A stretch of DNA of 64,000 nucleotides, from NCBI GenBank assembly GCA_049522015.1, contig JBEKOG010000028.1, forward strand, positions 323 through 64,322. Direction: 5' to 3'. A model generated the notes under the pieces. The model had not been told where the DNA came from and made no database searches. It worked only from the letters and a program-made list of their open reading frames with translations. The stretch comes from Verrucomicrobiota bacterium. Lineage in GTDB: Bacteria > Verrucomicrobiota > Verrucomicrobiia > Limisphaerales > UBA11358. The translations under genes were made by a program, and so were the position numbers. Below are positions 1 through 64,000 of the stretch, in pieces; within the stretch, counting starts at the first letter, position 1, and every line of letters starts with the position of its first letter.

Positions 1-85
1 GCCACTTTTGAATCGACAAACCGCAGTGGTTCCACTTCTACTATTGGTTTTACGCCGTTCACGAAACCAAACGACTGACTTCAAA

Positions 86-3000
86 ATGGAAAAGCAAAAA
101 CTGAAGAACGCCAAGGGCCAGGCTGTGAAGCCGTCGCCTGCCGCCAAGACGCCTCCACCAGCATCCATACGAGTGCCTCCGCTCTTCCGTAAAATAGACT
201 GGCTGGCACTGGTCATCACCTTTGCGGTGCTTTGGATCGTTTATTTTCTAACGCTGGCGCCGGAGCAAACTCTGGAGGACTCCGGCGAATTGTGCACCGG
301 CTCATTCTACGCGGGCATTCCCCATCCGCCAGGTTATCCTTTTTGGGCGATCTATTCCTGGCTTTGGACGAAACTGTTGGTGGTTGGGAATGTCGCGTGG
401 CGCGTGGAAGTGGGCGAAGCCACCGCCGCCGCCCTGGCCTGCGGCTTGGTGGCCTTCCTGGTTTCACGAGGCAGCAGCATGCTCATGGAAGGAATCGAAG
501 AGTTGCGGAACATGACGGGAAAATGGGAAAACGTCATTTGTATGGTTTCAGGAATTGTCGCGGGCCTGCTGCTTGGCCTCGGGGGCGTCATGTGGAGCGA
601 GTCGGTCGTCATCAATCGAATTTCTCCCTTCGGTGTGCCTTGGATGATGATCGTTCTGCTTTGTCTCCTGAGGTGGATTTACGCTCCGCACCAGCGGGGC
701 TACCTCTATTGCGCCATGTTCTTTTTTGGAATCTGCCTGACCATTCACCAGACCCTGCTCTGCGCGGCAGTGGGCATTGAGGTCGCTGTCGCTGCCACCC
801 AACCCCGGCTGGGTCGCGACCTCTTTCTTGGCAACAGCATCGTTTATGTGCTGGGGTTGATTGCAAATAGCACACACTTCACCAACATGCTCGACACGGC
901 CCCGATGGTGCTGATCCTTTACCACACTGTTGGGCTTGCCTCGATCGCCGCCTGGATTTGGCTGGGTTTTAAGACCAAGGGTCTCGGCACCGAATGGAAG
1001 GCGGTTCTTTTGATGGGGCTATTGTGGCTGGCGGGCGCATCATTCTTCTTCTACGAGCCGATTGCGGGCATGACCGATCCGCCGATGCAATGGGGTTATC
1101 CGCGTACGGTTGAAGGATTCTTCCACGCGTTAAGCCGCGGCCAGTACGAGAAAGCCAGTCCATCGGACTTTATCCATGATCCAGGTCGTTTCATCGTGCA
1201 GCTCGGCATTCTGGTCAGCGATATTGCCACCGAGTTCAATTGGGTTTTGGTGTTCGTTGCGCTGGTGCCGCTGTTGTTTTTCTTCAAAATGCAAAAGCGC
1301 GAACGCTCCTGGATCACCGGTCTGGTCGCGATCTATCTTTGCATCGGCGTGCTGCTGATGGTTCTCATGAACACGTCGCCCGACCGCCAGTCGGCGGAGT
1401 TGAACAAGGTGTTCTTTATTAGCTCCCACAGCATAATCGCAATCATGATCGGTTACGGCTTGGCGCTTACCGCCGCTTACATGGCAACTCATTTCGTGCG
1501 GATACGCGTCGTCGGGATCCTGCTGGGAGTGGTGACCATCGTGCCGGCGCTTATTACACTTTACGATGGCGTGTGCCACACGTTCTACGGCGACGCCGGC
1601 TTGTTGTCATACATACTCATCCTGCTCCTGTATTTCTGCCTGGCCGCCGCCTTCGTTCTTGCCGCCCTGGCGGGACAGTGCCTGGTCAAAATCCGTGACA
1701 CCTCCGTTCTCCCTCAGGAAAGCGACCGGTCGTATTTTCTGGTATTAATCATCGCGGCGGCGGTTTTCCTTGGCACGGCCATCATTATGGTTTTCTTCCG
1801 AAACGACAGCTTGAGTTTCGCGCAATTTTGTGCGGCCTTGGGCCGGGTCTTTGCTCCGAATCAATACAGCCTCCCGGCCATGGCGGGATTGCTGATCGTG
1901 GGCATCGCCGTGACCTTCCTTGGCAGTCTGTTGATTTACCGGCAGCGCGCCCCGCTGGCGATCACCTTGGGACTTTTCGCCCTCATCCCGCTGGCCTCTG
2001 GTTTGTCCCACTGGGCGCACAGCGAACAACGGAATCACTGGTTTGGTTACTGGTTTGGACACGACATGTTCACCCCACCGTTCGTTGCGCCGGATGGCCA
2101 GTTCAGCTACGACGCCAAATTGCGCGAACAGGCGATGAAAGGTCCCAACGGTGATCTGGTTTATCCTGAGATGACCAAGGACACGATCCTTTTTGGCGGC
2201 ACCGACCCCGGCCGTTTTTGTCCCACTTACGCGATCTATTGTGACAGTTTCATTCCGCACGATTGCCAGCCTGCCCAAGACCAGAACTTTGACCGCCGGG
2301 ACGTTTATCTTATCACGCAAAATGCCCTGGCCGACGGCACTTATCTCGATTACCTCCGCGCGCAGTATTTTCGCAGCCAGCAGATAGACCCGCCCTTTTT
2401 CAGCGAACTCGCTCGCACCCTGCTCAAGGATCAGCCATACGTAACAAATCTGCTGGCCCGCATCGTTTCACCGCTGGATTGGATTTTTGAAGCTCGCGGT
2501 GCCCACATAGAAAAACGCTGGCGCGTCTCCACCTCGTGGTTCACCGGCAAGGATTTCACCAACCTGCCAGCCTTGGTGGCTAAATTGCGCCCCAGTGACA
2601 AACAAGACCCGCTCTCCCAGTGGCTCTTTCAGAGCCTCGGCAAACCGGCTCAAGACTTGATCACCGGCAAGGGCAATGAAAGCCAGTTGCGCATGGCGCT
2701 GACTGCTGACTTGAACCATTTGCTCGAAACTGACACGATTTACGACACCAGCCGGTTTGCCCGGGTGAAGCTTTCGGATTACCTTCAACAGTTCCTGGCG
2801 CAAAATCCCCAGAGCGACACTCGCATTCGCTTGAATCGGCTGCTGCTCGAAGCTGCTTATCCGGACGAAATTGCCAAAAGCTCCGGAGGGGTTTATCCGG
2901 ACCGCGAGATTTACATTCCGAGTCCTGAGGATTCGCAACGATGCTTCCAGGATTATATGGAAGACGTGCAACACCGGATGCAGCTTGGCCAGATGATCCC

Positions 3001-4207
3001 CGGCGAGGATGTGCATGTTGATCCCAGTGGAAGAATGCAGGTTAGCGGCCAGGTTGCCGTGATGATGATCAACGGTTTGTTGTGCAAAGTCATTTTCGAT
3101 CATAATCCGAAAAACGAATTTTTCATCGAGGAAAGTTTCCCGTTGCCATGGATGTATCCGTATGAAATGCCCTTCAGCATCATCATGAAAATCAACCGCA
3201 AACCTCTGCCGGAACTCCCCGATGAGGTCTTTAAGCGGGATCACGCTTTTTGGAGCAAGTATTCCGACCGGCTCATCGGCAACTGGATCACTTATGACAC
3301 CTCGGTTTCCAACATCGTGGATTTCATTGAAAGGGTCTATTTGCGCCACAATTATGCCGGCTTCCAGGGCGACCTCAAATTTGTGCGCGACGACCAGGCG
3401 CAAAAGGCGTTTTCCAAACTGCGCAGCTCCCAAGCCGGTGTTTATTCTTGGCGTTTGGGTCCGCAATGCCCGGATGAGTATCGCCAAAAAACCGCCGTCG
3501 GAACGCAAGCGCTGGTCCGCGAGACCGATTTCGCATGCAAACAAGCGTTTGCCTTTTGCCCCTACAGTCCGGAAGCCGTCATTCGTTACGTCAATTTTTT
3601 GCTTCAGTATGGTCGTATAGACGACGCGCTTCTCGTCGCCCAAACCTGTCACAAACTTGACCCGTACAATGATCAGGGGAAGGTGCTCGTGAAACAGTTG
3701 GAGGATATCAAAAACCAATCCGCAAACCGCGCCCAGATCGAAACCCAGGTGCAGCACATGGAAAATGAAGCGCGGACGAACCCGGGCAATCTTCCAAACG
3801 TCCTGTCCCTCGCCGGCATCTACATTCAAATGCAACAAACCAATCGGGCCATTGAACTTTTTGATCGTGCGTTGGCCAACCCGCATATTACTTCCAACGA
3901 AGCCGGTTTCATTGCCCAGAAATATGTTGAATTGGGCAACCTGACCAAACTGGAAGAAGTCCTCCAAAAAATCGTCACCCTCGTCCCCGACCAGCCCGAA
4001 CCCTGGTATGATATCGCCGCGCTCGATGTCGTGATGGGCAAGCCAGACCAAAGCTTCCCGAACCTGCGCAAATCACTTGACCTCAGCGCCCAGCGGCTCA
4101 AGGGCAACCCCACCGCGCGCGACCTGCTGGCCGAGGTGCGGAAAGACCCACGCTTTGATTCGGTGCGGAACACACCCGAGTATCAAAAAATAGTTCCGCC
4201 CTATTGA
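86..4207 (+). CDS. Large polytopic membrane protein: DUF2723 / GT-C-fold glycosyltransferase-like N-terminal half, C-terminal TPR repeats
   Basis: ORF 8..4207 is open to the window edge. The first ATG at 86 (MEKQKLKNAKG) precedes the first hydrophobic helix. DSGELCTGSFYAGIPHPPGYPFW matches my recollection of the DUF2723 signature. Many TM helices in the first ~650 aa; TPR-like repeats in the last ~250 aa. Confidence 0.8.
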   Translation: MEKQKLKNAKGQAVKPSPAAKTPPPASIRVPPLFRKIDWLALVITFAVLWIVYFLTLAPEQTLEDSGELCTGSFYAGIPHPPGYPFWAIYSWLWTKLLVVGNVAWRVEVGEATAAALACGLVAFLVSRGSSMLMEGIEELRNMTGKWENVICMVSGIVAGLLLGLGGVMWSESVVINRISPFGVPWMMIVLLCLLRWIYAPHQRGYLYCAMFFFGICLTIHQTLLCAAVGIEVAVAATQPRLGRDLFLGNSIVYVLGLIANSTHFTNMLDTAPMVLILYHTVGLASIAAWIWLGFKTKGLGTEWKAVLLMGLLWLAGASFFFYEPIAGMTDPPMQWGYPRTVEGFFHALSRGQYEKASPSDFIHDPGRFIVQLGILVSDIATEFNWVLVFVALVPLLFFFKMQKRERSWITGLVAIYLCIGVLLMVLMNTSPDRQSAELNKVFFISSHSIIAIMIGYGLALTAAYMATHFVRIRVVGILLGVVTIVPALITLYDGVCHTFYGDAGLLSYILILLLYFCLAAAFVLAALAGQCLVKIRDTSVLPQESDRSYFLVLIIAAAVFLGTAIIMVFFRNDSLSFAQFCAALGRVFAPNQYSLPAMAGLLIVGIAVTFLGSLLIYRQRAPLAITLGLFALIPLASGLSHWAHSEQRNHWFGYWFGHDMFTPPFVAPDGQFSYDAKLREQAMKGPNGDLVYPEMTKDTILFGGTDPGRFCPTYAIYCDSFIPHDCQPAQDQNFDRRDVYLITQNALADGTYLDYLRAQYFRSQQIDPPFFSELARTLLKDQPYVTNLLARIVSPLDWIFEARGAHIEKRWRVSTSWFTGKDFTNLPALVAKLRPSDKQDPLSQWLFQSLGKPAQDLITGKGNESQLRMALTADLNHLLETDTIYDTSRFARVKLSDYLQQFLAQNPQSDTRIRLNRLLLEAAYPDEIAKSSGGVYPDREIYIPSPEDSQRCFQDYMEDVQHRMQLGQMIPGEDVHVDPSGRMQVSGQVAVMMINGLLCKVIFDHNPKNEFFIEESFPLPWMYPYEMPFSIIMKINRKPLPELPDEVFKRDHAFWSKYSDRLIGNWITYDTSVSNIVDFIERVYLRHNYAGFQGDLKFVRDDQAQKAFSKLRSSQAGVYSWRLGPQCPDEYRQKTAVGTQALVRETDFACKQAFAFCPYSPEAVIRYVNFLLQYGRIDDALLVAQTCHKLDPYNDQGKVLVKQLEDIKNQSANRAQIETQVQHMENEARTNPGNLPNVLSLAGIYIQMQQTNRAIELFDRALANPHITSNEAGFIAQKYVELGNLTKLEEVLQKIVTLVPDQPEPWYDIAALDVVMGKPDQSFPNLRKSLDLSAQRLKGNPTARDLLAEVRKDPRFDSVRNTPEYQKIVPPY

Positions 4208-4209
4208 CC

Positions 4210-4234
4210 AATTTCAAATCTCAAGTTTGAAATT
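4210..4234. repeat. Perfect A/T-rich inverted repeat AATTTCAAA-N7-TTTGAAATT between the gene 1 stop and grpE
   Basis: Read directly: 9-bp arms at 4210-4218 and 4226-4234. It could be a weak terminator or an operator; it is not a CIRCE element. Confidence 0.3.
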
Positions 4235-4327
4235 CCCAACGCCGGGTTGCCGGCCACGTCTCAGTTGCCGAAGGACAGCCAATCCGCTAACTTGACACCC
4301 CGGCAACATTTATGTCGGGATCATTGT

Positions 4328-4918
4328 ATGAAGAAATCGGAGTCAGACAAAAAAAACTGGGAGGCCAGGGCCGCCGCGACTCAGCCGCCGCCGGCCAATG
4401 TTCCCGTCGTGGCCGAACTCACGCCGGAGCAACTCGAAGAACTAAAAACTCGCGCCGCCAAGGCGGACGAGCATTGGGACCGCCTCCTGCGCATTGCCGC
4501 CGATCTCGAAAATTTCAAAAAACGCGCCGCGCGCGAGCGCATCGAGGCTGCTCAATCTGCCAACGTCGCGCTTCTGCTAAAACTGCTGCCCGTGCTCGAC
4601 CATTTTGAAATGGCGCAGGCCACCACGCAAACCGCGGAAGCCCCGCAAAGCGGAATTGCATCCTTGCAGGCCGGCATCACCATGATTCAGCAGCAACTCA
4701 AAGGCGTTCTCGCTGAGACTGGTCTTGAAGAAATTGATGCCAATGGCAAACCGTTCGATCCGATGCTGCACGAGGCCGTTTCGCAATTGGAAACCGACGA
4801 CGCGCCCGAAGGGCAGGTCGTCCAACAAATTCGCAAAGGTTACAAATTGCGTGACCGCCTGCTGCGACCGGCGGCGGTCGTTGTCGCCAAAAAACCTTCT
4901 GCGCCCCCCGCAGCCTGA
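4328..4918 (+). CDS. grpE: Nucleotide exchange factor GrpE
   Basis: LRIAADLENFKKRAARE and the C-terminal GYKLRDRLLRPAAVVV are typical of GrpE. ATG at 4328 (MKKSESDKK) is preferred over the upstream TTG at 4247. dnaJ follows directly. Confidence 0.9.
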   Translation: MKKSESDKKNWEARAAATQPPPANVPVVAELTPEQLEELKTRAAKADEHWDRLLRIAADLENFKKRAARERIEAAQSANVALLLKLLPVLDHFEMAQATTQTAEAPQSGIASLQAGITMIQQQLKGVLAETGLEEIDANGKPFDPMLHEAVSQLETDDAPEGQVVQQIRKGYKLRDRLLRPAAVVVAKKPSAPPAA

Positions 4919-4921
4919 GCC

Positions 4922-6055
4922 ATGCCCAAGCGCGATTATTACGAAGTGCTCGGCGTCAGTCGCAACGCCGGCGATGAAGAAATCAAAAAGGCTTATCGCC
5001 GGCTGGCCGTCAAATTTCATCCGGACAAAAATTCGGGCGACAAAACCGCCGAGGAAAAATTCAAGGAAATCGGCGAGGCCTACGAGGCGTTGAGTGATCC
5101 GCAAAGGCGCGCCGCCTACGATCAATACGGCCACGCGGCATTCGATCCGCGGGCGCGGGCCGGCCGCGGATTCGGCGGCGCCGGCGGCTTTCATGATCCG
5201 TTCGAAATCTTCCGCGAAGTTTTCGGCAGCGGAAGCATCTTCGAAAGTTTTTTTGGCGGCGGCCGGGACCCGTCGCAACCGCAGCGTGGCGGCGACCTGC
5301 GTTATGATTTGGAAATCACACTGGAAGAGGCTGCGCTCGGCTGCGAGAAGGAAATTTCCGTGTCGAAACTCGACCGTTGTGATGCGTGCAATGGCTCCGG
5401 CATGGAGCACGGCTCAAAAATCCGGACGTGCTCAACCTGCGGCGGACGCGGGCAGGTGCTCACGTCCCGCGGCATCTTTAGCATCGCGCAAACATGCCCG
5501 CATTGCAAAGGCGCGGGACGCATTTTGGAAAAACCGTGCAAATCCTGCCACGGCGAGGGAAAGCGCGAACACGGTTCCAAAATCAAACTCCGCATTCCGC
5601 CGGGTGTGGACGCGGGTGCGCGCCTGCGTTCCCCCGGCAACGGCGAAGCCGGCTTTCGCGGCGGGCCGCCGGGCGATCTTTACGTCGTGTTGCATGTCAA
5701 GGCGCATGAAATATTCCAGCGCGACGGCGACGACCTGCTATGCGAAGTGCCGGTCAGTTTTGTTCAGGCGACTCTCGGCGCGGAAATTGAAGTGCCCACG
5801 CTCGATGGCCGGGCCACCATTAAGATTCCTGTCGGCACGCAACCGGGTACGACCTTTCGTATCAAAGGCAAAGGCGTGAAAAATCTGCAGGGCTATGGCC
5901 ACGGCGATTTGCACGTCCGCGTTCAGGTCGAAGTTCCGACGCGCTTGAACCACGAACAAGAAGCCAAATTGCAGGAATTCGCTGAATTGTGCGGCGAAGA
6001 CGCCAACCCCATCAGCAAAAGTTTTTTTGAAAAAGCAAAAAAATTGTTCCAATGA
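4922..6055 (+). CDS. dnaJ: Molecular chaperone DnaJ
   Basis: J domain (DYYEVLGV...HPDKN), G/F-rich linker, and four CxxCxGxG zinc-finger motifs ([32 protein letters not shown]). Confidence 0.97.
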
Positions 6056-6062
6056 ATTCTGT

Positions 6063-6130
6063 AGGAGACGAGGTAACGAGTCTCTGACTGAACTCACGGA
6101 AAAAGAGTGAGACTCCTCACGTCGTCTCCT
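6063..6130. repeat. 68-nt palindromic intergenic element (22-nt imperfect arms)
   Basis: aggagacgaggtaacgagtctc at 6063-6084 pairs with gagactcctcacgtcgtctcct at 6109-6130. Lies between dnaJ and rsmE. Confidence 0.7.
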
Positions 6131-6142
6131 CCAATTCAACAA

Positions 6143-6985
6143 ATGCATCGTTTCTACCTGCCGCCCGAACGTTGCGCCGGCGCCGCCCTCCGTCTCGACG
6201 GACGCGAGGCGCATCACGCGCTGCATGTTTTGCGTTTGAAGCGCGGCGAACTCATCACCGTTTTGGACGGCGTCGGAAATGAATTTCTTTGTGCGGTCGA
6301 AACCAGTTCGCGCAATGCCGTCACGCTTTCCGTGTCGCTGAAAAATTTCACGCCACCCCTGCCCTGCTCCATCACGCTGCTGCAAGCCGTGCCCAAGGGG
6401 AAAATCATCGAAAGCATTATTCAAAAGGCCGTTGAACTTGGCGCGCGGCGCATCGTGCCGCTGCTGACCGAACGCGTGGTGACGCAACTCGACGAAGAAG
6501 ACGCCGCAGACAAGCGTAAGAAGTGGCAGCAAGTGGCGATTGAAGCCATCAAGCAGTGCGGCGCGGCGTGGCTGCCGCAAATTGAAGCGCCAACGACTAT
6601 CGAAAATTTTCTGGCATCTTATCGTAGCGGCGGTCGGCAGACCGCCGGACTTGTCGGGGAAAACGAAAAGTGCGGCTCTCTTCCGAAAGCCGCTACGCCG
6701 ACGCATTTTGAACTGGCATTGGTAGGTTCCCTCCAAAAGGAACGCCATCATCCACGTGAATGCTTGAGCGGGTTTCAGGCGAAGCACGGACGGTTACCGC
6801 AAAGTGTCGGCGTTTGGATTGGGCCGGAAGGCGATTTTACGCCTGAGGAACTGGAAGCGATCCAAGCGTCGGGCGCGCTGCCGATTTCACTTGGCCGTCT
6901 GGTTTTGCGCGTCGAGACCGCGGCGATTTACTGCCTCTCGATTTTGAATTACGAATTGAATTCCGTGGTGGAGTCCAAGCTCTAA
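6143..6985 (+). CDS. rsmE: 16S rRNA (uracil1498-N3)-methyltransferase RsmE, carrying an internal REP-doublet insertion
   Basis: MHRFYLPPE start, PKGxKxExIIQKAVELG, and the C-terminal GPEGDFTPEE...LG..VLRVETA motif. ATG at 6143. Confidence 0.9.
   Translation: MHRFYLPPERCAGAALRLDGREAHHALHVLRLKRGELITVLDGVGNEFLCAVETSSRNAVTLSVSLKNFTPPLPCSITLLQAVPKGKIIESIIQKAVELGARRIVPLLTERVVTQLDEEDAADKRKKWQQVAIEAIKQCGAAWLPQIEAPTTIENFLASYRSGGRQTAGLVGENEKCGSLPKAATPTHFELALVGSLQKERHHPRECLSGFQAKHGRLPQSVGVWIGPEGDFTPEELEAIQASGALPISLGRLVLRVETAAIYCLSILNYELNSVVESKL
6624..6696. repeat. Inverted pair of GTAGC-hairpin REP-like units inside the rsmE reading frame
   Basis: Plus-strand unit gtagcggcggtcggcagaccgcc (6624-6646). 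Minus-strand unit gtagcggctttcggaagagagccgc (reverse complement of ~6671-6696). The same unit type recurs at 53020-53087 and 55698-55727. Confidence 0.7.
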
Positions 6986-7066
6986 CTTGCCATCACAAAC
7001 CAGCTGAAGCCCGAACTTCAACTCCCACGCGTTAAACCAAGACCAGCGTTCCACCGATGGCGCGCC

Positions 7067-8317
7067 TTACCTTGATTGCACCAACACCCGGAAGGCGCGG
7101 CCCAGATGTTCCGGATGCGTGAGGGTTTGAAACTGGCGCGCCCGGGCGGGAGTCCATCCGTCTTCGCTTCCGCCTCCGTCAGACTTCGGCGAAACAAGTT
7201 CGCTAAAAGATTTTTCCCGCAAAGTCTTTTCCAAAATCCGCGTCAGGAATTGCGATTGCGTCGAAAAAATCTCCGTTCTCAATCCCACGGATTCGCCGGC
7301 GGACTGGATGACGGAAAAATTGACATGCGCGGTGAGGTCCTGTCCCCCGACGTTCGCCAAAAGGTCGTCGCTGACATGATGACGAAAATAAGCGCGCAGC
7401 GTCCCGCGCGGACGACTGGGTGAAAACAGTTCGTCGGCAGTTAAACCGTAATCAATCGTCATCAGTTTTCCACGTTCCAAAATGCCGGCAGCCTCACGCC
7501 ACCAGCTTTCGGCGGCAGGACAGGTTTCGATGGTGTAGCCGTCAGGCAAAACGGCCAAAAGCGAAGATGGAAGATGGAAGATGGAAGATGGGGAATTTTC
7601 AAACGTGCCCCTCGCCCCGGCCCCGTAAAGGGGCGTGGCCCCACGGGGCTTTACGCCCTCTCCCCCGCTCCGCGGGGCGAGGGTGTCAGGAATCCGTGCC
7701 CATACGAATTTTTCGCCGTCAACCGCCACGCCCCATTCGAACCACTTTTTGTTTTGAGCGTCCCACCCAAGCCGGTGGACTGGCATGGCGTCAAGGAGTT
7801 CGTTGCTGAAAATGACGCCGCGCAGCGGCGGGTGACAAGTGGCAGGTGACGAGTGGCACATTCGCTCCTGAAGCAGCGATTGAAAGCCGGCAAACCAGCG
7901 AACACGCGGTACGAACTCACGCAAAGTTTCACCCTGCCATTCCTGCCGGCGGGCTGAAGGCTCGATGATCCAGTATTCGATCTGGTCGAGCAGTTCCGGT
8001 CGGTTGGATTGCAACCAAGTCAGGATGTCCCTGGCCAGTTGGCCATCATGGGCGCCGGCCTCGACAATTTGGACTGTGGACCATGGACTATGGACTTGGT
8101 CCTCCAGCCATTCGGCGAATTGAAACGCGAGCAACTGGCCGAACAATTCACCGACGCCGACGCTGGTGTAAAAATCACCGTGCCGGCCGGGATTGTCTTT
8201 TTTCGTTTCATAATATCCATGAACAGGACAGTAGAGGGCGAGTTCCATGAAACGCGCAAATGACAAAACCCCGCGCTGGGCGGCTTCGCGGCGGATGATT
8301 TCAAACAGGTTGTTCAC
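7067..8317 (-). CDS. SAM-dependent methyltransferase, MidA/NDUFAF7 (DUF185) family, with internal repeat insertions
   Basis: N-terminal FMELALYCPVHGYY..., VEAGAHDGQLARDIL (SAM-binding region) and C-terminal DLTAHVNFS fit the DUF185 family. GTG start at 8317. Confidence 0.8.
   Translation of the reverse strand: MNNLFEIIRREAAQRGVLSFARFMELALYCPVHGYYETKKDNPGRHGDFYTSVGVGELFGQLLAFQFAEWLEDQVHSPWSTVQIVEAGAHDGQLARDILTWLQSNRPELLDQIEYWIIEPSARRQEWQGETLREFVPRVRWFAGFQSLLQERMCHSSPATCHPPLRGVIFSNELLDAMPVHRLGWDAQNKKWFEWGVAVDGEKFVWARIPDTLAPRSGGEGVKPRGATPLYGAGARGTFENSPSSIFHLPSSLLAVLPDGYTIETCPAAESWWREAAGILERGKLMTIDYGLTADELFSPSRPRGTLRAYFRHHVSDDLLANVGGQDLTAHVNFSVIQSAGESVGLRTEIFSTQSQFLTRILEKTLREKSFSELVSPKSDGGGSEDGWTPARARQFQTLTHPEHLGRAFRVLVQSR
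7563..7686. repeat. Composite repeat inside the midA-like gene: (GAAGATG)x4 plus a G/C-rich nested palindrome
   Basis: gaagatg x4 at 7563-7590. It is followed by cccctcgcccc...ggggcgaggg, which is related to the intergenic palindrome at 31546-31601. The GAAGATG/CCATCTTC motif recurs at 37940-37970. Confidence 0.7.
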
Positions 8318-8366
8318 GGCTTGCGTTTGGCGCGGCGCTAGCTACATTTTTTGCAAACAAGAACTT

Positions 8367-9464
8367 ATGGCCAAAATAGATGCGTTTTTCAACCTGATGT
8401 TTGAACAAAAGGCGTCCGACTTGCACATGACCTCCGGCAATCCGCCCATGTTGCGCATCAACGGCGAGCTTCAGCGCGTGGATTATCCGCCGCTGGAAAA
8501 TGACTCGCTCAAGACCATGCTCTACGAAACCGCGCCGGATTACAAAATCAAACAATTTGAAGAGACGGGCGACGTGGATTTTGGCTACGAAATTCCGAAC
8601 ATCTCACGTTTCCGTGTTAATTTTTATAATCATAGAAACGGAATTGCCGCGGCGTTCCGGCAAATTCCCAGCCGCGTGCTTTCGTTTGAAGATTTTGAAA
8701 AACTGGAGGCGCCGCTGCCGCCGGTGCTCAAAAAATTCACCATGCTTCATCAGGGCCTAGTCCTGGTCACCGGGCCGACCGGCTCCGGCAAATCCACGAC
8801 CCTGGCGGCGATGATAGATTATGCGAACAGAAATCGCAAAGACCACATCATCACCCTGGAAGACCCGATTGAATTCGTCCACGAAAGCAAAAGTTGCCTG
8901 GTAAACCATCGGGAAGTCGGAGTCCACACCAAATCATTTTCCGCGGGCCTTCGCGGCGCGTTGCGTGAAGACCCGGACGTCATCCTCGTCGGTGAAATGC
9001 GCGACCTTGAGACCATCGAGCTGGCCATCACCGCCGCCGCCACCGGCCACCTGGTCTTTGGCACATTGCACACGCAAAGCGCCTCCAAAACGGTTGACCG
9101 CATCATTGACGTCTTTCCGGCGGACCAGCAAAACAAAATCCGCCAGACGCTTTCCGAGGCATTGAAAGGCATTGTGGCGCAGACCTTGTTCAAGCGCACG
9201 GACAAGAAAGGGCGCATCGCGGCGTTTGAAATTTTGGTCTTCAACACCGCCGTCGCCAACCTCGTGCGGGAAGGCAAAACGCACCAGCTTCCCGGCATGA
9301 TTCAAGTCGGCAAGAAAATCGGCAATCAACCGATGGATGATCATATCATGGAGCACGTGCGCATGAAACGCATTTCGCCGGAAGACGCTTATGACAAGGC
9401 GCTGGACCGGAAAAAATTCCGCTCCTTCCTCACCCATCCACCGGAAGACGACGATGCCTCTTGA
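8367..9464 (+). CDS. pilT: Type IV pilus twitching-motility ATPase PilT
   Basis: MAKIDAFFNLMFEQKASDLH, Walker A GPTGSGKST, and the GHLVFGTLHT motif. ATG at 8367 fits PilT length (365 aa). Confidence 0.9.
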   Translation: MAKIDAFFNLMFEQKASDLHMTSGNPPMLRINGELQRVDYPPLENDSLKTMLYETAPDYKIKQFEETGDVDFGYEIPNISRFRVNFYNHRNGIAAAFRQIPSRVLSFEDFEKLEAPLPPVLKKFTMLHQGLVLVTGPTGSGKSTTLAAMIDYANRNRKDHIITLEDPIEFVHESKSCLVNHREVGVHTKSFSAGLRGALREDPDVILVGEMRDLETIELAITAAATGHLVFGTLHTQSASKTVDRIIDVFPADQQNKIRQTLSEALKGIVAQTLFKRTDKKGRIAAFEILVFNTAVANLVREGKTHQLPGMIQVGKKIGNQPMDDHIMEHVRMKRISPEDAYDKALDRKKFRSFLTHPPEDDDAS

Positions 9465-9467
9465 TTT

Positions 9468-10655
9468 ATGCGACGCCCTGAATTGGATCAAGTTCTGACG
9501 ACGATGCTGGCTTCACAGCGTGAGATTTCCGATCTTTTGTTCACGGTGGATCGCCCGCTGCAAGTCGAGGCTTACGGTGAACTCAAACCGGTGACGCTCG
9601 ACCCGCCCATCGAAAAGCTTACTCCGTTTCAAACCGAAACCATCGCGCTGAACATCATTGGCGACAATCTTTGGCAGATTGAAGACCTGTTGCGCCACGG
9701 GTCGTGCGATGCTTCCTACGCGCTTTCAGACAAGACCCGCTTCCGTGTCAACGTATTCGCGCAACGCGGAAATTATTCCATCGTCTGCCGCCAGCTTAAT
9801 GCGACCATCCCCACTTTGGATCAATTGAAGTTTCCGGAGATTTTCAAGGAAATTCCAAAGGAAAAAACCGGCCTGGTGCTGGTCACCGGGGCCACCGGTT
9901 CCGGCAAATCCACCACGCTGGCCGCCATTCTAAACGAAATCAACGGATCCAAACCCGTCCACATCGTCACTTTGGAAGACCCGGTTGAATATGTCCATAC
10001 GCACAAAGAGGCGACTTTCAACCAGCGTGAATTGGGCATTGATTTTGATTCTTACGTCAACGGTTTGCGCGCCGCGTTGCGCCAGGCGCCGAAGGTCATT
10101 CTCGTCGGCGAAATGCGCGATCAGGAAACGGTGAAGATCGCCTTGAGCGCGGCGGAAACCGGCCACCTGGTCCTCAGCACGCTGCACACAATCAATGCGG
10201 GCGAAACGATCAACCGCATTCTGGGCATGTTTGAGCCGGATGAGCAGGAACAAATCCGCGTGCGCCTGGCTGACTCGTTGCGCTGGGTGGTCAGCCAGCG
10301 GTTGGTGCCCAAAGTCGGCGGCGCGGCGCGATTTGCGCTGCTCGAACTCATGGGCTCGAATCTCCGCACCCAGGAAGCCATCCGGCTGGGTGAAAGCGAA
10401 GGTAAAACCTTTTATGAAATTATCGAGGCCAGTTATCCCTTCGGCTGGCGGACGTTCGACCATGCCTGCATGGAAGCTTTTGAACAAGGCACCATCTCGG
10501 AGGAAACCGCCCTGCTCTACTGCACCAAACGCAGCGTGATTTCCCGTGCCATTGACAACATCAAAAAATCGCGCGGCGAAATGACCACCACCGGTGGCTC
10601 CTTGCGCATGAAAACGGCTCCGGACGCCGCGCCGCCCGTCCTCAAAATCAAGTAA
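9468..10655 (+). CDS. Second PilT/PilU-family secretion ATPase
   Basis: Walker A GATGSGKST, GEMRD, GHLVLSTLHT. Starts 3 nt after the pilT stop. Confidence 0.88.
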   Translation: MRRPELDQVLTTMLASQREISDLLFTVDRPLQVEAYGELKPVTLDPPIEKLTPFQTETIALNIIGDNLWQIEDLLRHGSCDASYALSDKTRFRVNVFAQRGNYSIVCRQLNATIPTLDQLKFPEIFKEIPKEKTGLVLVTGATGSGKSTTLAAILNEINGSKPVHIVTLEDPVEYVHTHKEATFNQRELGIDFDSYVNGLRAALRQAPKVILVGEMRDQETVKIALSAAETGHLVLSTLHTINAGETINRILGMFEPDEQEQIRVRLADSLRWVVSQRLVPKVGGAARFALLELMGSNLRTQEAIRLGESEGKTFYEIIEASYPFGWRTFDHACMEAFEQGTISEETALLYCTKRSVISRAIDNIKKSRGEMTTTGGSLRMKTAPDAAPPVLKIK

Positions 10656-10657
10656 CC

Positions 10658-11131
10658 ATGAACGGCTCATTCGATTTCGTCAGTACTGAGGACAAACCGG
10701 CCTTGATCGCCTTTTCCACGCCCGAATGGCTGGAGACCGCGAAGACCGCGTTGCAGGAGCTTGGCTACAAAGTCCACACCGCCGCCACGCACAGCGATTT
10801 TCTCGTGCGCTTCGGCCAGGCGCATTATCAAGTTGTCGTCGTCGAGGAACTTTTTGGCGCGAACACCATTGACGAAAATCTCACGCTCAAGGCGCTGCAA
10901 ACCATGCCCGTCAACCAGCGCCGTCATGCCACGATCATTTTGTTCGGCGGCTCGTTCCAAACCTTCACGCCCATGGAAGCCTTCAAGTACAGCGTTCATG
11001 CCGTCATCAACAGTTCGGAAATGTTTTTGCTCAAGCAACTGGTTGAAAAGGCCGTGGCCGACAACGAACTGTTCCTGCACAGCTTTCGCGAAGTCCAAAC
11101 CCGCGTCTTTACCAGCGGCAATCGCTTGTAA
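10658..11131 (+). CDS. Hypothetical protein with a degenerate receiver-like (CheY-fold) pattern
   Basis: Alternating beta/alpha pattern (ALIAFS, YQVVVVEELF, TIILFGG, VHAVINS). The usual phospho-acceptor Asp position appears to be Glu. Starts 2 nt after the second ATPase gene. Confidence 0.55.
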   Translation: MNGSFDFVSTEDKPALIAFSTPEWLETAKTALQELGYKVHTAATHSDFLVRFGQAHYQVVVVEELFGANTIDENLTLKALQTMPVNQRRHATIILFGGSFQTFTPMEAFKYSVHAVINSSEMFLLKQLVEKAVADNELFLHSFREVQTRVFTSGNRL

Positions 11132-11270
11132 TGCTCCGTATTGACTCACGGATAAAGGTTGCCCGGAGCTGGAGCCAGTGACGGTTAACTTTTCTGAAAT
11201 TTTCTTTGTCTTACACGAAATGAAGGTTTAAAGTCGCTCCTGAATTTAGGAGAAACCGGGCTAAAATCTT

Positions 11271-14200
11271 ATGAAAAAGACGCAGGCGGTTTCAGCGGGG
11301 ATTGCGTTTGTTCTCGCAGTTGGTTTCATTTTACACGCCCAAACAACGACCATATCCATTCAATCATTACGGTCGGCGTCAGCCGGTGATTTGGGGGTGA
11401 TGTTGCAGGCGATGGAAGCCACGACCCCGTTGTCGGCGGAATCAGTTCCACAGGGCGCCACGTTCTGGTCCGCCCAAAATATCAATTTTTCTCCGCTACC
11501 ATCAAACATCAATAATCTGCCGGCATGGAATTTAGGTGGTGGTAACTGGCTTCTGGCGGACCAGGATTTCGACTATGCTGCCTTGGAACAGCAAAATACG
11601 ACCATGCACCTGCTGTCCAAGGCGGCGGACTTGGAAGTGGAAGGCGATGAAGAGGCCAGTTCCAGCAGTTATACGATTGACACTAATGGGCTGTATCTGG
11701 AGGTCGCGGGTGTCAGCAACGGTTCGGCTTGGTTCAATCTGCACAACGCCAGCAATCAGGTTTATGCCATCTGGAGCACGACCAATCTGCTGGCAAACTG
11801 GAATGTGGAAACGGAAATGTGGCCGACGAATCCGGCGATGCTGCCCTTCACGGTGCCGACGCTGGAGCGGCAGAATCTGTTTGTGCGGGCGGAGGACTGG
11901 ACGGACGTTGACAGCAATGGTGATGGCATCCCCGATTGGTGGATATGGATGTATTTCGGGACGCTGGATTTATCGGCCACCAATCTGGACAGTCAGGGCA
12001 ACACGCTCCTGCATGATTACCAGAATGGGCTTGACCCGAACATCATTCAATTTTCGTTGCAGTTCACGAACAATTATTTCAACACGAGCATGGCAAACGG
12101 CGCGATTACCCTTTTAGGCGGCGTGCCTTCTTATATTGCCGTACTGGTCAATGACCCGAATCTGGCCAACGCGAACTGGCAGTCTTACAGTTCAAATGTC
12201 GTTGTCTCGTTGAACGCCGGCGATGGCGCTTATGAAGTTTGGGTTGGTTTGAAAGGGCTGCCGCAGGATGCCTACCAAACATGGCACGGATTTCACCTGA
12301 TACTGGACACGGTGCCGCCAACCATCATTATCACCAATCCTGCTGCCGGGGTTGTTTCCCAGCCGATGATTCAAGTGCAGGGTTATGCCAATGAAGCATT
12401 AAGCAGCCTGACCTTCGATGTCAGCAACGCCGCGGGCCTTTGGACGAACCAAACCGGTTACATCACCAGCCGCTATTACGACCTCAACCTGCTGGAGTTC
12501 ACCACCAACTGGTTTCAGTGCTATGACATTGTTCTGACCAACGGATTAAACACCGTCACACTCCACACCACCGACTTGGCGGGCAATGTGACCAAGACCA
12601 ACGTCAACTTCACGCTGGATTATTCCAGCGACACAACGCCGCCAGTTTTGACGATGATCTGGCCGCAGGATGGGACGGCTATTGGCGGGAGCAGTTTCAC
12701 CTTGCAGGCGCAAGTGGATGACAATACAGCCACCGTCACGGCCCAGATCGTGGATGCCAACGGCGACACGAACATGGTTCAAGGCTTGGTGGAACGGAGC
12801 GGGCTGGTTTGGATTCAAAATCTGCCACTGGCAACCGGCACGAATACGCTGACCGTCACCGCCACGGATGCGGCGGGCAACACGTCCGTGACCAACCTCG
12901 CTTTGGTTCAAAGCACTGTGACCGTCAGCATGAACCTGCTTTCCAGTGACCAGCAAAATCAATGGCCCGTAACGGTGACTGGAATGGTGAGTGATCCGAG
13001 TTGCGCCGTCACGGTCAACGGCGTGCCGGCGCAAGTCAACTCCGATGGCACATGGGAGGCGGATGATGTGCTGGTGAGTCCCACTGGTGTGGCAAGTTTT
13101 GACGTGGAGGTTTATTCGGGCAACGCTTCCAGCCTGGCTGCTTCCCGAAAGTCAAATTCGTTGGTTCATGCCAACGATGCGGGAACTGATAATTCCATTG
13201 CCTCACAAATGCTGAACCAATTGCAACAGGCCACGGTGGTTGCGTCGGATTACAGCGGGGTTGGATATTACGTATGGACGACTAATGCGAATGACATGGG
13301 GCAGTCCAACGGTTATTTTCAGGATGAGACCTTGATTTGGGATTACGTGTCGGGCGGGACTTGGAACTATTCGGATAGTTTTGGTCCTGCGTCAGGGGTC
13401 ATGCCTTCGGTTGAAGATGGGATTCATAGCTATGGCTGGTTGTTCAGTCCAACCTTCGAATACGCCGCTTTGGATGACGCCAACTATCGGCGGATCGTTC
13501 AGACCAAAGTCATGATTGCTCGGCAAGGCATGGTGCCATTGGCAACGACGCAGACAACGCAGACATATCTTGTCTGCGCCTGCGCGGCGGGCTTTTCCCA
13601 GCCGATCCTGCCTGGCAGCAGGGAGGATTTTGTCAATCAAGATTATTTCTTTAACTTCATTAACGTAGGCATTTGGAATCAGCAATGGTATGCCGGTGAT
13701 GTGCCGTTGCCGCCGGAATGGTTCCAAATCAATGGCCAGACTTTGGTCAACACCGGCCAAACCAATGCCGACGGTTCGGTTTGGGGAATGACGTCGGTGC
13801 AAGGTCCGGCCGGTGCGGCTGTGGATGTGACACCCACCCTCATTTCCAGTATTTCATCGACGGGCATGGATTACACCTTTCTGGTGAAAGCGAGTAAACT
13901 TTATCCGCCGGCGGTGGACGCCAATCGAGATGGCAACATCACCTTTGATACTGCTGGCCAAGCAAACCCCGACCAGACCAGCGCCGCCAAGCCGTATCGG
14001 TTCTGGGTCAACAATGACCATGATGGTTATGACGGTTCCATTGACGATTACGACGATTTGGACCCGTCCAGGCAAACGGATGCGCAAAGTTTCTCAATTA
14101 CCTGCACCAGGGATTTGGAGGATTACACGCGGCTTTGGATCAATACGCAGGGACTCACCGAAGACTTGCAAAATGGCAATCTGCTGCTGGCGCTGGAATG

Positions 14201-15542
14201 GAAGAGCGCGCTGGAATGGAAGAGCGCGCTGGACGACCCGCAAATGCAATTATTTCAAGCAGCGGAAACCGATGGCGGTTCGCTTTACCTGACTGACGCG
14301 AATGCAGCCGCGCAACAGGTGGCTTCACCTTACGGGACGCGCATCATTGAGTGGCGGCACTTGAATACGCTGACCAAATACAATCCGTTCATTTTCCCGG
14401 CGAGTTTTTGGTCGAACATCTCCACCAACCAGCCGGTGGCGTATCTGCTGTTCGATGCCGTGAGCCGGGGCAGCGGGAAGCTGGTGGTTTCGATTTACAA
14501 GAACGACGGGGAAACCAAACTTGCGGAAAGCCAGCCACTTTATTTGAAATTGCAGGACGTAAAGGAAATGTATGAACGCTGGACGGTGGATAACAATGGT
14601 GCCGTAGCCACAACAGCCAGTCTTGCGCCGGGATATTCCTACGACTCGACGATTAAAGCGGAGAATAACTACATTCTGTTTGTGCATGGCTGGAATCTGG
14701 CACCGTGGGAGCGCGATGCGTTTGCGGAAACCGCATTCAAGCACCTCTACTGGCAGGGCTACAAAGGGCACTTCGGCGCGTTCCAATGGCCGACAGAATA
14801 TGGATTCTCAGGAATCATCAGTGTCATTACCGATGCGCACAACTACGACAACAGCGAGTCCAACGCGTGGGCGTCTGCAGCGGGACTGCTTGGCAAATTG
14901 AACGATTTGAACGCCGCATTTCCCAATCACATCTATCTAATGGCCCACAGCATGGGCAACGTGGTTGCCGGTGAAGCATTAAAGCAGGCAGGTACAAACC
15001 TTCCAATAGTGAATACTTACGTCGCGATGCAAGCAGCAGTGCCGGCGCATTGTTACGACCCAGCAACTCCCAATCGTGTGGCCCCTATTTTACCGAATTG
15101 TTACGCGAATTATTGGACGAACGGCGCGCCCGGTTATTTCAACGGCACAGCAGGGGCGAGAAATTACATCAATTTTTACAACCAGCAGGATTGGGCATTG
15201 GGCTGGTGGAACACCGACCAAAATTATAAGCCGGATACTGGTTATGGATATGACGAGCCGACAGACACGTTTCTGCGCGGAACACTTTGGTTAAGGCCGC
15301 TTTATTTCCCGACCAACAGGTATGAAATTTTTGCCTATGCTGATCCCGCGCCATGTTTCGCGCTCGGGGCGCAGGCAAATGTGGACGGAGCGTTTCAAGG
15401 TCAACAGATAGATTTACATGCAATATTCAGCTTCGGCGACCAGCACAAAGATCATAGTGGCGAATTTAATTCGGATAACATGAATAGATGGTCTTTCTGG
15501 CAACAATTTCTCTTATCAACAAAACTGACAGGACCCAAATGA
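11271..15542 (+). CDS. Giant secreted multidomain protein: signal peptide, Ig-like repeats, acidic D-rich module, C-terminal alpha/beta-hydrolase (lipase/esterase-like, DUF900-like)
   Basis: Signal peptide MKKTQAVSAGIAFVLAVGFILHAQ. Repeated DTVPPTI/DTTPPVL Ig-like domain starts. DSNGDGIPDWW and DANRDGNITFD...NNDHDGYDGSIDDYDDLD acidic motifs. Hydrolase core FVHGWN...YLMAHSMGNVVAGE (GxSxG) with later D (NQQDWAL) and H (HKDHSGEF) candidates. Confidence 0.85.
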   Translation: MKKTQAVSAGIAFVLAVGFILHAQTTTISIQSLRSASAGDLGVMLQAMEATTPLSAESVPQGATFWSAQNINFSPLPSNINNLPAWNLGGGNWLLADQDFDYAALEQQNTTMHLLSKAADLEVEGDEEASSSSYTIDTNGLYLEVAGVSNGSAWFNLHNASNQVYAIWSTTNLLANWNVETEMWPTNPAMLPFTVPTLERQNLFVRAEDWTDVDSNGDGIPDWWIWMYFGTLDLSATNLDSQGNTLLHDYQNGLDPNIIQFSLQFTNNYFNTSMANGAITLLGGVPSYIAVLVNDPNLANANWQSYSSNVVVSLNAGDGAYEVWVGLKGLPQDAYQTWHGFHLILDTVPPTIIITNPAAGVVSQPMIQVQGYANEALSSLTFDVSNAAGLWTNQTGYITSRYYDLNLLEFTTNWFQCYDIVLTNGLNTVTLHTTDLAGNVTKTNVNFTLDYSSDTTPPVLTMIWPQDGTAIGGSSFTLQAQVDDNTATVTAQIVDANGDTNMVQGLVERSGLVWIQNLPLATGTNTLTVTATDAAGNTSVTNLALVQSTVTVSMNLLSSDQQNQWPVTVTGMVSDPSCAVTVNGVPAQVNSDGTWEADDVLVSPTGVASFDVEVYSGNASSLAASRKSNSLVHANDAGTDNSIASQMLNQLQQATVVASDYSGVGYYVWTTNANDMGQSNGYFQDETLIWDYVSGGTWNYSDSFGPASGVMPSVEDGIHSYGWLFSPTFEYAALDDANYRRIVQTKVMIARQGMVPLATTQTTQTYLVCACAAGFSQPILPGSREDFVNQDYFFNFINVGIWNQQWYAGDVPLPPEWFQINGQTLVNTGQTNADGSVWGMTSVQGPAGAAVDVTPTLISSISSTGMDYTFLVKASKLYPPAVDANRDGNITFDTAGQANPDQTSAAKPYRFWVNNDHDGYDGSIDDYDDLDPSRQTDAQSFSITCTRDLEDYTRLWINTQGLTEDLQNGNLLLALEWKSALEWKSALDDPQMQLFQAAETDGGSLYLTDANAAAQQVASPYGTRIIEWRHLNTLTKYNPFIFPASFWSNISTNQPVAYLLFDAVSRGSGKLVVSIYKNDGETKLAESQPLYLKLQDVKEMYERWTVDNNGAVATTASLAPGYSYDSTIKAENNYILFVHGWNLAPWERDAFAETAFKHLYWQGYKGHFGAFQWPTEYGFSGIISVITDAHNYDNSESNAWASAAGLLGKLNDLNAAFPNHIYLMAHSMGNVVAGEALKQAGTNLPIVNTYVAMQAAVPAHCYDPATPNRVAPILPNCYANYWTNGAPGYFNGTAGARNYINFYNQQDWALGWWNTDQNYKPDTGYGYDEPTDTFLRGTLWLRPLYFPTNRYEIFAYADPAPCFALGAQANVDGAFQGQQIDLHAIFSFGDQHKDHSGEFNSDNMNRWSFWQQFLLSTKLTGPK
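14190..14233 (+). repeat. Perfect 18-bp tandem duplication (2.4 units) inside the giant gene
   Basis: gcgctggaatggaagagc at 14190-14207 is repeated at 14208-14225, then partially to 14233. This gives LALEWKSALEWKSALDD. Confidence 0.95.
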
Positions 15543-16594
15543 AAAAGAATTTGGTTTGGCTAATTTTATTATTCATGGTGGTAGTAATTGTGGTGCTTGT
15601 GTTCTACAAATCCAGCAAGCTCCCTCTCCCCGCATCAGAAGCAAGATTGCCTTTTCAAGAAAAACCTGTTTCGACAAATTACTCGTTACCAAACCAGCAG
15701 ACACAACCCCGGCCATTTACGTCTAATCAAGTAGTCCAACAAGCCAATCAGACTGCGGCTTCAAGAACTGAATTTCTTAAACGTGAATTGGAATCAAAAA
15801 ATGTTCCCGTTAGTTTTTATGGCCGGGTGGTAGATCAAGAAGGGAATGGGATAGCTGGCGTCAAAATTTTAATGCACGTTCGGCAGTGGCATCTTGATAC
15901 CACGGTAGACCGTTGGGGAAACAAATTCCCGAAATTTGAACGTGTCACTGATTTAAGCGGGAACTTTTCCCTTGAGGATACGACCGGGGATAGTTTGAGT
16001 ATAGAATCAGTATCTAAAGAAGGCTATCGTCTTTCACCAAAAGCCCCGAATATATTTGGCTACGGTTCTGGGAATGTGCCCGCCCCATTTCATCCCGACC
16101 CACAAAATCCGGTCATCATTCAGATGTGGAAACTCGGTGAACCGGCGAATTTGATTTCTCACAGGACTCTCTTTGGCTTTGAACCAGACGGTCGCATTTA
16201 TACGCTCGATTTGATAGCCGACCAGAAGATTGCGAGCGGGAATGTCAACGGCGACTTGCGCGTCCAATTTCAACGTCAATCTATACTCAAGCCAAAGGAA
16301 AAATATCCTTGGGCATTAGAAATTTCTGCCGTTGATGGCGGGCTAGCGGAAACAACTGATGAATTTGAATACGTTGCGCCGGAAAACGGCTATCAGCCGA
16401 AAATTTCGTTTCAAACGAATTCCATTTCCCCCAAAGCCATGCCTGACATAACAAGAGACTACTATTTCACTTCAAGGAACGGCCAGGTTTATGGCGTGGT
16501 ATCCATGCAATTTTTTTCGGACTATAATGGTCAAAGCGCGATCCTTGTTAATTCTCGTGTAAATCCAAATGGCTCACGAAATTTACAACCTTGA
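15539..16594 (+). CDS. N-terminally membrane-anchored protein with a carboxypeptidase-regulatory-like beta-sandwich segment; translationally coupled to the hydrolase gene
   Basis: ATG at 15539 overlaps the upstream TGA (ATGA). MKKNLVWLILLFMVVVIVVLVFY is a TM anchor. FYGRVVDQEGNGIAGVKILMHV resembles CarboxypepD_reg-type domains. Visibly A/T-richer codon usage. Confidence 0.75.
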   Translation: MKKNLVWLILLFMVVVIVVLVFYKSSKLPLPASEARLPFQEKPVSTNYSLPNQQTQPRPFTSNQVVQQANQTAASRTEFLKRELESKNVPVSFYGRVVDQEGNGIAGVKILMHVRQWHLDTTVDRWGNKFPKFERVTDLSGNFSLEDTTGDSLSIESVSKEGYRLSPKAPNIFGYGSGNVPAPFHPDPQNPVIIQMWKLGEPANLISHRTLFGFEPDGRIYTLDLIADQKIASGNVNGDLRVQFQRQSILKPKEKYPWALEISAVDGGLAETTDEFEYVAPENGYQPKISFQTNSISPKAMPDITRDYYFTSRNGQVYGVVSMQFFSDYNGQSAILVNSRVNPNGSRNLQP

Positions 16595-16889
16595 ACCAAC
16601 CGGCTTGTTTTCACACGGAACCCTTATTTTAACGCTGCTCTATTTTTCGACCAACACGTACGAGATTTTTGCCTATGCTGATCCCGCGCCATGTTTCGCG
16701 CTCGGCGCACAGGCGAATGTGGGCGGAGCGTTTTTAAAAGCTGGAGTTTCTCAACAAACCGATTTGCATGCCGCGTTCGGATTCGGCAACCAGCACAAAG
16801 ACCACAGCGGTGAATTCAACTCTGACAACATGAGTCGCTGGCAATTTTGGGATTCGCTATTATTCACGGATTTCGGATTTACGAGATAA
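16569..16889 (+). pseudogene. Orphan duplicate of the C-terminal ~95 aa of the 11271..15542 hydrolase (includes the candidate catalytic His region)
   Basis: Homology to 15252-15542 begins about 16590, just at the stop of the preceding gene. A 41-nt block is identical (15327-15367 = 16665-16705). The peptide YEIFAYADPAPCFALGAQANV...HKDHSGEFNSDNM is shared and the last ~12 aa diverge. Confidence 0.75.
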
Positions 16890-16894
16890 ACACA

Positions 16895-17068
16895 ATGAAA
16901 ACAAAATTCTGGATATTAATTTCGGTTTTGGCATTAGCGATAATAGCAGCCGCGCTTTGGCGGCGACCCAGACACACGATTGTTCCAACACCGTCACAAA
17001 CAACAATCCGATTCAGCAATGCGTCTGATAATGTCTCACACGTGAAAGGGTCAGTCCTAGAAAAATGA
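16895..17068 (+). CDS. Small single-pass membrane protein (57 aa) following the orphan fragment
   Basis: MKTKFWILISVLALAIIAAALWRRP is a TM anchor. It sits in the same position relative to the orphan C-terminus as 15539..16594 does relative to the full gene. The ATG lies 5 nt after the orphan stop. Confidence 0.5.
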   Translation: MKTKFWILISVLALAIIAAALWRRPRHTIVPTPSQTTIRFSNASDNVSHVKGSVLEK

Positions 17069-17522
17069 CAAAATGTGGCAACCAATAGCAGGGCAAATGC
17101 CACCTATTTAAAAACGGTACCGAAGCAGCTTCACGTTACCTCACGGCCTGCAACTATAAGGGCAGGACAGCTTTCACTTATCATTCCGAACGCTTCAACA
17201 CACGGGCCACCCACATCCAGCGCTGTCCCGGCCAACCACAAGGCAGCTTCGACGAGCATCGCTCAAAGCAACTCTGCGAAACACAGGCTCGCCCATACCG
17301 AAATGCGATGGATGCAGGTTAGACCACGATTCGCGACAGCGAAGAATTCAATTTGGGGCACCCATCTTGTGGCGGGCTTGGGAAGCCAAACGCGACCGCA
17401 TCCGGCTCTGTGGATTTTAGGATTGGCAGGCTTTGAATTTTCTGTCAATCAATCCGCCGTCGCCTTGCTTTGCCGGATTGCCGGCCAATGCGTGTACAAA
17501 GAGAGATTGAATTCATTTCGAC

Positions 17523-18266
17523 ATGACTCGCCTCGACCAGGCACTGGTTGAACGCGGCCTTTGCGAAAGCCGCGAACGCGCCAAACGCGCCATTCTTGCC
17601 GGCCAGGTCCGCATCAATGCCCAGTCCGCGCACAAGCCCAGTGACTCCGTCAAACCCGATGACCGGCTCACTCTGGATGCGGAAGAGAAATTCGTCAGCC
17701 GCGGCGGCCACAAACTGGAACACGCCCTGCGCCATTTTCAACTGGATGTCGCCGGACTCGTGGCGCTCGACCTGGGCGCGTCCACCGGCGGATTCACCGA
17801 TTGTTTGTTGCAACACGGCGCGGCGAAAGTTTTTGCCGTGGACGTTGGCCGGGGGCAATTCGCCTGGAAGCTCCGGCACGACCCCCGCGTCGTCGTCATG
17901 GAGAAGACCAACGCGCGCCATCTGACCGCGGCGCAATTCCCACCGCCATTCACCCCGGCCGATCTGGCCGTGATTGACTGCTCGTTTATTTCGTTGCGAA
18001 ATATTCTGCCCGCCGCCATTGCATTATTGCGGCCCAATGGCAAAATTGTCGCGCTCATCAAACCGCAGTTTGAAGCCGGCAAAGCCGAAGCCGACAAGGG
18101 TCGCGGCGTCATCAGCGACCCGTCGGTGCATGAGCGCGTGCTCAATGAGCTGCGGGAATTCGTCCGCGCGCAACCCGGGTTGCGCTGGCAGGGCGTGGTG
18201 GAATCACCGTTGCTCGGACCGGCGGGCAACAAGGAATTTTTGGCGCTGATTGAAAAAACAAGCTGA
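17523..18266 (+). CDS. tlyA: TlyA-family rRNA (cytidine-2'-O)-methyltransferase
   Basis: S4-like N-terminus (RLDQALVERGL..SRERAKRAI), FVSRGGHKL, and the SAM motif LDLGASTGGFTDCLLQHGA. Confidence 0.92.
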   Translation: MTRLDQALVERGLCESRERAKRAILAGQVRINAQSAHKPSDSVKPDDRLTLDAEEKFVSRGGHKLEHALRHFQLDVAGLVALDLGASTGGFTDCLLQHGAAKVFAVDVGRGQFAWKLRHDPRVVVMEKTNARHLTAAQFPPPFTPADLAVIDCSFISLRNILPAAIALLRPNGKIVALIKPQFEAGKAEADKGRGVISDPSVHERVLNELREFVRAQPGLRWQGVVESPLLGPAGNKEFLALIEKTS

Positions 18267-19134
18267 CAAAATCAAACGCGTCGGTCTCATCGGCAATTTC
18301 GATAAAGCCGCCTGTGCCGACAGCGTTCGCAAGGCCGCGCGACTTATTCAACGTGCCGGACGAAAGGTGTTGTGCGACGCCGGGACCGCCCGGCTGGCCG
18401 GATTGAAAAATTCCGTGTGCGGCGACGCCGCTGCGCTGGCGCGCGAAGTGGACCTGCTGCTGGTGTTTGGCGGCGACGGTACGATGCTGCACGTCGCCCG
18501 CGAAATCGCTGGCTCGTCCACGCCGATGCTCGGGGTCAATATCGGCGGCCTTGGCTTTCTCACCGCCGTGCCGTCGGATGAAATGACCCGCGCTCTGGCG
18601 CGCGTCTGGCGCGGTGAATTCAAATACGAATCCCGCGTTTTGATCGAAGTCGGCGGCCGCTGCCAGGGACGGCGGATTCATGAAACCGCGCTCAATGACA
18701 TTGTGGTCAGCCGCGGCGGGATTTCACGACTCATCAAACTTGACGTAAGCGTGGATGGCGAACTGGTCGCACGCTACCACGGTGATGGATTAATCATCAG
18801 TTCGCCCACGGGTTCAACGGCGTATTCGCTGGCGGCGGGCGGCGCCATTGTTTTGCCCACCGCCGAAGTGTTTGCCCTCACACCGGTTTGTCCGCACACG
18901 CTGTCAAATCGTCCGCTCATTTTACCGCTGGCTTCCACCATTCGCGTCAAGGCCATCAGTTCGCCACCAGCAACGATTTTGAGCGCGGACGGACAGTTCG
19001 TCGCCGAGCTTGGCGCAGGCGATGAGGTGACGATTCGACGCAGCCGGGGCACGGTCCGGCTGATGCATCTGGCGGACAGTTCGTTTTGGGAGGCGTTGCG
19101 CCGCAAACTGCAGTGGCGCGGAGCCTATTTGTGA
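18250..19134 (+). CDS. nadK: NAD(+) kinase
   Basis: GGDGT motif (LLLVFGGDGTMLH), NDIVV, GDGLIISSPTGSTAYSLAAGG. TTG start at 18250 overlaps the tlyA end. Confidence 0.9.
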   Translation: MKKQADKIKRVGLIGNFDKAACADSVRKAARLIQRAGRKVLCDAGTARLAGLKNSVCGDAAALAREVDLLLVFGGDGTMLHVAREIAGSSTPMLGVNIGGLGFLTAVPSDEMTRALARVWRGEFKYESRVLIEVGGRCQGRRIHETALNDIVVSRGGISRLIKLDVSVDGELVARYHGDGLIISSPTGSTAYSLAAGGAIVLPTAEVFALTPVCPHTLSNRPLILPLASTIRVKAISSPPATILSADGQFVAELGAGDEVTIRRSRGTVRLMHLADSSFWEALRRKLQWRGAYL

Positions 19135-19251
19135 AATGAAAAAACAAGTCGAGAGCCGAAAGTCGAGAGTCGAGGGCGCAAAATCACGCCTGCATCCCTA
19201 CTTTCGTCACCCGCCACTCGCCACCCGCCACCCGCCACCCGCCACCTGACC

Positions 19252-20280
19252 ATGGTTCGACTTAAAGACATAGCCCGGTATGCGGGCGTCTCGGTGATGA
19301 CGGTCTCGAAGGCGTTGCGCGACGAGCCGGATGTGTCGGCGGCCACGAAGGCGCGCATCAAGTTGCTGGCGCAACAAATGGGTTACGTACCCGACTCTTC
19401 GGCGCAAGGGCTGCGCAACCGGACGACCAAATTATTCGGCCTCGTCATTCCGTCGAGCACGAATCCGATTTTTGCGCGCGTCATTTTCGCCATCGAGGAA
19501 CGCGCGCACGAACTGGGTTACGACATTTTGCTCACGCATACGTACAACCTGCCGGACCGCGAAGAGGTTTGCATCCGGCGGCTGTTGTCGCGGCGCGTGG
19601 ACGGGCTGTTCATTTCGCCGGTGTATCGTTTTGAGGCCGAGGCGCGAATTTATCAGGAGGTGCTCGCACGCCAAATCCCGACGGTTTTAATCGGGCCGCC
19701 CGCGCCATTTTGCAAATCGTTCGTCAGCGTGGAAATTGATGAACAGGGTGCCAGCTACACCGCGACGCAACATTTGCTGAAGCTCGGCCACAAACGCATT
19801 GCCTATCTCACCGGCTCACCCACGGCGCCGTGGGTGCATGAGCGGTTTGAAGGCTACCGCCGCGCGTTGCGCGAAGCCGGATTGGACGTGGACGACAAGC
19901 TGGTTTTTCAGGCCGGCAGCACCATTGAAGATGGCACCAAAGCCGCGCTGCAAATGCTGAATGAATCGTGTGGTGCAACCGCCATTCAAACCGTCAACGA
20001 CCTCGTCGCCATTGGATGCGCGGACGCCTTGTTCTCAAAAGGTTTGCGGATTCCGGAGGACATTTCGCTCGTGGGTTTCGGCAACATCCTGACGGCGGAA
20101 TATTTTCGCGTGCCGCTGACGACCATCCGCCAGCCAAAGTACCGGCTCGGCATGGCCGCCGTGGAAGCGATGATGAATTTGCTGAAGGGCCAGCACCTTG
20201 AAACGAAACGCCTGCCCGCCGAACTTATCGAGCGCAAGAGCACTGCGCCGCCGCGAACGGTTTCCCATCAAACGGGTTGA
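19252..20280 (+). CDS. LacI-family transcriptional regulator
   Basis: N-terminal HTH (LKDIARYAGVSVMTVSKALR) and a periplasmic-binding-protein-like effector domain. Confidence 0.92.
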   Translation: MVRLKDIARYAGVSVMTVSKALRDEPDVSAATKARIKLLAQQMGYVPDSSAQGLRNRTTKLFGLVIPSSTNPIFARVIFAIEERAHELGYDILLTHTYNLPDREEVCIRRLLSRRVDGLFISPVYRFEAEARIYQEVLARQIPTVLIGPPAPFCKSFVSVEIDEQGASYTATQHLLKLGHKRIAYLTGSPTAPWVHERFEGYRRALREAGLDVDDKLVFQAGSTIEDGTKAALQMLNESCGATAIQTVNDLVAIGCADALFSKGLRIPEDISLVGFGNILTAEYFRVPLTTIRQPKYRLGMAAVEAMMNLLKGQHLETKRLPAELIERKSTAPPRTVSHQTG

Positions 20281-20359
20281 AGCGGCTTTGGCATGCTCTG
20301 ACAGACGCACGCCTCAACTCCGAATTTGTTGGTAATGGTGGGGCGGACGAAATCATGCC

Positions 20360-20465
20360 GGGGTGCGCCCGTCCTCGGGCGCAGCAACCAGCTTCATTCG
20401 AGCCACGGAATATTTACCAACCACCTGTCCATCCCACGTTGCTGCGGCCGGGACGGCCGCACTCC
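20360..20465. repeat. 106-nt palindromic element between convergent lacI-family and thpR genes
   Basis: Arm ggggtgcgcccgtcctcgggcgcagcaac (20360-20388) versus gttgctgcggccgggacggccgcactcc (20438-20465). The arms are imperfect reverse complements. Confidence 0.7.
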
Positions 20466-20497
20466 GTTAACACAGAAATTCAACTCAGAGTTCGGGT

Positions 20498-21100
20498 TCA
20501 AACCGCTCCCAGCCGGAACGCCGCGAGCGAAGTGTAACGCGCCCCGACCGGGAACAATTCGCTTCGGATTATTTCAATTTCATCCGCCGTCCATTCGCCG
20601 AACAGCCGCTTTTCGAGCGACTGCGCTCGGGCGGCCAGGTCCCGGGTATCGGCTGGCCTCGGATTTTTCAGGCGGCCCAACGTGACATGGCCCGTGAAAT
20701 TCTTCTCGCCCGGTTCGGGACTGAACTGGCCGACAGCGGTTTCAATCTGCTGCTGCAAACTCACCAGCCGTCCTTCACGATCGTTGATTCCCACCCAGAT
20801 GACCCGGGGCGAGCGGGAATTCGGGAAAAAACCGACGCCCTCGGCGCGCAAGGACAAGGGCCGGGCATTCCGGCAAACGGCACCGGCCGATTTCTTCAAA
20901 TCTTCGACGCCATCCGCTGGAACATCGCCCAGGAACCGGAGCGTGAGATGAAATTGATCCGACCGGGCCCAGCGGGCCACATCGCGCGACACGAGCGGCT
21001 GCAATTCCTGCTGGACGCGGATGATTTCATCCCGGACCGGCTCCGGAATCGGAATCGCAACGAACAATCGGAGCTTTTCCGTTGAACTGTCGCTAGCCAT
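20498..21100 (-). CDS. thpR: RNA 2',3'-cyclic phosphodiesterase (2H phosphoesterase, LigT/ThpR)
   Basis: Two HxTx motifs (HLTLRFLG and HVTLGRL) at the correct spacing. Confidence 0.9.
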   Translation of the reverse strand: MASDSSTEKLRLFVAIPIPEPVRDEIIRVQQELQPLVSRDVARWARSDQFHLTLRFLGDVPADGVEDLKKSAGAVCRNARPLSLRAEGVGFFPNSRSPRVIWVGINDREGRLVSLQQQIETAVGQFSPEPGEKNFTGHVTLGRLKNPRPADTRDLAARAQSLEKRLFGEWTADEIEIIRSELFPVGARYTSLAAFRLGAV

Positions 21101-21153
21101 GGTTCAGCCAATCTGTTGCCCGCATCGCCGGAATTCAAGACCGGATTGTGGCC

Positions 21154-21267
21154 CCTGGGAGCGCCGGCGTCCACCCCCCGCAGTGCTGCTACGGAGGACG
21201 GGTCTCGCCGGCAAATGGACAAGTCCGCCGCAGTGGTACGAGCCGGCGGGACGCCGGCGCTCCCAGG
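21154..21267. repeat. 114-nt palindromic element with perfect 19-bp terminal arms
   Basis: cctgggagcgccggcgtcc (21154-21172) is the exact reverse complement of ggacgccggcgctcccagg (21249-21267). A related 123-nt copy lies inside acnA (61431-61553). Confidence 0.85.
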
Positions 21268-21372
21268 ACACTGCGCTCCCAGCAAGAAACAAGCTGAAGC
21301 TGAAACTCCAACGCCAAACTGACGCCCCGTTTTTTATTCAACACTCAACCCTCAACTTTCAACACTCACCCC
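21241..21372 (+). repeat. Composite direct repeat, copy A (upstream of the ECF sigma gene)
   Basis: Shares agccggcgggacgccggcgctcccagga...caagctgaagctgaaactccaacgcc...ccccgttttttattcaacactcaaccctcaactttcaacactca with copy B at 23831-23937. Confidence 0.85.
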
Positions 21373-21473
21373 ATGTCATTGCCCGCTGAAGAAAATTCTT
21401 TTTCTTTTGTCGCAAAACCGCCACGGACGTCACTATAGAATAACGGTATGAGTTTGCTGGGACTGGGCATTGC

Positions 21474-22028
21474 ATGGATCTAACCGACAAAGAATACGTC
21501 GAGCGTTGCCGCGATGGACATCAGGAGGATTTCCGCGTGCTGGTGGATCGTTATCAGAAACCGCTGTTCGCTTATCTGGCGGGCCGGCTTCGGGATGGAC
21601 TGCAGGTGGAAGAAGCGGCGCAGGAATCGTTTGTCCGGGCCTTCCTGTCCCTAAAGAAGCTTCGGAAGCCGGAGTCGTTTTACTCCTGGCTTCTGGGCAT
21701 CGCTGGACGGGTCGCCAAAGAACAACTGCGCTCGATGAAACATCGCCAGCAGGATTGTGAAGTAACGGAATCCATCATGGCCAACGCCGCCGACCGCCGG
21801 GAAGATTATCCGTTGGAAGAAGCCATCGCTGCCCTGCCCGAATCCTATCGTCAGGTGATATTGCTGCGGTATTACGAGGGGCACTCCTGTCAGGAGATCG
21901 CCACCCGCCTCGACCTGCCGCTGGGCACGGTCACCAAAACGCTTTCGCGCGCCTACGCCCTGCTCCGTCAGGAGCTGGCCGCCCGTGAAAGCGCGGAACC
22001 AACAGTCAACCAAACCGAACTGCCATGA
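21474..22028 (+). CDS. ECF (group IV) RNA polymerase sigma factor
   Basis: Region 2 (FRVLVDRYQKPLFAYL) and region 4 HTH (SCQEIATRLDLPLGTVKT-like). Confidence 0.92.
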   Translation: MDLTDKEYVERCRDGHQEDFRVLVDRYQKPLFAYLAGRLRDGLQVEEAAQESFVRAFLSLKKLRKPESFYSWLLGIAGRVAKEQLRSMKHRQQDCEVTESIMANAADRREDYPLEEAIAALPESYRQVILLRYYEGHSCQEIATRLDLPLGTVTKTLSRAYALLRQELAARESAEPTVNQTELP

Positions 22029-23746
22029 ACTGCGCTGAATGCCGGGAAAACCTGGTCGCCTGCGTGGAGGGATTGCTCGACCGTGAGGAATCGCTCCAGT
22101 GTCAGGCACACCTTGAAACCTGCGCGGCCTGCCGGGCCGAGCACGCGGCCATCACCCGCCTGCAACGGCAACTGGTGGCCCGCGGTCAAACGACCGCTGA
22201 GGTGTCACTGGTCGAGCCGGTGATGCGGCGAGTTCTCCAAGAACAGAAAAAAACGGAAAGAGAAACAATTATGAGCACAATATTGAAACATCGTTGGGGA
22301 TTCGGGTTGGGCACCGCCGCAGGCGCGGCGGCAATCATTTTAATCGCTCTCCTGACTTTGCCAAAAACACAAGCCACCGCTGCAGAAGCCATCGCGGCGA
22401 TGACCAAAGGCGCCCAAGCGGTGGCCCAACTCACCAGCATCCATCTGCGCGGCCAGTTGCGCACTGCGCCGCAGGACAATTTCAGCTACATCAATGCCGA
22501 TTGTCCGTTTTATACCATCGAACTTTGGAAACAGTTCGAGCCGGAACTCAAGTGGCGGGTCGAGAAACCCAAGCGCGTCGTCGTCATGGATGGCAAGTCA
22601 ACCGTGATGCTGATAAAAACTGACGACACCGGAGTGAAGTTTCCGCAACGCACCACCAGCGCTTTTGACACCGAGTGGCTGCATCGGATTGCCAACTTGA
22701 GCAATACCATCAGCAACGAACTCGACAACGCCCGTGCCAAAGGCTGGAAACTTAGTCTCACCGAAGAAACCCGTGCGGATGGCAAGTTAAAATCCGTCGT
22801 CACCGTTCTGGCCAAATCCGGCGTGCCGGACAATGACTATTGCAAAAACACATTCATGGAAAATGCCGACACCCGCCGGGTCTATCGCTTCGACGCGCAG
22901 AGCAAATTGCTGGAGTCGGTGCAGATTTATCTGACCCGCCCGTCGGGCGAGGTGCAAATTTTTGACCTCAGCCAGATTGACTACAACCAGCCGATAGATT
23001 CAGGCGTATGGAAACTGGAGTTGCCGGCGGACGTGAGTTGGGCGCAATTGCCGGAACAGTTGTCCAAATTGCCCGACAACGAAAAATACGCTTCCATGAC
23101 TGCGCAACAGGCGGCTCGCGCTTTCTTCGAGGCTTGCGGCCGCGAGGATTGGAATGAAGCCGGAAAATTCATGTCGCCCATCAATGACCGCTTGAAAGAA
23201 TATCTTGGCGGTGTGAAAATCATCAACCTGGGCGAGCCCTTTACTTCCAAGGATTATCCCGGCCAGTTTGTGCCTTACGAAATCAAACTTCAACCGCAGG
23301 AGTTTAATGTGCGGGTGTCCAACGCCAACGCGGCGAAACGGTGCGTGGTAATGGGAATGTATGACAACAAACTGCGGCTGCAGCAGGATTTTAAATGGTC
23401 CACCGAGCCGGAAGTCCTGACCAACAACGATGCCTATGCCCGGCTGACGCCCACGGAAGTGGTGCAGGCCTACTTCGACGCCCAGTCAAAATTGGACTGG
23501 GTCGAAATGCACAAGTTCACCTCGGAATCCGACGTCAAGGAAACCAAAAACCAAGTTGAGGCGGCAGAGAAGCAGGGCATGGACGTGCATAAATTGATGC
23601 CGGTCATGGAGGCAGGTGAAGCCACTTGGTCGGCGGAACAATCTGCTTGGTTTGTGAAGTGCCACGCTGTGCAAGTTAAGAAATGGAACATAGCCGTGAG
23701 AAAGGATAATCCGGCTGGCCGCTGGCAGGTGGATGGCGGACTCTGA
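22025..23746 (+). CDS. Anti-sigma factor: zf-HC2 N-terminus, one TM helix, large extracytoplasmic domain
   Basis: MNCAECRENLVACVEGLLD...HLETCAACRAE is a zf-HC2 motif. TM helix GLGTAAGAAAIILIALLTL. ATGA overlap with the sigma gene. Confidence 0.85.
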   Translation: MNCAECRENLVACVEGLLDREESLQCQAHLETCAACRAEHAAITRLQRQLVARGQTTAEVSLVEPVMRRVLQEQKKTERETIMSTILKHRWGFGLGTAAGAAAIILIALLTLPKTQATAAEAIAAMTKGAQAVAQLTSIHLRGQLRTAPQDNFSYINADCPFYTIELWKQFEPELKWRVEKPKRVVVMDGKSTVMLIKTDDTGVKFPQRTTSAFDTEWLHRIANLSNTISNELDNARAKGWKLSLTEETRADGKLKSVVTVLAKSGVPDNDYCKNTFMENADTRRVYRFDAQSKLLESVQIYLTRPSGEVQIFDLSQIDYNQPIDSGVWKLELPADVSWAQLPEQLSKLPDNEKYASMTAQQAARAFFEACGREDWNEAGKFMSPINDRLKEYLGGVKIINLGEPFTSKDYPGQFVPYEIKLQPQEFNVRVSNANAAKRCVVMGMYDNKLRLQQDFKWSTEPEVLTNNDAYARLTPTEVVQAYFDAQSKLDWVEMHKFTSESDVKETKNQVEAAEKQGMDVHKLMPVMEAGEATWSAEQSAWFVKCHAVQVKKWNIAVRKDNPAGRWQVDGGL

Positions 23747-23787
23747 CCTGCCAGATTCACCAGCAGTTCAAGTTTGCAGCATCAGGG

Positions 23788-23815
23788 CGGAACTCGTGAG
23801 GGTTCCGCTTTTTTG
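23788..23815 (+). terminator. Rho-independent terminator after the anti-sigma gene
   Basis: gcggaac-tcgtgagg-gttccgc followed by tttttt. Confidence 0.7.
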
Positions 23816-23830
23816 TACACTTAGACCAAG

Positions 23831-23937
23831 AGCCGGCGGGACGCCCGGCGCTCCCAGGAAAAATCAAGCTGAAGCTTGAACTCCAACGCCCCGTTTTTTA
23901 TTCGACACTCAACGCTCAACTCTCAACACTCAACGCC
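23831..23937 (+). repeat. Composite direct repeat, copy B (abuts the start codon of the PHP phosphatase gene)
   Basis: Same blocks as copy A at 21241-21372, with two short deletions. It ends at ...ctcaacactcaacgcc immediately before the ATG at 23938. Confidence 0.85.
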
Positions 23938-24738
23938 ATGCAATGGCCTGCCGATTACCACATGCACACGCCGCTTTGCCGGCACGCGACCGGCGAGCCG
24001 GGCGAATATGCCAAACACGCGCTGGCCGCCGGCTTCACGGAAATCGGTTTCTCCGACCACTCGCCGATGCCGCGCGACGATTTCGACGACTGGCGGATGC
24101 GCGCCGATCAACTGGACGAATACATCGCCAAAGTCTGCCAGGCGCAAAAGGATTTTCCGAACCTGACCATCCGCCTCGCGCTGGAAGTGGATTATCTGCC
24201 CGGGTACGAGGACTGGATTCGCGGACTCACGGCGCGCCAACCGTGGGATTATCTCATCGGTTCGGTCCACTACGTTTCCGACGATTGGGTCGTGGATAAT
24301 CCGCGCGAACTTTCCAAATGGAAAAATCACGACCCGTTCGAGGTTTGGTCAACTTACTTCGAGCGGCTTACCCGGGCCGCGGAAACCGGCTTCTTTGAAA
24401 TCATCGGCCACGCGGACTTGCCGAAAAAATTCGGCCACCGGCCGGATCGTGACTGCGCGCCGCTTTACGAAAAATTTCTGGACGCGGCCAAAAAGAACAA
24501 TTGCGCCATCGAACTCAACACCGCCGGGTTGCGAAAGGACTGCAAAGAAATTTATCCGAACCGCGAAATCCTCCAGCTCGCGTTTCAAAAAGGTGTGCCC
24601 ATCACGTTTGGCTCGGACGCCCACGCGCCGGAGGAAGTGGGGATGAATTTTGCCGAAGCCATCCAGCTCGCACGCTCTGTCGGCTACAGGGAAAGCTGCC
24701 GGTTCATACAGCGAAAACGTCAAGTGGTTAAATTTTGA
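23938..24738 (+). CDS. PHP-domain histidinol-phosphatase (HisJ family)
   Basis: DYHMHTPLCRHA, GFSDHSP, EVDY, IGSVHY, GHADL and the C-terminal GSDAH metal-ligand pattern of HisJ-type PHP phosphatases. Confidence 0.85.
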   Translation: MQWPADYHMHTPLCRHATGEPGEYAKHALAAGFTEIGFSDHSPMPRDDFDDWRMRADQLDEYIAKVCQAQKDFPNLTIRLALEVDYLPGYEDWIRGLTARQPWDYLIGSVHYVSDDWVVDNPRELSKWKNHDPFEVWSTYFERLTRAAETGFFEIIGHADLPKKFGHRPDRDCAPLYEKFLDAAKKNNCAIELNTAGLRKDCKEIYPNREILQLAFQKGVPITFGSDAHAPEEVGMNFAEAIQLARSVGYRESCRFIQRKRQVVKF

Positions 24739-24756
24739 TTTCAGACCTTTCGGGTT

Positions 24757-26889
24757 ATGCTCACGGCCAAACTGACAAAAAACCAGCTCACCGCCCTCAT
24801 CTGCCTGGCGCTTGCCCTGGTTACAACCGCGCTCTACTGGCCGATTACTCATCACGATTTTGTCAACTTCGATGACGACGATTACATTACCAACAATTCC
24901 CACGTTCAGGCCGGGCTGACCTGGGCCGGGGTGATCTGGGCTTTCCAAACCGGAGCCGCCGCCAACTGGCATCCGTTGACGTGGCTTTCGCACATGCTGG
25001 ATTGCCAGTTGTATGGTTTGAATCCCGGCGGCCATCACTCGACCAATCTGCTTTTTCACGCCGCCAACACTTTGCTGCTGTTCCTTTGGTTGAGGCAAAT
25101 CACCGGAGCCTTGTGGCGGAGCGCTTTCGTGGCGGCCTTGTTCGCCTGGCATCCCTTGCACGTCGAATCAGTGGCGTGGGCGGCTGAACGCAAGGATGTG
25201 TTGAGCGCGTTCTTCTGGATGTTGACATTGATGGCCTACACACGATATGTGACAAGTGACCAGCCTTCGCCACGCTTCGGCACGGCAGGCAAGTGGCGAG
25301 TGACACGAACCGCTTCCTTCTTGTCACGTGTCACATGTCACGTGTCACCTTATTACTGCCTCGCGCTTTTTTTCTTTGCCTGCGGACTGATGTCCAAGCC
25401 GATGGTGGTGACGCTGCCGTTTGTGCTGTTGCTGATTGATTTCTGGCCGCTGAACCGTTTCTCCAGTTTCCAGTTCCAAGTTTCCAGTTCTGAAAAACTC
25501 TCAACTCCGATAAATCGCGAGCAGGCCCTCGACCCTCAACTGCACCCCGAATGCCTTCGGGGCTCAACCAAATCAGCCTTCGGGCTGATTTGTGAGAAAC
25601 TGCCTTTCTTCGCGCTCACAGTGGCAGCCAGCGTTGTGACATATCTTGTGCAAACTTCGGGCCGGGCGCTTTGGTCGTCGGCTGAATTGCCCTTTTCTTC
25701 CCGTGTAGCAAACGCTTTGTGGGCCTACGAGCGTTACATCTCCAAAACATTTTGGCCGGCTGATCTCTCAATTTTTTATCCGCATCCGTATCATTGGCCG
25801 GCCGGTTTGGCGATTGGCGCGGCATTATTGCTGGCCCTGTGGTCGGGGTTGTCCATCTGGCGCGCGCGCCAAAATCCGTATTTGCTCGTTGGCTGGTTCT
25901 GGTTTTTGGGAACGCTCATCCCCACCATCGGCCTGGTGCAGGTCGGCTCGCAATCCATGGCCGACCGTTACATGTATATTCCCAGCGTCGGCCTGTTCAT
26001 TCTGGTGGTGTGGGGCTTAAACGATTTTTTGAACTGGCGTCCCCACTGGCGGCGAATTACGACGTTGGCCGGGGGCGTGGCGCTGGCGGGTTGTTTGGTG
26101 GGCACTGAAATTCAACTGAGTTACTGGCAGAACAGCATAAAACTCTTCCGACATGCCATTGAAGTGACAACCGATAATTTCGTCGCCTACACCTGCCTGG
26201 GCGAAACCCTCAGTGATTTGGGCCTGAAAAAGGAGGCCATGATGCTTTGTGCTGAAGCGGTGAAAATTTCGCCGAACAGCCCGGTGACACAATATAATTT
26301 CGGCATGGCTTTGTTGCAAAACGACAGGCGGGACGAAGCTCTGGCACATCTTGACGCTGCCGGGCGGCTGGCCCCTCACAATTCCGAGATTCAATACAAT
26401 CTTGGCCTGTTTTTGGTGCTGCACAACAAACCGGATGAAGCCACGGGTCATTTCACCGCCGCTCTCGTTGAAAGGCCGGAGTTCGCGGAGGCGCATTACC
26501 ACCTGGCGCAGGCTTTGTCCCAACAACACAAATCAAAGGAAACCATTTTTCATTACCGCGAGGCGTTGCGTCTCAAGCCGGACTTTGCTGACGCGCTCAA
26601 CGAACTTGCATGGATTCTCTCCACCGCTCCCGACTCCGGACTCCGCTCCGGCACGGAAGCCGTTCAACTGGCCAAACGCGCCTGTGAACTGACCCAAAAT
26701 CGGCAGGCGGCTTTTCTCACCACGCTCTCCGCCGCCTATGCGGAAACCGGCCGGTTCCCAGACGCCATTGCCACCGCGCAAATAGCCGGCAAACTTGCCC
26801 AAACCGCCGGGCAGAAGAAAATCGCCGCCCAAGACGGGGAATTGCTGAACCTGTATCAGGCGGGACATCCTTTTCGGGAAACGCATTGA
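24757..26889 (+). CDS. TMTC/PMT-like membrane glycosyltransferase fused to C-terminal TPR repeats (paralog 1)
   Basis: N-terminal FVNFDDDDYITNN, multiple TM helices, and a C-terminal TPR array (AHYHLAQAL..., FADALNELAWIL). Very similar to 26918..29110. Confidence 0.85.
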   Translation: MLTAKLTKNQLTALICLALALVTTALYWPITHHDFVNFDDDDYITNNSHVQAGLTWAGVIWAFQTGAAANWHPLTWLSHMLDCQLYGLNPGGHHSTNLLFHAANTLLLFLWLRQITGALWRSAFVAALFAWHPLHVESVAWAAERKDVLSAFFWMLTLMAYTRYVTSDQPSPRFGTAGKWRVTRTASFLSRVTCHVSPYYCLALFFFACGLMSKPMVVTLPFVLLLIDFWPLNRFSSFQFQVSSSEKLSTPINREQALDPQLHPECLRGSTKSAFGLICEKLPFFALTVAASVVTYLVQTSGRALWSSAELPFSSRVANALWAYERYISKTFWPADLSIFYPHPYHWPAGLAIGAALLLALWSGLSIWRARQNPYLLVGWFWFLGTLIPTIGLVQVGSQSMADRYMYIPSVGLFILVVWGLNDFLNWRPHWRRITTLAGGVALAGCLVGTEIQLSYWQNSIKLFRHAIEVTTDNFVAYTCLGETLSDLGLKKEAMMLCAEAVKISPNSPVTQYNFGMALLQNDRRDEALAHLDAAGRLAPHNSEIQYNLGLFLVLHNKPDEATGHFTAALVERPEFAEAHYHLAQALSQQHKSKETIFHYREALRLKPDFADALNELAWILSTAPDSGLRSGTEAVQLAKRACELTQNRQAAFLTTLSAAYAETGRFPDAIATAQIAGKLAQTAGQKKIAAQDGELLNLYQAGHPFRETH

Positions 26890-26917
26890 TTTTTAAAAGA
26901 CTGCTCACCTGTTAATC

Positions 26918-29110
26918 ATGTCCACAGCCAGACCAACAAGGAACCAGCTTTTTGCGGTTATCTGTCTCATGCTCGCCCTTGTGACATTGGTCGTATATTG
27001 GCCGATTACCCGCCACAACTTCACCAATTTCGATGACGACGGCTACATCACGGGAAATCCGCACGTCAATTCAGGGTTGAGTTGGCCGAACATCCTGTGG
27101 AGTTTCGAACACATTAACGCCGGTTATTGGATTCCGTTGACGTGGATCTCGCACATGGTGGACTGCCAACTGTATGGCTTGAACCCCGGCGGCCATCATT
27201 TGACGAATCTGCTCTTTCACCTCACCAATACTTTGCTGCTGTTCCTGCTGTTGAATGAACTGACCGGCGCCTTGTGGCGCAGCGCTTTCGTGGCGGCGTT
27301 GTTTGCCTGGCATCCGCTGCACGTCGAGTCGGTCGCTTGGGCCTGCGAGCGCAAGGATGTGTTGAGCGCATTTTTCTGGATGCTGACGTTGCTGGCGTAC
27401 GCGCGCTACGTGCGGTGCGTGACCAGTGGCACGTGTCAAGTGACACGAACGGACTCTGCTTCGTCACCCGTCACTCGCCACCCGTCACTTTACTACTTCC
27501 TCGCGCTGTTATTCTTCGCGTGCGGTTTGATGTCCAAGCCGATGGTGGTGACATTGCCATTCGTTTTGTTGCTGCTGGATTTCTGGCCGTTGGAGCGGTT
27601 CAGCGTTCAGCGTTCAGAGGTCAGCGTTCAAAATATGGCACGGTTAATTTTAGAAAAAATTCCGTTCTTCACTTTGGCGGCGGCAGGAAGCGGCGTCGCC
27701 TTTTTTACTCAAAAGGTGGGCGGCGCGGTTTCAGCCGACACATTTTCGCTTCGGCTGGCGAACGTGCTTTGGGCGTATGTGCGTTACATTTCCAAAATTT
27801 TTTGGCCGGTGGATTTGGCCGTCATTTATCCATTTCCGAGCCAGGGGCTTGTCGCTCTGGCCATTGTCGCGGCGCTGTTGCTGGCAATGTGTTCGGGCGC
27901 GTTTATTTTTATAGCGCGCCGCCGGCCTTATTTGTTGGCCGGCTGGTTTTGGTTTTTGGGAACGCTGGTGCCGGCCATCGGCATTGTCCAGGTGGGGTCG
28001 CAATCCATGGCCGACCGTTTTACTTATGTTCCAAGCATCGGGCTTTTTATCCTTGTCGTTTGGAGTGTGAATGACATTTTGATTTCGACTCCGCACAAAC
28101 AAAAAATCGCGGCGCTGCTTGGAACAGCCGCGCTGGTGGGTTGTCTCGCCATAACGTCAATTCAAATAAAATACTGGCGCAGCAGCATCACGCTTTTCCG
28201 CCACGCGCTCGCGGTGACAAGGGATAATTACATCGCCTGCGCCTGTCTCGGCCAGGCGTTGGATGCCATTGGCCAGGAGGATGAAGCTTTGACTCTTTGC
28301 ACCAACGCGGTGCGGATTAAGCCAAACTATCCACCCGGACAATTTTTTCTCGGCATGGTTTTGTTGAAGAAAGGCAAATCCGAGGAAGCGCTCAGTCACC
28401 TGAGCGCCGCGGCCCGGCTCGCGCCGTTTGACACAACGATGCACTATAATTTCGGCAAGGTTTTACTGGATTTCGACCGGCCGCAGGAAGCCGCCGCCTG
28501 TTTTATTACCACTCTCGACAACAACCCGGATTTTCCAGCGGCGCACAACGGTTTGGGGAAGGCTTATTGGAAGCAAGGCAAATTGGACCAGGCCACCAAC
28601 CAGCTTTCCCAGGCCGTGACGCTTGAACCTGACAATCCGCAATTTCATTATGATTTCGGGACCGTTTTGCTCGCAAACTCAAACGTGGACGAAGCCATCG
28701 CTCAATTTTCCGAAGCCTTGCGGCTGAAACCGGATTTTGCGGATGCGCACGGCAATCTGGCTGTAGCTTTCATCAGACAGGGCAGAGCCAGGGAGGCTCT
28801 CATCCATTTTTCCGAAGCGGTTCGACTGCAACCAAACGATCCAGATAGGCGCTTTAACCTTGGCCTCGCCCGGCTCGACAACCATCAGCCAGCCGAGGCC
28901 GCCTTCCAATTTTCCGAAGAACTCCGGCTCACGCCAAACGAAACCAAGGCGCACTACCGTCTCGCGCAGGCGCTGCAACAGCAAAACAAACTGGCCGGCG
29001 CCGTCGAGCATTACCGCGAAGCGCTGCGGCTCACACCGGAATTCCCCGAAGCAAAAGCCGCGCTCGACCAAATCCTTTCCACCAATCCGAATCTGAAAGC
29101 CGAACCTTGA
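26918..29110 (+). CDS. TMTC/PMT-like membrane glycosyltransferase fused to C-terminal TPR repeats (paralog 2)
   Basis: Collinear with paralog 1 (FTNFDDDGYITGN; LYGLNPGGHHLTNLLFH; LFAWHPLHVESVAW; GTLVPAIGIVQVGSQSMADRF). Longer TPR array. Confidence 0.85.
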   Translation: MSTARPTRNQLFAVICLMLALVTLVVYWPITRHNFTNFDDDGYITGNPHVNSGLSWPNILWSFEHINAGYWIPLTWISHMVDCQLYGLNPGGHHLTNLLFHLTNTLLLFLLLNELTGALWRSAFVAALFAWHPLHVESVAWACERKDVLSAFFWMLTLLAYARYVRCVTSGTCQVTRTDSASSPVTRHPSLYYFLALLFFACGLMSKPMVVTLPFVLLLLDFWPLERFSVQRSEVSVQNMARLILEKIPFFTLAAAGSGVAFFTQKVGGAVSADTFSLRLANVLWAYVRYISKIFWPVDLAVIYPFPSQGLVALAIVAALLLAMCSGAFIFIARRRPYLLAGWFWFLGTLVPAIGIVQVGSQSMADRFTYVPSIGLFILVVWSVNDILISTPHKQKIAALLGTAALVGCLAITSIQIKYWRSSITLFRHALAVTRDNYIACACLGQALDAIGQEDEALTLCTNAVRIKPNYPPGQFFLGMVLLKKGKSEEALSHLSAAARLAPFDTTMHYNFGKVLLDFDRPQEAAACFITTLDNNPDFPAAHNGLGKAYWKQGKLDQATNQLSQAVTLEPDNPQFHYDFGTVLLANSNVDEAIAQFSEALRLKPDFADAHGNLAVAFIRQGRAREALIHFSEAVRLQPNDPDRRFNLGLARLDNHQPAEAAFQFSEELRLTPNETKAHYRLAQALQQQNKLAGAVEHYREALRLTPEFPEAKAALDQILSTNPNLKAEP

Positions 29111-29151
29111 ACCGCTCGACACCGTGGGTTGTTTTTGGAAGACTCCCGCCG

Positions 29152-29757
29152 ATGAAACAATCAATCGTCACTTTGGACATGGAAGGCGTGCTGACGCCGG
29201 AAATCTGGATTGCGGTCGCCGAAAAGACCGGCATCCCGGAATTGCGCCGCACCACCCGCGACGAGCCGGATTATGACAAGCTCATGCTGGGGCGGCTTGC
29301 CATTCTCAACCAGCACGGCCTGAAACTTTCCGACATCCAGCAGGTCATCGGCATGCTGCGGCCGCTGCCCGGCAGCAGGAAATTTCTGGATGAACTGCGT
29401 TCGTTCGTGCAGGTCATCGTTCTCTCCGACACGTTCGAACAATTCGCCTTTCCCCTGCTCCGCCAACTCGGCTGGCCGGTGCTCCTGTGTCACCGGCTCG
29501 TCGTCGAAAACGACCGCATCGTGGATTACCAGTTACGCATCCGGGAGCAGAAGCGCGAGGCCGTGGCCGCCTTCAAACGGATGAATTATCACGTCATCTC
29601 CGGCGGCGATTCGTTCAACGACACCGCCATGCTCGTCGAGGCGCACGTGGGAATACTCTTCCGCGCGCCGGACGCGGTGAAACAGCAATTCCCGCAGTTT
29701 GAGGCCGTCGAGACTTATGCCGATTTGATGAAGCTGATCAAGGCGGCGATGGCGTAG
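29152..29757 (+). CDS. thrH: Phosphoserine phosphatase / homoserine phosphotransferase ThrH (HAD family)
   Basis: Collinear with the Pseudomonas ThrH sequence as I recall it (LDMEGVLTPEIWIAVAEKTGI...TTRDEPDYDKLM...VVLSDTF.EF..PL.RQLG.P.LLCH...GDS.NDT.ML). Confidence 0.8.
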   Translation: MKQSIVTLDMEGVLTPEIWIAVAEKTGIPELRRTTRDEPDYDKLMLGRLAILNQHGLKLSDIQQVIGMLRPLPGSRKFLDELRSFVQVIVLSDTFEQFAFPLLRQLGWPVLLCHRLVVENDRIVDYQLRIREQKREAVAAFKRMNYHVISGGDSFNDTAMLVEAHVGILFRAPDAVKQQFPQFEAVETYADLMKLIKAAMA

Positions 29758-29837
29758 CGGTTCCCCATCGTCCTCGAATTTTAGGTTGGAAGATTTTGAT
29801 TGCGAGGACGAGGACGAGAACGAGGAGGATAAAAAAA

Positions 29838-30815
29838 TCAGTCCTCCGCCTTGAACGCGCGGGAAATCAAATCCTGCACCGCTTGTTTGGGTTTTTTGCC
29901 TTCGTAGAGCAGCGCATAAACCTCGTCAATGATCGGCGTGAGCACCTTCTTCCCGCGCGCCAGCCGGTGTGCGGATCGTGCCGTCGGATATCCCTCGGCC
30001 AGTTTCGGATGCGACGCCTGGATTGCCGCCATCGTTTCACCGTGCCCAAGGCGTTCGCCGAGGTCGCGATTGCGGCTTTGTTTCGAGAAACACGTCAGCA
30101 TGAGGTCGCCCAGACCGCTCAAACCGGCGAACGTTTCCGGCTGCGCGCCGCACGCCACCCCCAGCCGGCGTATTTCAGACAACGCCCGCGTGACCAGTCC
30201 GGCCTTGGTGTTGTCGCCGTAGCCCAGCCCGTCGCTCACGCCGGCGGCGATGGCGATGATGTTTTTCAGCGCGCCGCCGTATTCCACGCCGAGGATGTCC
30301 GTGCTGCGGTAAATGCGAAACTTGGGACGGTGGAAAAGTCCCTGCACCGTTTGCGCCGTGCCGTCGCTTTCGCTGGCGCAAACCACCGTGGTCGGAATGC
30401 CCAGCGCCACTTCGCGGGCAAAGCTCGGCCCGGAAAGCACGGCCACGCGATCCGCCGGGGCCTGCTCGCGCAGTATCCGGCTCATCGTTTCGCCGGTCTC
30501 AAATTCAATGCCCTTGGTCACGCTCACCATGATGGCCGGATGCCCTTTCAATTTTACGGCGACCTGACGGAAGGCCTGCGACGGGATGGCCATGGCCAGG
30601 CACTCGGCACCCGCCACCGCCCTGGCAAAATCCACCTCCACTTTCCAGTCGGACGGCAACGCCATGCCGGGCAGGTAACGCTCATTCCGCCCGTGGCGGA
30701 GTTCGTCGAGCGTCCGGACGTCAATGTCCCAAAGTGTCACGGCATTGCCGTTTTCGTGGAGCACCTTGGCCAGGGCGGTTCCCCACGCACCCGCGCCGAG
30801 CACGGTAATTTTCAT
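29838..30815 (-). CDS. gpsA: NAD(P)H-dependent glycerol-3-phosphate dehydrogenase
   Basis: MKITVLGAGAWGTALA Rossmann start at 30815. The upstream part of ORF 29838..31043 overlaps plsY and is rejected. 4-nt overlap with plsY. Confidence 0.92.
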   Translation of the reverse strand: MKITVLGAGAWGTALAKVLHENGNAVTLWDIDVRTLDELRHGRNERYLPGMALPSDWKVEVDFARAVAGAECLAMAIPSQAFRQVAVKLKGHPAIMVSVTKGIEFETGETMSRILREQAPADRVAVLSGPSFAREVALGIPTTVVCASESDGTAQTVQGLFHRPKFRIYRSTDILGVEYGGALKNIIAIAAGVSDGLGYGDNTKAGLVTRALSEIRRLGVACGAQPETFAGLSGLGDLMLTCFSKQSRNRDLGERLGHGETMAAIQASHPKLAEGYPTARSAHRLARGKKVLTPIIDEVYALLYEGKKPKQAVQDLISRAFKAED

Positions 30816-31450
30816 TTCGTTGCCTCCGGGGTTGCGGATTTCTGACCAAAACGTTGCTCGGTGCCATTGAGCAGACGCTGGATGTTGCCCCGGTGTTTGA
30901 AGATGGCGAGTAGTCCCAGCACGGTGGTGACAATTCCCAAAAACCGGCTGTCCTTTGTCAACCAGACCGCCGTTGGCAACGCCGCCGCCGCCGCGATGGA
31001 AGCCACCGACACGTAGCGGCTCAACACGAACACAACCATCCACGTGCCCAACGAAATGCCCGCGGCCAGCGGCGCCAGCGCAAAATAAACCCCCGCACTG
31101 GTGGCGATGCCCTTGCCGCCCTTGAACTTCAGCCAGCAGGTAAAATTATGACCGAGCACCGCCGAAATGCCCGCAACGATTCTCAGATTTTCAATTTGAT
31201 CTGGCGCGACCGCAAACAACTGGATGACGAAATCCGCAAGCCAGGCACACGCGGCGAAACCTTTGAGTCCGTCCGCCACGAGCACGAAGATGCCCGCCGG
31301 TTTGCCGAGAATGCGAAAGGCATTGGCCGCGCCGATGTTGCCGCTGCCAACGGTGCGAATGTCAATCCCCTTGGCGCGGGCGACCAGATAGCCGGTTGGG
31401 ATTGAACCCAGCAAATACGCCGCCACGGCGATGACAATAAAAACGAGCAC
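30812..31450 (-). CDS. plsY: Glycerol-3-phosphate acyltransferase PlsY
   Basis: YLLGSIPTGYLVAR..GIDIRTVGSGNIGAANAFR is the canonical PlsY N-terminus. Polytopic membrane protein. Confidence 0.93.
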   Translation of the reverse strand: MLVFIVIAVAAYLLGSIPTGYLVARAKGIDIRTVGSGNIGAANAFRILGKPAGIFVLVADGLKGFAACAWLADFVIQLFAVAPDQIENLRIVAGISAVLGHNFTCWLKFKGGKGIATSAGVYFALAPLAAGISLGTWMVVFVLSRYVSVASIAAAAALPTAVWLTKDSRFLGIVTTVLGLLAIFKHRGNIQRLLNGTEQRFGQKSATPEATK

Positions 31451-31545
31451 GGCGGGAGTTTATGAACCCGAAGTCCAAAGTTCAAAGTCCAAAGTTTTTC
31501 AAAAACGCCGCCCTGTCCATCAAAATGGCAAAAACTCCCCTCTCC

Positions 31546-31601
31546 CGTCGCTTCGCGCCACCCTCTCCCCGCCCAAGCGGGGAGAGGGACGGGGCGAGGG
31601 G
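31546..31601. repeat. Nested G/C-rich palindrome, with a short-period repeat at 31470-31500 just upstream
   Basis: ccctctcccc-gcccaagc-ggggagaggg is a perfect 10-bp stem at 31561-31588, with outer partial arms. gaagtccaaagttcaaagtccaaag lies nearby. Confidence 0.75.
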
Positions 31602-31689
31602 TGCGTCATTTTCAGTCACTCAATACTGTTCCCTTGCGTGAGACTCATTTCGACTTTCGGTGACTCGGTAAAAATGGCACACTGCCCGC

Positions 31690-32727
31690 ATGGCATCAAA
31701 GGTCAAAGTCGCCGTTCTCGGCACCGGCTCGCTGGGTCAGAACCATGTCCGCATCTACTCGGAACTCGCCGCCACCGGCCTAGTGGAATTCACCGGCATC
31801 TTCGACACGTCTGCCGACACCGCCCGCAAAATTGCCGCCAAACATGGCACTCGGATTTTCTCTTCGATTGCCGAATTGGCTACCGCGAGTGATGCCGTCA
31901 ACATTGTCACGCCCACCACTACGCATTTTGAACTCGCCAAATTGCTGTTGCAGCAGGGCAAACACGTCCTCGTGGAAAAGCCGATGACCGACAGCTCCGA
32001 GCAGGCCGCCGAGCTGTGCGAACTCGCGCAGCAGAAGAATTGCGTCCTGCAAGTCGGCCACGTCGAGCGGTTCAATCCGGTTTTCAATTTTCTCCAGACC
32101 GTCGCCACCGAGCCGGTGTTCATCGAGTGCAGTCGCCACTCGCCGTTTCCCGCGCGCAGCACCGACATTGGCGTGGTGCTGGATTTGATGATTCACGACC
32201 TGGACGTGGTGCTCGCGTTTGTAAAATCGCCGGTGACGAGCGTGGATGCCGTGGGCATTCCCGTTTTGAGCAAATCTGAGGACATCGCCAACGCGCGGCT
32301 GCGTTTCGCCAACGGCTGCGTCGCCAACCTCACCGCCAGCCGCGTCAGCCCGGCCTGGATGCGGAAGATCCGCGTGTTCAGCGGCCCGACCAATCCCTGC
32401 TACATCTCGCTCGATTACCGCGCGCAGGAAGGATTCATCTATCGCGTCGCCCGAGACGGTGAGGAAGAAAGTTCGCTGCTGAAAAAAGTGCTGGCCGCCA
32501 AACTCGGCATCGGGAAGGACTCAACCATCGTCAGCGAATTCGGCGGCAAACGCATCGTGCGCGAGCCGGTGCCGATTGCCAAAGACGAACCGCTCAAGCT
32601 GGAACTGCAAAGCTTCGTCAATTGCGTCCGCGAAAAACAGACGCCCGTCGTCAGCGGTGAATCCGCCAAACGCGCTTTGGATCTGGCCTTTGAAATCACA
32701 CGGCAAATCCAAAGTCAAAAAAATTAA
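31690..32727 (+). CDS. Gfo/Idh/MocA-family NAD(P)-dependent oxidoreductase
   Basis: VKVAVLGTGSLGQNHVRIY Rossmann N-terminus and the EKP motif (VLVEKPM). Confidence 0.85.
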   Translation: MASKVKVAVLGTGSLGQNHVRIYSELAATGLVEFTGIFDTSADTARKIAAKHGTRIFSSIAELATASDAVNIVTPTTTHFELAKLLLQQGKHVLVEKPMTDSSEQAAELCELAQQKNCVLQVGHVERFNPVFNFLQTVATEPVFIECSRHSPFPARSTDIGVVLDLMIHDLDVVLAFVKSPVTSVDAVGIPVLSKSEDIANARLRFANGCVANLTASRVSPAWMRKIRVFSGPTNPCYISLDYRAQEGFIYRVARDGEEESSLLKKVLAAKLGIGKDSTIVSEFGGKRIVREPVPIAKDEPLKLELQSFVNCVREKQTPVVSGESAKRALDLAFEITRQIQSQKN

Positions 32728-32986
32728 CGCAAAGGCGCAAAGACGCGGAGAAACAAAAAAACATCGGGGACAATCTATGTTTAAATCGAAACTGACAACA
32801 CAAATCCAAGTTGAAACTCGTCGCGCACAAAAACACATTTCTGCGTGGGTGTTGCACGTCCTTTTCGCCAACGGATGAAAGGTCCAACTGATGTGAAATA
32901 TTCCATCAAAAAAAATCCGTTGGCAAGCATTGGGCCGAATGCCATCGTTTTGGTTGCGCCTCTGCGCCTTTGCGTCTTTGCGTTAA
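32724..32986. mobile_element. MITE-like 263-bp element with ~25-bp terminal inverted repeats built from GCAAAG units
   Basis: Left arm aacgcaaaggcgcaaagacgcggag (32726-32750). Right arm ctctgcgcctttgcgtctttgcgtt (32960-32984). The outer TT/AA complete a TTAA at each end. An internal hairpin gccaacggat...atccgttggc is present. No ORF. Confidence 0.5.
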
Positions 32987-32995
32987 AACAGGTTT

Positions 32996-34171
32996 GTGAA
33001 ACCAAAAACGTTCATGCTCATCGCCGGTGAGGCGAGCGGGGATTTGCTCGCGGCGGAATTGGTTTCCGCGCTGCTTGCCGCGTTGAAGCGAAGCGAAGAC
33101 GGGCGCGTCCCGCAATTCTTCGGCGCGGGCGGTTCACGCATGGCAACGGCGGGAGTCGAGCTGGCCTTCGACCTGACGCAGCACTCGGTTATCGGCATTT
33201 CCGATGTGCTGATAAATTATTTCAAGTTCCGCCGGCTGTTCCATCAATTGCTGAAACTGGCGATTGAACGCAAACCGGACGCCATCATCGGCGTGGATTA
33301 CGGCGGGTTTAATCTGCGCTTCGGCCACGCCATCAAACAATACGTCCGCAAAAATCGATCGGCGTCCACGCCGTGGAATCCGAAAATCATTCAGTTCGTG
33401 TCGCCGCAGGTCTGGGCGTCGCGACCGGGCCGGGCGAATTTGCTCGCGGCGGATTACGATCTGCTCCTGAGCATTTTCCCGTTTGAAAAGGATTGGTATG
33501 CCAAGCGCGTGCCGAAGTTGCGCGTGGAATTTGTCGGGCATCCCATGGTGGATAGAAGTTCAAAGTCCAGAGTCCAGAGTCCAAAGTCTGAAAACGCAGC
33601 GCCAACAGTTTTGCTTTTGCCTGGCAGCCGCAAAAGCGAGTTGCAACGGCACCTGCCGCCAATGCTCGGCGCATTGAAACTGATTCAGGAAAAGTTGCCG
33701 TCGGTGAAAGCGAAAATGGTTTTGCCGGATGAAGCTTTAAAACAACTCGCGGACAAGCTGTTCACGCTCCCGTCAGATACGGAAATCCAAATTGGCAATC
33801 TGCCGCAGGCGCTCGCACAGGCGGACGTTGCCATCGCCTCAACCGGCACGGTGACGGTGGAATGCGCGTTCTTCGGCGTGCCGACGGTGACGCTCTACAA
33901 AACGTCGTGGCTTACCTACCAGATTGCCAAACGCATCGTCACGGTGAAATCGCTGACGATGCCGAACTTGCTGGCGAACGAGGAGGTTTTTCCCGAATTC
34001 ATCCAGGGTGCCGCCACGCCTGACCATATTGCCAGAGCCGCGCTGGAGCTTTTGCAAAACGAACCGCGCCGGATTCAAATTAAAAAGCGGCTGGCGGAAA
34101 TCATTTCTTCCCTGGGCGGACCCGGCGCGACCACGCGAGCGGCAACGGCGATTTTGAGTTTGTTTCAATAA
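32996..34171 (+). CDS. lpxB: Lipid-A-disaccharide synthase
   Basis: IAGEASGDLLAAELV, DYGGFNLR, LLPGSR.SEL. GTG at 32996 (alternative ATG at 33014). Confidence 0.9.
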   Translation: MKPKTFMLIAGEASGDLLAAELVSALLAALKRSEDGRVPQFFGAGGSRMATAGVELAFDLTQHSVIGISDVLINYFKFRRLFHQLLKLAIERKPDAIIGVDYGGFNLRFGHAIKQYVRKNRSASTPWNPKIIQFVSPQVWASRPGRANLLAADYDLLLSIFPFEKDWYAKRVPKLRVEFVGHPMVDRSSKSRVQSPKSENAAPTVLLLPGSRKSELQRHLPPMLGALKLIQEKLPSVKAKMVLPDEALKQLADKLFTLPSDTEIQIGNLPQALAQADVAIASTGTVTVECAFFGVPTVTLYKTSWLTYQIAKRIVTVKSLTMPNLLANEEVFPEFIQGAATPDHIARAALELLQNEPRRIQIKKRLAEIISSLGGPGATTRAATAILSLFQ

Positions 34172-34350
34172 ATAGACGATCCTCATTTTAGTGATACAAT
34201 TATTGAAATAGCTATTACATAAATTGTGCTGGCGGTTTTGGGGAGCGCTTGTCCCCTTTGCGGCAAAACAGCCGGGCCACAGATCGGATGACGCGTTATC
34301 GGCAGTTACACAGTTTTGACTTTTCATGTCTTCATCGCTACTCTGGGTGC

Positions 34351-34836
34351 ATGGAATCGCTGCACGCGCCGTGGCGCATCGAATACATCCTGTCGCCGAA
34401 ACCACAACTCGATGCCAGCCTGTTCACCCGCATCGCGCAGTCCAATGACGACGAAGCGAACCGGGTGATTGTGCGCGACCGCACCTGCTTCGCGTTGCTC
34501 AACACCTATCCCTACAACGGCGGCCATTTGCTGGTCGTGCCCTACAAACAGGTCCCCGACCTGAACGGCCTGACCGAAGAGGAACTGGCCGATTTGTGGA
34601 AGCTCACCCGCCGCTGCATCAACGCCCTGACGCAGGTGATGAAGCCGGATGGCTTCAATATCGGCATCAATCTGGGCAAGGTTGCCGGCGCGGGCATCGC
34701 TGAACATTTGCACATCCACATCGTGCCGCGCTGGAACGGCGACACAAACTTCATGCCGGTTCTGGCCAACACAACCGTTTTACCAACGGCGCTGGACGAG
34801 GTCGCCGCGAAACTGCGCGCGGTGCTGGCACAATAA
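34351..34836 (+). CDS. HIT-family nucleotide hydrolase/phosphorylase
   Basis: Histidine triad HLHIHIVPRW. ATG at 34351 (MESLHAPWRIEYI). Confidence 0.88.
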   Translation: MESLHAPWRIEYILSPKPQLDASLFTRIAQSNDDEANRVIVRDRTCFALLNTYPYNGGHLLVVPYKQVPDLNGLTEEELADLWKLTRRCINALTQVMKPDGFNIGINLGKVAGAGIAEHLHIHIVPRWNGDTNFMPVLANTTVLPTALDEVAAKLRAVLAQ

Positions 34837-34952
34837 AATTCTCCGCTTCCGAAAATGCCGACTGAAACCTTGCACTTCGAAAAGTGCCTGTTCCGCATCC
34901 TGTTTTTTGCGGACTTGCCAAAAATAATTTTCCGCCGGATGATGAACCTGTA

Positions 34953-35156
34953 ATGACAACGACCGTAGAAGCCATTTACGAGCACGGCAAACTTCTTTTG
35001 TCGGAGCCGTTGTCGTTGCCGGAAAAATCGCACGTTCGCGTGACCATCGAATCCGACACGGAGCGCGAGACGTGGTTGAAACTTTCCGAGGAAGCTTTGA
35101 TGAAAACCTGGGACAATGACGCCGACGACGTCTTCAATGAACTGCTCAAGAAATGA
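34953..35156 (+). CDS. DUF104 / AF2212-like antitoxin-family protein (no cognate toxin adjacent)
   Basis: MTTTVEAIYEHGKLLLSEPLSLPEKSHVRVTIE matches the DUF104 pattern (AIYENGVLKPLEPLDLPEG..V.V.I) as I recall it. Confidence 0.6.
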   Translation: MTTTVEAIYEHGKLLLSEPLSLPEKSHVRVTIESDTERETWLKLSEEALMKTWDNDADDVFNELLKK

Positions 35157-35221
35157 TGTCGTTCTTCTGCCGATTCCCTTCACCCGCTTGACTTGCCGTG
35201 GTTCTGGCGTGAAACTAAGTT

Positions 35222-35428
35222 ATGAGTGTGACAGAAATCATTGAGCAGTTCAAAGGTTTGCCCGCCAACGAACGGGCGCAAGTGGCGAAGTATGTCGTGG
35301 AACATGACGATTCGTGGGTGCCGGAATCTTTCAAGCAAGGCATGGCTGATGCCGAGGCCGGACGCTTCGTGGACATGGAAACGGTTTTGAGCGGTGCTCC
35401 GCCTCCGTCCCGCAAACGGCGGAAATGA
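35222..35428 (+). CDS. Putative type II antitoxin (small acidic protein upstream of the RelE/ParE-like toxin)
   Basis: 68 aa, with a 4-nt overlap (ATGA) with the downstream toxin-like gene, as is typical of type II TA operons. Confidence 0.55.
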   Translation: MSVTEIIEQFKGLPANERAQVAKYVVEHDDSWVPESFKQGMADAEAGRFVDMETVLSGAPPPSRKRRK

Positions 35429-35700
35429 AATATCGTTTCAAGCCAACCGAGAATTTTTGGGAGAGCTTTTACGATTTAAGCTCCAGCCAGAAAGATTCAA
35501 CCCGCCGGGCGTGGAAAATATTCCGGGAAAATCCTTTTGACCCACGCTTGCGCACGCACAAAATTCACAAGCTTTCCGCCCTTTATGGCCGCACGATTTA
35601 CGCGGTGGACATTGAAGGTGACTTGCGCGCCATATTTTTCATCAAGGGCGATTGCATTGTGACTGTGGACATCGGCACGCACGACATTTACAAAGGTTAA
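35425..35700 (+). CDS. RelE/ParE-superfamily toxin-like protein
   Basis: 91 aa. The pattern ...NPFDPRLRTHKIHKL....GRTIYAVDIEGDLRAIFFIKGDCIVTVDIGTHDIY resembles RelE/HigB/YafQ-type mRNA interferases. Confidence 0.6.
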   Translation: MKYRFKPTENFWESFYDLSSSQKDSTRRAWKIFRENPFDPRLRTHKIHKLSALYGRTIYAVDIEGDLRAIFFIKGDCIVTVDIGTHDIYKG

Positions 35701-35702
35701 TC

Positions 35703-36686
35703 GTGGCAACTGAAACTCTTCATTTCGAAAATGCGCGCGTCGCGCAGCAGCTTTTCAATCACGAGCCGCGCAACCTTAAATCGCTCGAAGAACAGCTCGG
35801 CGTCAAGGCCACCGCCCGCGAAGGCTGGATCAAACTCGAAGGCGCCGCTGATGCCGTCGAGAGCGCCAAGCAGCTTTTTGTGTCGCTGGAGAGTTTGCTC
35901 AAGGCCGGCTCGCCGGTGCGCAACCGCGAGTTTGCCCATGCGCTGAACATCATCAAGCACGAGGGCGTTTCGACGCTCAAGGATTTGATGAGCGACCGCG
36001 TCATGACGCACGACCGCAAGCCCGGCGTCACTGCCAAAACTGTCGGCCAGAAAAAATATCTCGACGCGATTCGCAGGCACGACATCACGTTCGGCGTTGG
36101 GCCGGCGGGCACAGGCAAAACCTATCTGGCTGTGGCGATGGCGCTGGCGGCATTGCGCGAGGGGAAGGTTTCGCGAATCATCCTCACCCGCCCGGCCGTT
36201 GAAGCCGGCGAAGCGCTTGGTTTTTTGCCCGGCGACCTTTACGAAAAAATCACCCCGTATCTCCGCCCGCTGCACGATGCGCTGCACGACATGCTGCCCG
36301 CCGAGGAAATCCAGAAGCACACCGAACGCGGCACAATTGAAATCGCGCCGCTGGCCTACATGCGGGGGCGCACGTTGAACAACGCCTTCATCATCCTCGA
36401 CGAGGCGCAAAACTCAACGACTGAGCAAATGCTGATGTTCCTCACGCGCCTTGGGCACGGCTCGAAGGTCGTCATCAACGGCGATGAAACGCAGATTGAT
36501 TTGCCGCCGCACAAAAATTCGGGATTGCTCGAAGCCCATCGCGCGCTGAAAAACACCGAAGGAATCTCGATTGTGGAACTGGGCAAGCGCGACGTCGTCC
36601 GTCACCCGCTCGTGCAGCGTATCATCTCAGCTTACGAGGAGCATCGCAGCCAAAAATCCGGAGGGGCGAGCGCTGCGAGCCCCTAA
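35703..36686 (+). CDS. phoH: PhoH-like ATPase (PhoH/YbeZ)
   Basis: Walker A GPAGTGKTYLAVA, ILDEAQN, GDETQIDLP. GTG at 35703 directly after the toxin stop. Confidence 0.92.
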   Translation: MATETLHFENARVAQQLFNHEPRNLKSLEEQLGVKATAREGWIKLEGAADAVESAKQLFVSLESLLKAGSPVRNREFAHALNIIKHEGVSTLKDLMSDRVMTHDRKPGVTAKTVGQKKYLDAIRRHDITFGVGPAGTGKTYLAVAMALAALREGKVSRIILTRPAVEAGEALGFLPGDLYEKITPYLRPLHDALHDMLPAEEIQKHTERGTIEIAPLAYMRGRTLNNAFIILDEAQNSTTEQMLMFLTRLGHGSKVVINGDETQIDLPPHKNSGLLEAHRALKNTEGISIVELGKRDVVRHPLVQRIISAYEEHRSQKSGGASAASP

Positions 36687-36724
36687 TTGAAGCAAGGCGT
36701 CGTGGAACTCCGCCCTCCGGCAAA

Positions 36725-37216
36725 ATGAACATTACCGTCGCCAACCGTCAGCACGTGCGAAAAATCAACCTGCGGCTGCTGAAAAAAATTGCGAACGCGC
36801 TACTGGCGGAACTGGAGATTGAAAAGGCCGAAATTGGAATCTGCCTCGTCGGCGCGCCGGAAATGACGCGACTCAACGAGACTTTTCTCCGGCATGCCGG
36901 TTCAACGGACGTGATTACGTTTGATTACCGTGACAGCGTGTTGCCGGCATCTTGCCGGCAAATCAAATCAGAACTTCCGGCAGGATGCCGGAAGCACGTT
37001 CACGGCGAGATTTTCATCTGCGTGGACGAGGCGGTTTTGCAGGCGCGGAAGTTTGACACGAGCTGGCAGTCGGAAATCGTCTGCTACATCATCCACGGAG
37101 TTTTGCATTTGGTCGGCTTTGATGATTCGAGTGCGGGTGCCCGGCGCAAAATGAAACGGGAGGAAAACCGCCGGTTGCGTGAAATCACCCGCCGCTTTCC
37201 CTTGAGCAAACTTTGA
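36725..37216 (+). CDS. ybeY: rRNA maturation endoribonuclease YbeY, with an in-frame 66-nt palindromic insertion
   Basis: Zinc motif HGVLHLVGFDD. phoH-ybeY synteny. Confidence 0.92.
   Translation: MNITVANRQHVRKINLRLLKKIANALLAELEIEKAEIGICLVGAPEMTRLNETFLRHAGSTDVITFDYRDSVLPASCRQIKSELPAGCRKHVHGEIFICVDEAVLQARKFDTSWQSEIVCYIIHGVLHLVGFDDSSAGARRKMKREENRRLREITRRFPLSKL
36935..37000. repeat. 66-nt palindromic element (26+14+26), copy inside ybeY
   Basis: agcgtgttgccggcatcttgccggca / aatcaaatcagaac / ttccggcaggatgccggaagcacgtt. A second copy lies at 52123-52188 in proS. Confidence 0.85.
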
Positions 37217-37236
37217 TGCGGCCTTAGACTTGGCGC

Positions 37237-37899
37237 ATGGAACAGAAAAGCTTTTTTGCCCGTTGGCGGGCGAATTTTGTGACCGGTTTGGTTATTGTCC
37301 TGCCTGGAGTGATTTCAATTGCGGTTCTGGTCTGGCTGTTCGGCACCATCTCCAACATCACCGACACGCTGCTGATTTTCATTCCCAAAACCATCACGCA
37401 TCGAAACCACGGCGAAGGCCCGATGTATTGGTATTGGAGTTTCGTTGCCTTGATGCTGGCGGTTTTGCTCATCAGCGTGGCGGGCCGGCTGGCGCGGAAT
37501 TATTTCGGCATAAAAATGATCGAATGGGTGGACCGCGTGATGAGGCACGTGCCCTTTCTGAACAAAATTTACGCCGCCACCAAACAGGTCAACGAGGCGT
37601 TTGCCGGGAACAAAAATTCGTTTAAGACCGTCGTGCTGGTGGAATTTCCAGGGCCGGGAAGCTACGCCGTCGGTTTCATCACGAACGAACAACAAGGCGA
37701 AGTCCAGAAAATGGCCGGCAAAAATCTGGTCAGCGTCTTTATCCCAACGACGCCGAATCCCACGTCCGGCTTTTTGATTCTGGTCCCGGAAGAAAAGGTT
37801 GTGAAATTGAAAATGTCCGTCGCCGATGCCATCAAATACATCGTCAGCCTCGGCGCAATCTCCCAGGAATCCATGCCGCCGACGGAAAAACGAGGATAG
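37237..37899 (+). CDS. DUF502-domain membrane protein
   Basis: Two N-terminal TM helices (GLVIVLPGVISIAVLVWLF) and the C-terminal PTTPNPTSGFL motif typical of DUF502. Confidence 0.8.
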   Translation: MEQKSFFARWRANFVTGLVIVLPGVISIAVLVWLFGTISNITDTLLIFIPKTITHRNHGEGPMYWYWSFVALMLAVLLISVAGRLARNYFGIKMIEWVDRVMRHVPFLNKIYAATKQVNEAFAGNKNSFKTVVLVEFPGPGSYAVGFITNEQQGEVQKMAGKNLVSVFIPTTPNPTSGFLILVPEEKVVKLKMSVADAIKYIVSLGAISQESMPPTEKRG

Positions 37900-37976
37900 A
37901 AGATTGAGGATGGAGAATCGCCCAGCGCGCCAAACGGTATGCCATCTTCCATCTTCCATTCTCCATCTTTGTGTTT

Positions 37977-38816
37977 ATGATTCAAAGCGCCACCGGCCTC
38001 ATCCTGCGCACGCGACCGCTCACGGAGACCAGCCTTATTGTCCATTGGCTCACTCCGGATTTCGGGCGCATCGCCACCGTCGCCAAAGGCGCGCGCCGCC
38101 TCAAATCACCGTTTCTCGGCAAATTGGATTTGTTTTACCTGGCGGATTTATCGTTCAGCCGCAGCCGCCGTTCCGATTTGCACACGCTCCGTGAAATCAG
38201 CTTGCGCGAGACACACAGCGCGCTGCGTCAGGACATCCGCCGGTTGCGCCAGGCCGCTTACGCCGCGGCGTTCGTCGAGCAGGTCACAGAAACCGGCACG
38301 CCCCTGCCCGCCGTTTATGAACTGATGCGCGAATTTCTTGTCTGTCTGTGCCGGCAAAAACTCGCGGCGCAAACTGTTTTTGCCTTTGAACTCAAAATGC
38401 TGCGCGAAATCGGGCTGCAGCCGAAATGGGAGCAAACCGGCCTCGCCGCCGGAACAAAAAAAATTGCCGCGGCATTGACGCAAAGCGACTGGCTCGCATG
38501 TTTGCGATTGAAGCCCGCGGCCGCCCAAACCGCCGAGTTGCGCCGGTTTTTGCACGGCTTTTTGATTTTCCATCTGGGGCGTCTGCCGCGCGGCCGCGCC
38601 GCGGCGCTGGCGGACGAAGTTTTCGCAGATCAACCAAGCCAGTTGATTAAAACCCGGAAGCCTGTTAAGAATATTCCCGCCCAACCGGGGGAACAGGAAG
38701 CGACTGAGAACCAATACATGAGCAAGCTTGACACGAAGAGGCATGACCGGTGCGCTGAAAGCAGCCCGTCCAAAGTTCGGCGATTTCGCCGTGAAATGAT
38801 TTTAACAATCAGATAA
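37977..38816 (+). CDS. recO: DNA repair protein RecO
   Basis: MIQSATGLILRTRPLTETSLIVHWLTPDFGRIATVAKGARR is an OB-fold N-terminus typical of RecO. The C-terminal ~50 aa may be a non-conserved extension. Confidence 0.85.
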   Translation: MIQSATGLILRTRPLTETSLIVHWLTPDFGRIATVAKGARRLKSPFLGKLDLFYLADLSFSRSRRSDLHTLREISLRETHSALRQDIRRLRQAAYAAAFVEQVTETGTPLPAVYELMREFLVCLCRQKLAAQTVFAFELKMLREIGLQPKWEQTGLAAGTKKIAAALTQSDWLACLRLKPAAAQTAELRRFLHGFLIFHLGRLPRGRAAALADEVFADQPSQLIKTRKPVKNIPAQPGEQEATENQYMSKLDTKRHDRCAESSPSKVRRFRREMILTIR

Positions 38817-38830
38817 ACGGAGAAGCCACC

Positions 38831-39505
38831 ATGCAGGACTTCAAACCACTACACGATGCGATCCTTAAAGGAGATGCGAAGACCGCGAAAGCCACCGCCG
38901 AAGCCGCCCTGGCCGCCGGGACCGACCCGATGAAGCTGGTGCAGGAATACATGATGCCCGCGATGGCCGAGGTGGGCCGGCGATTTGAGTGCAACGAGTA
39001 TTTTGTGCCCGAGTTGCTGCTCGCCGCCCGCGCCATGAAAGCCGCGCTCGAACTCATCCGGCCGCTGCTCGCCGCCGGTGGCGTAAAACCCACGGCACGG
39101 GTCGTCCTCGGCACCGTCAAGGGTGACTTGCACGACATCGGCAAAAATCTGGTAGGCGCCATGCTCGAAGGTGGCGGTTATGAAGTCATTGACCTGGGCG
39201 TCAACGTACCGCCGGAACAGTTCGTGGCGGCGGTAAAGGGAAAAGGTGCCGACATCGTGGCCATGTCCGCGTTGTTGACCACCACCATGCCGGCGATGAA
39301 GACAACGCTTGATGCGCTTCAGCAGGCCGGCGTGCGCCAGCAGGTGAAAGTGCTGGTAGGCGGCGCGCCCATCACGCAAAAATACGCGGACGAAATCGGC
39401 GCCGACGGTTACAGCGAAAGCGCGGCGGGCGCGGTCAACGCCGCCGAAAGGGCCATGGGCCGAGTTTCAAAACAGGCGCCACCCCAAGGCAACAAAACCG
39501 TTTGA
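38831..39505 (+). CDS. Stand-alone cobalamin-binding corrinoid protein (B12-binding cap plus Rossmann domain)
   Basis: DxHxxG motif (GDLHDIGKNLV), SALLTTTM and VLVGGAP motifs of MetH-type B12-binding domains. Confidence 0.88.
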   Translation: MQDFKPLHDAILKGDAKTAKATAEAALAAGTDPMKLVQEYMMPAMAEVGRRFECNEYFVPELLLAARAMKAALELIRPLLAAGGVKPTARVVLGTVKGDLHDIGKNLVGAMLEGGGYEVIDLGVNVPPEQFVAAVKGKGADIVAMSALLTTTMPAMKTTLDALQQAGVRQQVKVLVGGAPITQKYADEIGADGYSESAAGAVNAAERAMGRVSKQAPPQGNKTV

Positions 39506-39750
39506 GCAATCCCCTGGGCGCCTCACATGTTTTGCCAGGGAAAACCCCGGCTGCGATCACGCGTCGCGCCCCGCGAGCGTGAACAAAGGTAATTTCCTGA
39601 TCCGGTTGTAGCGTCGGCGCTGTGCGCCGATTGGGTCAAACCGCCCGCCTACACCATGTCCCGATGCAACAGGCAGGCTCGACGCCACACGAAATCGGGA
39701 CGCAACCCGGATAAAATCCCAATTGTCACGTCGAGCTTTCTAAGGTATTC

Positions 39751-41403
39751 ATGTCACGAGTTATGTCGCATCAAACCGCTGCCCCCAATGGCCTGCCTCC
39801 GCGTCGAATCTCCGAAGTCGCCCGCGAACTGGGCCTTAACACCGAGATCATTCTGCCCCACGGCCATTACATCGCCAAAATCCCACTTGCCGAACTGGAG
39901 GCGAGACGAAATCAGCCCAACGGCCGGCTTGTCCTCGTGACGGCCATGACCCCCACCCCGCAGGGTGAAGGCAAGACCACCGCCACCATCGGCCTCGCTG
40001 ACGCACTCCGCCGACTCGGCAAACGCAGCATGTTCTGCCTGCGCGAACCATCGCTCGGGCCCTACTTCGGTATCAAAGGCGGCGGCACCGGCGGCGGCCA
40101 TGCGCAAGTTGTGCCCGCCGAGGATATCAATCTTCATTTTGTCGGCGACATGTACGCCGTGGAGAAGGCCAACAACCTCCTCTGCGCCATGGTGGACAAC
40201 CATCTCCAGCACGGCAACGAACTCGGACTCGACCCGCGCCGCATCGTCCTGCGCCGGGTCATTGACCTGAACGAACGCTCGCTGCGCGACATCGTCATCG
40301 GCCTGGGCGGCCCCAAAAACGGGGTGCCGCGGCGCGACGGCTTCAACATCACGCCCGCCTCCGAAGTCATGGCCATCTTGTGCCTCGCTACGGATTTTAG
40401 CGATCTCGGCGAGCGCATGACCAGAATGGTTGTCGGTTTCACCTACAAGGGCGAACCAGTCCGCGCCGAGGCCATGCAGGCCGTGGGCGCGATGCAGGTG
40501 TTGCTGCGCGACGCCATTCATCCGAACCTCGTGCAGTCCTTGGAAGGCACGCCAGCCTTCGTCCATGGCGGCCCGTTCGCCAATATCGCTCAGGGCACGA
40601 ACACCTGCGTGGCCACGCGCCTCGCGTTGAAACTGGCCGATTATGTCGTCACCGAGGCCGGGTTCGCCACCGACTTGGGGGCGGAAAAATTCTTTCACAT
40701 CAAATGCCGCATTGCCGGGCTGAATCCGGCCGCGGCGGTCATCGTGGTCACCACCAAGGCCATCGCCTACCACGGCGGCTTTACGGACAGCGGCGGGCTT
40801 GGCAACCTCGCCAAGCACATCGAGAACATCCGCCTCTTCGGTTTGGATCCCGTGGTGTGCATTAGCAACTTTCCAGATGACAAGCCGGCGGACTACGCAC
40901 GGATCATCAAATTCTGCACCAAACTAGGCGTGGAAGCGGTCGTGTCCGAACACTTCGACAAAGGCGGCGCCGGCGCGACAGAACTGGCCGCCGCCGTGCT
41001 GCGCACCGTCCACCGGAGCCGGCGAAAGAAACTCCGTTTTCTCTACCCGCTCGCCGCGCCGATCGAGAAGAAGATCGAAACGCTGGCGACCCAGATCTAC
41101 GGCGCGGATGGCGTGGATTATGACCGGGGTGTACAAAGCAGTATTGGGGTGTTCAACAAACATGGGTTCGGCAATCTGCCGATTTGCGTGGCCAAAACCG
41201 CCATGTCACTCTCAGACGATCCCGAACGGCGCGGCCGGCCGAGAGGCTTCCGGATCAAGGTGAACGAACTGCGCCTTTCCGCAGGGGCGGGTTTCATCGT
41301 GGCGGTTTGCGGCAATATCGTGACCATGCCCGGATTGCCGAAGGTGCCCGCCGCAGCGCACATGAAGATGATCTCCGGCAAACGGGCAACGGGTCGCACC
41401 TGA
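39751..41403 (+). CDS. fhs: Formate--tetrahydrofolate ligase
   Basis: TPTPQGEGKTT P-loop, LHFVGDMYAV..., FANIAQG. Full length, ~550 aa. Confidence 0.95.
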   Translation: MSRVMSHQTAAPNGLPPRRISEVARELGLNTEIILPHGHYIAKIPLAELEARRNQPNGRLVLVTAMTPTPQGEGKTTATIGLADALRRLGKRSMFCLREPSLGPYFGIKGGGTGGGHAQVVPAEDINLHFVGDMYAVEKANNLLCAMVDNHLQHGNELGLDPRRIVLRRVIDLNERSLRDIVIGLGGPKNGVPRRDGFNITPASEVMAILCLATDFSDLGERMTRMVVGFTYKGEPVRAEAMQAVGAMQVLLRDAIHPNLVQSLEGTPAFVHGGPFANIAQGTNTCVATRLALKLADYVVTEAGFATDLGAEKFFHIKCRIAGLNPAAAVIVVTTKAIAYHGGFTDSGGLGNLAKHIENIRLFGLDPVVCISNFPDDKPADYARIIKFCTKLGVEAVVSEHFDKGGAGATELAAAVLRTVHRSRRKKLRFLYPLAAPIEKKIETLATQIYGADGVDYDRGVQSSIGVFNKHGFGNLPICVAKTAMSLSDDPERRGRPRGFRIKVNELRLSAGAGFIVAVCGNIVTMPGLPKVPAAAHMKMISGKRATGRT

Positions 41404-41500
41404 TCACCGCCGGCGGCGAAACCAATTTCTGATCGGCAGCCGGCAACGCCCGTCACCGGCGGCGGGTCCGCACCGGGTTTTGACCCGGGACTTGCCTCAA

Positions 41501-42379
41501 TTACGAATAAAATTCCTTCACCCTCATGATGGTGTCAAAGCCATCCAGTTCCAGCACATCCTTCAAGCATTGCATGGCCGGATGGTCCTCCGGCAAGAGC
41601 GAATAATTCCGCTTCACCGAGCCAATGATGGTGTTAAATCCCATCGGCACGGCCAGGGTCAGAAAAGCGCTCTCCAGCGGCCCTTTTACCGGCGAACCAT
41701 CCGCCCGTTTCGACGGCAGCATCACGGTAAAATTGCTCAGCCCCACGGACATGTTTACACCTTTGAGATCGGCATCCTGATGAATCAGTTTGATCGCATT
41801 GATCAATCGCTTGAAATCGCCTTCCGCATCGCTTCCAATCGGAATGATGCCCGGGTCGAGAATGATCTGATCGTTCGTTGCATTGTTGATGCGTTCCCGC
41901 GCGATATTGACCATGACCTTCGCGGTGGCATGCGTTTCCCCGGCGGTCTTGTTCATTTTCAAGACGCCATTTTGGTCCACTCCTTCGGTAATCAGCAGCA
42001 CGGGAACAAAGGGCTGCTTTGCCTGGATGTCAAACATTTCCAATCGCGCCTGGGAAATTGAATTCAATATGGGCTTGCGTCCCCCGGCACGCCCTGGATC
42101 GTACGCTTCCAGCCCGGCGGCGGCGATTTCCGGGTCAGGAGTGTCAATCGAAAGGGGCAGCGAAATGTGTTGTTGGATTTTTCGCACAACGTCCGCCATA
42201 AATCCAGGGGAACGCAGGCCGACATTCACGTCGATGTAGGCAGCACCGTTTTCCCCTTGGGATTTCGCCAGCTCGATGATGCCGGCCATGTCGTTTTTTT
42301 CGAATAACACATGGGTGGAAGGGACGGAATCATTTATTGATTCGCCGATGATCGTAAGGCCCGGGATGGTCATTGCCAT
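41501..42379 (-). CDS. Methyltetrahydrofolate:corrinoid methyltransferase (pterin-binding domain protein, MetH/AcsE-like)
   Basis: TIIGESINDS and AAYIDVNVG motifs of the pterin-binding TIM barrel. ATG at 42379 (MAMTIPGL) is preferred over 42427. Confidence 0.8.
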   Translation of the reverse strand: MAMTIPGLTIIGESINDSVPSTHVLFEKNDMAGIIELAKSQGENGAAYIDVNVGLRSPGFMADVVRKIQQHISLPLSIDTPDPEIAAAGLEAYDPGRAGGRKPILNSISQARLEMFDIQAKQPFVPVLLITEGVDQNGVLKMNKTAGETHATAKVMVNIARERINNATNDQIILDPGIIPIGSDAEGDFKRLINAIKLIHQDADLKGVNMSVGLSNFTVMLPSKRADGSPVKGPLESAFLTLAVPMGFNTIIGSVKRNYSLLPEDHPAMQCLKDVLELDGFDTIMRVKEFYS

Positions 42380-42618
42380 GAATGCTTGTTGCTGACAAAT
42401 GGTTGGCAGGGACAAACAGAAAAACAATCAAATTCAATCTTGGACAGGCACTTTCCCGCACCGTCGATCCCCAAATCCAGAATCTGCGCGACTTCGCGCT
42501 TGATCCCGGCCCAGCGGATGACATCATGGCCGTGATAATGTTGAAAACGTACCCGACCAAAAGGGGTTCTCTCTTGACCGTGCAGGCATTAAAATCAATT
42601 TCTCATCAGTGTAAATAG

Positions 42619-44202
42619 ATGCAAACATTGCAGGAAAAACTGTCCCAGACTTCCCAGTTTCTCGTCGGGACCGAAGTGGTTTCCGTGCGCGGTTCGATGG
42701 CTGAACAGAGCGCGGTAAAGGCAGGCGCTTTTGCCAAACAACTCGTCAAGTGTCCGGCCATTGATTGGATTTCGATTACCGACAACGCCGGCGGCAATCC
42801 GCAGTTGGCACCCCAGGCCTTGGGCAAACCCATCCTGGATGCCGGCAAGGAAGTCGTCATTCATCTCACCTGCAAGGACCTCAATCGCAACGGCCTGGAG
42901 AGTGAAGCCTGGCTCCTGAACAGCGAAGGGTTTCACAGTATTCTGGCCATGACCGGTGATCATCCATCCTCGGGCATCGAAGGTCTTGCGAAGCCGGTGT
43001 TCGACATTGATTCCGTCGGCCTGATTTCGATGTTGAACAAAATGAACCAGGGTTTCGATCCGAAGGACGGCGATGGCAACAGCAAGGGGCAGCGGCTGGA
43101 AAAAACCCGGTTCTGCATCGGAGCCGTCACGACGAATTACAAACTGCGCGAGGGCGAAGTAATGCCGCAATACTTCAAACTTCGGAAGAAAATCGAGGCC
43201 GGCGCGCAGTTCATCATCAACCAGATCGGCTTCGACTCCCGCAAGGACAGCGAACTGCGGCTTTACATGGATCAGCACGGGATGAAGCCTGTCCCGCTGA
43301 TCGGCAATGTCTATCTGTTAAACCCCCGGGTGGCCCAACTCTTTCACGAGGGCCGGATTCCCGGCATCGTCCTGACGCAACCGCTGCTGGACTTGTGCCT
43401 GAAGCACGGGCAGTCGGCCGATGGCGGCCGGTCGTTCTTCTGCGAATTCGCCGCCAAGCGAATCGCCATCTATCGTGGTCTGGGCTATCGCGGCGTGTAC
43501 CTGGCCGGCATGCACAATTTTGCCGTTATTGAAAGAATCCTGGAAATCGAACGCACGTTCGCTCCTGACGACTGGAAACAATTCGCGCGGGAAATCAGGT
43601 TCTCCCGGCCCGGCGAATATTTCCACTACGCCGAAAATCCGGCGACGGGACTGGCCGATGTCGCCGCCCCAAATCCGGGCGCCAAAATAAAATCAAAACA
43701 CGTCGGCCCCGTTTATCATCTGTCCAAGTGGACCCATGACCTCATGTTCAGCCCGGGCCACGCGCTGACGAACTGTGGCGCGTATCTTTGCCGGCATTCG
43801 GCAGACCCCAGTCAAGGTCCCAAACCGATGCGGGTTTTGGAGCATCTCAGCAAGGCCGTCCTGTTCCAGTGCAAGGACTGCGGCGATTGTTCGCTCCCGG
43901 AAATCGCGTTTCTGTGTCCTGAATCCCAATGCGCGAAGAACCAGCGCAATGGTCCGTGCGGCGGCACGCGCGAAGGCCGCTGCGAAGTGGACCGCTATGG
44001 CGATTGCATCTGGCTGCGCGCCTACGAACGTCTGAAACACGAAGGCAGAGAACAAGACTTGTTGCAGCATGTGCTCGTAGTACAAAACCAGGGACTACGC
44101 GGCACGTCTTCCTGGGCCAACTTCTGGCTCGGCCGCGATCACACGGCAAAAAAGGACCATCCCACCCCGCCCGCTGAAGCGGATTCCACCGCCAAACATT
44201 AA
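42619..44202 (+). CDS. Methylenetetrahydrofolate reductase fused to a Cys-rich MetV-like C-terminal domain
   Basis: The N-terminal ~300 aa is MTHFR-like (ISITDNAGGNP, HLTCKD, LAMTGD). The C-terminus has CKDCGDCSLPEIAFLCPESQCAKNQRNGPCGG, which I recognise as the MTHFR_C/MetV-type motif. Confidence 0.8.
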   Translation: MQTLQEKLSQTSQFLVGTEVVSVRGSMAEQSAVKAGAFAKQLVKCPAIDWISITDNAGGNPQLAPQALGKPILDAGKEVVIHLTCKDLNRNGLESEAWLLNSEGFHSILAMTGDHPSSGIEGLAKPVFDIDSVGLISMLNKMNQGFDPKDGDGNSKGQRLEKTRFCIGAVTTNYKLREGEVMPQYFKLRKKIEAGAQFIINQIGFDSRKDSELRLYMDQHGMKPVPLIGNVYLLNPRVAQLFHEGRIPGIVLTQPLLDLCLKHGQSADGGRSFFCEFAAKRIAIYRGLGYRGVYLAGMHNFAVIERILEIERTFAPDDWKQFAREIRFSRPGEYFHYAENPATGLADVAAPNPGAKIKSKHVGPVYHLSKWTHDLMFSPGHALTNCGAYLCRHSADPSQGPKPMRVLEHLSKAVLFQCKDCGDCSLPEIAFLCPESQCAKNQRNGPCGGTREGRCEVDRYGDCIWLRAYERLKHEGREQDLLQHVLVVQNQGLRGTSSWANFWLGRDHTAKKDHPTPPAEADSTAKH

Positions 44203-44296
44203 AACCGAACCGCCCGATCCGGCCTGACTTTCGCTGGAAAGTAGCCGGAAAGCATCGCACCGGTGACGCTGGAGACGGGGTGGTTCAAACACAGGC

Positions 44297-45829
44297 TCAA
44301 GCCGGGAAACGCATTTCCTCCGCGTAGGTGTCTTGAAAATCCTTGTCCTCATTGAGCGCCACGTGTTCGGTGCGGCGCGCGACGGCGTCCCAGCCGGCCG
44401 GGTCTTCGAACAACGCCCGTTTCGCCCCCAGCAGCGCGGTGTTGCCGGCGGGAACGACGCGATGAATGGGAACGCGCAGCAGACCAATCCGTTGGGCGCT
44501 GGTCCGGTTGACATAATTGCCGAACGCACCGGCCAGGTGAAGCTGGTGGATGTCATCGAGTGAAGCGCCGAATCGCGCTGCCAGCATCCGCAGTCCGGTG
44601 GCGATGGCCCCTTTGGCCATCTGCAATTCGCGCACGTCCGCCGCCGAAAGGGTCACGGCGCCGGCCAGCGGCATTCCGCGATCGGACGTCAGCCGGCCAT
44701 CGGGCCGGATCCAGCCGAGTTCCAAGCCCGCCGCCACCGCGTCCACCAGTCCGCTGCCGCACAATCCGCGTGGCGCGCCACCGCCAATCACGCGGCACGC
44801 CACCGAGCCATTTTGCGCGCGTACCTCGCTGATGGCGCCCGTGGCCGCGCGCATGCCCATCGAGATGCGCGCCCCCTCGAACGCCGGCCCCGCCGCCGTG
44901 GAGGTGCACAACATCCGCTGGTGGTTGCCGACCACCACCTCGCCGTTGGTGCCGAGGTCCATCAGCGCCGTCAATTCGCGGCTTTCGTGCAAACCGGTGG
45001 CCACGATGCCGGCCAGAATGTCCGAACCAACAAAGCCGCCGATGCACGGCAGGAATTCCACCACCGTCTTCTCCGGCAGATTCCAACCCAACTCACGCGC
45101 CGAAAACCGGAACCGTCCCGGCTGTTGTGGCTCGAAGGGATGCCCGGCCAGCGGTGCGACGCTGATGCCGCAGAACAGGTGGTGCATGACGGTGTTGCCG
45201 ACAATAATTATCTTATTCAAATCATTACCGGCATCCGAACTTTTGTCCCACGTGGGACAAAGTTTTGCACGGCGCGAAACCAGTTGGCTTGCCATTCCGC
45301 CGAGCTGTTCGCGCACCTGCCGCTGCAAATCCGGCTGGCCGCCACATAATGCAAATTCGACGCGGCTCATGATGTCGCCGCCGTGACGGGCCTGCGCGTT
45401 CAACGCCGTGACCACCGACAGCACGCCGCCGGTCTTCAAATCGAGGAGTTGCGCGGCAATGGTGGTGGTGCCCAGGTCAATGGCCACGCCGAGGCCCTCG
45501 CGCGGCGCAAACTTGAAAGTGGACTGATCACTCAGGATGGGCATCTCCCATTGCGCAAGCTCGAGTTTGAGATCACCCGTGATGGAATGCCGGCACGCCA
45601 GACGCCAGCCACCGGCAAGCTCCGCGCCCGTCAGCATTTTTTTTTCCTCCTCGCCGACAGGCAGAATGCCTTTCAAGGCTTTGACGCGGCAGCCTTTGCA
45701 ACGCCCGCGTCCACCGCAGGGGAACTCGACTCCCTGCGCGAAAAGAACGTCCTGCAACTGTGTGCCGGAAGCGACCTCCAGTTTGAGATCGGCGGGCGAA
45801 AGTTCGAGGGTATGCGTTGATGGGGTCAT
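44297..45829 (-). CDS. Corrinoid reductive activase (RACo/RamA-like: 2Fe-2S ferredoxin domain plus ASKHA/DUF4445 ATPase)
   Basis: N-terminal plant-type ferredoxin cysteines (CGGRGRCKGCRV) and ASKHA phosphate motifs (DLGTTTIAAQL, DLGTNGEVV). Confidence 0.8.
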   Translation of the reverse strand: MTPSTHTLELSPADLKLEVASGTQLQDVLFAQGVEFPCGGRGRCKGCRVKALKGILPVGEEEKKMLTGAELAGGWRLACRHSITGDLKLELAQWEMPILSDQSTFKFAPREGLGVAIDLGTTTIAAQLLDLKTGGVLSVVTALNAQARHGGDIMSRVEFALCGGQPDLQRQVREQLGGMASQLVSRRAKLCPTWDKSSDAGNDLNKIIIVGNTVMHHLFCGISVAPLAGHPFEPQQPGRFRFSARELGWNLPEKTVVEFLPCIGGFVGSDILAGIVATGLHESRELTALMDLGTNGEVVVGNHQRMLCTSTAAGPAFEGARISMGMRAATGAISEVRAQNGSVACRVIGGGAPRGLCGSGLVDAVAAGLELGWIRPDGRLTSDRGMPLAGAVTLSAADVRELQMAKGAIATGLRMLAARFGASLDDIHQLHLAGAFGNYVNRTSAQRIGLLRVPIHRVVPAGNTALLGAKRALFEDPAGWDAVARRTEHVALNEDKDFQDTYAEEMRFPA

Positions 45830-46578
45830 GCTGGTTCCACACCGATGAGTTGCGCGTTATGACGCAGGCCAACTCGCTCGCCCGGCTTCAACTTGAGAAA
45901 TTCGCGGTCATTCCAATCCGCGTTCAACAATCGCCGCAGCCAGCCCAGGTCGCCGGGGAGCTTTTCAAATTTCCAGCCGTGTGCCCGGGCGTTTTTCCGC
46001 GCAGCTTTCTCCCATTTTGCCGCTTCAGGCACCGGCGGGGCGATGAAGGCAAGCCGTTCATAGTGCCGGGTGAGGTTGTTCAATTGTTCGAGCAGATAAC
46101 CGGCATTTTCATCGCCGTATTTTTCAGCCAGTTGTTCGCGTGTGACGGTGGAGCCGGGTCCGAAGGGAAAATTCTGCTGGCGGACATCGCCATTGGCCGG
46201 TGAATTCTCCAGCCAGCCCGCGCTCTGAAAGTAGGTGCCCGGTTGTGTTTCCAGTTGCGCGAGATAACACCGGCTGCTGCCGAGAAGCATCCCGATGCAG
46301 TCGTGCGCGCGCGGGATGGCAACGGGCAGCGCCCGCGCCTCCAGCCCCACAATGCCGCGATTGCAAAGCCCGTAACCAATGGCAATGGCATCACATTGAC
46401 CGGTGGTCACTCCATCAATCGCGCCTTGAAGCGCGGCGCGTAGATTTTCAGCGGACCCTTCGTGGAGTCCCATTTCCAGGTGCTGGAAAGTGACCTCGGT
46501 TTTCGCCCCGGCGGCAAGCATTTCCAGTTCCCGTTGGAAGACAGGACAGGCGATGACATGCAACCGCAGGCGGTTCAT
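45826..46578 (-). CDS. DUF1638-domain protein
   Basis: LHVIACPVFQRELE start and ~250 aa size fit DUF1638. 4-nt overlaps with both neighbours. Confidence 0.65.
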   Translation of the reverse strand: MNRLRLHVIACPVFQRELEMLAAGAKTEVTFQHLEMGLHEGSAENLRAALQGAIDGVTTGQCDAIAIGYGLCNRGIVGLEARALPVAIPRAHDCIGMLLGSSRCYLAQLETQPGTYFQSAGWLENSPANGDVRQQNFPFGPGSTVTREQLAEKYGDENAGYLLEQLNNLTRHYERLAFIAPPVPEAAKWEKAARKNARAHGWKFEKLPGDLGWLRRLLNADWNDREFLKLKPGERVGLRHNAQLIGVEPA

Positions 46579-47474
46579 AAATTATGCTTTTCGCGGAGCA
46601 GTTTGTGCAGTTCGCTGATAAATTCCGGCGACGTTCCGCAGCAACCACCGATGAAATTCGCGCCGGCTTCGAGAACCGCCGGAACGTGACCGGCAAATTC
46701 CACCGCCGTCGTCGTATAAACAGATTTGCCGTCCCTGATTTGCGGCAGCCCGGCGTTGGCCTTGATCCAGACCGGGTGTCCGCCCGCCGCGGCTTTCAAC
46801 CGCGCACAAATTTTCACGAACCCCGCGATGCCCTGGCCGCAATTCGCGCCGACGACATCGGCTCCGGCTTCCAGAAGACCTGCCACCGCCTGTTCCGGTG
46901 TGGCGCCCATCATCGTGCGGTCTTTGTCCTTGCCGGAATCGAACACCATGCAGGCGACCACCGGCAAACCGGCGGCTTTCGCCGCCGTTGTGGCAATTCT
47001 GGCTTCCTCCAAATCCAGCATGGTTTCCACGACCAGCCCGTCGGCCCCGCCGCGCGCCAAAGCTTGCGCCTGTTCGGCGAACGCGGCGCGCAATTCATCT
47101 TCGGTCACGTCACCGTTCATGAGCATTTTGCCGCCTGGCCCAATCGAGCCAAAAACCAGTGCGCATTTGTTCGCCGCTTCGCGCGAGATGCGGGTGCCCG
47201 CTTCGTTGATTTCTTTGACGCGATCCGCGCCGCCACCCCCGGCCAGGCGCAGGCGGTTGGCGCCGAACGTGTTCGTCAAAATAATTTGCGAACCGGCTTC
47301 GACGTAGGCACGCGCGACGGCGGTGACTTTTTCAGGACGGGTCAGGTTCCAGAGGTCCGGCACTTCACCCGGCGCGAGTCCGCGCGCCTGGAGTTGCGTG
47401 CCCCAAGCGCCATCTGTGAGCACCGGGCCTTGGGCGATCAATTGTTGAATGAGTGGATTAAGCGTCATAACCAA
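46575..47474 (-). CDS. Homocysteine S-methyltransferase domain protein (MetH N-terminal module, stand-alone)
   Basis: LTDGAWGTQL, ILTNTFGAN, GANCG, and GGCCGTSPEFI (zinc-binding cysteines) of the Hcy-binding TIM barrel. Confidence 0.85.
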   Translation of the reverse strand: MVMTLNPLIQQLIAQGPVLTDGAWGTQLQARGLAPGEVPDLWNLTRPEKVTAVARAYVEAGSQIILTNTFGANRLRLAGGGGADRVKEINEAGTRISREAANKCALVFGSIGPGGKMLMNGDVTEDELRAAFAEQAQALARGGADGLVVETMLDLEEARIATTAAKAAGLPVVACMVFDSGKDKDRTMMGATPEQAVAGLLEAGADVVGANCGQGIAGFVKICARLKAAAGGHPVWIKANAGLPQIRDGKSVYTTTAVEFAGHVPAVLEAGANFIGGCCGTSPEFISELHKLLREKHNL

Positions 47475-47656
47475 GGGCTTTCACCGGTTGTGTTACCAGG
47501 CTGGTTTCAGTTCATCCAAATATTTTCGGTTCTTCCAGCAAAATTCGCCGCGCCCGTTCACGTGCCCGGCCTTTTGGCGGTGCCAGCCGGAACAAAGGGC
47601 TTTCCGAAACAATGTCCTAATGGCATGATTATTGCGCAATTTTGGAATCGGTTGAA

Positions 47657-50002
47657 ATGAAAAAAAAGATTTTCAGATTCTCCACATTGCGAATGCAGTT
47701 GGTTGGCAGCGTGTTTTTGCTCATCACTCCGGCCTGGTTGCTGATGTATATTTTTGACCTGCCAATGAGCGGGTTTGTGGTGGGGGTATTGGCGCTGGCA
47801 GCCTCGTGGTTCGGCGGGGAACACTTCATTTTACGCGAGGTGCGCGCCTTGTCCAGTGTGGCCCAGCGGATTGCAGATGGAGATTTGAGCGCCCGCACCG
47901 GACTGAAACCCTCGGAAAACGAACTCGGTCAACTCACAAAGGGTTTTGACCTGATGGCCGAATCGCTGGAGCGGCATGCCAAGAATCTCGAAAGCGCGGA
48001 AAAAAACCTGTTGAATCGCACGTTCCAGCAAACCGTTGTCGCCGCGCTCGGACAATTTGCGCTGACCAACAGTGACCTCGATGCGCTGCTGAATCAAACC
48101 GTCATGCTTGTGGCGCAAACACTGGGCGTGGAATACTCCGCCGTGTTCGAGCAATTGCTGGCCGGTTCACTGCGGCTGCAAGCCGGCGTTGGCTGGAAAC
48201 CGGAGTACAACCGGCAGACTTCCCTGCCCGGAAATGAGGATTCCCCGATTGTCTCTGCTTTGAAATCCGGCGACCCCGTTGTCATCGCCGATCTGAAGGC
48301 CGAAACGCGAATTTCCGCGTCGCCGTTTCTGGCCGAGCACGGTGTTGTCAGCGGTATCACCGTCGCCATTCCCACTCACGACCGGCCCTATGGAATGCTG
48401 GGCATTTACAGCACGCACGGGCGGAAATTCAATTCGGACGAAGTGCAATTTCTCATGGCCGCCGCCACCGCCGTCGGCCTGGCCGTCGAGCGCAAACGGG
48501 CCGATGCCGAACTGCAAAAACTCGCCGCGTTCGTCCAGTTGAATCCGGACGCAGCGATGGAACTGAACGAAAACGGGACCATCACCTATTTCAACGAAGC
48601 CGCGCAACAACTCGCCGCCTCCGTGCAAAGAAATCAGCCTGGTGAAATATTGCCACCGGACATTGACCGCATCATCCGCGAATGCCTCGCCAGCGGACAA
48701 AGCAAGGTGCGCCAGGAAATCAAAATGGAAGGGCGCACATTTTCGTGGTCGGTCCATCCCGTCTTGCCGAGCAACGTGGTGCATTGCTACATCGAAGACA
48801 TCACCGAACGGCTGAGTTTGGAGGCGCAGTTGCGTCAGGCGCAAAAGATGGAATCCATCGGCCAGCTCGCCGCCGGTGTTGCGCATGACTTCAATAACAT
48901 GCTCACGATCATTCAGGGGCATTCCAGTTCGCTGCTCGCCAGGCCGACATTGCCGCCGGAGGTGGTTGACTCGGTTCAAGCCGTCTATTTTGCCGCCGAA
49001 CGCGCCGCGGGTCTCACGCGCCAATTGCTCATGTTCAGCCGCAAGAATGTCATGCAGCCCGAGCTGCTCGATTTGCAGAAAGTTGTCGGTAACATGAGCA
49101 AGATGTTGGAGCGTCTCCTCGGGGAAACCATCACGCTTGAATTTCAGCCGGCGGTGGAAAATCCATTTGTTCAGGGCGACTGCGGCATGATCGAGCAGGT
49201 CGTGATGAACCTTTCCCTCAACGCCCGCGACGCCATGCCGCGCGGCGGCAGGCTGACCATCGGCGTCGAGACCATGATCATTGATGCCGCTTTCATCGAA
49301 ACCCATCCCCAGGCGCATGCGGGACGCTTTGTTCGTTTGCGCGTCACGGACACAGGTATCGGCATGGATTCTGCCACGCTGGGCCGCATCTTCGAACCGT
49401 TTTTTACCACGAAAGACATCGGCAAGGGCACCGGCCTCGGCCTCGCGACTGTTTATGGCATTATCAAACAGCACGAAGGCTGGCTCGAAGTGAACAGCGA
49501 ACCCGGCAAAGGCAGCACGTTCGACGTGTTTCTTCCCGCCAGCGACAAAGTGCCCGCCTTCGCAGAAGAAGCGGCCCCCGCTGCCCCTGTCGCCGGCGGC
49601 TCGGAAACCATTCTCATCGTTGAAGACGAACCGATCCTGCGGAGCATGGCCCGCGACATCCTCGAAGAGTGCGGCTATCGGATTCTGGAAGCGTCATCCG
49701 GCAAGGAAGCGCTTGACGTATGGAATCAGCGCGCGAATGAAATTGATTTGCTCCTGACCGACATGGTGATGCCCGATGGCATTTCCGGCGCGGACCTCGT
49801 CGAAAAATTGCAGACCAGCCAGCCCCGCCTGAAGGTTGTCTTTACCAGCGGCTATACCGCCAATGAAGTGAACCAGAAAATGCTGGCCCGGACCCGCGCG
49901 AGCTTTCTCGCAAAACCCTACACCCACGCCGAACTCGCCAAAACCGTCCGCGATTGCCTCGACCAAAACAACAGCAGTGATGCGGCGGCTGTGGATAATT
50001 GA
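47657..50002 (+). CDS. Hybrid sensor histidine kinase/response regulator (TM-HAMP-GAF-PAS-HisKA-HATPase-REC)
   Basis: H-box AAGVAHDFNNMLT, the G-boxes DTGIGM and GTGLGLA, and a C-terminal receiver (ILIVEDEP...LLLTDMVMP...K). Confidence 0.92.
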   Translation: MKKKIFRFSTLRMQLVGSVFLLITPAWLLMYIFDLPMSGFVVGVLALAASWFGGEHFILREVRALSSVAQRIADGDLSARTGLKPSENELGQLTKGFDLMAESLERHAKNLESAEKNLLNRTFQQTVVAALGQFALTNSDLDALLNQTVMLVAQTLGVEYSAVFEQLLAGSLRLQAGVGWKPEYNRQTSLPGNEDSPIVSALKSGDPVVIADLKAETRISASPFLAEHGVVSGITVAIPTHDRPYGMLGIYSTHGRKFNSDEVQFLMAAATAVGLAVERKRADAELQKLAAFVQLNPDAAMELNENGTITYFNEAAQQLAASVQRNQPGEILPPDIDRIIRECLASGQSKVRQEIKMEGRTFSWSVHPVLPSNVVHCYIEDITERLSLEAQLRQAQKMESIGQLAAGVAHDFNNMLTIIQGHSSSLLARPTLPPEVVDSVQAVYFAAERAAGLTRQLLMFSRKNVMQPELLDLQKVVGNMSKMLERLLGETITLEFQPAVENPFVQGDCGMIEQVVMNLSLNARDAMPRGGRLTIGVETMIIDAAFIETHPQAHAGRFVRLRVTDTGIGMDSATLGRIFEPFFTTKDIGKGTGLGLATVYGIIKQHEGWLEVNSEPGKGSTFDVFLPASDKVPAFAEEAAPAAPVAGGSETILIVEDEPILRSMARDILEECGYRILEASSGKEALDVWNQRANEIDLLLTDMVMPDGISGADLVEKLQTSQPRLKVVFTSGYTANEVNQKMLARTRASFLAKPYTHAELAKTVRDCLDQNNSSDAAAVDN

Positions 50003-50008
50003 CGCCGC

Positions 50009-50998
50009 ATGGAAACCCGCGCGCAGGGAGATGTCACGATCGCCATTTTGAGCGACATCCATTACGCTGGTCCCGCCGAGCGGGCCCGCGGCGAAGATTA
50101 TGAATTTCGCACCATCGTCAATCCCCTGCTCCGCGCGGTCGCGCGCGCCTACCGGCATTTGATCTGGATGCGTCATCCGCTCGACCAGGGACGGCAACTC
50201 GACCGTTTTCTGGCCGAAATCGGGCCGTTGGATTATCTCGTGGCCAATGGGGATTATCCGTGTGACACCGGGTTTGTGGGCGTAAGCGACACCGGCTCGT
50301 TTCAAAGCGCGCAGGACTGTCTCGGCAAGCTCCGCGCGAAATTCGGCGACCGCGCGCGGTTCACCATTGGCGACCATGAACTTGGGAAACTGACCCTGTT
50401 TGGCGGGAAGGGAGGAATGCGGCTCGCCAGTTGGCATTGCGCCACGCAGCAGCTTGGCCTGCAACCGTTCTGGAAACTGGCCATCGGCCGTTACCTGCTC
50501 ATGGGCGTGGCCTCGCCCCTCATCGCCCTGCCCGCAAACAAGGCGGACATGCCGCCGGAGGAGTGGCCGGAATGGCAGCCATTGCGCGAGGCGCACCTCG
50601 CCGAAATCCGCGCTGCCTTTGATGCGCTCCAACCGGAGCAACGCGTGTTATTGTTCTGTCACGACCCCACGGCCCTGCCGTTTCTGTGGCGCGAGGAACC
50701 AGTGCGCCGCCGGTTGCCGCAGGTGGAACAGACCATCATCGGGCATCTGCACACGCGGCTGATTTTATGGAAAAGCCGGGTGCTGTCGGGGATTCCGCCC
50801 ATCCGGTTTCTGGGCCGGAATGTCAACCGTTTCAGTTCAGCGCTGCACGAGGCGCATCTTTGGTGGCCATTTCGGGTGCGGCTCTGCCCGGCCTTGTCCG
50901 GCACCGAACTGCTGAACGACGGCGGTTATTACACCGTGCAAATTGATCCCACAGCGAACCACCCGGCGCGATTCATCTTTCATCCGTTGCCACGGTAA
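50009..50998 (+). CDS. Calcineurin-like metallophosphoesterase
   Basis: IAILSDIHYAG, NGDY, CHDP and IIGHLH motifs. Confidence 0.75.
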   Translation: METRAQGDVTIAILSDIHYAGPAERARGEDYEFRTIVNPLLRAVARAYRHLIWMRHPLDQGRQLDRFLAEIGPLDYLVANGDYPCDTGFVGVSDTGSFQSAQDCLGKLRAKFGDRARFTIGDHELGKLTLFGGKGGMRLASWHCATQQLGLQPFWKLAIGRYLLMGVASPLIALPANKADMPPEEWPEWQPLREAHLAEIRAAFDALQPEQRVLLFCHDPTALPFLWREEPVRRRLPQVEQTIIGHLHTRLILWKSRVLSGIPPIRFLGRNVNRFSSALHEAHLWWPFRVRLCPALSGTELLNDGGYYTVQIDPTANHPARFIFHPLPR

Positions 50999-51012
50999 AC
51001 CTCAAACGCGAA

Positions 51013-51075
51013 GTAGCCGCCGACGTCAGTCGGCGCAAAATAATGAAGACAGCGCAGACCAACGTCAGTGGCTAC
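51013..51075. repeat. 63-nt GTAGCC-type palindromic REP-like element between convergent genes
   Basis: gtagccgccgacgtcagtcggcg (51013-51035) pairs with the reverse complement of cagaccaacgtcagtggctac (51055-51075). Confidence 0.7.
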
Positions 51076-51082
51076 AATTGGC

Positions 51083-52912
51083 TCAGCGCAAACTTGCCTG
51101 GCCTTCTTCCAGCAGTTTCACCACCGCTTCTACTGCCACATCGGCCTTGACGGGTTGCAGCGCGCCGCCGCGCGGTTTGAGTTCCACTTCGCCCTTCGCT
51201 AATGATTTTTCACCAATGCCGATGCGAATTGGAAAGCCGACCAGTTCGGAATCCTTGAATTTCACGCCGGGACGTTCGTCGCGGTCGTCCAGAATCACTT
51301 CCACGCCGCGCGCCGTGAGTTCCGCGTAAATTTTCTCCGCCAGTTTCATCACCGCGCCGTCCGGCGCGACTCCCAGCGGCGTGATGCAAACCTGATACGG
51401 CGCGACACTTAACGGCCAGATGATGCCGTCCTTGTCGTTGCACTGCTCGATGACGGCCTGCAACGTGCGGGTGACGCCGATGCCGTAGCAGCCCATGACG
51501 GCGGGTTTGCGGGTGCCAGCCTCGTCGAGGAAGGTCGCGCCGAGCTTCTCGCTGTATTTCGTGCCGAGCTTGAAAACGTGGCCGACTTCAATCGCCCGCC
51601 GGATTTTTAACGGTTTGTTGCATTTCGCGCAGGGTTCACCGGCGGTCACAGTCCGCAAATCGAACCACTGTGTTACCTTGATGTCGCGTTCGATGGAGAC
51701 GTTGCGGAAATGGAAACCGTCTTCGTTCGCGCCGGTGGTCATGCCGTTCGCGCCGTGCAGACGTTCATCGGCGAAAATCCTCGGAGCGCCGGCCTCCGGC
51801 ACGGCGCGTTGCAGCGGTTCACCTTCAAGCCGTGCCGGAGGCCGGCGCTCCAATGTGCTTGCCACCGCGCCCAAGCTTCCCGGATGCGCGCCGAGCGTGG
51901 CCACACATTCTTCCGGCGTGGCCGGACGGAACACCGTGGTGCCGATGATGCCCGCGAGCTTGGCTTCGTTCAACTGGTCGTCGCCGCGTATCAAGATGAT
52001 GACCGGTTTGCTGTCAGCCATGTAAACCAGCGTCTTGATCTGACGATTGGCCGGAACGTTGTAGGGCGCTTTGCTCAGCGCTTCGATGGTGACAACGCCG
52101 GGCGTGGCGAACTTTTCAATGGAACGTGCTGCCGGCGTCCCGCCGGCAGTTCCAGTTTGTTCTTCCGGCAAGATGCCGGAAGCACGTTGAGAAACCGCGC
52201 TTGTCGCCTTCTCGATGTTCGCGGCGTAACCGCAGGCTTCGCAATATACCACCTCGTTCTCGCCGGTTTCCGCCGGGACCATGAACTCGTGCGAAAATTT
52301 CCCGCCGATGACGCCGGTGTCGGCCTCAACCGGAAACGCCTTCAGCCCGCACCGGGCAAAGATGCGCCCATAGGCGTCGTACATTTTCTGGTAGCACGCC
52401 TGCGCCGCCTCGTCGCTCACGTCAAAACTGTAGGCGTCCTTCATGATGAACTCGCGGGCGCGCATCAGCCCGAAGCGCGGACGGATTTCGTCCCGGAACT
52501 TCACGCTGATCTGGTAAAAGTTCTTCGGCAACTGCCGGTAGGAATTGATCTCGGCGGCGGCGGTGGTGGTGATGACTTCCTCGGCCGTCGGGCTGAGAAT
52601 CCATTCGCGGTTTCCACTGTCCTTCAATTTGAACAACACGTTACCGGCGGTTTCGTAACGGCCGCTCTGCTGCCAGATTTCCGGCGGCTGAAGCGCGGGC
52701 ATGAGCAGTTCGAGCGCACCGGCGCGGTCCATTTCCTCGCGGACGATTTGCTCGACCTTGCGCAGCGCGCGCAAACCGAGCGGTAGAAAGGTATAGACGC
52801 CCCCGGCGAGCTTGCGGATGAGGCCGGCACGGAGCAGGAGTTTATGGGAAAGAATTTCCGCGTCAGCCGGAGCTTCGCGGAGTGTAGGAATAAATGCGTT
52901 GGTCCACTTCAT
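51083..52912 (-). CDS. proS: Proline--tRNA ligase (bacterial type with editing domain), carrying two in-frame palindromic insertions
   Basis: MKWTNAFIPTLREAPADAEILSHKLLLRAGLIRKL, class II motifs (FRDEIRPRFGLMRAREF, GCYGIGVTR), and a C-terminal anticodon-binding domain. Confidence 0.95.
   Translation of the reverse strand: MKWTNAFIPTLREAPADAEILSHKLLLRAGLIRKLAGGVYTFLPLGLRALRKVEQIVREEMDRAGALELLMPALQPPEIWQQSGRYETAGNVLFKLKDSGNREWILSPTAEEVITTTAAAEINSYRQLPKNFYQISVKFRDEIRPRFGLMRAREFIMKDAYSFDVSDEAAQACYQKMYDAYGRIFARCGLKAFPVEADTGVIGGKFSHEFMVPAETGENEVVYCEACGYAANIEKATSAVSQRASGILPEEQTGTAGGTPAARSIEKFATPGVVTIEALSKAPYNVPANRQIKTLVYMADSKPVIILIRGDDQLNEAKLAGIIGTTVFRPATPEECVATLGAHPGSLGAVASTLERRPPARLEGEPLQRAVPEAGAPRIFADERLHGANGMTTGANEDGFHFRNVSIERDIKVTQWFDLRTVTAGEPCAKCNKPLKIRRAIEVGHVFKLGTKYSEKLGATFLDEAGTRKPAVMGCYGIGVTRTLQAVIEQCNDKDGIIWPLSVAPYQVCITPLGVAPDGAVMKLAEKIYAELTARGVEVILDDRDERPGVKFKDSELVGFPIRIGIGEKSLAKGEVELKPRGGALQPVKADVAVEAVVKLLEEGQASLR
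51783..51851. repeat. 69-nt palindromic element (23+23+23), copy inside proS
   Basis: ggagcgccggcctccggcacggc / gcgttgcagcggttcaccttcaa / gccgtgccggaggccggcgctcc. The arms are perfect reverse complements. Confidence 0.9.
52123..52188. repeat. 66-nt palindromic element, copy inside proS
   Basis: aacgtgctgccggcgtcccgccggca / gttccagtttgttc / ttccggcaagatgccggaagcacgtt. Same family as 36935-37000. Confidence 0.85.
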
Positions 52913-52974
52913 GTGGCGGGGAATTTAACAACACAGTGGCAAAGGAACGAGGAATTTTATTTTGCGGCGGAGCG

Positions 52975-53087
52975 GCTCCTCGGCAGAGCGCCGCAAACTT
53001 TGGTTCAAGATGGCGGCTTTCTGCCGAAAGCCGCTACGGTCTCAATTCACCGGGAACGGCGTTCTGCCGAGACGTCGCTACGTTCTC
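52975..53087. repeat. Cluster of three REP-like units (GTAGC-hairpin type) upstream of proS
   Basis: cggcagagcgccgc; ggcggctttctgccgaaagccgctacggtctc; ggcgttctgccgagacgtcgctacgttctc. The last unit recurs at 55698-55727. Confidence 0.75.
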
Positions 53088-53566
53088 GCTTCGCGCGCGA
53101 TGATTTCCCGCATGGCCTGCACGTCCAACTTGTCCTTGTCGCGCCAGGAACCCTGTTTGAGAAAAATCAAATCTTCGGGTGCCAGATACGGAATGCGGAC
53201 GCTGCCGGTTTCCAGATGCCGCAGGCGCGGGCGAAAATCTTCGAGCGACTTGCCGCTCATCCGCGTAAATATATCGAGGTCGAATTCCTCCATCACACGG
53301 ATCGCGCCTTGATCGTAAATGAAATCTTCCGGCTTGAGTTCGCGCGCCCAGCCTTCGCCCCAGCCCGCAAGACTATCCAGCAGTTTGCGGAGATTTTCCG
53401 GCGCGGCGTGAACGAGGATGTCCACATCCAAGGTCAGGCGCGGATAACCATTGAATATGACCGCCAATCCGCCGACGACCGCGAAATCAATTCCGTCAGT
53501 GGCGAGGGCGACCAACAGTTTTTCGAACCGGGAAATAATCTCCCTCGGCTTTGGCGAGTGATCCAT
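53078..53566 (-). CDS. Small nucleotidyltransferase-fold protein (putative)
   Basis: IDFAVVGGLAVIFNGYPRLTLDVDILV resembles the GG...R.T.D.D catalytic strand pair of minimal NTases. ATG at 53566 (MDHSPKP). Confidence 0.45.
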   Translation of the reverse strand: MDHSPKPREIISRFEKLLVALATDGIDFAVVGGLAVIFNGYPRLTLDVDILVHAAPENLRKLLDSLAGWGEGWARELKPEDFIYDQGAIRVMEEFDLDIFTRMSGKSLEDFRPRLRHLETGSVRIPYLAPEDLIFLKQGSWRDKDKLDVQAMREIIAREART

Positions 53567-53747
53567 GCGCGTGTTTTTTGAGAAAGCCGGCCAGGTCTTC
53601 CAGGTGGGCGAGCCGGCGGGACATGGTGAGCGGACGGCCGACCACTTTGTGGACCGGCTGCTGCATCGGCTCAATCTCCGCTTTCATCATGGCAAACTTA
53701 ATCCTGTCAGAGGCGGATGGTCAACTCCAAGACGCGAAGAATTTCAC

Positions 53748-55385
53748 TCACGGCGAGCGAAAGCGGTAGAAGCGGCTGGAATAATTCGTCCACTTGGGAT
53801 CGCTGAAATACGAAGTTCCGCCGGTGAGGGTGTTGGTTGCCACCGGTGACCATACGGGATTGGCCAGGTTTGTGCAGGCTTCCACCACGACGACCAGATT
53901 GCTGCTGCCGGCGATGTTGAATCCGAACTGATTATTTTGCACGCCGAAGCTTCCGTCGTTGGTCTGCGCGTGCGGGTTCCACAGCATGGTCGGAAGACCG
54001 TCAAAAGTCGGGCCCCAACCCGTGGTGGCCAGCAGGTAATAGACAATTCCATTGTTGTCGCCGGAGAAAACGGATGAATCATTGGTTGGTGTCGGAGCAT
54101 TCCCCTGAAAATAGACTCCCGTCAAACCGGAACAGTTTGCAAACGCAATGAACCCAATGTTGGTAACGCTGTTGGGGATCGTGACACTGGTCAGGCTGAC
54201 GCAGTAGCGGAACGCCCCGCCCCCGATGCTGATGACGCTGTTGGGGATGGTGACATTTAGCAGGTTCATGCAGTCAGCAAACGCATTGACCCCGATGTTG
54301 GTGACGCTGTTGGGGATCGCGTAGCTTCCGGTTTTGGCTTCCGGATATGCGATGAGCGTGGTCTGGTTCTGGTTGAACAAAACCCCAGCCACACTGCTAT
54401 AGGCGGGATTGTTTGAACTCACCTTGATTGCCATCAGGCTGGGACAAACATAGAATGCATTGACCCCGATGCTGGTGACGTTGGCGCCGATCATCACGTT
54501 GGTCAGGCTGGTGCAGCTAGAGAACGCCGAGAACCCGATGTTGGTGACGCTGTTGCCAATCGTGACACTGACCAGGTTGGGGCAGGCTGTGAACGCATCG
54601 GCCCCGATGCTGGTGACACTGTTGGGGACCGTGTAACTTCCCGCTTCACCCCCCGGACACTGGATCAGCGTGGTCTGACTCTTGTTGAACAAGACTCCAT
54701 CCACACTGCTGTAGGCGGGATTGTTTGAATTCACCGTGATTGCATTCAAATCAGTGCATGAAGCGAACGCGTTGCTGCCGATACTGTTGACATTGGTGCC
54801 GATTGTAACATTGGTCAGGCTGGTGCAGTTAGCAAACGCAAGGCCCCCAATGCTGGCGACGCTGTTGCCTATGGTGACGCTCGCCAGCCCACCGCAGAAA
54901 AAGAACGCATCACTTCCGATGTTGGTAACGGTGTTGGGAACCGCATAGTTTCCGGTTTCGCCCCCCGGACATTGGATGAGCGTGGTCTGGCTCTTATCAA
55001 ACAAGACCCCGGCCACACTGCCATAGGCGGGATTGTTTGCATTCACCGTGATTGCCGTCAGGTTGGGGCAATCATAGAAAACATTGACCCCCATGCTGGT
55101 GACATTGGTGCCGATCATGACGTTGGTCAAACTAGTGCAGTTATCGAACGCCGCGTCCGCGATGCTGGTGACCGTCAGGCCGTCAATATTGGTGGGGATG
55201 GTCACCGACCCGCCAGAACCGGTGTATCCCGTGATGTTGATGGTGATGCCGTCGGCATTTGTCGTGTAGCCCCAGATGCCGTAATTGTTCGTGTAAGTTT
55301 GGGCTTGCACCACGGCGGGCAGCACCAAAAGCAGCAACAGCGGCAGCAGTCTCGTGGCGCAGGAGGTTCTTAAACGCGTAGTCAT
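53748..55385 (-). CDS. Secreted BspA-type leucine-rich-repeat protein with a C-terminal beta-sandwich tail
   Basis: Signal peptide MTTRLRTSCATRLLPLLLLLVLPAVVQAQ. More than 12 repeats of IPNSVTxIGxxAFxxCxxLTxVTIGxxV. Tail ...FYRFRSP. Confidence 0.85.
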   Translation of the reverse strand: MTTRLRTSCATRLLPLLLLLVLPAVVQAQTYTNNYGIWGYTTNADGITINITGYTGSGGSVTIPTNIDGLTVTSIADAAFDNCTSLTNVMIGTNVTSMGVNVFYDCPNLTAITVNANNPAYGSVAGVLFDKSQTTLIQCPGGETGNYAVPNTVTNIGSDAFFFCGGLASVTIGNSVASIGGLAFANCTSLTNVTIGTNVNSIGSNAFASCTDLNAITVNSNNPAYSSVDGVLFNKSQTTLIQCPGGEAGSYTVPNSVTSIGADAFTACPNLVSVTIGNSVTNIGFSAFSSCTSLTNVMIGANVTSIGVNAFYVCPSLMAIKVSSNNPAYSSVAGVLFNQNQTTLIAYPEAKTGSYAIPNSVTNIGVNAFADCMNLLNVTIPNSVISIGGGAFRYCVSLTSVTIPNSVTNIGFIAFANCSGLTGVYFQGNAPTPTNDSSVFSGDNNGIVYYLLATTGWGPTFDGLPTMLWNPHAQTNDGSFGVQNNQFGFNIAGSSNLVVVVEACTNLANPVWSPVATNTLTGGTSYFSDPKWTNYSSRFYRFRSP

Positions 55386-55724
55386 CGTGTTCGTGCAGCT
55401 TGTGGTCGCAAAGAAAACCTGAGTTTTCATATTTTTGCCTGCGATTTGATTGCCACCAGCTTTGATCACAATCTGTCAGGTATCGTCTCAATCCCGACAT
55501 TGGCTACTCTTGCAAAATTGCAGGCTTGAATCAAGATTTTATGATGGAAAACATGGATTATCCGCCTGATGTGGCGTAGCGGCGCGGGATCCTAAATCCG
55601 CAGATTACGCCGATTGCACAGATTCGTTATCTGCGTCATCCGCGAAATCTGCGGATGAACTCGCCGAGGCAGTGCCTGGCACTCCCATTGTTCTGCGGCG
55701 CTCTGCCGAGACGCTGCTACGTTC

Positions 55725-56480
55725 TCACTTAACCACGTTCACCAGTGGCGCCAGCCCTTGAATCCGCACCTCAAGCCGGTCGCCGCTTTGAATGGGGCCG
55801 ATGCCGCCGGGTGTGCCGGTGAGAATCACATCGCCGGGCAGCAGCGTCATGTTCGTGGAAATGAAACTGACCAGTTCGGCGGGTTTGAAGATGAGCTGCT
55901 TCGTGTTCGAGTTCTGGCGCAACTGGCCGTTCTGGAAAAGCTGGATGTTCAGTTCGCCCGGATCAATTTTCGTTTCCACGTAAGGGCCGAGCGGGGTGAA
56001 CGTGTCGAACGATTTACACCGCGCCCACTGGCTTTCGGAATTCTGAATGGTGCGGTCGCTGATGTCCTGCGCGGTGGTGTAACCGAAAATGTAGCGCGAT
56101 GCCTGCGTAGGCGAGACGTTGCGGATTTTGCGTCCGATGACGATGGCCAGCTCGGCCTCGAAATCCGTGCGATGTTCCCGGAAAGGAATTTCTATTTTCC
56201 CGCCGTCGGGGATCAGCGACGTGGTGGCTTTGAGCCAGAACAACGGCTCTTTTGGCGGCGATTGGCCGATTTCCCGCGCGTGGTCGGCATAATTGAGGCC
56301 GACGGCGATGATTTTGGATGGCACAACGGGAATCAGCGTGCGGATGCCTTTGCGCGGAGTGGGCTTGCGGTCGAAGGACGGCGAACCGAAAACTTCGCCG
56401 CACAGCCGGAACAATTCGCCGTCCACGACTTTGGCGTAGAAGATTTCCTCGCCCTTTTGAAATCGGCCAATGGCTGCCAT
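55725..56480 (-). CDS. Fumarylacetoacetate hydrolase (FAH)-family protein
   Basis: VGLNYADHARE, DFEAELAIVIGRK, ILTGTPGGIG. ATG at 56480 (MAAIGRF). Confidence 0.88.
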   Translation of the reverse strand: MAAIGRFQKGEEIFYAKVVDGELFRLCGEVFGSPSFDRKPTPRKGIRTLIPVVPSKIIAVGLNYADHAREIGQSPPKEPLFWLKATTSLIPDGGKIEIPFREHRTDFEAELAIVIGRKIRNVSPTQASRYIFGYTTAQDISDRTIQNSESQWARCKSFDTFTPLGPYVETKIDPGELNIQLFQNGQLRQNSNTKQLIFKPAELVSFISTNMTLLPGDVILTGTPGGIGPIQSGDRLEVRIQGLAPLVNVVK

Positions 56481-56562
56481 AAAGCGGGTGCAAATTAACA
56501 AACACCGCAAAGCCGTCGCAAGATTAAAGCCAATTCCACCGTACAAACATAGGTCGTTAGCA

Positions 56563-56706
56563 CTGTGGGTGCGACATCGTTGTAGTTTCATCGCCCATTC
56601 GATATCAAGCTCTGTAGGTGCGACATCAATCATATGGACATATGCCGCTCCGACGGAGCTGAAACATTTAACGGCGGAATTCTACAAATATGTCGCGCCT
56701 ACGGCG
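56563..56706. repeat. Cluster of four GTAGG(Y)GCGACAT-type REP-like motifs (two direct, two inverted)
   Basis: ctgtgggtgcgacatc (56563) and ctgtaggtgcgacatc (56611) on the plus strand. On the minus strand: gtcggagcggcatatg (reverse complement of 56638-56658) and gtaggcgcgacatatttgtag (reverse complement of 56682-56702). Confidence 0.7.
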
Positions 56707-56786
56707 CTGGTTTGCCATTCTGCGTTACGGAATCAAGGCCATTAGTACGACTTGCCGAAACTGCCTTATTCCGTTAGATTATTGCC

Positions 56787-56957
56787 ATGAATCGCCTGAC
56801 GAAACAGGAACAAATGGTTCTCTGTATTGTCCTGGGTTTGCTGCTGACCGGCTGGGCCGTTAAAACATATCGCACCGCCCATCCCAATGCGGGAACGAAT
56901 CCCGCAAAGGCGGGAGAAGCCCCTGGCAAGGCAGTGAGCCGGGTGGCGGCGCCTTAA
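56787..56957 (+). CDS. Small membrane protein (56 aa)
   Basis: MNRLTKQEQMVLCIVLGLLLTGWAVKTY has one TM helix. The stop lies 1 nt before the next gene's start. Too short to appear in the supplied ORF track; read by hand. Confidence 0.45.
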   Translation: MNRLTKQEQMVLCIVLGLLLTGWAVKTYRTAHPNAGTNPAKAGEAPGKAVSRVAAP

Positions 56958-56958
56958 A

Positions 56959-57378
56959 ATGCAAGAAATCAATTTTGACGAAGCGGTGGAGCAAATCCTG
57001 GCCAGGGATTCGCGCTACACACGCGAAGCCTACCTGTTCGTCCGCGAGGCGCTCGACTACACGCAGCGGCTCGTCGGCAAGGAAACCCGCGGCGCCATCC
57101 GCCATGTCAGCGGCCAGGAATTGCTCGACGGCATCCGGCAGTTTGCGCTGAATCAATTTGGACCGATGGCGGTGACCGTGTTTGAAGAATGGGGCGTGCA
57201 TAATTGCCGCGACTTCGGCGAAATCGTTTTCAACATGGTGGAAACCAGCCTGCTCGCCAAAACCGAAAAAGACACGCGCGACGATTTTCAAAACGGCTAT
57301 GATTTCACCGAAGTCTTCCGCAAACCGTTCTGGCCGCAGAGCAAATCCAATTCCGAAAACAAACCGATGGTTGGTTGA
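56959..57378 (+). CDS. Conserved hypothetical protein (resembles the ~140-aa PVC-group Minf_1886-like family as I recall it)
   Basis: 139-aa ORF with coding-like composition (FDEAVEQILARDSRYTREAYLFVREALDYT...). Family assignment is from memory only. Confidence 0.6.
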   Translation: MQEINFDEAVEQILARDSRYTREAYLFVREALDYTQRLVGKETRGAIRHVSGQELLDGIRQFALNQFGPMAVTVFEEWGVHNCRDFGEIVFNMVETSLLAKTEKDTRDDFQNGYDFTEVFRKPFWPQSKSNSENKPMVG

Positions 57379-58096
57379 AAAATATAAAAGCGATAATCCG
57401 CATGGGCAACGGGCAATTTGTCGCACCGAAATCAGATGAAGGCGGAAGGCAACCGATTTCCTGAAATCATTTTGGGATGGACGACCGCCGGAATGAATTT
57501 TGTTTTGACGCTCGCCCTCACCTGTATCCTCTCCCCCGGGAGAGGATTTTACCCATCACGGTTTCTGGTTATTCGTTCGCCCATCCGGCCAATCCAGTCG
57601 CGCGAATTTCCAAGCAGACGGAGAACGATTCTCCTTCTCCTTCCGTCTTCGCTTCGCTTCGATGCGACTATAAATTTGAACCGCGCCGTAGCTCGGCGTA
57701 GGCGGGTGGGGAGAAGGCCGGGATGAGGGAGGTCGTGAACCAAAGGCGGACTGGTCGCGTCCCACAAGGCGTGACGGACGGGAACCGATTTCTTGGAATC
57801 ATTTTGAGATGGTCGAGGAAACCGATTCCGAAATGGCGGTCGTCACCCTTTACATAACGTCCAAGTTCGGCAAGTGTGAGAAAGGACCGGGCGCATGAAG
57901 ATTGAATACGACAATTCGACACCTCACCTTTAATTCCTCTCCCCGTTCGAGACGGAGCGGAAATCCCCAAGCCAAATTGGATTGCCCAAAGCGCATTTCC
58001 CCATATCCTTCCCGTCCGATATCAATTGGCCATGACAAAACGATTTCAACCTTTAAATTCGTGCGCCCCGGTTTCGGGCGAATTTGATTTCATCCA

Positions 58097-60664
58097 ATGA
58101 GTGACACCACTTTTTCAACCAGAATTTCGGCGATGAAAATTCCGTCGCTGCCGCCCGGGGTCACGCTCACCACGCTCGAAAACGGGCTGGTCATCATCGT
58201 GCGCGAAGATCACAGCGCGCCGGTCGTGTCAGCGCAGGCGTGGTGCATGGCGGGCAGCATTCACGAAGGCAAATGGCTCGGCGCCGGCCTGTCGCACGTG
58301 CTCGAACACATGCTGTTCAAGGGCACAATCACCCGTCCCGGCAGCCGCATTGACCAGGAAGTGCAGGAAGCCGGCGGCTACATGAACGCCTACACAAGCT
58401 TCGACCGCACGGTGTATCACATTGACGTGCCGGCCACCGGCACGCGCACGGCGATTGATGTCCTGTGCGACATCATGCAGCACGCCACCCTGCCCGACGA
58501 TGAACTGGCCAGGGAACTCGACGTCATCCGCCGCGAAATGGACATGGGCCAGGACGATCCCGGGCGCCGCGCCAGCCGCCGCCTGTTTGAAACCGCCTAC
58601 ACGCGCAGTCCGTATCGCTTCACCGTCATCGGGTACCCCGACATTTTCGGCGAGTTGAAACCCGACGACATCCGCGGTTACTACGCCGAAAAATACGCGC
58701 CGAACAATGTGTTTTACGTCGTCGCCGGCGACGTCAAGAAAGACGAAGTCATCGCGCAAATCCGCACCGCCTACGAAAAAACCAAAGCCCGGGCGCTCCC
58801 ATCAGTCGTGTTGCCAGAAGAACCGAAACAGACCGCGGCGCGTGAAATCGTCGAGGAAGCGCCCATTGAACTTGGTCATTTTCATTTTGCCTGGCACATT
58901 CCCGAAGTGCGGCATCCCGACATGCCGGCGCTCGACGTGCTCGCCGTTTTGCTGGGGTGCGGCCGCAGTTCGCGCCTCTACCAGCAGGTCCGCGAGAAGA
59001 AGGGCGTTGTGCACCACGTTGACGCGTGGACTTACAGCCCCGGCAATCCGGGTTTGTTCGGCATGAGCGCCATCGTGGACGCGGACAAATTTACCGTTGC
59101 GCGTGATGCGATGCTGGCCGAGGTTGAAAAAATGAAGACGTCGCCGGTTACCGCCGGTGAACTTGGCAAAGCGGTGAAACAATTCATTGCCGCCACGCTT
59201 GCCGCGCGCAAGACGATGGAAGGCCAGGCGCAAAACCTCGGCGGAAACTGGCTGGCGGCAAATGATTTGAATTTTTCCGAACGTTACCTCGCCGCCGTCA
59301 AGCGCGTCAGGCCCGATGACATCCTGCGCGTCGCGCGTGAATATCTCACGGCGGAAAACCGCACCCTTTACACGTTGTTGCCCAATGGCACCGCGCCCAA
59401 AGTGTCCGTGGCCGTCGAAGAAAAAACCGAGCACGCGATCCAGAAATTTGAATTGCCGAACGGCCTCCGCCTGCTCGTGAAGGAAGATCATCGCCTGCCC
59501 TTTGTTGAATATCGCGCCATGTTCCAGGGCGGCGTGCTCGCCGAAACCAGGGAAAACAACGGCATCAGCCAGTTGACCAGCCGGATGCTGCTCAAAGGCA
59601 CGTCGCAGCGCAGCGCCCGGGACATTGCGACAGAAATCGAGACCGTCGGCGGCAGCATAGACAGCTACGGCGGCAATAACAGCTTCGGCGTTAATCTGGA
59701 AACCATGAGCAGCGATTTTGCGACCGGCCTCGATTTGCTCGCCGACGTTTTGCTGAACCCGGTTTTTCCCGCCGACGCGCTCGAACGCGAGCGCGAGGTG
59801 CAGATTGCCGACATTTGTGCAGACAAGGACAATCTGCTTAAAAGCGCCAGCCTGGCCATGCGACGCACGCTTTTTGGCAACATCGGCTACGGCTTGGATT
59901 CAACCGGCATGGAAGAAACCGTTGCCAAACTTAAGGTTGCCAGTTTGAAATCGTTTCACAAAAAGCTGGCCACGCCGAACAATTGCGTTCTCGCCATTTA
60001 CGGCGACGTGGATGCGGCGGAGGTTAAATCCGCCGTCGAAACAGTTTTTGGCGGATGGAAATCCAGCGGAAAATTTGAACATCCAACATCCAACATCCAA
60101 CATCCAACATCCAATCGAGTAACGGAGATCCGCGACAAAAAGCAGGCGGTGGTCGTCATCGGTTTTCCCGGCACGACGATGCACGACGAAGACCGTTACG
60201 CGCTCGAGATGATTCAAGAATCGTGCAGCGACCTCGGTTCGCGGCTGTTTCTGCGGATTCGCGAGCAACTCGGCCTCGCCTACTACGTCGGCGCGCAACA
60301 TTTCGCCGGACTGGTGCCCGGCTACTTCGCCTTTTATGCCGGCACCGAGCCGTCGAAGGCCGCGCAGGTCGAACAGGAAATTCTCAAGGAAGCCGGACTC
60401 CTGCGCACCGAAGGCCTGACCGCCGAGGAACTCAAACGCGCCAAGGCCAAACTCATCGGCCAGAAAAAGATCGCGCGGCAGGACCTGGGTCATCTGGCCT
60501 CCACGACCACGCTCGATGAACTTTACGGCCTCGGCTACCGGCGTGCGGAACTCGACGACGCGAAATACGAGGCCGTGACGCTGGAACAAATCAAAGCCGC
60601 CGCGCAAAAATATCTCAAGCCGGATAAACTGGTCGTCGCGGTGGTGAAGCCGGAGAAAATTTAA
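58097..60664 (+). CDS. Two-module M16 (pitrilysin/insulinase) family zinc peptidase
   Basis: HxxEH motif (HVLEHMLFKGT) in the first module. The second, inactive-type M16 module starts around residue 440. Confidence 0.92.
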   Translation: MSDTTFSTRISAMKIPSLPPGVTLTTLENGLVIIVREDHSAPVVSAQAWCMAGSIHEGKWLGAGLSHVLEHMLFKGTITRPGSRIDQEVQEAGGYMNAYTSFDRTVYHIDVPATGTRTAIDVLCDIMQHATLPDDELARELDVIRREMDMGQDDPGRRASRRLFETAYTRSPYRFTVIGYPDIFGELKPDDIRGYYAEKYAPNNVFYVVAGDVKKDEVIAQIRTAYEKTKARALPSVVLPEEPKQTAAREIVEEAPIELGHFHFAWHIPEVRHPDMPALDVLAVLLGCGRSSRLYQQVREKKGVVHHVDAWTYSPGNPGLFGMSAIVDADKFTVARDAMLAEVEKMKTSPVTAGELGKAVKQFIAATLAARKTMEGQAQNLGGNWLAANDLNFSERYLAAVKRVRPDDILRVAREYLTAENRTLYTLLPNGTAPKVSVAVEEKTEHAIQKFELPNGLRLLVKEDHRLPFVEYRAMFQGGVLAETRENNGISQLTSRMLLKGTSQRSARDIATEIETVGGSIDSYGGNNSFGVNLETMSSDFATGLDLLADVLLNPVFPADALEREREVQIADICADKDNLLKSASLAMRRTLFGNIGYGLDSTGMEETVAKLKVASLKSFHKKLATPNNCVLAIYGDVDAAEVKSAVETVFGGWKSSGKFEHPTSNIQHPTSNRVTEIRDKKQAVVVIGFPGTTMHDEDRYALEMIQESCSDLGSRLFLRIREQLGLAYYVGAQHFAGLVPGYFAFYAGTEPSKAAQVEQEILKEAGLLRTEGLTAEELKRAKAKLIGQKKIARQDLGHLASTTTLDELYGLGYRRAELDDAKYEAVTLEQIKAAAQKYLKPDKLVVAVVKPEKI
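60078..60114 (+). repeat. Heptanucleotide tandem repeat (ACATCCA)x5 inside the M16 peptidase gene
   Basis: gaacatccaacatccaacatccaacatccaacatccaat, translated as EHPTSNIQHPTSN. Confidence 0.9.
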
Positions 60665-60666
60665 TT

Positions 60667-60735
60667 GGAGCGCCGGCCTCCGGCACGGCTCTTCCTGTTG
60701 TTTCATTGTCGCGCTGTGCTGGAAGCCGGCGTTCC
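60667..60735. repeat. 69-nt palindromic element, intergenic copy 1
   Basis: ggagcgccggcctccggcacggc / 23-nt loop / gctgtgctggaagccggcgttcc. The arm differences are transitions. Confidence 0.85.
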
Positions 60736-60909
60736 AGCTGGAATCAAATAACCGCTGGAACTCATCTCGAAATCTTGCGCTGCTGAATGACCACACCTCC
60801 GATATTCGGCTGAGTTTTGCTTTGATCGGGTTGTTTTCAATATAACGAACCGCCTTCCTTTCCTGCTCTTCGTCCCGCATGAATGTATCCCAGTATTCCC
60901 GCTGCCATT
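60736..60909 (-). pseudogene. C-terminal remnant of an IS200/IS605-type Y1 transposase (RAYT-like)
   Basis: The minus-strand frame reads LQWQREYWDTFMRDEEQERKAVRYIENNPIKAKLSRISEVWSFSSARF. This matches the conserved C-terminal pattern of REP-associated tyrosine transposases (WQ.RYYDH.IRDE...YI..NPVKAGL....WPWSS). No N-terminal HUH/Tyr core is present, and an in-frame stop lies just upstream inside the adjacent repeat. Confidence 0.65.
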
Positions 60910-60976
60910 GGAGCGCCGGCCTCCGGCACGGCTTGTTTCAGCTATAACATCGGGCCGTGCCGGAGGCCGGCGTTCC
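60910..60976. repeat. 67-nt copy of the 69-nt palindromic family, intergenic copy 2
   Basis: ggagcgccggcctccggcacggc / ttgtttcagctataacatcgg / gccgtgccggaggccggcgttcc. Confidence 0.85.
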
Positions 60977-60979
60977 GAT

Positions 60980-63979
60980 TTATGCCTTTGCCACCAACTG
61001 CCGCAGGACGTACGGCAAAATGCCGCCGTGCTGGTAGTAATCGATTTCAATCGGCGTATCAATCCGGCAACGCACTGGCACATCTTCCACGCCGCCGTCT
61101 TTGCGCGTGATCTTCAGCGTGAGGTCCTGCTGCGGCTTGAGGTTCGCATCGAGGCCGACGATGTCGTAGGTCTCCGTGCCATCGAGCTGGAGGCTCTGCG
61201 CCGTCGTGCCTTCCTTGAATTGCAGCGGCAGCACGCCCATGCCGACAAGGTTGCTGCGGTGGATGCGTTCGAAGCTCTGCGCCACGACGGCTTTCACGCC
61301 GAGCAGGTTCGTGCCTTTCGCGGCCCAGTCACGGGATGACCCGGTGCCGTATTCCTGGCCGGCAATCACCACCAGCGGAACGCCGGCCGCCCGATATTTC
61401 ATGGCGGCGTCGTAAATGGACATTTGTTCTCCTGGGAGCGCGGGCGTCCCGCCTGCGGCAGTCGGCGTCGCGCCGGCTGCACTCGTTGAACTGACTGACG
61501 AAGCGGAAGGCGAGACGCCTTCCGCAGCACGCGAGGACGCGTGCGCTCCCAAAAACCTGGTCACTCCGCCTTCGACACCAGGCACCATGAGATTTTTGAT
61601 GCGGACGTTGGCGAACGTGCCGCGGGTCATCACGCGGTCATTGCCTCGCCGCGAGCCGTAGCTGTTGAAGTCGGCGGGCTGAACGCCGTTCTCAATGAGA
61701 TATTTTCCGGCCAGCGAGGTCTTCTGGATGGATCCGGCGGGTGAAATGTGGTCGGTCGTCACGCTGTCACCAAAAATGGCCAGCGTCCGCGCACCCTTGA
61801 TTTCGGCGATGCCGCCGGGTTGCATGGAGAAGTTCGCGAAGAACGGCGGTTCCTGTATGTAAGTGGACCTGCGTTCCCATACGAAAACATTGCCGGTGAA
61901 CGAGGGGATTTCGTTCCACTTGGGATTCTGCGCCGCAAAATCCTTGAACAGCCTGCGATAAACTTCCGGCTGCAACGCGGTTTGCATGAGGTCGCGGATT
62001 TCCTGCAGGCTGGGCCAGAGTTCGCGCAAATAAACCGGCCGGCCATGCTTGCCCATGCCAATCGGATCGCGGCTGAGGTCAATGTCCACGCGGCCCGCGA
62101 GCGCGAAGGCGACGACGAGTGGTGGCGACATGAGGAAGTTCGCCTTGATGCTCTGATGCACGCGCGCCTCGAAGTTGCGGTTGCCCGAAAGGACGGAGGC
62201 CGCGACCAGGTCGTATTTGCTGATCGCGTCTTCGACCGTGGCCGGCAGGGGGCCGGAGTTGCCGATGCATGTCGTGCAGCCGTAACCCACGAGGTTGAAG
62301 CCAAGCTGGTCGAGATACAATTGCAGGCCGGTCCGGTCCAGGTAATCGCTCACCACGCGCGAGCCGGGCGCGAGCGACGTCTTGACGACGGGATTCACGC
62401 TGAGTCCGTGTTCCACGGCCTTCTTCGCCAGCAAACCGGCGGCGAGCATGACGCTGGGATTCGATGTGTTCGTGCAACTGGTGATGGCCGCGATGAGCAC
62501 GCTGCCGTGGCGAATTTCGGACTGCACCCCGCGAAACGTCGTGGGAGGCACCTGCTCCGAGGTGTGGGGCGCGGGGTGCTGGTCGCGCATCTCGGATTCG
62601 CTGGGTTCCACGCCCAGCTTGCGATGGCCATAGCTGTGATTGATGGGCGGATGGGCCTCGCGCGCCGTGTTGACCCGCGCGGTTACATACAACTCCTCGT
62701 AACGCTTGCCGAAGCCATTGTCCATGACCGAACGCGTCATCGCCTTCATGAACGCGTCTCTCAACTTCGGCAGTTCGATGCGGTCCTGCGGGCGCTTTGG
62801 GCCGGCCACACTCGGCACCACCGTGCCAAGGTTGAGTTCCAATTCCTGCGAGTAGGCGATGTCGCCCTTCTTCGGAATGCCGAACAAGCCCTGCGCGCGG
62901 TAATAATTTTCGTAGGTCAGGCAAAGCTCCTCGCTGCGGCCCGTGGCGCGGAGATAATTCACGCACTCGGCATCAATCGGGAAGAAACCCATCGTCGCGC
63001 CGTATTCGGGCGCCATGTTCGCTATCGTCGCGCGGTCCACGACCGGCAACGCCGCCGCGCCGGGGCCGAAAAATTCGACGAACTTGCCGACGACCTTTGC
63101 CTTGCGGAGCATTTCCGTGACGGTGAGCGCGAGGTCGGTGGCGGTGACGCCGTCGCGCAACACGCCGGTGAGATGCACGCCGACGACGTCCGGCGTGAGG
63201 AAATAAACCGGCTGGCCCAGCATGCCGGCTTCAGCCTCGATACCGCCGACACCCCACCCCACGATGCCGAGACCATTGATCATTGTCGTGTGCGAATCCG
63301 TGCCGACCAGCGTGTCGGGATAGTAAAGTGGAACGCCGGCCTCCGGCACGGCGCGTTGAGCGTCTTCACCATCTTGCCGTGCTGGAAGCCGGCGCTCCGA
63401 AAGCACGCCTTGGGCAAGATATTCCAGGTTGACCTGATGGACGATGCCGATGCCGGGCGGCACGACCTTGAACGTGTCGAACGCCTGCATGCCCCACTTG
63501 AGAAACTGGTAGCGCTCGCGATTGCGCCGGAATTCCATCTCCAGATTTTTCTGCAACGCATCCGCGCTGCCGGCAAAATCCACCTGCACCGAATGGTCCA
63601 CCACGAGGTCCACCGGCACGAGCGGTTCGATGATTTTCGGATTTTTGCCCAGTCGCTGAACCGCGGAGCGCATCGCCGCCAGGTCCACCAGCAGCGGCAC
63701 GCCGGTAAAATCCTGCAATACGATGCGCGCAACGATAAATGGAATTTCCTCCGTGCGGGTTTCGGTTGGCTTCCAATTCGCCAGCGCGCGCACGCTTTGT
63801 TCGCCGACCTTTTTGCCGTCGCAATTGCGGAGCACGGATTCGAGCACGAGCCGGATGGAGACGGGCAATTGGGAAACCGGCCCGACCCCGGCCTCTTCCA
63901 GCGCCGGCAGGGAATAAAACGATCCCTGCCGGCCGTCGCCGAGGTCAAATTTCTGGAGCGTGTTGAATAAGTTGTGCAT
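60980..63979 (-). CDS. acnA: Aconitate hydratase A (AcnA/IRP type), carrying two in-frame palindromic insertions
   Basis: 999 aa. [31 protein letters not shown] (Fe-S ligands), and the C-terminal swivel domain [14 protein letters not shown]...[10 protein letters not shown]. Confidence 0.96.
61431..61553. repeat. 123-nt palindromic element inside acnA (same family as 21154-21267)
   Basis: cctgggagcgcgggcgtcc (61431-61449) versus ggacgcgtgcgctcccaaa (61535-61553). Encodes [41 protein letters not shown] between VTRFL and QMSIYDAAM. Confidence 0.8.
63330..63398. repeat. 69-nt palindromic element, copy inside acnA
   Basis: ggaacgccggcctccggcacggc / gcgttgagcgtcttcaccatctt / gccgtgctggaagccggcgctcc. 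Encodes [23 protein letters not shown]. Confidence 0.9.
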
Positions 63980-64000
63980 TCCGCTTATAAAAAATCACTT

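Follow-up and report, generated by a model that had tools for sequence, protein, structure and literature searches.

REP-type stem-loop doublets and tandem heptamer arrays inside conserved genes of a Limisphaerales (Verrucomicrobiota) genome

RESULTS

Repeat segments within open reading frames of conserved genes

The window, by which we mean the entire 64,000-nucleotide stretch analyzed, comes from a member of the Limisphaerales (Verrucomicrobiota) and represents a soil or peat verrucomicrobial genome. An initial annotation had described dispersed palindromic repeats inserted in frame into its conserved genes. All 14 of the segments that it listed are present where it placed them, each inside an open ORF, but the hosts, which it put at 10 or more, come to 9 when the named genes are counted, of about 50 genes in the window. 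The identities of the hosts held up: rsmE, lpxB, ybeY, proS, the M16 peptidase gene, and acnA are assigned by NCBIfam, the midA-like gene matches Pfam Methyltransf_28, and TPR domains are present in the TMTC-like genes. Moreover, alignment of the hosts placed every segment at an indel position relative to solved homologues or to orthologues. The open frames suggest that the inserts are translated. The segments are as follows, with strand where assigned.

6624 to 6696: rsmE insert, GTAGC-stem-loop ... stem-loop-GCTAC, predicted residues 173 to 197, fold z -5.35
7563 to 7686, minus strand: midA-like insert, (GAAGATG)4 array followed by GC-rich small hairpins, fold z only -2.15
7831 to 7859, minus strand: second site of the midA-like gene, 7/14-nt tandem repeat (GGTGACAAGTGGCA), no hairpin
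25259 to 25359, plus strand: TMTC-like paralogue 1 site a, heptamer based (TGTCACG repeats), within a loop common to paralogue 2, no significant hairpin
25462 to 25592, plus strand: TMTC-like paralogue 1 site b, (TCCAGTT)4 ahead of a pair of small perfect hairpins, fold z -4.5
27417 to 27489, plus strand: TMTC-like paralogue 2 site a, CGTCACC heptamers, homologous to 25288 to 25359
27599 to 27630, plus strand: TMTC-like paralogue 2 site b, (GTTCAGC)4.7 array, tandem repeat without hairpin
33554 to 33595, plus strand: lpxB linker, (AGTCCAG) heptamer array, tandem repeat
36935 to 37000: ybeY insert, family B REP doublet, predicted residues 71 to 92, fold z -6.9
51783 to 51851: proS insert (site a), family A REP doublet, predicted peptide of 24 protein letters, fold z -9.1
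52123 to 52188: proS insert (site b), family B REP doublet, fold z -7.05
60078 to 60114, plus strand: M16 peptidase, (AACATCC)5.3 array in place of a variable linker, tandem repeat
61431 to 61553: acnA insert, 123-nt composite of four stem-loops, predicted residues ~809 to 850, fold z -7.1
63330 to 63398: acnA insert, family A REP heterodimer, predicted peptide of 24 protein letters, fold z -4.8

Half of the segments are strongly folding REP-type palindromes

Rfam at gathering thresholds gave no match in the window. A generic hairpin count was barely above its Markov-shuffled controls (116 versus 67 to 92; for stems of at least 11 pairs, 23 versus 13 to 19) and was therefore replaced by a sliding-window folding-energy scan and family-based searches. 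Of the 14 segments, 7 (rsmE, TMTC1 site b, ybeY, both in proS, and both in acnA) contain significant hairpins, strongly folding REP-type palindromes with DNA fold z values of -4.5 to -9.1 that none of 200 shuffles equaled. The palindromic description fits these seven; heptamer arrays make up roughly half of the sites. Recurrence elsewhere, likewise claimed for the segments, applies to families A, B, and D and to some heptamer units but not to the others: searches of the window and of 1.6 Mb of related DNA gave no second copy of the rsmE, TMTC1_b, or TMTC2_b segment, and in the same DNA the lpxB segment recurs at orthologous sites only.

The rsmE insert, a canonical GTAG-tagged tail-to-tail REP doublet, is missing from the L111 orthologue. 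In ybeY, an AACGTG/CACGTT closing stem surrounds two 9-bp stem-loops with 3-nt loops; the insert is also present in L125 and L130, and the site is filled, by unrelated fillers, in 120 of 120 close orthologues, none being empty. The confident structural model of YbeY (pLDDT 85.6) predicts the 22-residue insert to lie in a low-confidence loop between two strands, with the YbeY fold otherwise intact. The proposal that the inserts are surface loops is therefore supported by the model for YbeY. It gains nothing from AcnA, whose AlphaFold model (47 close orthologues; mean pLDDT 52.7) is too poor to be informative on loop location. The 123-nt acnA insert consists of an outer family D pair around two 10-bp stem-loops; its terminal 23 nt occur in five loci, and the insert is shared with a 92% relative. 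Indeed, the acnA inserts recur in independent assemblies, and the AcnA cluster has 45 member sequences. TMTC1 site b is a 44-residue insert specific to paralogue 1.

The proS element is also found in L113, L120, and L168. Site b holds five-unit heptamer arrays in close relatives and a plain linker in more distant ones; three lineages have five-unit arrays whose units (CCGAAAT, AGAAGTC, and CAACATC) differ but are related. That orthologous proS elements retain homologous spacers despite switches of arm variant is weakly supported (p ~0.02 for two pairs, the others not significant); either in-place conversion of the arms or renewed insertion at one site may have occurred.

Family B (66 nt), which begins AACGTG, has its copies at 36935 and 52123. 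Family D ends are found at 61431 to 61553, 21155 to 21268, and 23825 to 23859, and the family D head, (T)(Y)GGAGCGCC, is common to family A. Three of the intergenic elements in the window belong to family D or are of the GTAG type.

6061 to 6132: intergenic GTAG-type REP doublet (GTAGGAGACG) between the dnaJ-like gene and rsmE, z -2.6
21155 to 21268: intergenic family D palindrome with GGGAGCGCCGGCGTCCCGCC head, fold z -5.2
23825 to 23859: intergenic single family D REP unit, family D end match

The pattern of the doublet at 6061 to 6132 has two matches versus none expected, and a second Y1 transposase gene in relatives is bordered by REPs of this GTAG family. GTAG is carried only by this doublet and the rsmE insert; families A, B, and D have no GTAG/CGTC head.

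Heptamer and low-complexity sites

Six segments (midA_b, TMTC1_a, TMTC2_a, TMTC2_b, lpxB, and M16) have no hairpin by fold z and consist of heptamer arrays or low-complexity sequence. Period-7 arrays with at least three copies are abundant in these genomes, with 255 in 1.69 Mb; period 7 dominates over other periods, and about one-third of the arrays are inside coding sequence. The unit of the first midA-like insert occurs in five loci and that of M16 (AACATCC) in eight, among them proS site b of L168. The L111 orthologue of the midA-like protein is ~23 residues shorter at the first site and lacks 12 residues at the second. TMTC1_a and TMTC2_a are at homologous positions in tandem paralogues of 80% identity and so may represent one event. 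The lpxB gene is 100% identical in L145, and its site carries many different fillers in 80 of 80 close orthologues, with none empty. In three cases (proS site b, M16, and lpxB), a native linker of similar length has given way to the repeat, with no net added sequence. The six heptamer sites may have arisen in place by slippage, not by insertion.

Family A is a REP doublet that does not avoid coding DNA

Family A is a doublet of 23-nt conserved arms separated by a variable spacer of ~23 nt, in the order TY-GGAGCGCC head, short stem-loop, spacer, and mirror arm. Its head GGAG differs from the GTAG typical of RAYT-associated REPs. The window contains eight arms, each with an internal stem of 5 to 7 bp that is preserved in the arm variants, and some spacers enclose further palindromes. 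The 69-nt copies begin at 51783, 60667, 60910, and 63330 (fold z, -4.2 to -9.5), the middle two being intergenic.

60667 to 60735: intergenic family A REP doublet, 3 nt past the end of the M16 ORF (60664), z -4.2
60910 to 60979: intergenic family A REP doublet directly next to the stop codon of acnA, z -9.5

The arm pattern has matches in more than 110 stretches, nearly all from Limisphaerales or Verrucomicrobiia MAGs. By an ORF and codon-score test, 41 of 86 copies are intragenic, versus 227 of 445 random positions (51%). Family A does not avoid coding DNA; it is intragenic as often as random positions are. The hosts, assigned by recognized motifs, presumably include UvrB, a polyketide synthase, an HrpB-like helicase, a P-type ATPase (two copies), MnmE, and an AddA/UvrD-like helicase. 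The arm is read in each of the three frames, as ERRPPAR, GAPASGTA, or SAGLRHG depending on the host, so there is no conserved peptide. The family lengths of 69, 66, and 123 nt given by the initial annotation, all multiples of three, are a selection effect and not a property of the families; family A copies range from 64 to 75 nt and fall into mod-3 classes of 30, 20, and 32.

Flank profiles of family A gave no evident target-site duplication, a hallmark of IS-derived miniature inverted-repeat elements (MITEs), and no insertion motif, clean empty sites being lacking; only two flanking bases are conserved, and both extend the palindrome. Among the orthologues compared, we recovered no transposition event and no empty/filled pair with clean boundaries, and filled sites differ from their nearest "empty" orthologues by replacement and not by simple insertion. 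At most 12 copies have coding sequence on the same strand at both flanks with a discontinuous frame. We rejected removal in the manner of an intron or intein, as the frame is kept through 41 copies and no splicing signatures were seen.

A RAYT gene and its remnant lie downstream of acnA

A regex search for N-terminal RAYT motifs had no match; the transposase was found through ORFs bracketed by family A arms. Such ORFs, with arms on both sides, are present in L013 and L113. They exceed the gathering score of Pfam Y1_Tnp (25.7 bits against 23) and match NCBIfam NF047646 (REP-associated tyrosine transposase) with an E value of 2e-15, although their 56.9 bits are below the curated cutoff of 80. 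They also match PDB 4ER8 (TnpA-REP; E value, 4e-5) in an alignment that includes both the HUH motif and the YIxxNP segment. This Y1 transposase gene is the sole gene found flanked by family A. A full-length RAYT gene is directly downstream of acnA in L013, L064, L089, and L113, a position kept across genomes of 70 to 91% AcnA identity, and the RAYT gene of relatives itself contains an in-frame family A doublet. The window has a truncated counterpart.

60736 to 60907, minus strand: RAYT remnant, C-terminal 57 residues (WQREYWDTFMRDEEQERKAVRYIENNP...), between two family A copies, HUH part deleted

The remnant matches positions 105 to 146 of the 146 in NF047646 (E value, 5.8e-10) and aligns with the YIxxNP segment of TnpA-REP, which we take to hold the catalytic Tyr. 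The initial annotation had overlooked it between the two intergenic family A copies. The remnant is the strongest clue to mechanism. From the flanking repeats and synteny in relatives, together with the remnant in the window, family A is likely the cognate repeat of the RAYT-type Y1 (HUH) transposase downstream of acnA. Because the gene is truncated here, family A may be immobile in the window's genome. We could link families B and D to no transposase.

DISCUSSION

Origin of the inserts

The idea of mobile hairpin elements is borne out in part: some of the segments belong to dispersed hairpin families that are also intergenic, and they lie at lineage-specific indels. Comparison of close orthologues indicates that each site is a hotspot whose filling varies. 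We consider it probable that the pattern reflects REP-type families together with heptamer arrays, the doublets being mobilized by RAYT, landing without regard to genes, and surviving where an in-frame loop is tolerated. The window's genome and its relatives would then harbor two kinds of repeat, REP stem-loops as inverted, REPIN-like doublets and abundant tandem heptamer arrays. The doublets would be, or would once have been, mobilized as single-stranded hairpins by RAYT-type transposases, at landing sites indifferent to coding sequence. In genes they would persist only where 20 to 40 extra residues sit in a tolerant loop or linker and the frame is kept, a survival filter that would produce their in-frame, multiple-of-three appearance. 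A loop that has once held repetitive or hairpin DNA would stay unstable, and families, heptamer arrays, and deletions would replace each other at one site across related lineages. When translated, the inserts would form disordered loops, as passengers at the DNA level and not as selected peptide modules.

Slippage might instead have made hypervariable linkers in place, building both the heptamer arrays and local palindromes from no imported sequence. This would suit the 6 of 14 sites that consist of hairpin-free tandem heptamers or low-complexity DNA, the differing but related five-unit arrays of three lineages at proS site b, the rsmE, TMTC1_b, and TMTC2_b segments that are single copy in the data searched, and the sheer commonness of period-7 arrays (255 in 1.69 Mb). 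However, families A, B, and D occupy nonorthologous places in unrelated genes and intergenic DNA of many genomes, family A flanks a transposase gene, and the rsmE insert has the canonical form of a GTAG REP doublet; we regard manufacture in place as unlikely. It is very unlikely, in our judgment, that the occupancy reflects selection for a service to the host, whether as mRNA structures (translation pausing at domain boundaries or transcript stability) or as sites in the DNA for nucleoid proteins or gyrase. Each of the 120 close orthologues of ybeY and of the 80 of lpxB indeed has its site filled, by unrelated fillers, stems are preserved in arm variants, and REP roles in mRNA stability and translation have been reported (PMC12306157; PMC3733652). 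Against this, relatives whose proteins are otherwise conserved have empty forms at proS site a, at the two acnA sites, and in rsmE and midA, and arrays without hairpins are interchangeable with hairpins at the same sites. As for chimeric joins at repeats, introduced in assembly or binning, the data are of metagenome type and could be misassembled at repeats. Yet the same inserts occur at the same positions in independent assemblies (the 45-member AcnA cluster, the 92% relative with the 123-nt insert, L145, L125, L130, L113, L120, and L168), the frames are open, and the flanks are colinear with orthologues, which excludes chimeras for practical purposes.

A bolder reading, possible but on balance doubtful, is that specific loops of essential Limisphaerales proteins (YbeY, LpxB, ProRS, and AcnA) are lasting targets for these elements. 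Hairpin or repeat DNA already in place would draw in the next element or be remade through hairpin repair or a RAYT-dependent process, and unrelated REPIN families and heptamer arrays would swap at exactly one codon position at a pace exceeding that of protein divergence. If so, this would be targeted, self-renewing diversification of protein loops and not random insertion with selection, by elements equally frequent inside and outside genes and present even within their own transposase gene.

Should gene-blind RAYT mobilization with selection for tolerated loops be correct, a phenomenon of the Rickettsia type, selfish palindromes translated in housekeeping proteins, would extend to free-living soil and peat Verrucomicrobiota, at a density of affected genes comparable to or above that in Rickettsia. 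REPs and REPINs have been described as extragenic (PMC12306157), a picture that family A, with no depletion from coding DNA, calls into question. The inserts would also form a natural inventory of the loops in which essential enzymes tolerate insertion, with practical bearing on annotation, alignment, and phylogeny of these abundant uncultured bacteria.

Comparison with known systems

The short tandemly repeated heptamers (STRRs) of cyanobacteria comprise many families of dispersed tandem 7-nt repeats. Compared by description, the arrays here are likewise dispersed tandem heptamer families in which period 7 dominates, but they differ in lineage and unit sequences, and about one-third are in coding sequence.

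The likeness to Rickettsia palindromic elements (RPEs) is one of analogy only, the lineage here being Verrucomicrobiota. In the secondary accounts of RPE-1 (Ogata et al. 2000, as cited in PMC10969869 and PMC3733652), it is ~150 bp and is reported to encode a conserved peptide. By those accounts, both systems place palindromic repeats in frame in many unrelated housekeeping genes, presumably tolerated in loops, whereas the elements here are 64 to 75 nt (123 nt for the composite) and use all three arm frames. Phylum and lifestyle also differ, and, unlike the RPEs, one family here is tied to a candidate mobilizing enzyme, the RAYT.

The REPIN-RAYT system (Bertels and Rainey 2011; PMC3116915) is closer. 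In both, two inverted REPs and a spacer make a long hairpin, short (20- to 40-nt) imperfect palindromes exist in many copies, and a Y1 transposase gene bordered by REPs of its own family holds a conserved chromosomal position, here downstream of acnA. REPINs, however, are described as extragenic, and the elements here are also intragenic; the spacer varies between copies, families A, B, and D lack the GTAG/CGTC head, and the RAYT of the window is a remnant.

The initial annotation was aware of no such density outside Rickettsia, but Di Nocera et al. (2013; PMC3733652) had described intragenic REPs in the same phylum. There, intragenic REPs and REP dimers encode 20 to 30 residues and are most numerous in Opitutus terrae (Verrucomicrobia), tRNA synthetases are among the hosts in other species, and most REPs are called intergenic. 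The resemblance is extensive: short GC-rich stem-loops as head-to-head or tail-to-tail dimers, with variable tail-to-tail spacers; dimers in ORFs that amount to 20 to 30 residues, with some genes hit twice; repair helicases, UvrB-type genes, and tRNA synthetases among the hosts; and association with repeat-flanked Y1 (RAYT) transposase genes. In addition, part of the L065 P-type ATPase is similar to the O. terrae GTAG-19 peptides GTGVPPV and HGRHARAT (PMC3733652). The order here is Limisphaerales, in contrast, and the head of families A and D is GGAGCGCC and not GTAG/CGTC. Fixed hotspots with changing fillers, not described there, are seen here; about half of the sampled family A copies are intragenic, as opposed to mostly intergenic; and a family A doublet sits in frame within the RAYT gene itself.

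Repeat segments in nine host genes

The initial annotation had listed 14 in-frame repeat segments and counted at least ten host genes for them. All 14 segments lie where it placed them, inside long open reading frames (ORFs), and the host genes were confirmed, although their number is nine rather than ten. The identities of rsmE, lpxB, ybeY, proS, the two-domain M16 peptidase gene and acnA come from NCBIfam; the midA-like gene encodes a Methyltransf_28 protein and the tandem TMTC-like genes (TMTC1 and TMTC2) encode TPR arrays. Where a gene carries two segments they are called sites a and b (1 and 2 in acnA). The window, which has a G+C content of ~57%, contains several long direct repeats because of ordinary paralogous duplications (the first three features below). 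The fourth is a repeat protein with no relation to the palindromes.

15255-15500 versus 16593-16850, paralogous duplication: C-terminal part of a 1423-residue ORF, and the next ORF
24757-26889 versus 26918-29110, paralogous duplication: the two TMTC-like genes
8754-9073 versus 9870-10189, paralogous duplication: two adjacent ORFs, both with a GPTGSGKST-type motif, corresponding to a T2SSE ATPase pair in the related locus L111
54139-55172, minus strand, tandem repeat in a 573-residue ORF (53748-55469): 312-nt unit, ~3 copies, 74% identity, with 69-nt sub-repeats

Hairpins and heptamer arrays

The segments had been read as mobile hairpins tolerated in loops. This description fits about half of the sites; the remaining ones are heptamer arrays without a significant hairpin. 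Upon folding as single-stranded DNA, strong hairpins were found for rsmE, TMTC1 site b, ybeY, both proS sites and both acnA sites (z from -4.5 to -9.1, with 0 of 200 shuffles as good). The same folding gave no significant structure for midA site b, TMTC1 site a, both TMTC2 sites, lpxB and M16, all of which consist of tandem heptamers or 14-mers, while in midA site a a heptamer array is followed by small hairpins. An unbiased sliding-window scan of folding energy recovered the hairpin sites, two intergenic copies of family A (the 69-nt REP doublet) and a few further places. GC-rich, strongly folding palindromes of the CCCTCTCCCCGC...GCGGGGAGAGGG type, which may represent a further REP-like family, were also seen at 31521-31630 (near 31561-31588) and at 7609-7683, inside the midA insert.

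5106-5190, 5586-5680, 22121-22200 and 52961-53045, in or beside ORFs: 80-nt stretches whose folding energy is below the window mean by >3 SD
7563, 8070, 19147, 19208, 21338, 23908, 25322, 25462, 27462, 27598, 31471, 33564, 37942 and 60078: examples of heptamer arrays in the window

The array at 8070-8096, (TGGACTA)3.9, lies in the midA-like ORF and is additional to those listed initially. When the window was pooled with the related loci L001-L193 (1.69 Mb), period 7 dominated all other tandem-repeat periods: 255 arrays had at least three copies, while periods 6 and 8 gave 63 and 40. The units are very diverse, typically in ~4 copies; by a test of ORF continuity and codon score, 86/248 arrays (about a third) are intragenic. 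At the heptamer sites, the arrays could reasonably have arisen by slippage in place instead of insertion.

The segments lie at lineage-specific indel positions

Orthologues were sampled as 120 AcnA and 120 YbeY proteins, three acnA loci and 80 lpxB-syntenic metagenome loci that also hold the ybeY, proS, M16 and TMTC genes. Orthologue length varies at the position of every segment, in agreement with the proposed lineage-specific indels. Compared with solved structures, AcnA has extra residues at ~194-217 and ~798-847 relative to IRP1, ProRS near 242-264 and 351-389, and YbeY at 71-92, where a predicted junction-spanning peptide contains FDYRDSVLPASCR. Among orthologues, both acnA sites have variants that are empty or nearly so (e.g., KGVLNAGGVYYPD and GGVTKFQPGGEQMSIY), as do proS site a, rsmE and the two midA sites. 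The repeat at proS site b, M16 and lpxB stands in place of a native linker of comparable length, with no sequence added. TMTC1 site a and TMTC2 site a occupy homologous positions of the tandem paralogues.

A model of YbeY built with 45 orthologues was confident (pLDDT 85.6, pTM 0.83), with a core that matches YbeY crystal structures (TM 0.85 to 1OZ9). Its insert falls between strands 63-67 and 91-99, and residues 77-87 have pLDDT <50; this supports a tolerated loop insertion in YbeY, as predicted. The corresponding AcnA model was of too poor quality to serve as evidence on loops and was dropped.

AcnA has a third stretch without an IRP1 counterpart (residues ~415-482; window 62516-62620). Part of it folds strongly (-44 kcal/mol in an 80-nt window), and it is kept in 47 of 47 aligned orthologues; it may be an insert that became fixed long ago.

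Hotspots at fixed positions hold different fillers

Close relatives carry different fillers, i.e., different occupying sequences, at identical codon positions. At AcnA site 1 the family A peptide is present in 17/120 orthologues, scattered over the identity range, and the others have a different palindrome-derived peptide, a heptamer-derived peptide of one of several kinds, or no insert. For site 2, ~54 of the 120 lack a filler, and at least six kinds are present in the remainder. The YbeY loop accommodates at least eight unrelated fillers and is empty in none of 120 orthologues (identity ≥69%); the lpxB linker is similarly varied, and never empty, across 80 orthologues. At proS site b, more distant relatives have a plain linker (GIPKTAARE...), the window has family B (66 nt), and three closer lineages have five-unit arrays of CCGAAAT, AGAAGTC or CAACATC. 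At proS site a, orthologous doublets differ in the variant present at both arms, and their spacers are weakly similar (p ~0.02 for two pairs); either conversion of the arms in place or re-insertion may lie behind this difference.

Dispersal and anatomy of the palindromic families

The window contains four family A elements of 69-70 nt: one each in proS and acnA, and a pair between M16 and acnA. Family B is present twice, once in ybeY and once in proS. Family D, the 123-nt acnA element, has its ends repeated at 21155-21268 and 23825-23859. Related DNA totalling 1.6 Mb contained further copies of family B, of the family D ends and of the (AACATCC) and (GAAGATG) arrays at non-orthologous positions. 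In the same DNA the lpxB segment matched at orthologous sites only, and there was no other copy of the segments of rsmE, TMTC1 site b or TMTC2 site b. The family A arm pattern GGARCGCCGGCYTCCRGCACGGC matched >110 genome DNA stretches, nearly all from MAGs labelled Limisphaerales, Pedosphaera or Verrucomicrobiia.

Family A has the build of a tail-to-tail REP dimer, or REPIN. Its 23-nt arms are conserved, while the central spacer varies from copy to copy and sometimes holds other, nested palindromes. Each arm includes a small stem-loop of its own, with the stem kept in variants such as GGCCTCCGGCAC, GGCTTCCAGCAC, GAGCACCGGCTC and GAACTCCGATTC. The palindrome extends by two flanking bases (T, then C or T), beyond which flank profiles showed neither conservation nor a visible duplication. 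The lengths of the three best-defined palindromic families, all multiples of three, had been offered as an argument for in-frame insertion; this fails, as family A ranges from 64 to 75 nt (mode 71) without such a bias. Family B consists of a closing stem around two 9-bp stem-loops that differ by compensatory changes, and the rsmE insert is a textbook GTAG-REP doublet.

No depletion of family A from genes in the sample

The test used to call positions intragenic chose the right frame in 140/158 held-out 70-codon windows. Of the 86 family A copies that could be classified by this test, 41 are intragenic, compared with 227/445 random positions in the same loci; therefore, family A is not depleted from genes in this sample. 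From recognised sequence motifs, we take the hosts to include UvrB, a polyketide synthase, an HrpB-like helicase, a P-type ATPase hit by two copies, MnmE and an AddA/UvrD-like helicase. The arm is read in all three frames, and thus the element is a nucleic-acid entity, not a peptide module. The frame is continuous through the 41 copies, whereas no more than 12 are flanked by coding sequence on the same strand yet lack a continuous frame; at the sequence level, this argues for translation of the inserts over their removal from the transcript.

The P-type ATPase ORF of the related locus L065 contains, besides two doublets of family A, a heptamer peptide of the (AATATCC) type and a stretch, GTGVPPVRSEAAAHGRDARAT, resembling peptides listed for Opitutus terrae GTAG-19 REPs. 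This likeness suggests that REP families are common to several verrucomicrobial classes.

A candidate RAYT for family A and its remnant in the window

A search for ORFs bracketed by family A arms yielded a gene in the related loci L013 and L113. Its product scores 25.7 bits against Pfam Y1_Tnp, exceeding the gathering score of 23; matches NCBIfam NF047646, "REP-associated tyrosine transposase" (RAYT), with E 2e-15, under the curated cut-off; and matches the E. coli TnpA-REP structure 4ER8 with E 4e-5, the HUH motif and a YIxxNP segment being aligned. We take the latter to be the seat of the catalytic tyrosine. A motif scan added L064 and L089 as carriers, and in all four loci the gene is full-length and directly downstream of acnA on the same strand. 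Inside each copy, immediately ahead of the YIxxNP segment, is a doublet of family A; it keeps the frame in L013, L064 and L089 and shifts it in L113. The window retains a remnant of this gene from which the N-terminal two thirds, including the HUH motif, have been lost; a deletion between the upstream flanking and internal family A copies would account for it.

60736-60907, minus strand (that of acnA), RAYT C-terminal remnant: within the 174 nt between two intergenic family A copies, encoding WQREYWDTFMRDEEQERKAVRYIENNPIKAKL... (NF047646 positions 105-146, E 5.8e-10)
L125 2400-3450, also in L121, L130 and L161 (related loci), second Y1 transposase, upstream of lpxB

The second gene is a different Y1 transposase of ~208 residues, bracketed by GTAGGAGACG...-type REPs. 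In many relatives it occupies the 5' end of lpxB, whose start (first ~40 nt) is duplicated on both sides. The window lacks it and has a GTAGGAGACG-type REP doublet at 6061-6132, upstream of rsmE.

Comparison with known intragenic repeats

The phenomenon in the window is real and dense. Our literature search on Limisphaerales repeats found no paper, and Rickettsia RPEs are the classical case of such intragenic palindromes. The initial view that there was no precedent outside Rickettsia is nonetheless incorrect: Di Nocera et al. (2013; PMC3733652) described GTAG and CGTC REPs within genes, with dimers encoding 20-30 residues, single genes hit twice, and DNA repair genes and tRNA synthetases among the hosts. 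O. terrae is named 70 times in Additional file 3 of that study. The in-frame repeats reported here are a fresh instance of a known phenomenon. Beyond the earlier finding, one family is now tied to a RAYT gene of which the window keeps a remnant, avoidance of coding sequence is lacking across the order, and fixed hotspots change their fillers; REPIN-RAYT systems have been described as extragenic (PMC12306157).

Follow-up and report, generated by a model that had tools for sequence, protein, structure and literature searches.

The 64,000-nucleotide stretch of Verrucomicrobiota DNA analysed here (hereafter the window) is best read, on sequence comparison, as containing a complete copy of a two-gene module whose family is specific to Verrucomicrobiota and, after it, the fossil of another such module. 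This complete copy encodes an exported multi-domain hydrolase and a membrane-anchored partner, p2. We infer that the former would be a Sec-exported, lipase-type toxin and the latter its periplasmic immunity protein, evolving by displacement of cassettes of which the orphan copy in the window is a fossil; the probability of this reading is put at about 0.55. The hydrolase, a putative antibacterial toxin, would attack membrane lipids, and p2, as the putative cognate immunity protein, would neutralise it on the periplasmic side. Across the family, an incoming 3' part of the hydrolase gene with its p2 pushes the older 3' hydrolase end and its p2 downstream, the displaced units remain as 5'-truncated orphans that start directly at the stop codon of the p2 before them, and the orphans then shrink through internal in-frame deletions. 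The original prediction of a polymorphic-toxin-like layout is retained as regards the pairs, their co-variation and the displaced units, while the orphan of the window proved to be degraded and toxicity and immunity are interpretations. All coding features and repeat copies described below lie on the forward strand, in the coordinates of the window.

Genomic setting of the module

The 6.4-kb module of the window is an accessory island (11133..17521, strand not applicable) lying between a conserved 157-aa gene, whose stop is at 11131, and a tlyA-like methyltransferase gene, which starts at 17523. In five sister contigs (L099, L100, L097, L102 and L103) the island site is empty and merely 36 nt separate the two genes, which bears out the accessory nature that had been proposed for the locus. 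Homology between the window and the sister contigs ends at 11132-11134 and restarts at 17522; the flanks of L099 and L100 are 91-94% identical in nucleotides to those of the window, and the module is absent there. The further claim of an A/T-rich locus applies to the distal 2 kb at about 15-17 kb (G+C 0.456, with flanks at 0.55-0.60) and not to the hydrolase gene (0.52-0.54). The remainder of the island (17099..17521, strand not applicable) is non-coding and has no hydrolase or p2 profile match; its part 17363-17521 is held in common with the sister locus L096, and a search for matches to 17099-17362 gave none. Rfam, promoter and terminator scans of 10.5-18 kb revealed nothing beyond chance. 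No synteny of the flanking genes was found across 80 GTDB and other loci, because the modules occupy unrelated contexts.

The arrangement recurs with 99-100% identity over 13 kb in 10 same-species contigs that were assembled independently (JGI, ENA), and is invariant among them, with no alternative C-termini or arrangements. A difference in gene calls (1312 versus 1423 aa) among same-species contigs is a caller artefact, the DNA being identical. The metagenome-derived source and the proneness of repeats to mis-joining could suggest that the duplicate described below came from joining the alleles of two strains; however, the agreement of the 10 contigs, and the fact that the copies are merely about 73% identical in nucleotides, leave such an assembly artefact exceedingly improbable.

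Domain organisation of the hydrolase

The hydrolase ORF (11271..15542) encodes an exported multi-domain protein of 1423 aa comprising, from the N- to the C-terminus, a signal peptide, Ig-like domains, a family-specific pre-domain and a DUF900-type alpha/beta-hydrolase. The N-terminus MKKTQAVSAGIAFVLAVGFILHAQ, read off the translation, resembles a Sec-type signal peptide (approximately 11271..11342), and in short family members a clear signal peptide stands immediately ahead of the FWVNNDxDR motif. Pfam matched PF05990 (DUF900) at 27.4 bits (cut-off 20.5, E=2.8e-6) over residues 1130-1241, corresponding to positions 17-116 of the 232 of that profile, the other matches being Big_13 and Glucodextran_B; many of the 316 hydrolase homologues carry precomputed PF05990. 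The family-wide conserved core (13914..15530; family profile positions 5-558) covers the pre-domain and the hydrolase domain.

The predicted nucleophile Ser1227 (14949..14951), within the GxSxG motif AHSMGN, is invariant in a 39-sequence alignment, as is the Asp of NxxDWAL, and the His residues of HxxHS are at least 90% conserved. In the AF2 model (pLDDT 87), which has an alpha/beta-hydrolase topology with lipases and phospholipases as the nearest PDB folds, Ser1227 sits after a strand, as in a nucleophile elbow, and the modelled domain presents a predicted Ser-Asp-His triad on an alpha/beta-hydrolase fold. The ORF, the DUF900 match and AHSMGN are those of the signal-peptide protein with a C-terminal GxSxG hydrolase that had been predicted. 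PDB sequence searches with the hydrolase profile and the pre-domain gave nothing useful. No trafficking or delivery domain (T5SS/T6SS/T7SS, RHS, PAAR, VENN) was found in the hydrolase with Pfam and NCBIfam at E-values up to 10, the signal peptide and the Ig-like domains being the only export features detected.

The partner protein p2

The stop codon of the hydrolase gene and the start codon of the resident partner gene, p2A (15539..16594), overlap as ATGA at 15539-15542, the arrangement that had been noted for a gene of 351 codons with a membrane anchor. The product of p2A, a candidate immunity protein of 351 aa, is database protein P0121, present on at least 91 contigs. Its AF2 model (pLDDT 87) consists of an N-terminal TM anchor, a disordered linker, one helix and two beta-sandwich domains, and the latter should, on this model, face the periplasm. 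The C-terminus of p2 is conserved as NPxGSRxLxP. PDB searches with p2 gave nothing useful by sequence and, by fold, weak generic beta-sandwich matches (teneurin, pilins, dioxygenase-like) that offered no functional lead; similarity of p2 to known immunity proteins and solved structures was not detectable.

Lipase-foldase operons (LipA-Lif) have a downstream, translationally linked, N-terminally anchored periplasmic partner, one lipase being served by each. In gene order, coupling of translation and N-terminal anchoring the locus resembles such operons, and the hydrolase could be a secreted or surface esterase/lipase for nutrition, with the membrane-anchored p2 serving in the LipA-Lif manner as its foldase, chaperone, secretion adaptor or anchor and the co-variation of the two reflecting a folding interface. 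Ig-like N-terminal domains, which are typical of surface enzymes, and a hydrolase devoid of a delivery domain would suit that role, which is nevertheless considered unlikely: p2 is all-beta and does not have the helical 'headphone' fold of Lif, Pfam finds no Lipase_chap (PF03280) match in p2, no foldase occurs among the PDB fold matches, and the behaviour of p2 across the family, described below, differs from that of a foldase. As an identity for p2, a Lif-type foldase was excluded on fold (TM helix plus two beta-sandwiches).

Orphan fragment and partner stub

In the resident hydrolase gene, the part belonging to the type A cassette (15255..15539; residues 1329-1423) contains the candidate catalytic His segment HKDHSGEF (15444..15467) and has the tail RWSFWQQFLLSTKLTGPK at its C-terminal end, tail types being distinguishable in the family. 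This region is duplicated in an orphan hydrolase fragment of type B (16569..16889; profile 461-553), a 106-aa frame that can be read from an ATG (16569) located within the 3' end of the p2A gene; its hydrolase-like part runs from 16593 to 16886, and the fragment thus begins flush with the p2A stop codon. Over 16593-16868 it matches hydrolase residues 1329-1416 with 65/92 identities (71%, BLASTP E=2e-41), in agreement with the predicted duplicate of the last ~95 hydrolase codons, and the nucleotide sequences of the two copies share 206 matches in 282 aligned columns (about 73%). HKDHSGEF, expected in the duplicate as the candidate His segment, is found in resident and orphan copies alike. Among intact C-termini, the orphan shows 86% aa identity to that of L095 and 79% to that of L094, the intact modules of its type, with a dN/dS of 0.055 against the intact L095 type B. 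That the orphan arose recently, by copying of the resident C-terminus in situ, was ruled out, because it is of type B and resembles the resident gene less than it does L095 and L094.

The orphan is followed by the p2B stub (16895..17098; profile 1-69), which preserves the beginning of a type B partner gene, with an ORF to 17068 and p2 profile homology that fades at about 17098. BLASTP aligned the stub with the N-terminus of P0142 (57% over 49 aa, E=4e-12) and also with P0148, all matches beginning at residue 1 of p2-family proteins, and it has no match to the resident p2A. Judged by these alignments, the 57-aa TM ORF represents the opening ~50 residues of a truncated p2-family gene. The small TM protein attributed to the orphan in the original prediction does exist as an ORF (16895-17068) but is a truncated p2-family 5' end and no independent gene. 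Since the ORF is a truncated stub, the orphan module is degraded rather than a stored, usable cassette: the type B partner gene has been cut after about 57-69 codons, and the orphan is no longer deployable. Orphan and stub together are, on these matches, what decay has left of a type B module; other metagenome contigs carry such a module intact. L093 has kept another piece of the type B orphan (profile 269-415) at the same p2-stop junction, and the orphan of L095 has two stop codons; these two orphans show stages in a progressive decay. In one population (L085) an IS lies within the orphan.

The truncated partner, the IS that breaks the orphan in L085 and the decay of the L093 and L095 orphans, stop codons included, would also be expected of neutral debris, that is, of a fast-duplicating and decaying multi-copy exoenzyme family in which orphan and stub are the one-off remnant of a tandem duplicate, play no part in cassette switching, and mosaics reflect ordinary recombination between paralogues. 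The full tandem hydrolase-p2 pairs of L037 and L049 fit that explanation as well. It is, however, rated as improbable, in view of the orphan belonging to a distinct type B, the stub being unlike the resident p2, and the frame staying open with a dN/dS of 0.055 against intact B; two regularities of the family given below count against it too.

A block of 41 nt is exactly identical between the resident copy (15327..15367) and the orphan copy (16665..16705), confirming the perfect core reported earlier. Given 206/282 matches, a run of 41 identities has a permutation P of about 5e-5, and other members of the family show synonymous differences within the block, which is likely to be a gene-conversion or crossover tract; an identical tract of this kind implies that the orphan would still be able to exchange sequence with the resident gene. 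The hydrolase of L095, known from a single 1.9-kb metagenome contig, is an A/B mosaic: its upstream part is A-like (84% nucleotide identity to the window versus 58% to the pure-B L094), it turns B-like downstream, with 15327-15367 lying within the switch interval (permutation p=0.012). A search of 241 million metagenome records for an A-to-B recombinant junction across the 41-nt core gave 0 matches and is uninformative on rare variants. The proposal that the conserved block acts as a recombination site is favoured by the L095 switch but not by the assembled metagenomes, where the missing A/B recombinant sides with neutral debris.

Pairing, co-variation and displacement in the family

The family is carried by at least 198 genomic loci, with several copies possible per genome. 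Its conserved core was traced by scanning six-frame translations with a profile HMM built from 33 long members and the window's own sequence; tblastn with the window domain found no orphans in L004-L080, whereas the profile scan did find orphans. Downstream of each of 79 complete hydrolase copies in Verrucomicrobiota loci a p2 homologue starts within 330 nt, which supports the view of the two as an obligate pair. So strict a pairing would equally suit an enzyme and its helper, but p2 evolves faster than its supposed client, being the most divergent component of the module (mean pairwise identity 33% vs 52% for the hydrolase N-part).

The identity of p2 correlates with that of the C-terminal 98 aa of the hydrolase at r=0.68, with the rest of the domain at 0.48 and with the pre-domain at 0.35. 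In 29 pairs with N-parts at least 70% identical and p2 at most 45% identical, identity falls from profile position ~451-461, which coincides with the left edge of the window's orphan, a breakpoint not expected of neutral debris. What is exchanged at the C-terminus is in every case one and the same segment of the fold, with a mean identity of 37%, and not one of several alternative toxin domains; there is no sharp demarcation motif, and the variable unit belongs to a single catalytic fold. The co-varying tail of ~100 residues includes the predicted catalytic-His segment and the terminal helix. These patterns lend support to recombinational exchange of the C-terminal ~100 aa of the hydrolase together with the partner, although co-variation of tail and partner would also be expected from any tightly interacting pair, or from mere physical linkage. 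Further points that count against the toxin-immunity reading are the missing delivery domain, the dissimilarity of p2 to known immunity proteins, the fixed arrangement and the IS-interrupted orphan in the window's species, the missing A/B recombinant in assembled metagenomes and the dependence of the A/B mosaic on the one L095 contig.

Comparison across genomes yielded the alternative C-terminus/partner pairs and orphans that had been anticipated, displaced units and extra p2 genes trailing many loci. L012 and L014 are syntenic and 96-98% identical, and L014 is longer by 2.27 kb, comprising a mid/catalytic hydrolase part and a p2; the primary module of L012 recurs in L014, there as an orphan truncated at its 5' end (Hc 100%, p2 99%). 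Two loci of one MAG, L031 and L042, are 82% identical in the N-part and 25% in p2. Orphan 3' cassettes lie downstream in the window, L014, L032, L093, L095, L104, L107 and L108; the p2 genes behind truncated hydrolase fragments are intact in L014, L032, L104, L107 and L108, the fragment of L032 being merely 29 residues long. About 17 loci have extra tandem p2 copies, 28-71% identical to one another. A foldase without its enzyme would be pointless, and the intact p2 of L032 and the accumulation of such diverse tandem copies argue against a helper function. Truncated copies always adjoin the preceding p2 stop, with p2 usually intact, where random decay of neutral debris predicts otherwise.

A more specific form of the toxin-immunity reading can be offered tentatively, at rather less than even odds. 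The family would be an undescribed, phylum-specific group of Sec-exported, lipase-type bacteriocins in Limisphaerales/Pedosphaerales, with a specificity cassette formed by the last third of the catalytic fold, catalytic His and terminal helix included, and a novel membrane-anchored immunity protein of two beta-sandwiches. Displaced cassettes would form arrays in which truncated hydrolase ORFs serve as translational-coupling bridges between immunity genes, and this would explain why every orphan starts flush at the preceding stop codon.

Relationship to characterised toxin systems

In CDI and Rhs systems, orphans are explained by displacement, fragmented orphans forming a fossil record (PMC4927057). 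The present family resembles CDI (cdiA-CT/cdiI) and Rhs loci in having a full-length exported gene with a tightly linked partner, 5'-truncated 3' ends downstream that each have a partner gene, a shared conserved stretch that permits recombination with the main gene, and displacement seen between near-identical loci, here L012/L014. It differs in that TPS/CdiB, haemagglutinin/FHA repeats, VENN, RHS repeats and PAAR are absent (Pfam), with export by the signal peptide alone. Whereas CDI and Rhs swap separable toxin domains of varied fold, the exchange here affects the final third of a single alpha/beta-hydrolase fold, catalytic His included, and orphans start flush with the stop codon of the preceding partner.

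T6SS lipase effectors of the Tle/Tli type have an adjacent periplasmic immunity gene, of which duplicates occur. Alpha/beta-hydrolase toxin domains (Tox-ABhydrolase-1/2/3) are also present in polymorphic toxins (PMC3482391). The module shares with Tle1-5/Tli and Tox-ABhydrolase systems a GxSxG lipase-like hydrolase and an adjacent partner predicted to be periplasm-exposed, and with Tle/Tli the duplication of partner genes. Unlike Tle proteins, the window hydrolase is of the DUF900 type, with no DUF2235, DUF3274, PGAP1, Lipase_3 or PLD match (Pfam), and has a Sec signal peptide; there is no vgrG, hcp or PAAR among the genes of the island, and p2 is unlike the solved Tli structures (PDB fold search).

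The diversity of E-type nuclease colicins is focused in the 3' end of the catalytic domain and the immunity gene, and the ColE9-J operon carries a colicin E5 3' remnant and the E5 immunity gene downstream of the active pair. The family is similar in varying most in the 3' end of the catalytic domain together with the partner gene, and the window in having a truncated hydrolase 3' end and a second partner gene, here a stub, downstream of a complete pair. Colicins, however, are encoded on plasmids, induced by the SOS response and released by a lysis gene, and they are nucleases with small cytoplasmic immunity proteins, in contrast to the putative lipid hydrolase of the window.

Cinquedea of Haloferax is a secreted phospholipase of experimentally shown bactericidal activity, and most of its archaeal homologues have DUF900 (bioRxiv 10.64898/2026.06.10.730825). 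The window protein is likened to it by description, as a secreted alpha/beta-hydrolase with DUF900 among its homologues; cinquedea is, however, archaeal and forms a single-gene transcription unit for which no partner gene is reported. From LipA-Lif the family differs further in that p2 copies last and multiply without a complete enzyme gene.

Biological significance

Very little work has addressed toxin systems between bacteria in Verrucomicrobiota, a phylum abundant in soil, peat and freshwater. If the toxin-immunity reading is true, the module would represent a new toxin family, with a DUF900-type hydrolase, and a new immunity family without a Pfam model. Sites of partner specificity are predicted at profile positions ~451-480 and 541-558, corresponding to residues ~1320-1350 and ~1405-1423 of the window protein. 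The rule of flush junctions would provide a handle on how silent immunity genes remain expressed. If the reading is true, displacement of cassettes and arrays of orphans, familiar chiefly from CDI, Rhs and colicin loci, would also work within one catalytic fold.

Resident and duplicated modules

The resident hydrolase is a 1423-aa protein (11271-15542) with a signal-peptide-like N-terminus, in which Pfam detects the Ig-like domains Big_13 and Glucodextran_B in the middle part and DUF900 (PF05990) around AHSMGN (27.4 bits, cut-off 20.5). Its stop codon overlaps the next start as ATGA (15539-15542), and the 351-aa product of this downstream gene (15539-16594; p2A, of the partner family p2) is identical to the database protein P0121. 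A second copy of hydrolase residues 1329-1416 (the orphan) lies at 16593-16868 (65/92 identities, E=2e-41), begins right at the p2A stop codon (16592-16594) and shares an identical 41-nt core with the resident gene (15327-15367 and 16665-16705), a run with P of about 5e-5 by permutation given 206/282 matching columns. All features described in the original prediction are present in the sequence; the A/T-richness ascribed to the locus is confined to 15-17 kb (G+C 0.456), the hydrolase gene being at 0.52-0.54 and the flanks at 0.55-0.60. An assembly artefact as the source of the duplicate is excluded by 10 independent contigs.

The 57-aa ORF behind the orphan (16895-17068), earlier taken for a separate small membrane protein, proved to be a 5' stub of the p2 family. 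It can be aligned from residue 1 (2 or 6 in a few cases) with the very N-terminal ends of about 30 proteins of the p2 family, the database protein P0142 matching best (57% over 49 aa, E=4e-12), and the p2 profile match at 16895-17098 is limited to positions 1-69. Thus, the orphan and the 57-aa ORF are what is left around the junction of a second hydrolase-p2 module, from which the 5' part of the hydrolase and almost the whole partner gene have been lost.

Two module types, A and B, are resolved by alignment of close relatives. Type A, with the hydrolase tail ...RWSFWQQFLLSTKLTGPK and the partner p2A, is found in the window resident and the homologous loci L093, L091 and L002, and type B, with the tail GAFLKAGVSQQ...RWQFWDxLLFTDFGFTR and the partner p2B beginning MKTKFWI..., is intact in L094 and L095. 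The orphan is of type B: at the amino acid level, it shares 86% identity with the C-terminus of the L095 resident hydrolase, 79% with that of L094 and 71% with the resident copy of the window, and the stub matches p2B and not p2A. A dN/dS of 0.055 (dS saturated) for the orphan compared with the intact copy of L095 indicates purifying selection on the fragment during most of its history.

Several further features were observed in the resident module. A perfect 18-nt tandem duplication (GCGCTGGAATGGAAGAGC twice; family D5) at 14190-14225 of the hydrolase gene yields ALEWKS-ALEWKS in the pre-domain. The hydrolase leader and first codons (11227-11300) are 81% identical to L066 5805-5878, the hydrolase domains being only ~41% identical, and may represent a regulatory leader that is conserved or a 5' end acquired by recombination. 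The p2 C-terminus, NPxGSRxLxP-stop (16565-16591), is among the most conserved p2 stretches in every type (p2-family alignment A3), such strong conservation at the extreme C-terminus being unusual in protein tails.

Displacement and mosaicism

The syntenic loci L012 and L014 share 96-98% nucleotide identity, L014 being longer by 2.27 kb that comprise a different middle and catalytic hydrolase part plus its p2. The L012 catalytic part and p2 reappear downstream in L014 in a 5'-truncated form (hydrolase C-terminal part 100% and p2 99% identical), and this displaced unit begins with GTGA on the stop of the new p2, in agreement with the model of displacement put forward for cdiA-CT/cdiI orphans (PMC4927057).

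The original prediction regarded the conserved block as a recombination site. The L095 resident hydrolase is A-like 5' of codon 1329 (84% nucleotide identity to the window vs 58% to the pure-B L094) and B-like 3' of it, with informative sites switching between 15309 and 15385, around the 41-nt core (permutation p=0.012; a single 1.9-kb contig), which agrees with that proposal; an A/B recombinant junction was not found in assembled metagenomes. Across the 79 pairs, the identity of p2 is more strongly correlated with that of the hydrolase C-terminal 98 residues (r=0.68) than with that of the remaining catalytic domain (0.48) or the pre-domain (0.35). In the 29 pairs with N-parts at least 70% and p2 at most 45% identical, catalytic N-part identity is mostly 0.7-0.9 (with dips to about 0.6) up to position ~450 of the family profile, which spans the pre-domain and the hydrolase, followed by 0.47 and 0.32, 0.82 at the conserved core and 0.45 at the tail. 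Profile position 461 corresponds to window residue 1329, the left edge of the orphan.

The island and its site

Just 36 nt separate the 157-aa gene from tlyA in five sister contigs (L099, L100, L097, L102 and L103), of which L099 and L100 show 91-94% nucleotide identity in the flanks; 11133-17521 is therefore an insertion, as expected of the accessory island proposed earlier. Other inserts occupy the site in L096 (10475-11426, 0.95 kb with a 91-aa helical ORF) and L098 (10474-16700, an unrelated multi-gene island), and the gap (window 11132/17522) is a variable hot spot among the sister lineages. A ~67-nt sequence upstream of tlyA (17322-17388) recurs with 83% identity at an unrelated place of a sister genome (L096 6191-6255) and may be a small dispersed repeat. 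The species of the window is represented by 10 contigs 99-100% identical; in one of them (L085 7290-8396, from one sample), an insertion sequence of ~1.1 kb with a DDE_3 transposase and an HTH gene lies inside the orphan ORF (window ~16823-16825) and cuts it to 92 aa, the flanks being otherwise 100% identical.

Recurrent orphans and flush junctions

A profile scan over all loci for 5'-truncated hydrolase copies directly 3' of a p2 gene identified several further orphans. Profile positions 175-555 are kept in L014 and the final 29 hydrolase residues in L032, each followed by an intact p2; 346-559 in L104 and L107, with two p2 genes after; 269-415 in L093, with no p2 after; and 460-535 with two stop codons in L095, where the contig ends. 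L108 carries two successive orphans with one intact p2 between them, the contig ending within the second. Extra p2 genes, 28-71% identical to the neighbouring p2, occur in about 17 loci; remnants of p2 3' ends that belong to a different type are flush with the preceding p2 stop codon in L091 and L092 and lie about 45 nt past the p2 gene in L011.

All the truncated hydrolase copies start 0-3 nt or a few shared codons from the preceding p2 stop (window 16592-16600; L014 4931; L093 10057; L032 12096; L104 5217; L108 343 and 1606), with seven different truncation points. The shared first codons (VKE[MY] in L104, L107 and L108; NLEP in the window and L093), followed by a jump to differing hydrolase positions, indicate in-frame internal deletions, and at these points the 3' end of p2 shows microhomology with the hydrolase. 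The L093 orphan shares its p2 stop junction with the window orphan but keeps another hydrolase segment, and has a type-B-specific insertion in common with L094; the L093 and window orphans are best read as separate deletion products of one putative ancestral 5'-truncated B module. Selection for an unbroken translational-coupling chain to the downstream p2 would be a plausible reason for the flush junctions.

That the orphan and stub are purely neutral debris is disfavoured by the distinct type of the orphan, the strong purifying selection in its history, the flush position of the junctions at the p2 stop and the coincidence of the identity breakpoint with the orphan edge. The orphan of the window itself is nevertheless a fossil: its partner is truncated, an insertion sequence is tolerated inside it and recombinant junctions are lacking in the assembled metagenomes.

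Family distribution and probable function

For the hydrolase domain, 316 homologues were detected, and the family has at least 198 genomic loci, the majority of records being labelled Verrucomicrobiota (Limisphaerales, Pedosphaera, subdivision 3), with two or three loci in each of several MAGs. Short members are 550-580 aa long and made up of a clear signal peptide, then a pre-domain of ~230 aa opening with FWVNNDxDR, then the hydrolase. A p2 homologue starts at most 330 nt downstream of 79 complete hydrolase copies, and no flanking-gene synteny was found between the family loci. In two independent contigs (L002 5574-5625, L003 1607-1658), a break at profile position ~175, the start point of the L014 orphan, divides the hydrolase gene into an N-terminal ORF (943 aa in L002, 541 aa in L003) and a catalytic ORF of 372 aa, which overlap by 4 nt.

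The hydrolase model (pLDDT 87) has a predicted alpha/beta-hydrolase topology, the nearest PDB folds being lipases and phospholipases (lpg2422, the pancreatic lipase family, A. fumigatus lipase B and PlaB) at weak scores (E about 3e-4, TM about 0.3). Ser1227 and Asp1307 are invariant, and His1392 and His1395 at least 90% conserved. The p2 model (pLDDT 87) comprises a TM helix, a disordered linker, one helix and two beta-sandwiches, and a fold search gave no informative PDB neighbour. A role of p2 as a Lif-like foldase is disfavoured by its predicted all-beta fold and by the persistence of p2 genes without a complete enzyme. The export and anchor signals of the hydrolase and p2 are consistent with their meeting in the periplasm.

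We infer from the locus genetics and from precedents, Tle/Tli among them, that the hydrolase would be a toxin and p2 its immunity protein. Cinquedea is a secreted bactericidal phospholipase, most of whose archaeal homologues carry DUF900 (bioRxiv 10.64898/2026.06.10.730825), and alpha/beta-hydrolase toxins are known within polymorphic systems (PMC3482391). The polymorphic-toxin-like reading is supported at the level of the family and needs correction in detail for the window, where the orphan module is truncated. The system is of a known kind, represented here by new candidate toxin and partner families in a little-studied phylum.

Follow-up and report, generated by a model that had tools for sequence, protein, structure and literature searches.

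The window, by which we mean the whole 64-kb stretch of DNA analysed here, carries two genes, ybeY and proS, each of which holds an in-frame palindromic element of a repeat family that we call family A (Table 1). The product of proS is a ProRS of the bacterial type and includes an INS editing domain (best PDB match 5UCM, 1.7e-154). Each element contributes 22 in-frame residues, which correspond to YbeY residues 71-92 (SVLPASCRQIKSELPAGCRKHV) for copy 1 and to ProRS residues 242-263 (QRASGILPEEQTGTAGGTPAAR) for copy 2, and the peptides given in the first-pass annotation agree with these. The intact frames suggest that both inserts are translated as part of the two proteins. As to the hosts themselves, the E. 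coli-type YbeY metal motif is H-x3-H-x5-H, and in the present clade the motif, at 37094-37126 in the window, reads HGVLHLVGFDD, with Asp replacing the third His; D134 is invariant among 32 aligned orthologues. The spacing between proS and ybeY is about 4 kb in a relative (L197, 11731-15516), which has a histidine kinase gene, recO and a DUF502 gene between them, as against 15 kb in the window (38831-50998), where recO and proS are separated by about 11 kb of additional genes.

The two 66-nt hairpins, each with 26-nt arms and a 14-nt loop, are present where the first-pass annotation had placed them, and they are about 80% identical to each other. A 27-nt pattern for the right arm has exactly two matches in the 64 kb (0.00 in shuffles), and a degenerate arm pattern gives eight matches in the window, all within copies 1 and 2, against an expectation of 0.10. 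The RNA folds are strong, with -51.5 kcal/mol for copy 1 (z -7.8) and -42.7 kcal/mol for copy 2 (z -5.5); neither copy is followed 3′ by the T run of an intrinsic terminator, and an Rfam scan of the window gave 0 matches at the gathering score. A general hairpin scan of the window (90-nt windows, ≤ -42 kcal/mol) was too unspecific in such GC-rich DNA to count further elements.

How is the element oriented in its two hosts? The earlier reading was that both copies share a plus-strand orientation, so that the element would be sense in ybeY and antisense in proS. The first half of that reading loses its footing in the near-perfect palindromy of the element, copies 1 and 2 being identical at 52 of 66 positions directly and at 53 of 66 as reverse complements, which decides nothing either way; the arms alone give 46/52 and 44/52, respectively, and the 14-nt loops 6/14 and 9/14. 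Because the arms are palindromic and both carry a TCY triloop when read from the outer CGTG end (TCT or TCC in 136 of 165 arms among the matches listed, each read from that end), direction can be taken only from the central 12-14-nt loop. When 30 family spacers of 10-22 nt were mutually oriented and the window loops scored against them, the copy 1 loop preferred the plus strand by 25 to 4 and the copy 2 loop the minus strand by 17 to 7. The central loops thus favor one and the same element orientation relative to both genes, contrary to the sense-antisense claim, and if anything ybeY and proS appear to read the same strand of the element. The robust difference between the copies is the reading frame: ybeY enters the element as AGC-GTG-TTG (S-V-L-P-A-S-C-R-Q...) and proS as CAA-CGT-GCT (Q-R-A-S-G-I-L-P-E...). 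In copy 2 the YbeY-type frame is likewise open (NVLPASCRKNKLELPAGRRQHV), and copy 1 is open in four of its six frames.

A perfect 12-nt palindrome, CCGGCATGCCGG, lies at 36889-36900, 35 nt upstream of the ybeY element, and is similar to the element core CCGGCATCTTGCCGG. It encodes an "RHAG" variant where many relatives have "KHKG", and the roughly 45 nt around it diverge more between the window and a close relative (L198) than any other part does. It may be what is left of an arm, or a conversion tract.

Table 1. Host genes, palindromic elements and transposase remnant in the window
Feature	Position	Strand	Remarks
ybeY host gene	36725-37216	+	163 aa; Pfam YbeY 8e-25
Family-A REP doublet, copy 1	36935-37000	+ (ybeY)	AGCGTGTTGCCGGCATCTTGCCGGCAAATCAAATCAGAACTTCCGGCAGGATGCCGGAAGCACGTT
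Left REP unit of copy 1	36937-36961	+	CGTG tag, 9-bp stem TTGCCGGCA/TGCCGGCAA, TCT triloop
Right REP unit of copy 1, inverted	36974-36998	-	CGTG-CTTCCGGCA-TCC-TGCCGGAAG on the minus strand
proS host gene	51083-52912	-	609 aa; Pfam tRNA-synt_2b, tRNA_edit, HGTP_anticodon
Family-G doublet in proS	51783-51851	-	GGAGCGCCGGCCTCCGGCACGGC...; 23-nt arms, 100% complementary
Family-A REP doublet, copy 2	52123-52188	- (proS)	AACGTGCTGCCGGCGTCCCGCCGGCAGTTCCAGTTTGTTCTTCCGGCAAGATGCCGGAAGCACGTT
Family-G doublet, intergenic	60667-60735		directly after M16 peptidase stop codon
RAYT C-terminal remnant	60734-60898	-	55 codons; EYWDTFMRDEEQERKAVRYIENNPIKAKL...; found with E. coli RayT by tblastn
Family-G doublet, intergenic	60907-60979		abuts RAYT remnant and aconitase stop codon
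Aconitase gene	60980-63979	-	two in-frame hairpin inserts
Nested hairpin in aconitase gene	61433-61549	-	117 nt, in frame, -72.5 kcal/mol, about residues 811-849
Family-G doublet in aconitase gene	63330-63398	-	in frame, 23 residues, near residue 195

The family-A unit is a stem-loop of 25-27 nt, (C)AA-CGTG-CTKCCGGCR-TCY-YGCCGGMAG, in whose 25-nt arm the CGTG tag is followed by a 9-bp stem (CTKCCGGCR/YGCCGGMAG) and a TCY triloop, the tagged stem-loop of a REP. Two such units face each other with their tags on the outside and an AT-rich spacer between them (1-43 nt among the matches listed). Base pairing is conserved where the bases are not: in the 165 arms among the matches listed, stem positions 7-23 are G-C in 121, T-A in 34 and mismatched in 10, and stem positions 13-17 are A-T in 102, G-C in 58 and mismatched in 5. 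Covariation at these two positions thus preserves the stem of the arm. Outside the CGTG tag, conservation is limited to (C)AA. Since this is all that is conserved beyond the tag and there are no direct repeats, the doublet unit is AA plus core plus TT, which makes 66 nt in the window.

The arm pattern, scanned against 185,579 species genomes, returned at least 114 stretches, and 95 of the 114 carry Verrucomicrobiota, Limisphaerales or Pedosphaera labels (among the matches listed, to which the metagenome-assembled genome (MAG) CAWBHS01 contributes many loci). Within 0.87 Mb of related genomes, 60 inverted pairs of 51-93 nt were counted among the matches listed, each arranged as a REPIN would be, and the window copies, which fold strongly, are of the same form. 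Family A is common in these soil Verrucomicrobia and is dispersed and abundant among related MAGs; the 64-kb window holds only two copies of it. The census relies on the genome loci, at least 114 in number, because short low-complexity peptides fall below the reach of protein searches: at that limit, a representative-protein search with a 32-residue ProRS segment gave 0 matches at E ≤ 0.001, and a homologous-protein search with the two peptides concatenated gave no scored candidate.

Could family A be a classical MITE instead, derived by deletion from a DDE-type insertion sequence and moved by cut-and-paste? Bacterial MITEs such as Correia/NEMIS, ERIC and Nezha are likewise short, non-coding elements with terminal inverted repeats, present in many copies and sometimes intragenic. 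They create target-site duplications, however, and derive from DDE insertion sequences, whereas no flanking direct repeats accompany the family-A doublets at any tested offset from 0 to 4, as expected of Y1/HUH transposition, and a DDE origin is not seen. Moreover, each supposed terminal repeat is itself a covarying stem-loop, and the sole transposase found flanked by family-A arms is of the Y1/RAYT type. We therefore regard a MITE origin as highly improbable.

That transposase came from a tblastn search of all loci with E. coli RayT, used instead of a listing of open reading frames near arm clusters, which contained too many spurious frames to be informative; it gave three matches, in the window and in two relatives (L091 and L195). 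L091 is a locus from the MAG that has the most family-A loci among the matches listed. Its ORF has a HUH motif (MPNHVHVLV) and a tyrosine motif (FWQDEYFDH), lacks an obvious start codon, and matches Pfam Y1_Tnp (6.3e-08, 33.2 bits against a cut-off of 23), NCBIfam REP_Tyr_transpos (5.3e-21; 75 bits, slightly below the cut-off of 80) and PDB 4ER8 (TnpA-REP, 3.6e-05). Three family-A doublets precede the ORF, and an arm and a further doublet follow it. This arrangement is that of a REPtron, its RAYT-like gene belonging to a related MAG. Within the 64 kb of the window, no RAYT that is both intact and bracketed by family-A arms was seen. Together with the lack of target duplications and the published biochemistry of RAYTs, the related-MAG REPtron suggests that family A is mobilized by a RAYT.

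The window itself has a fragment of such a gene, associated with a second palindromic family, G. The fragment covers positions 108-146 of the 146-position REP_Tyr_transpos profile (NCBIfam, 4.2e-07), matches the L091 RAYT by BLASTP (8e-07), and lies exactly between two family-G doublets in the spacer between the convergent M16 peptidase and aconitase genes; the stretch 60667-60979 is a decayed REPtron. The orthologous spacer of L195 (3880-4140) has a longer RAYT remnant (1.7e-14). Family G, too, enters genes. Its doublet in proS is in frame and encodes 23 residues (about residues 354-376) inside the editing domain, and both L195 and L197 differ from the window at the two insert sites of aconitase. 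Repetitive DNA of other kinds is also present in the window, namely a gene for a BspA-type leucine-rich-repeat protein (53748-55469, minus strand; Pfam LRR_5, 6.6e-68), which is composed of tandem DNA repeats of 312 nt and 69 nt (54123-55172), and two paralogous adjacent TPR-repeat genes (24757-26889 and 26918-29110) that are 69-78% identical over several hundred nucleotides.

In our view, the element found in ybeY and proS likely belongs to the mobile palindromic repeats of the REP/REPIN type; it would be non-autonomous, be moved by a RAYT and survive in tolerant loops. REP and REPIN elements with their RAYTs occur in E. coli and Pseudomonas, and REPINs and RAYTs were described by Bertels and Rainey (2011; PMC3116915). 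Family A works like a REPIN. It shares with that system a 25-nt tagged stem-loop unit, inverted doublets that form a longer hairpin, the lack of target-site duplication, and a RAYT-like gene flanked by units (L091). It departs from it in three respects. First, its tag is CGTG/GTGC, within (C)AACGTGC, and the GTAG/CGTC of the described REP superfamilies is absent, although families B and E, which occupy the same YbeY slot in relatives, do have GTAG. Second, at least five families share the same loops among close relatives. Third, REPs are predominantly extragenic, whereas 27 of the 60 family-A doublets, or about 45% and both window copies included, lie in Pfam-confirmed genes (among the matches listed).

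This last count also bears on the first-pass annotation, for which copies that were overwhelmingly intergenic, in combination with pseudogene hosts, would have told against its proposal of a repeat fit for harmless insertion into genes; the family is not distributed in that way, and both host ORFs are intact, with conserved catalytic motifs and preserved synteny. Among the matches listed, 32 of the 60 doublets lie within ORFs that stay open for 60 codons or more to either side, and the 27 Pfam-confirmed cases are a subset of these. According to Pfam, the hosts comprise a class-II aminoacyl-tRNA synthetase, a class I/II aminotransferase, AcrB, FtsK, MetH (same site in four MAGs), PheT (two sites within one gene), SASA esterase, ValRS, class II ribonucleotide reductase, agmatine deiminase, DUF58 (two MAGs), glycogen debranching enzyme (two MAGs), GcvP, two class-III aminotransferases, HypF, DUF885, a C-methyltransferase and ThuA. 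The pheT gene, at L034 3025-5724 of a related MAG, has its two in-frame doublets at 4009-4076 and 5017-5085. That the genic copies are artefacts of assembly or annotation, or sit in pseudogenes, has next to no probability in our judgment: these are metagenome assemblies, in which repeats may be misassembled, but the same in-frame insert appears in YbeY across independent assemblies (P0001-4, P0006, P0010, P0023, L115 and L200) and in 17 clusters of ProRS, in addition to the intact ORFs, motifs and gene order just mentioned.

With orthologues collapsed to independent hosts, the CGT-GCT entry frame, which yields Q-R-A-A-G-I/V-L/P-P-A (QRAAGILPA...), is strongly preferred, with about 16 independent hosts among the matches listed, as against four for the YbeY-type frame AAC-GTG (N-V-L-P-A-S-C-R-Q) and one or two for ACG-TGC (T-C-C-R-H-L-A-G). 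The peptide of the CGT-GCT frame has no cysteine and many small residues. Is the element, then, adapted to being translated? The first-pass annotation had proposed a repeat selected, or filtered, for harmless insertion into genes, and of these two terms filtering is supported and selection is not. Among the matches listed, intragenic copies have on average 4.44 of their six frames open, against 4.52 for the other copies, and shuffled-spacer controls have 4.25 and 4.07; as open frames are not above the loop-shuffled controls, filtering is indicated, not adaptation. The openness of the frames arises because the GC-rich arms happen to lack stop codons, which occur in just five of 120 arms (among the matches listed). 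Lengths that are a multiple of three, with the AA/TT ends added, are found in 14 of 27 intragenic copies and 12 of 33 other copies among the matches listed, an enrichment that is modest and inflated by orthologous copies, so that we make no claim on multiples of three.

Where in the proteins do the inserts fall? When YbeY is compared with its PDB homologues 1OZ9, 1TVI and 7Y7O, the insert coincides precisely with a gap or with a loop whose length varies. An AlphaFold2 (AF2) model of YbeY built with 32 orthologues (mean pLDDT 84.4, about 90 outside the insert) places it between strands 63-67 and 91-99, with a pLDDT of 42-51 within the insert and below 50 at residues 79-88; the insert is thus predicted to be disordered. 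For ProRS, the AF2 model made with 35 close orthologues was poor (mean pLDDT 39.8), and insert positions were for that reason taken from PDB sequence alignments. They put the family-A insert in the linker that leads to the INS editing domain, at a point where the P. aeruginosa enzyme is 13 residues shorter, and the alignment breaks at the second doublet, that of family G, with query residues 350-390 set against chain residues 347-364.

Might a peptide in such a position have been co-opted, for example through the Cys-Arg pairs of the YbeY insert (SCRQ...GCRK) adding a metal or RNA contact near the zinc site? The ybeY frame does encode two cysteines, and YbeY orthologues with an overall identity of just 75-88% have type-A peptides that are almost the same. 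This conservation, however, is that of the repeat family itself; furthermore, unrelated peptides occupy the same slot in relatives with 91% identical flanks, and the insert is predicted to be disordered. Co-option of the peptide is accordingly very unlikely in our view.

The same slots hold other sequences in relatives. YbeY orthologues that are 70-98% identical have unrelated peptides in the insert loop. When the DNA of this loop, between TDVITF and GEIF, was typed in 80 metagenome loci (L115-L194), relatives were found to have at least five unrelated palindromic families (A-E), simple tandem repeats or short loops. Besides family A, these are the GTAG-tagged family B (AACGTAGGACAGGC; GTAGGACAGGCG...CGCCTGTCCTAC), the palindromic repeat C, family D (GGAGTTCCGCC...GGAACTCC), the GTAG-tagged family E (GGTAGGGCGGGC; GGTAGGGCGGGC...GCGCGCCCTACC), tandem repeats of units such as CGGAATT, GCGGAGT and AAAGTCC, and hairpin-free loops of 36-51 nt. 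Orthologues with 85-91% flank identity differ in which of these they hold, and loop type does not go with flank similarity: L115 (family A) has flanks 90% identical to those of L119 (family E) and 85% identical to those of the window (family A). The window (family A) and L198 (family B) are 91% identical across ybeY, and their elements occupy the same alignment columns, between TTTGATTAC plus 6 nt and CACGGCGA. The ybeY of L199 has a short allele at the insert slot.

ProRS follows the same pattern at two sites. At the first, the family-A insert is present in 17 of 121 orthologues (82-100% identical), the remainder having GIPKTAAREVGAA or simple-repeat peptides; the alternative allele of this proS site holds 39 nt of other sequence in place of a clean empty site and so gives no proof of a simple insertion event. 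The second site has at least eight variants across the 121 orthologues, including a short KSRDIS form; the short allele of L197 has 54 nt fewer and the family-G site empty, and L196 has a related doublet with compensatory changes in its arms. On a neighbor-joining (NJ) tree of ProRS, parsimony requires at least 24 and at least 41 state changes for the two sites, counts that are probably too high because the tree is poorly resolved and recombination is likely; the site states are highly homoplastic on this tree, and the two sites assort independently. Together, the loop contents of YbeY and ProRS point to rapid turnover, recombination, or both.

These comparisons also bear on whether the hairpin is kept for a function at the mRNA level, be it slowing of the ribosome for co-translational folding, protection of the message, or a processing site within the phoH-ybeY operon. 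Any strong hairpin would then suffice, which would account for different families in one slot, and the stems are indeed very stable (-40 to -65 kcal/mol, z down to -7.8) and maintained by covariation, and many orthologues of YbeY and of ProRS have a hairpin at the corresponding position. Yet close relatives have the hairpin-free short loops or the simple tandem repeats instead, the covariation is family-wide and not particular to genic copies, and family A also occurs in intergenic DNA and in over 20 genes that are unrelated to one another. The MetH copies shared among MAGs, moreover, show arm decay of up to four mismatches, and there is no Rfam match to the window. We thus find an mRNA-level function quite unlikely.

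For the REP/REPIN-type mobile repeat that we favor, the following course of events can be envisaged. Most likely, a RAYT, which is a Y1/HUH tyrosine transposase, acts in trans and copies or moves the element as single-stranded DNA, a mechanism that would leave no target-site duplication. Insertions would occur at many places, and the genic ones would persist only if the frame is kept, if no stop codon falls in that frame, and if the loop tolerates about 20 extra, probably disordered, residues. In the window, the YbeY loop between the two strands and the ProRS linker ahead of the editing domain would be such permissive sites, and the inserted peptides would be by-products with no required function. 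Such permissive slots would be recolonized or overwritten quickly, which would leave close relatives with different families at one position.

A further step would be to regard the permissive loops as preferred landing or replacement sites, beyond the passive survival of random insertions, a reading that we think unlikely. A slot that once held a RAYT-type element might retain features for excision and re-insertion, and the loops of essential proteins (YbeY, ProRS, aconitase and MetH) might be rewritten repeatedly by whichever REP family is active. If this were true, it would amount to a built-in generator of loop diversity in housekeeping proteins, and the loops would offer a natural system in which REPIN targeting could be measured against selection.

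Translated palindromes inside genes have precedents. The Rickettsia palindromic elements (RPEs), which Ogata et al. are said to have reported in 2000 and 2002, are palindromes that lie in frame in housekeeping genes, and they are the classic example of a translated palindrome. RPEs are translated, occur in surface loops, and have been read as selfish DNA tolerated by the protein. Family A resembles them in being inserted in frame in conserved genes at permissive loops, but differs in its hosts, which are free-living soil or peat Verrucomicrobiota as opposed to obligate intracellular bacteria of another phylum, in its shorter unit, and in its link to a RAYT-type transposase. Intragenic REPs, for their part, are documented in several species, with the highest numbers in Opitutus terrae (Verrucomicrobia), where GTAG-tagged REPs occur, and in Rickettsia conorii; more than half of such inserts are dimers that encode 20-30 residues, and different REPs are found at about one recB site in two Xanthomonas species (Di Nocera et al. 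2013; PMC3733652). Translated intragenic palindromes are thus already known, and they are unusually frequent here.

For the biology of the group, the finding does not introduce a new kind of system; it provides a data-rich test of selfish hairpin DNA against protein tolerance. It explains odd low-complexity segments in conserved proteins, such as "RAAGILPA...GKMPAAR" and "GRAGSPLPA...RARPT", and cautions against reading them as functional motifs. In Limisphaerales-type Verrucomicrobiota, REP/REPIN-like palindromic repeats occur at such a density that nearly half of the sampled copies lie inside conserved enzymes (among the matches listed), and several repeat families re-use the same protein loops.
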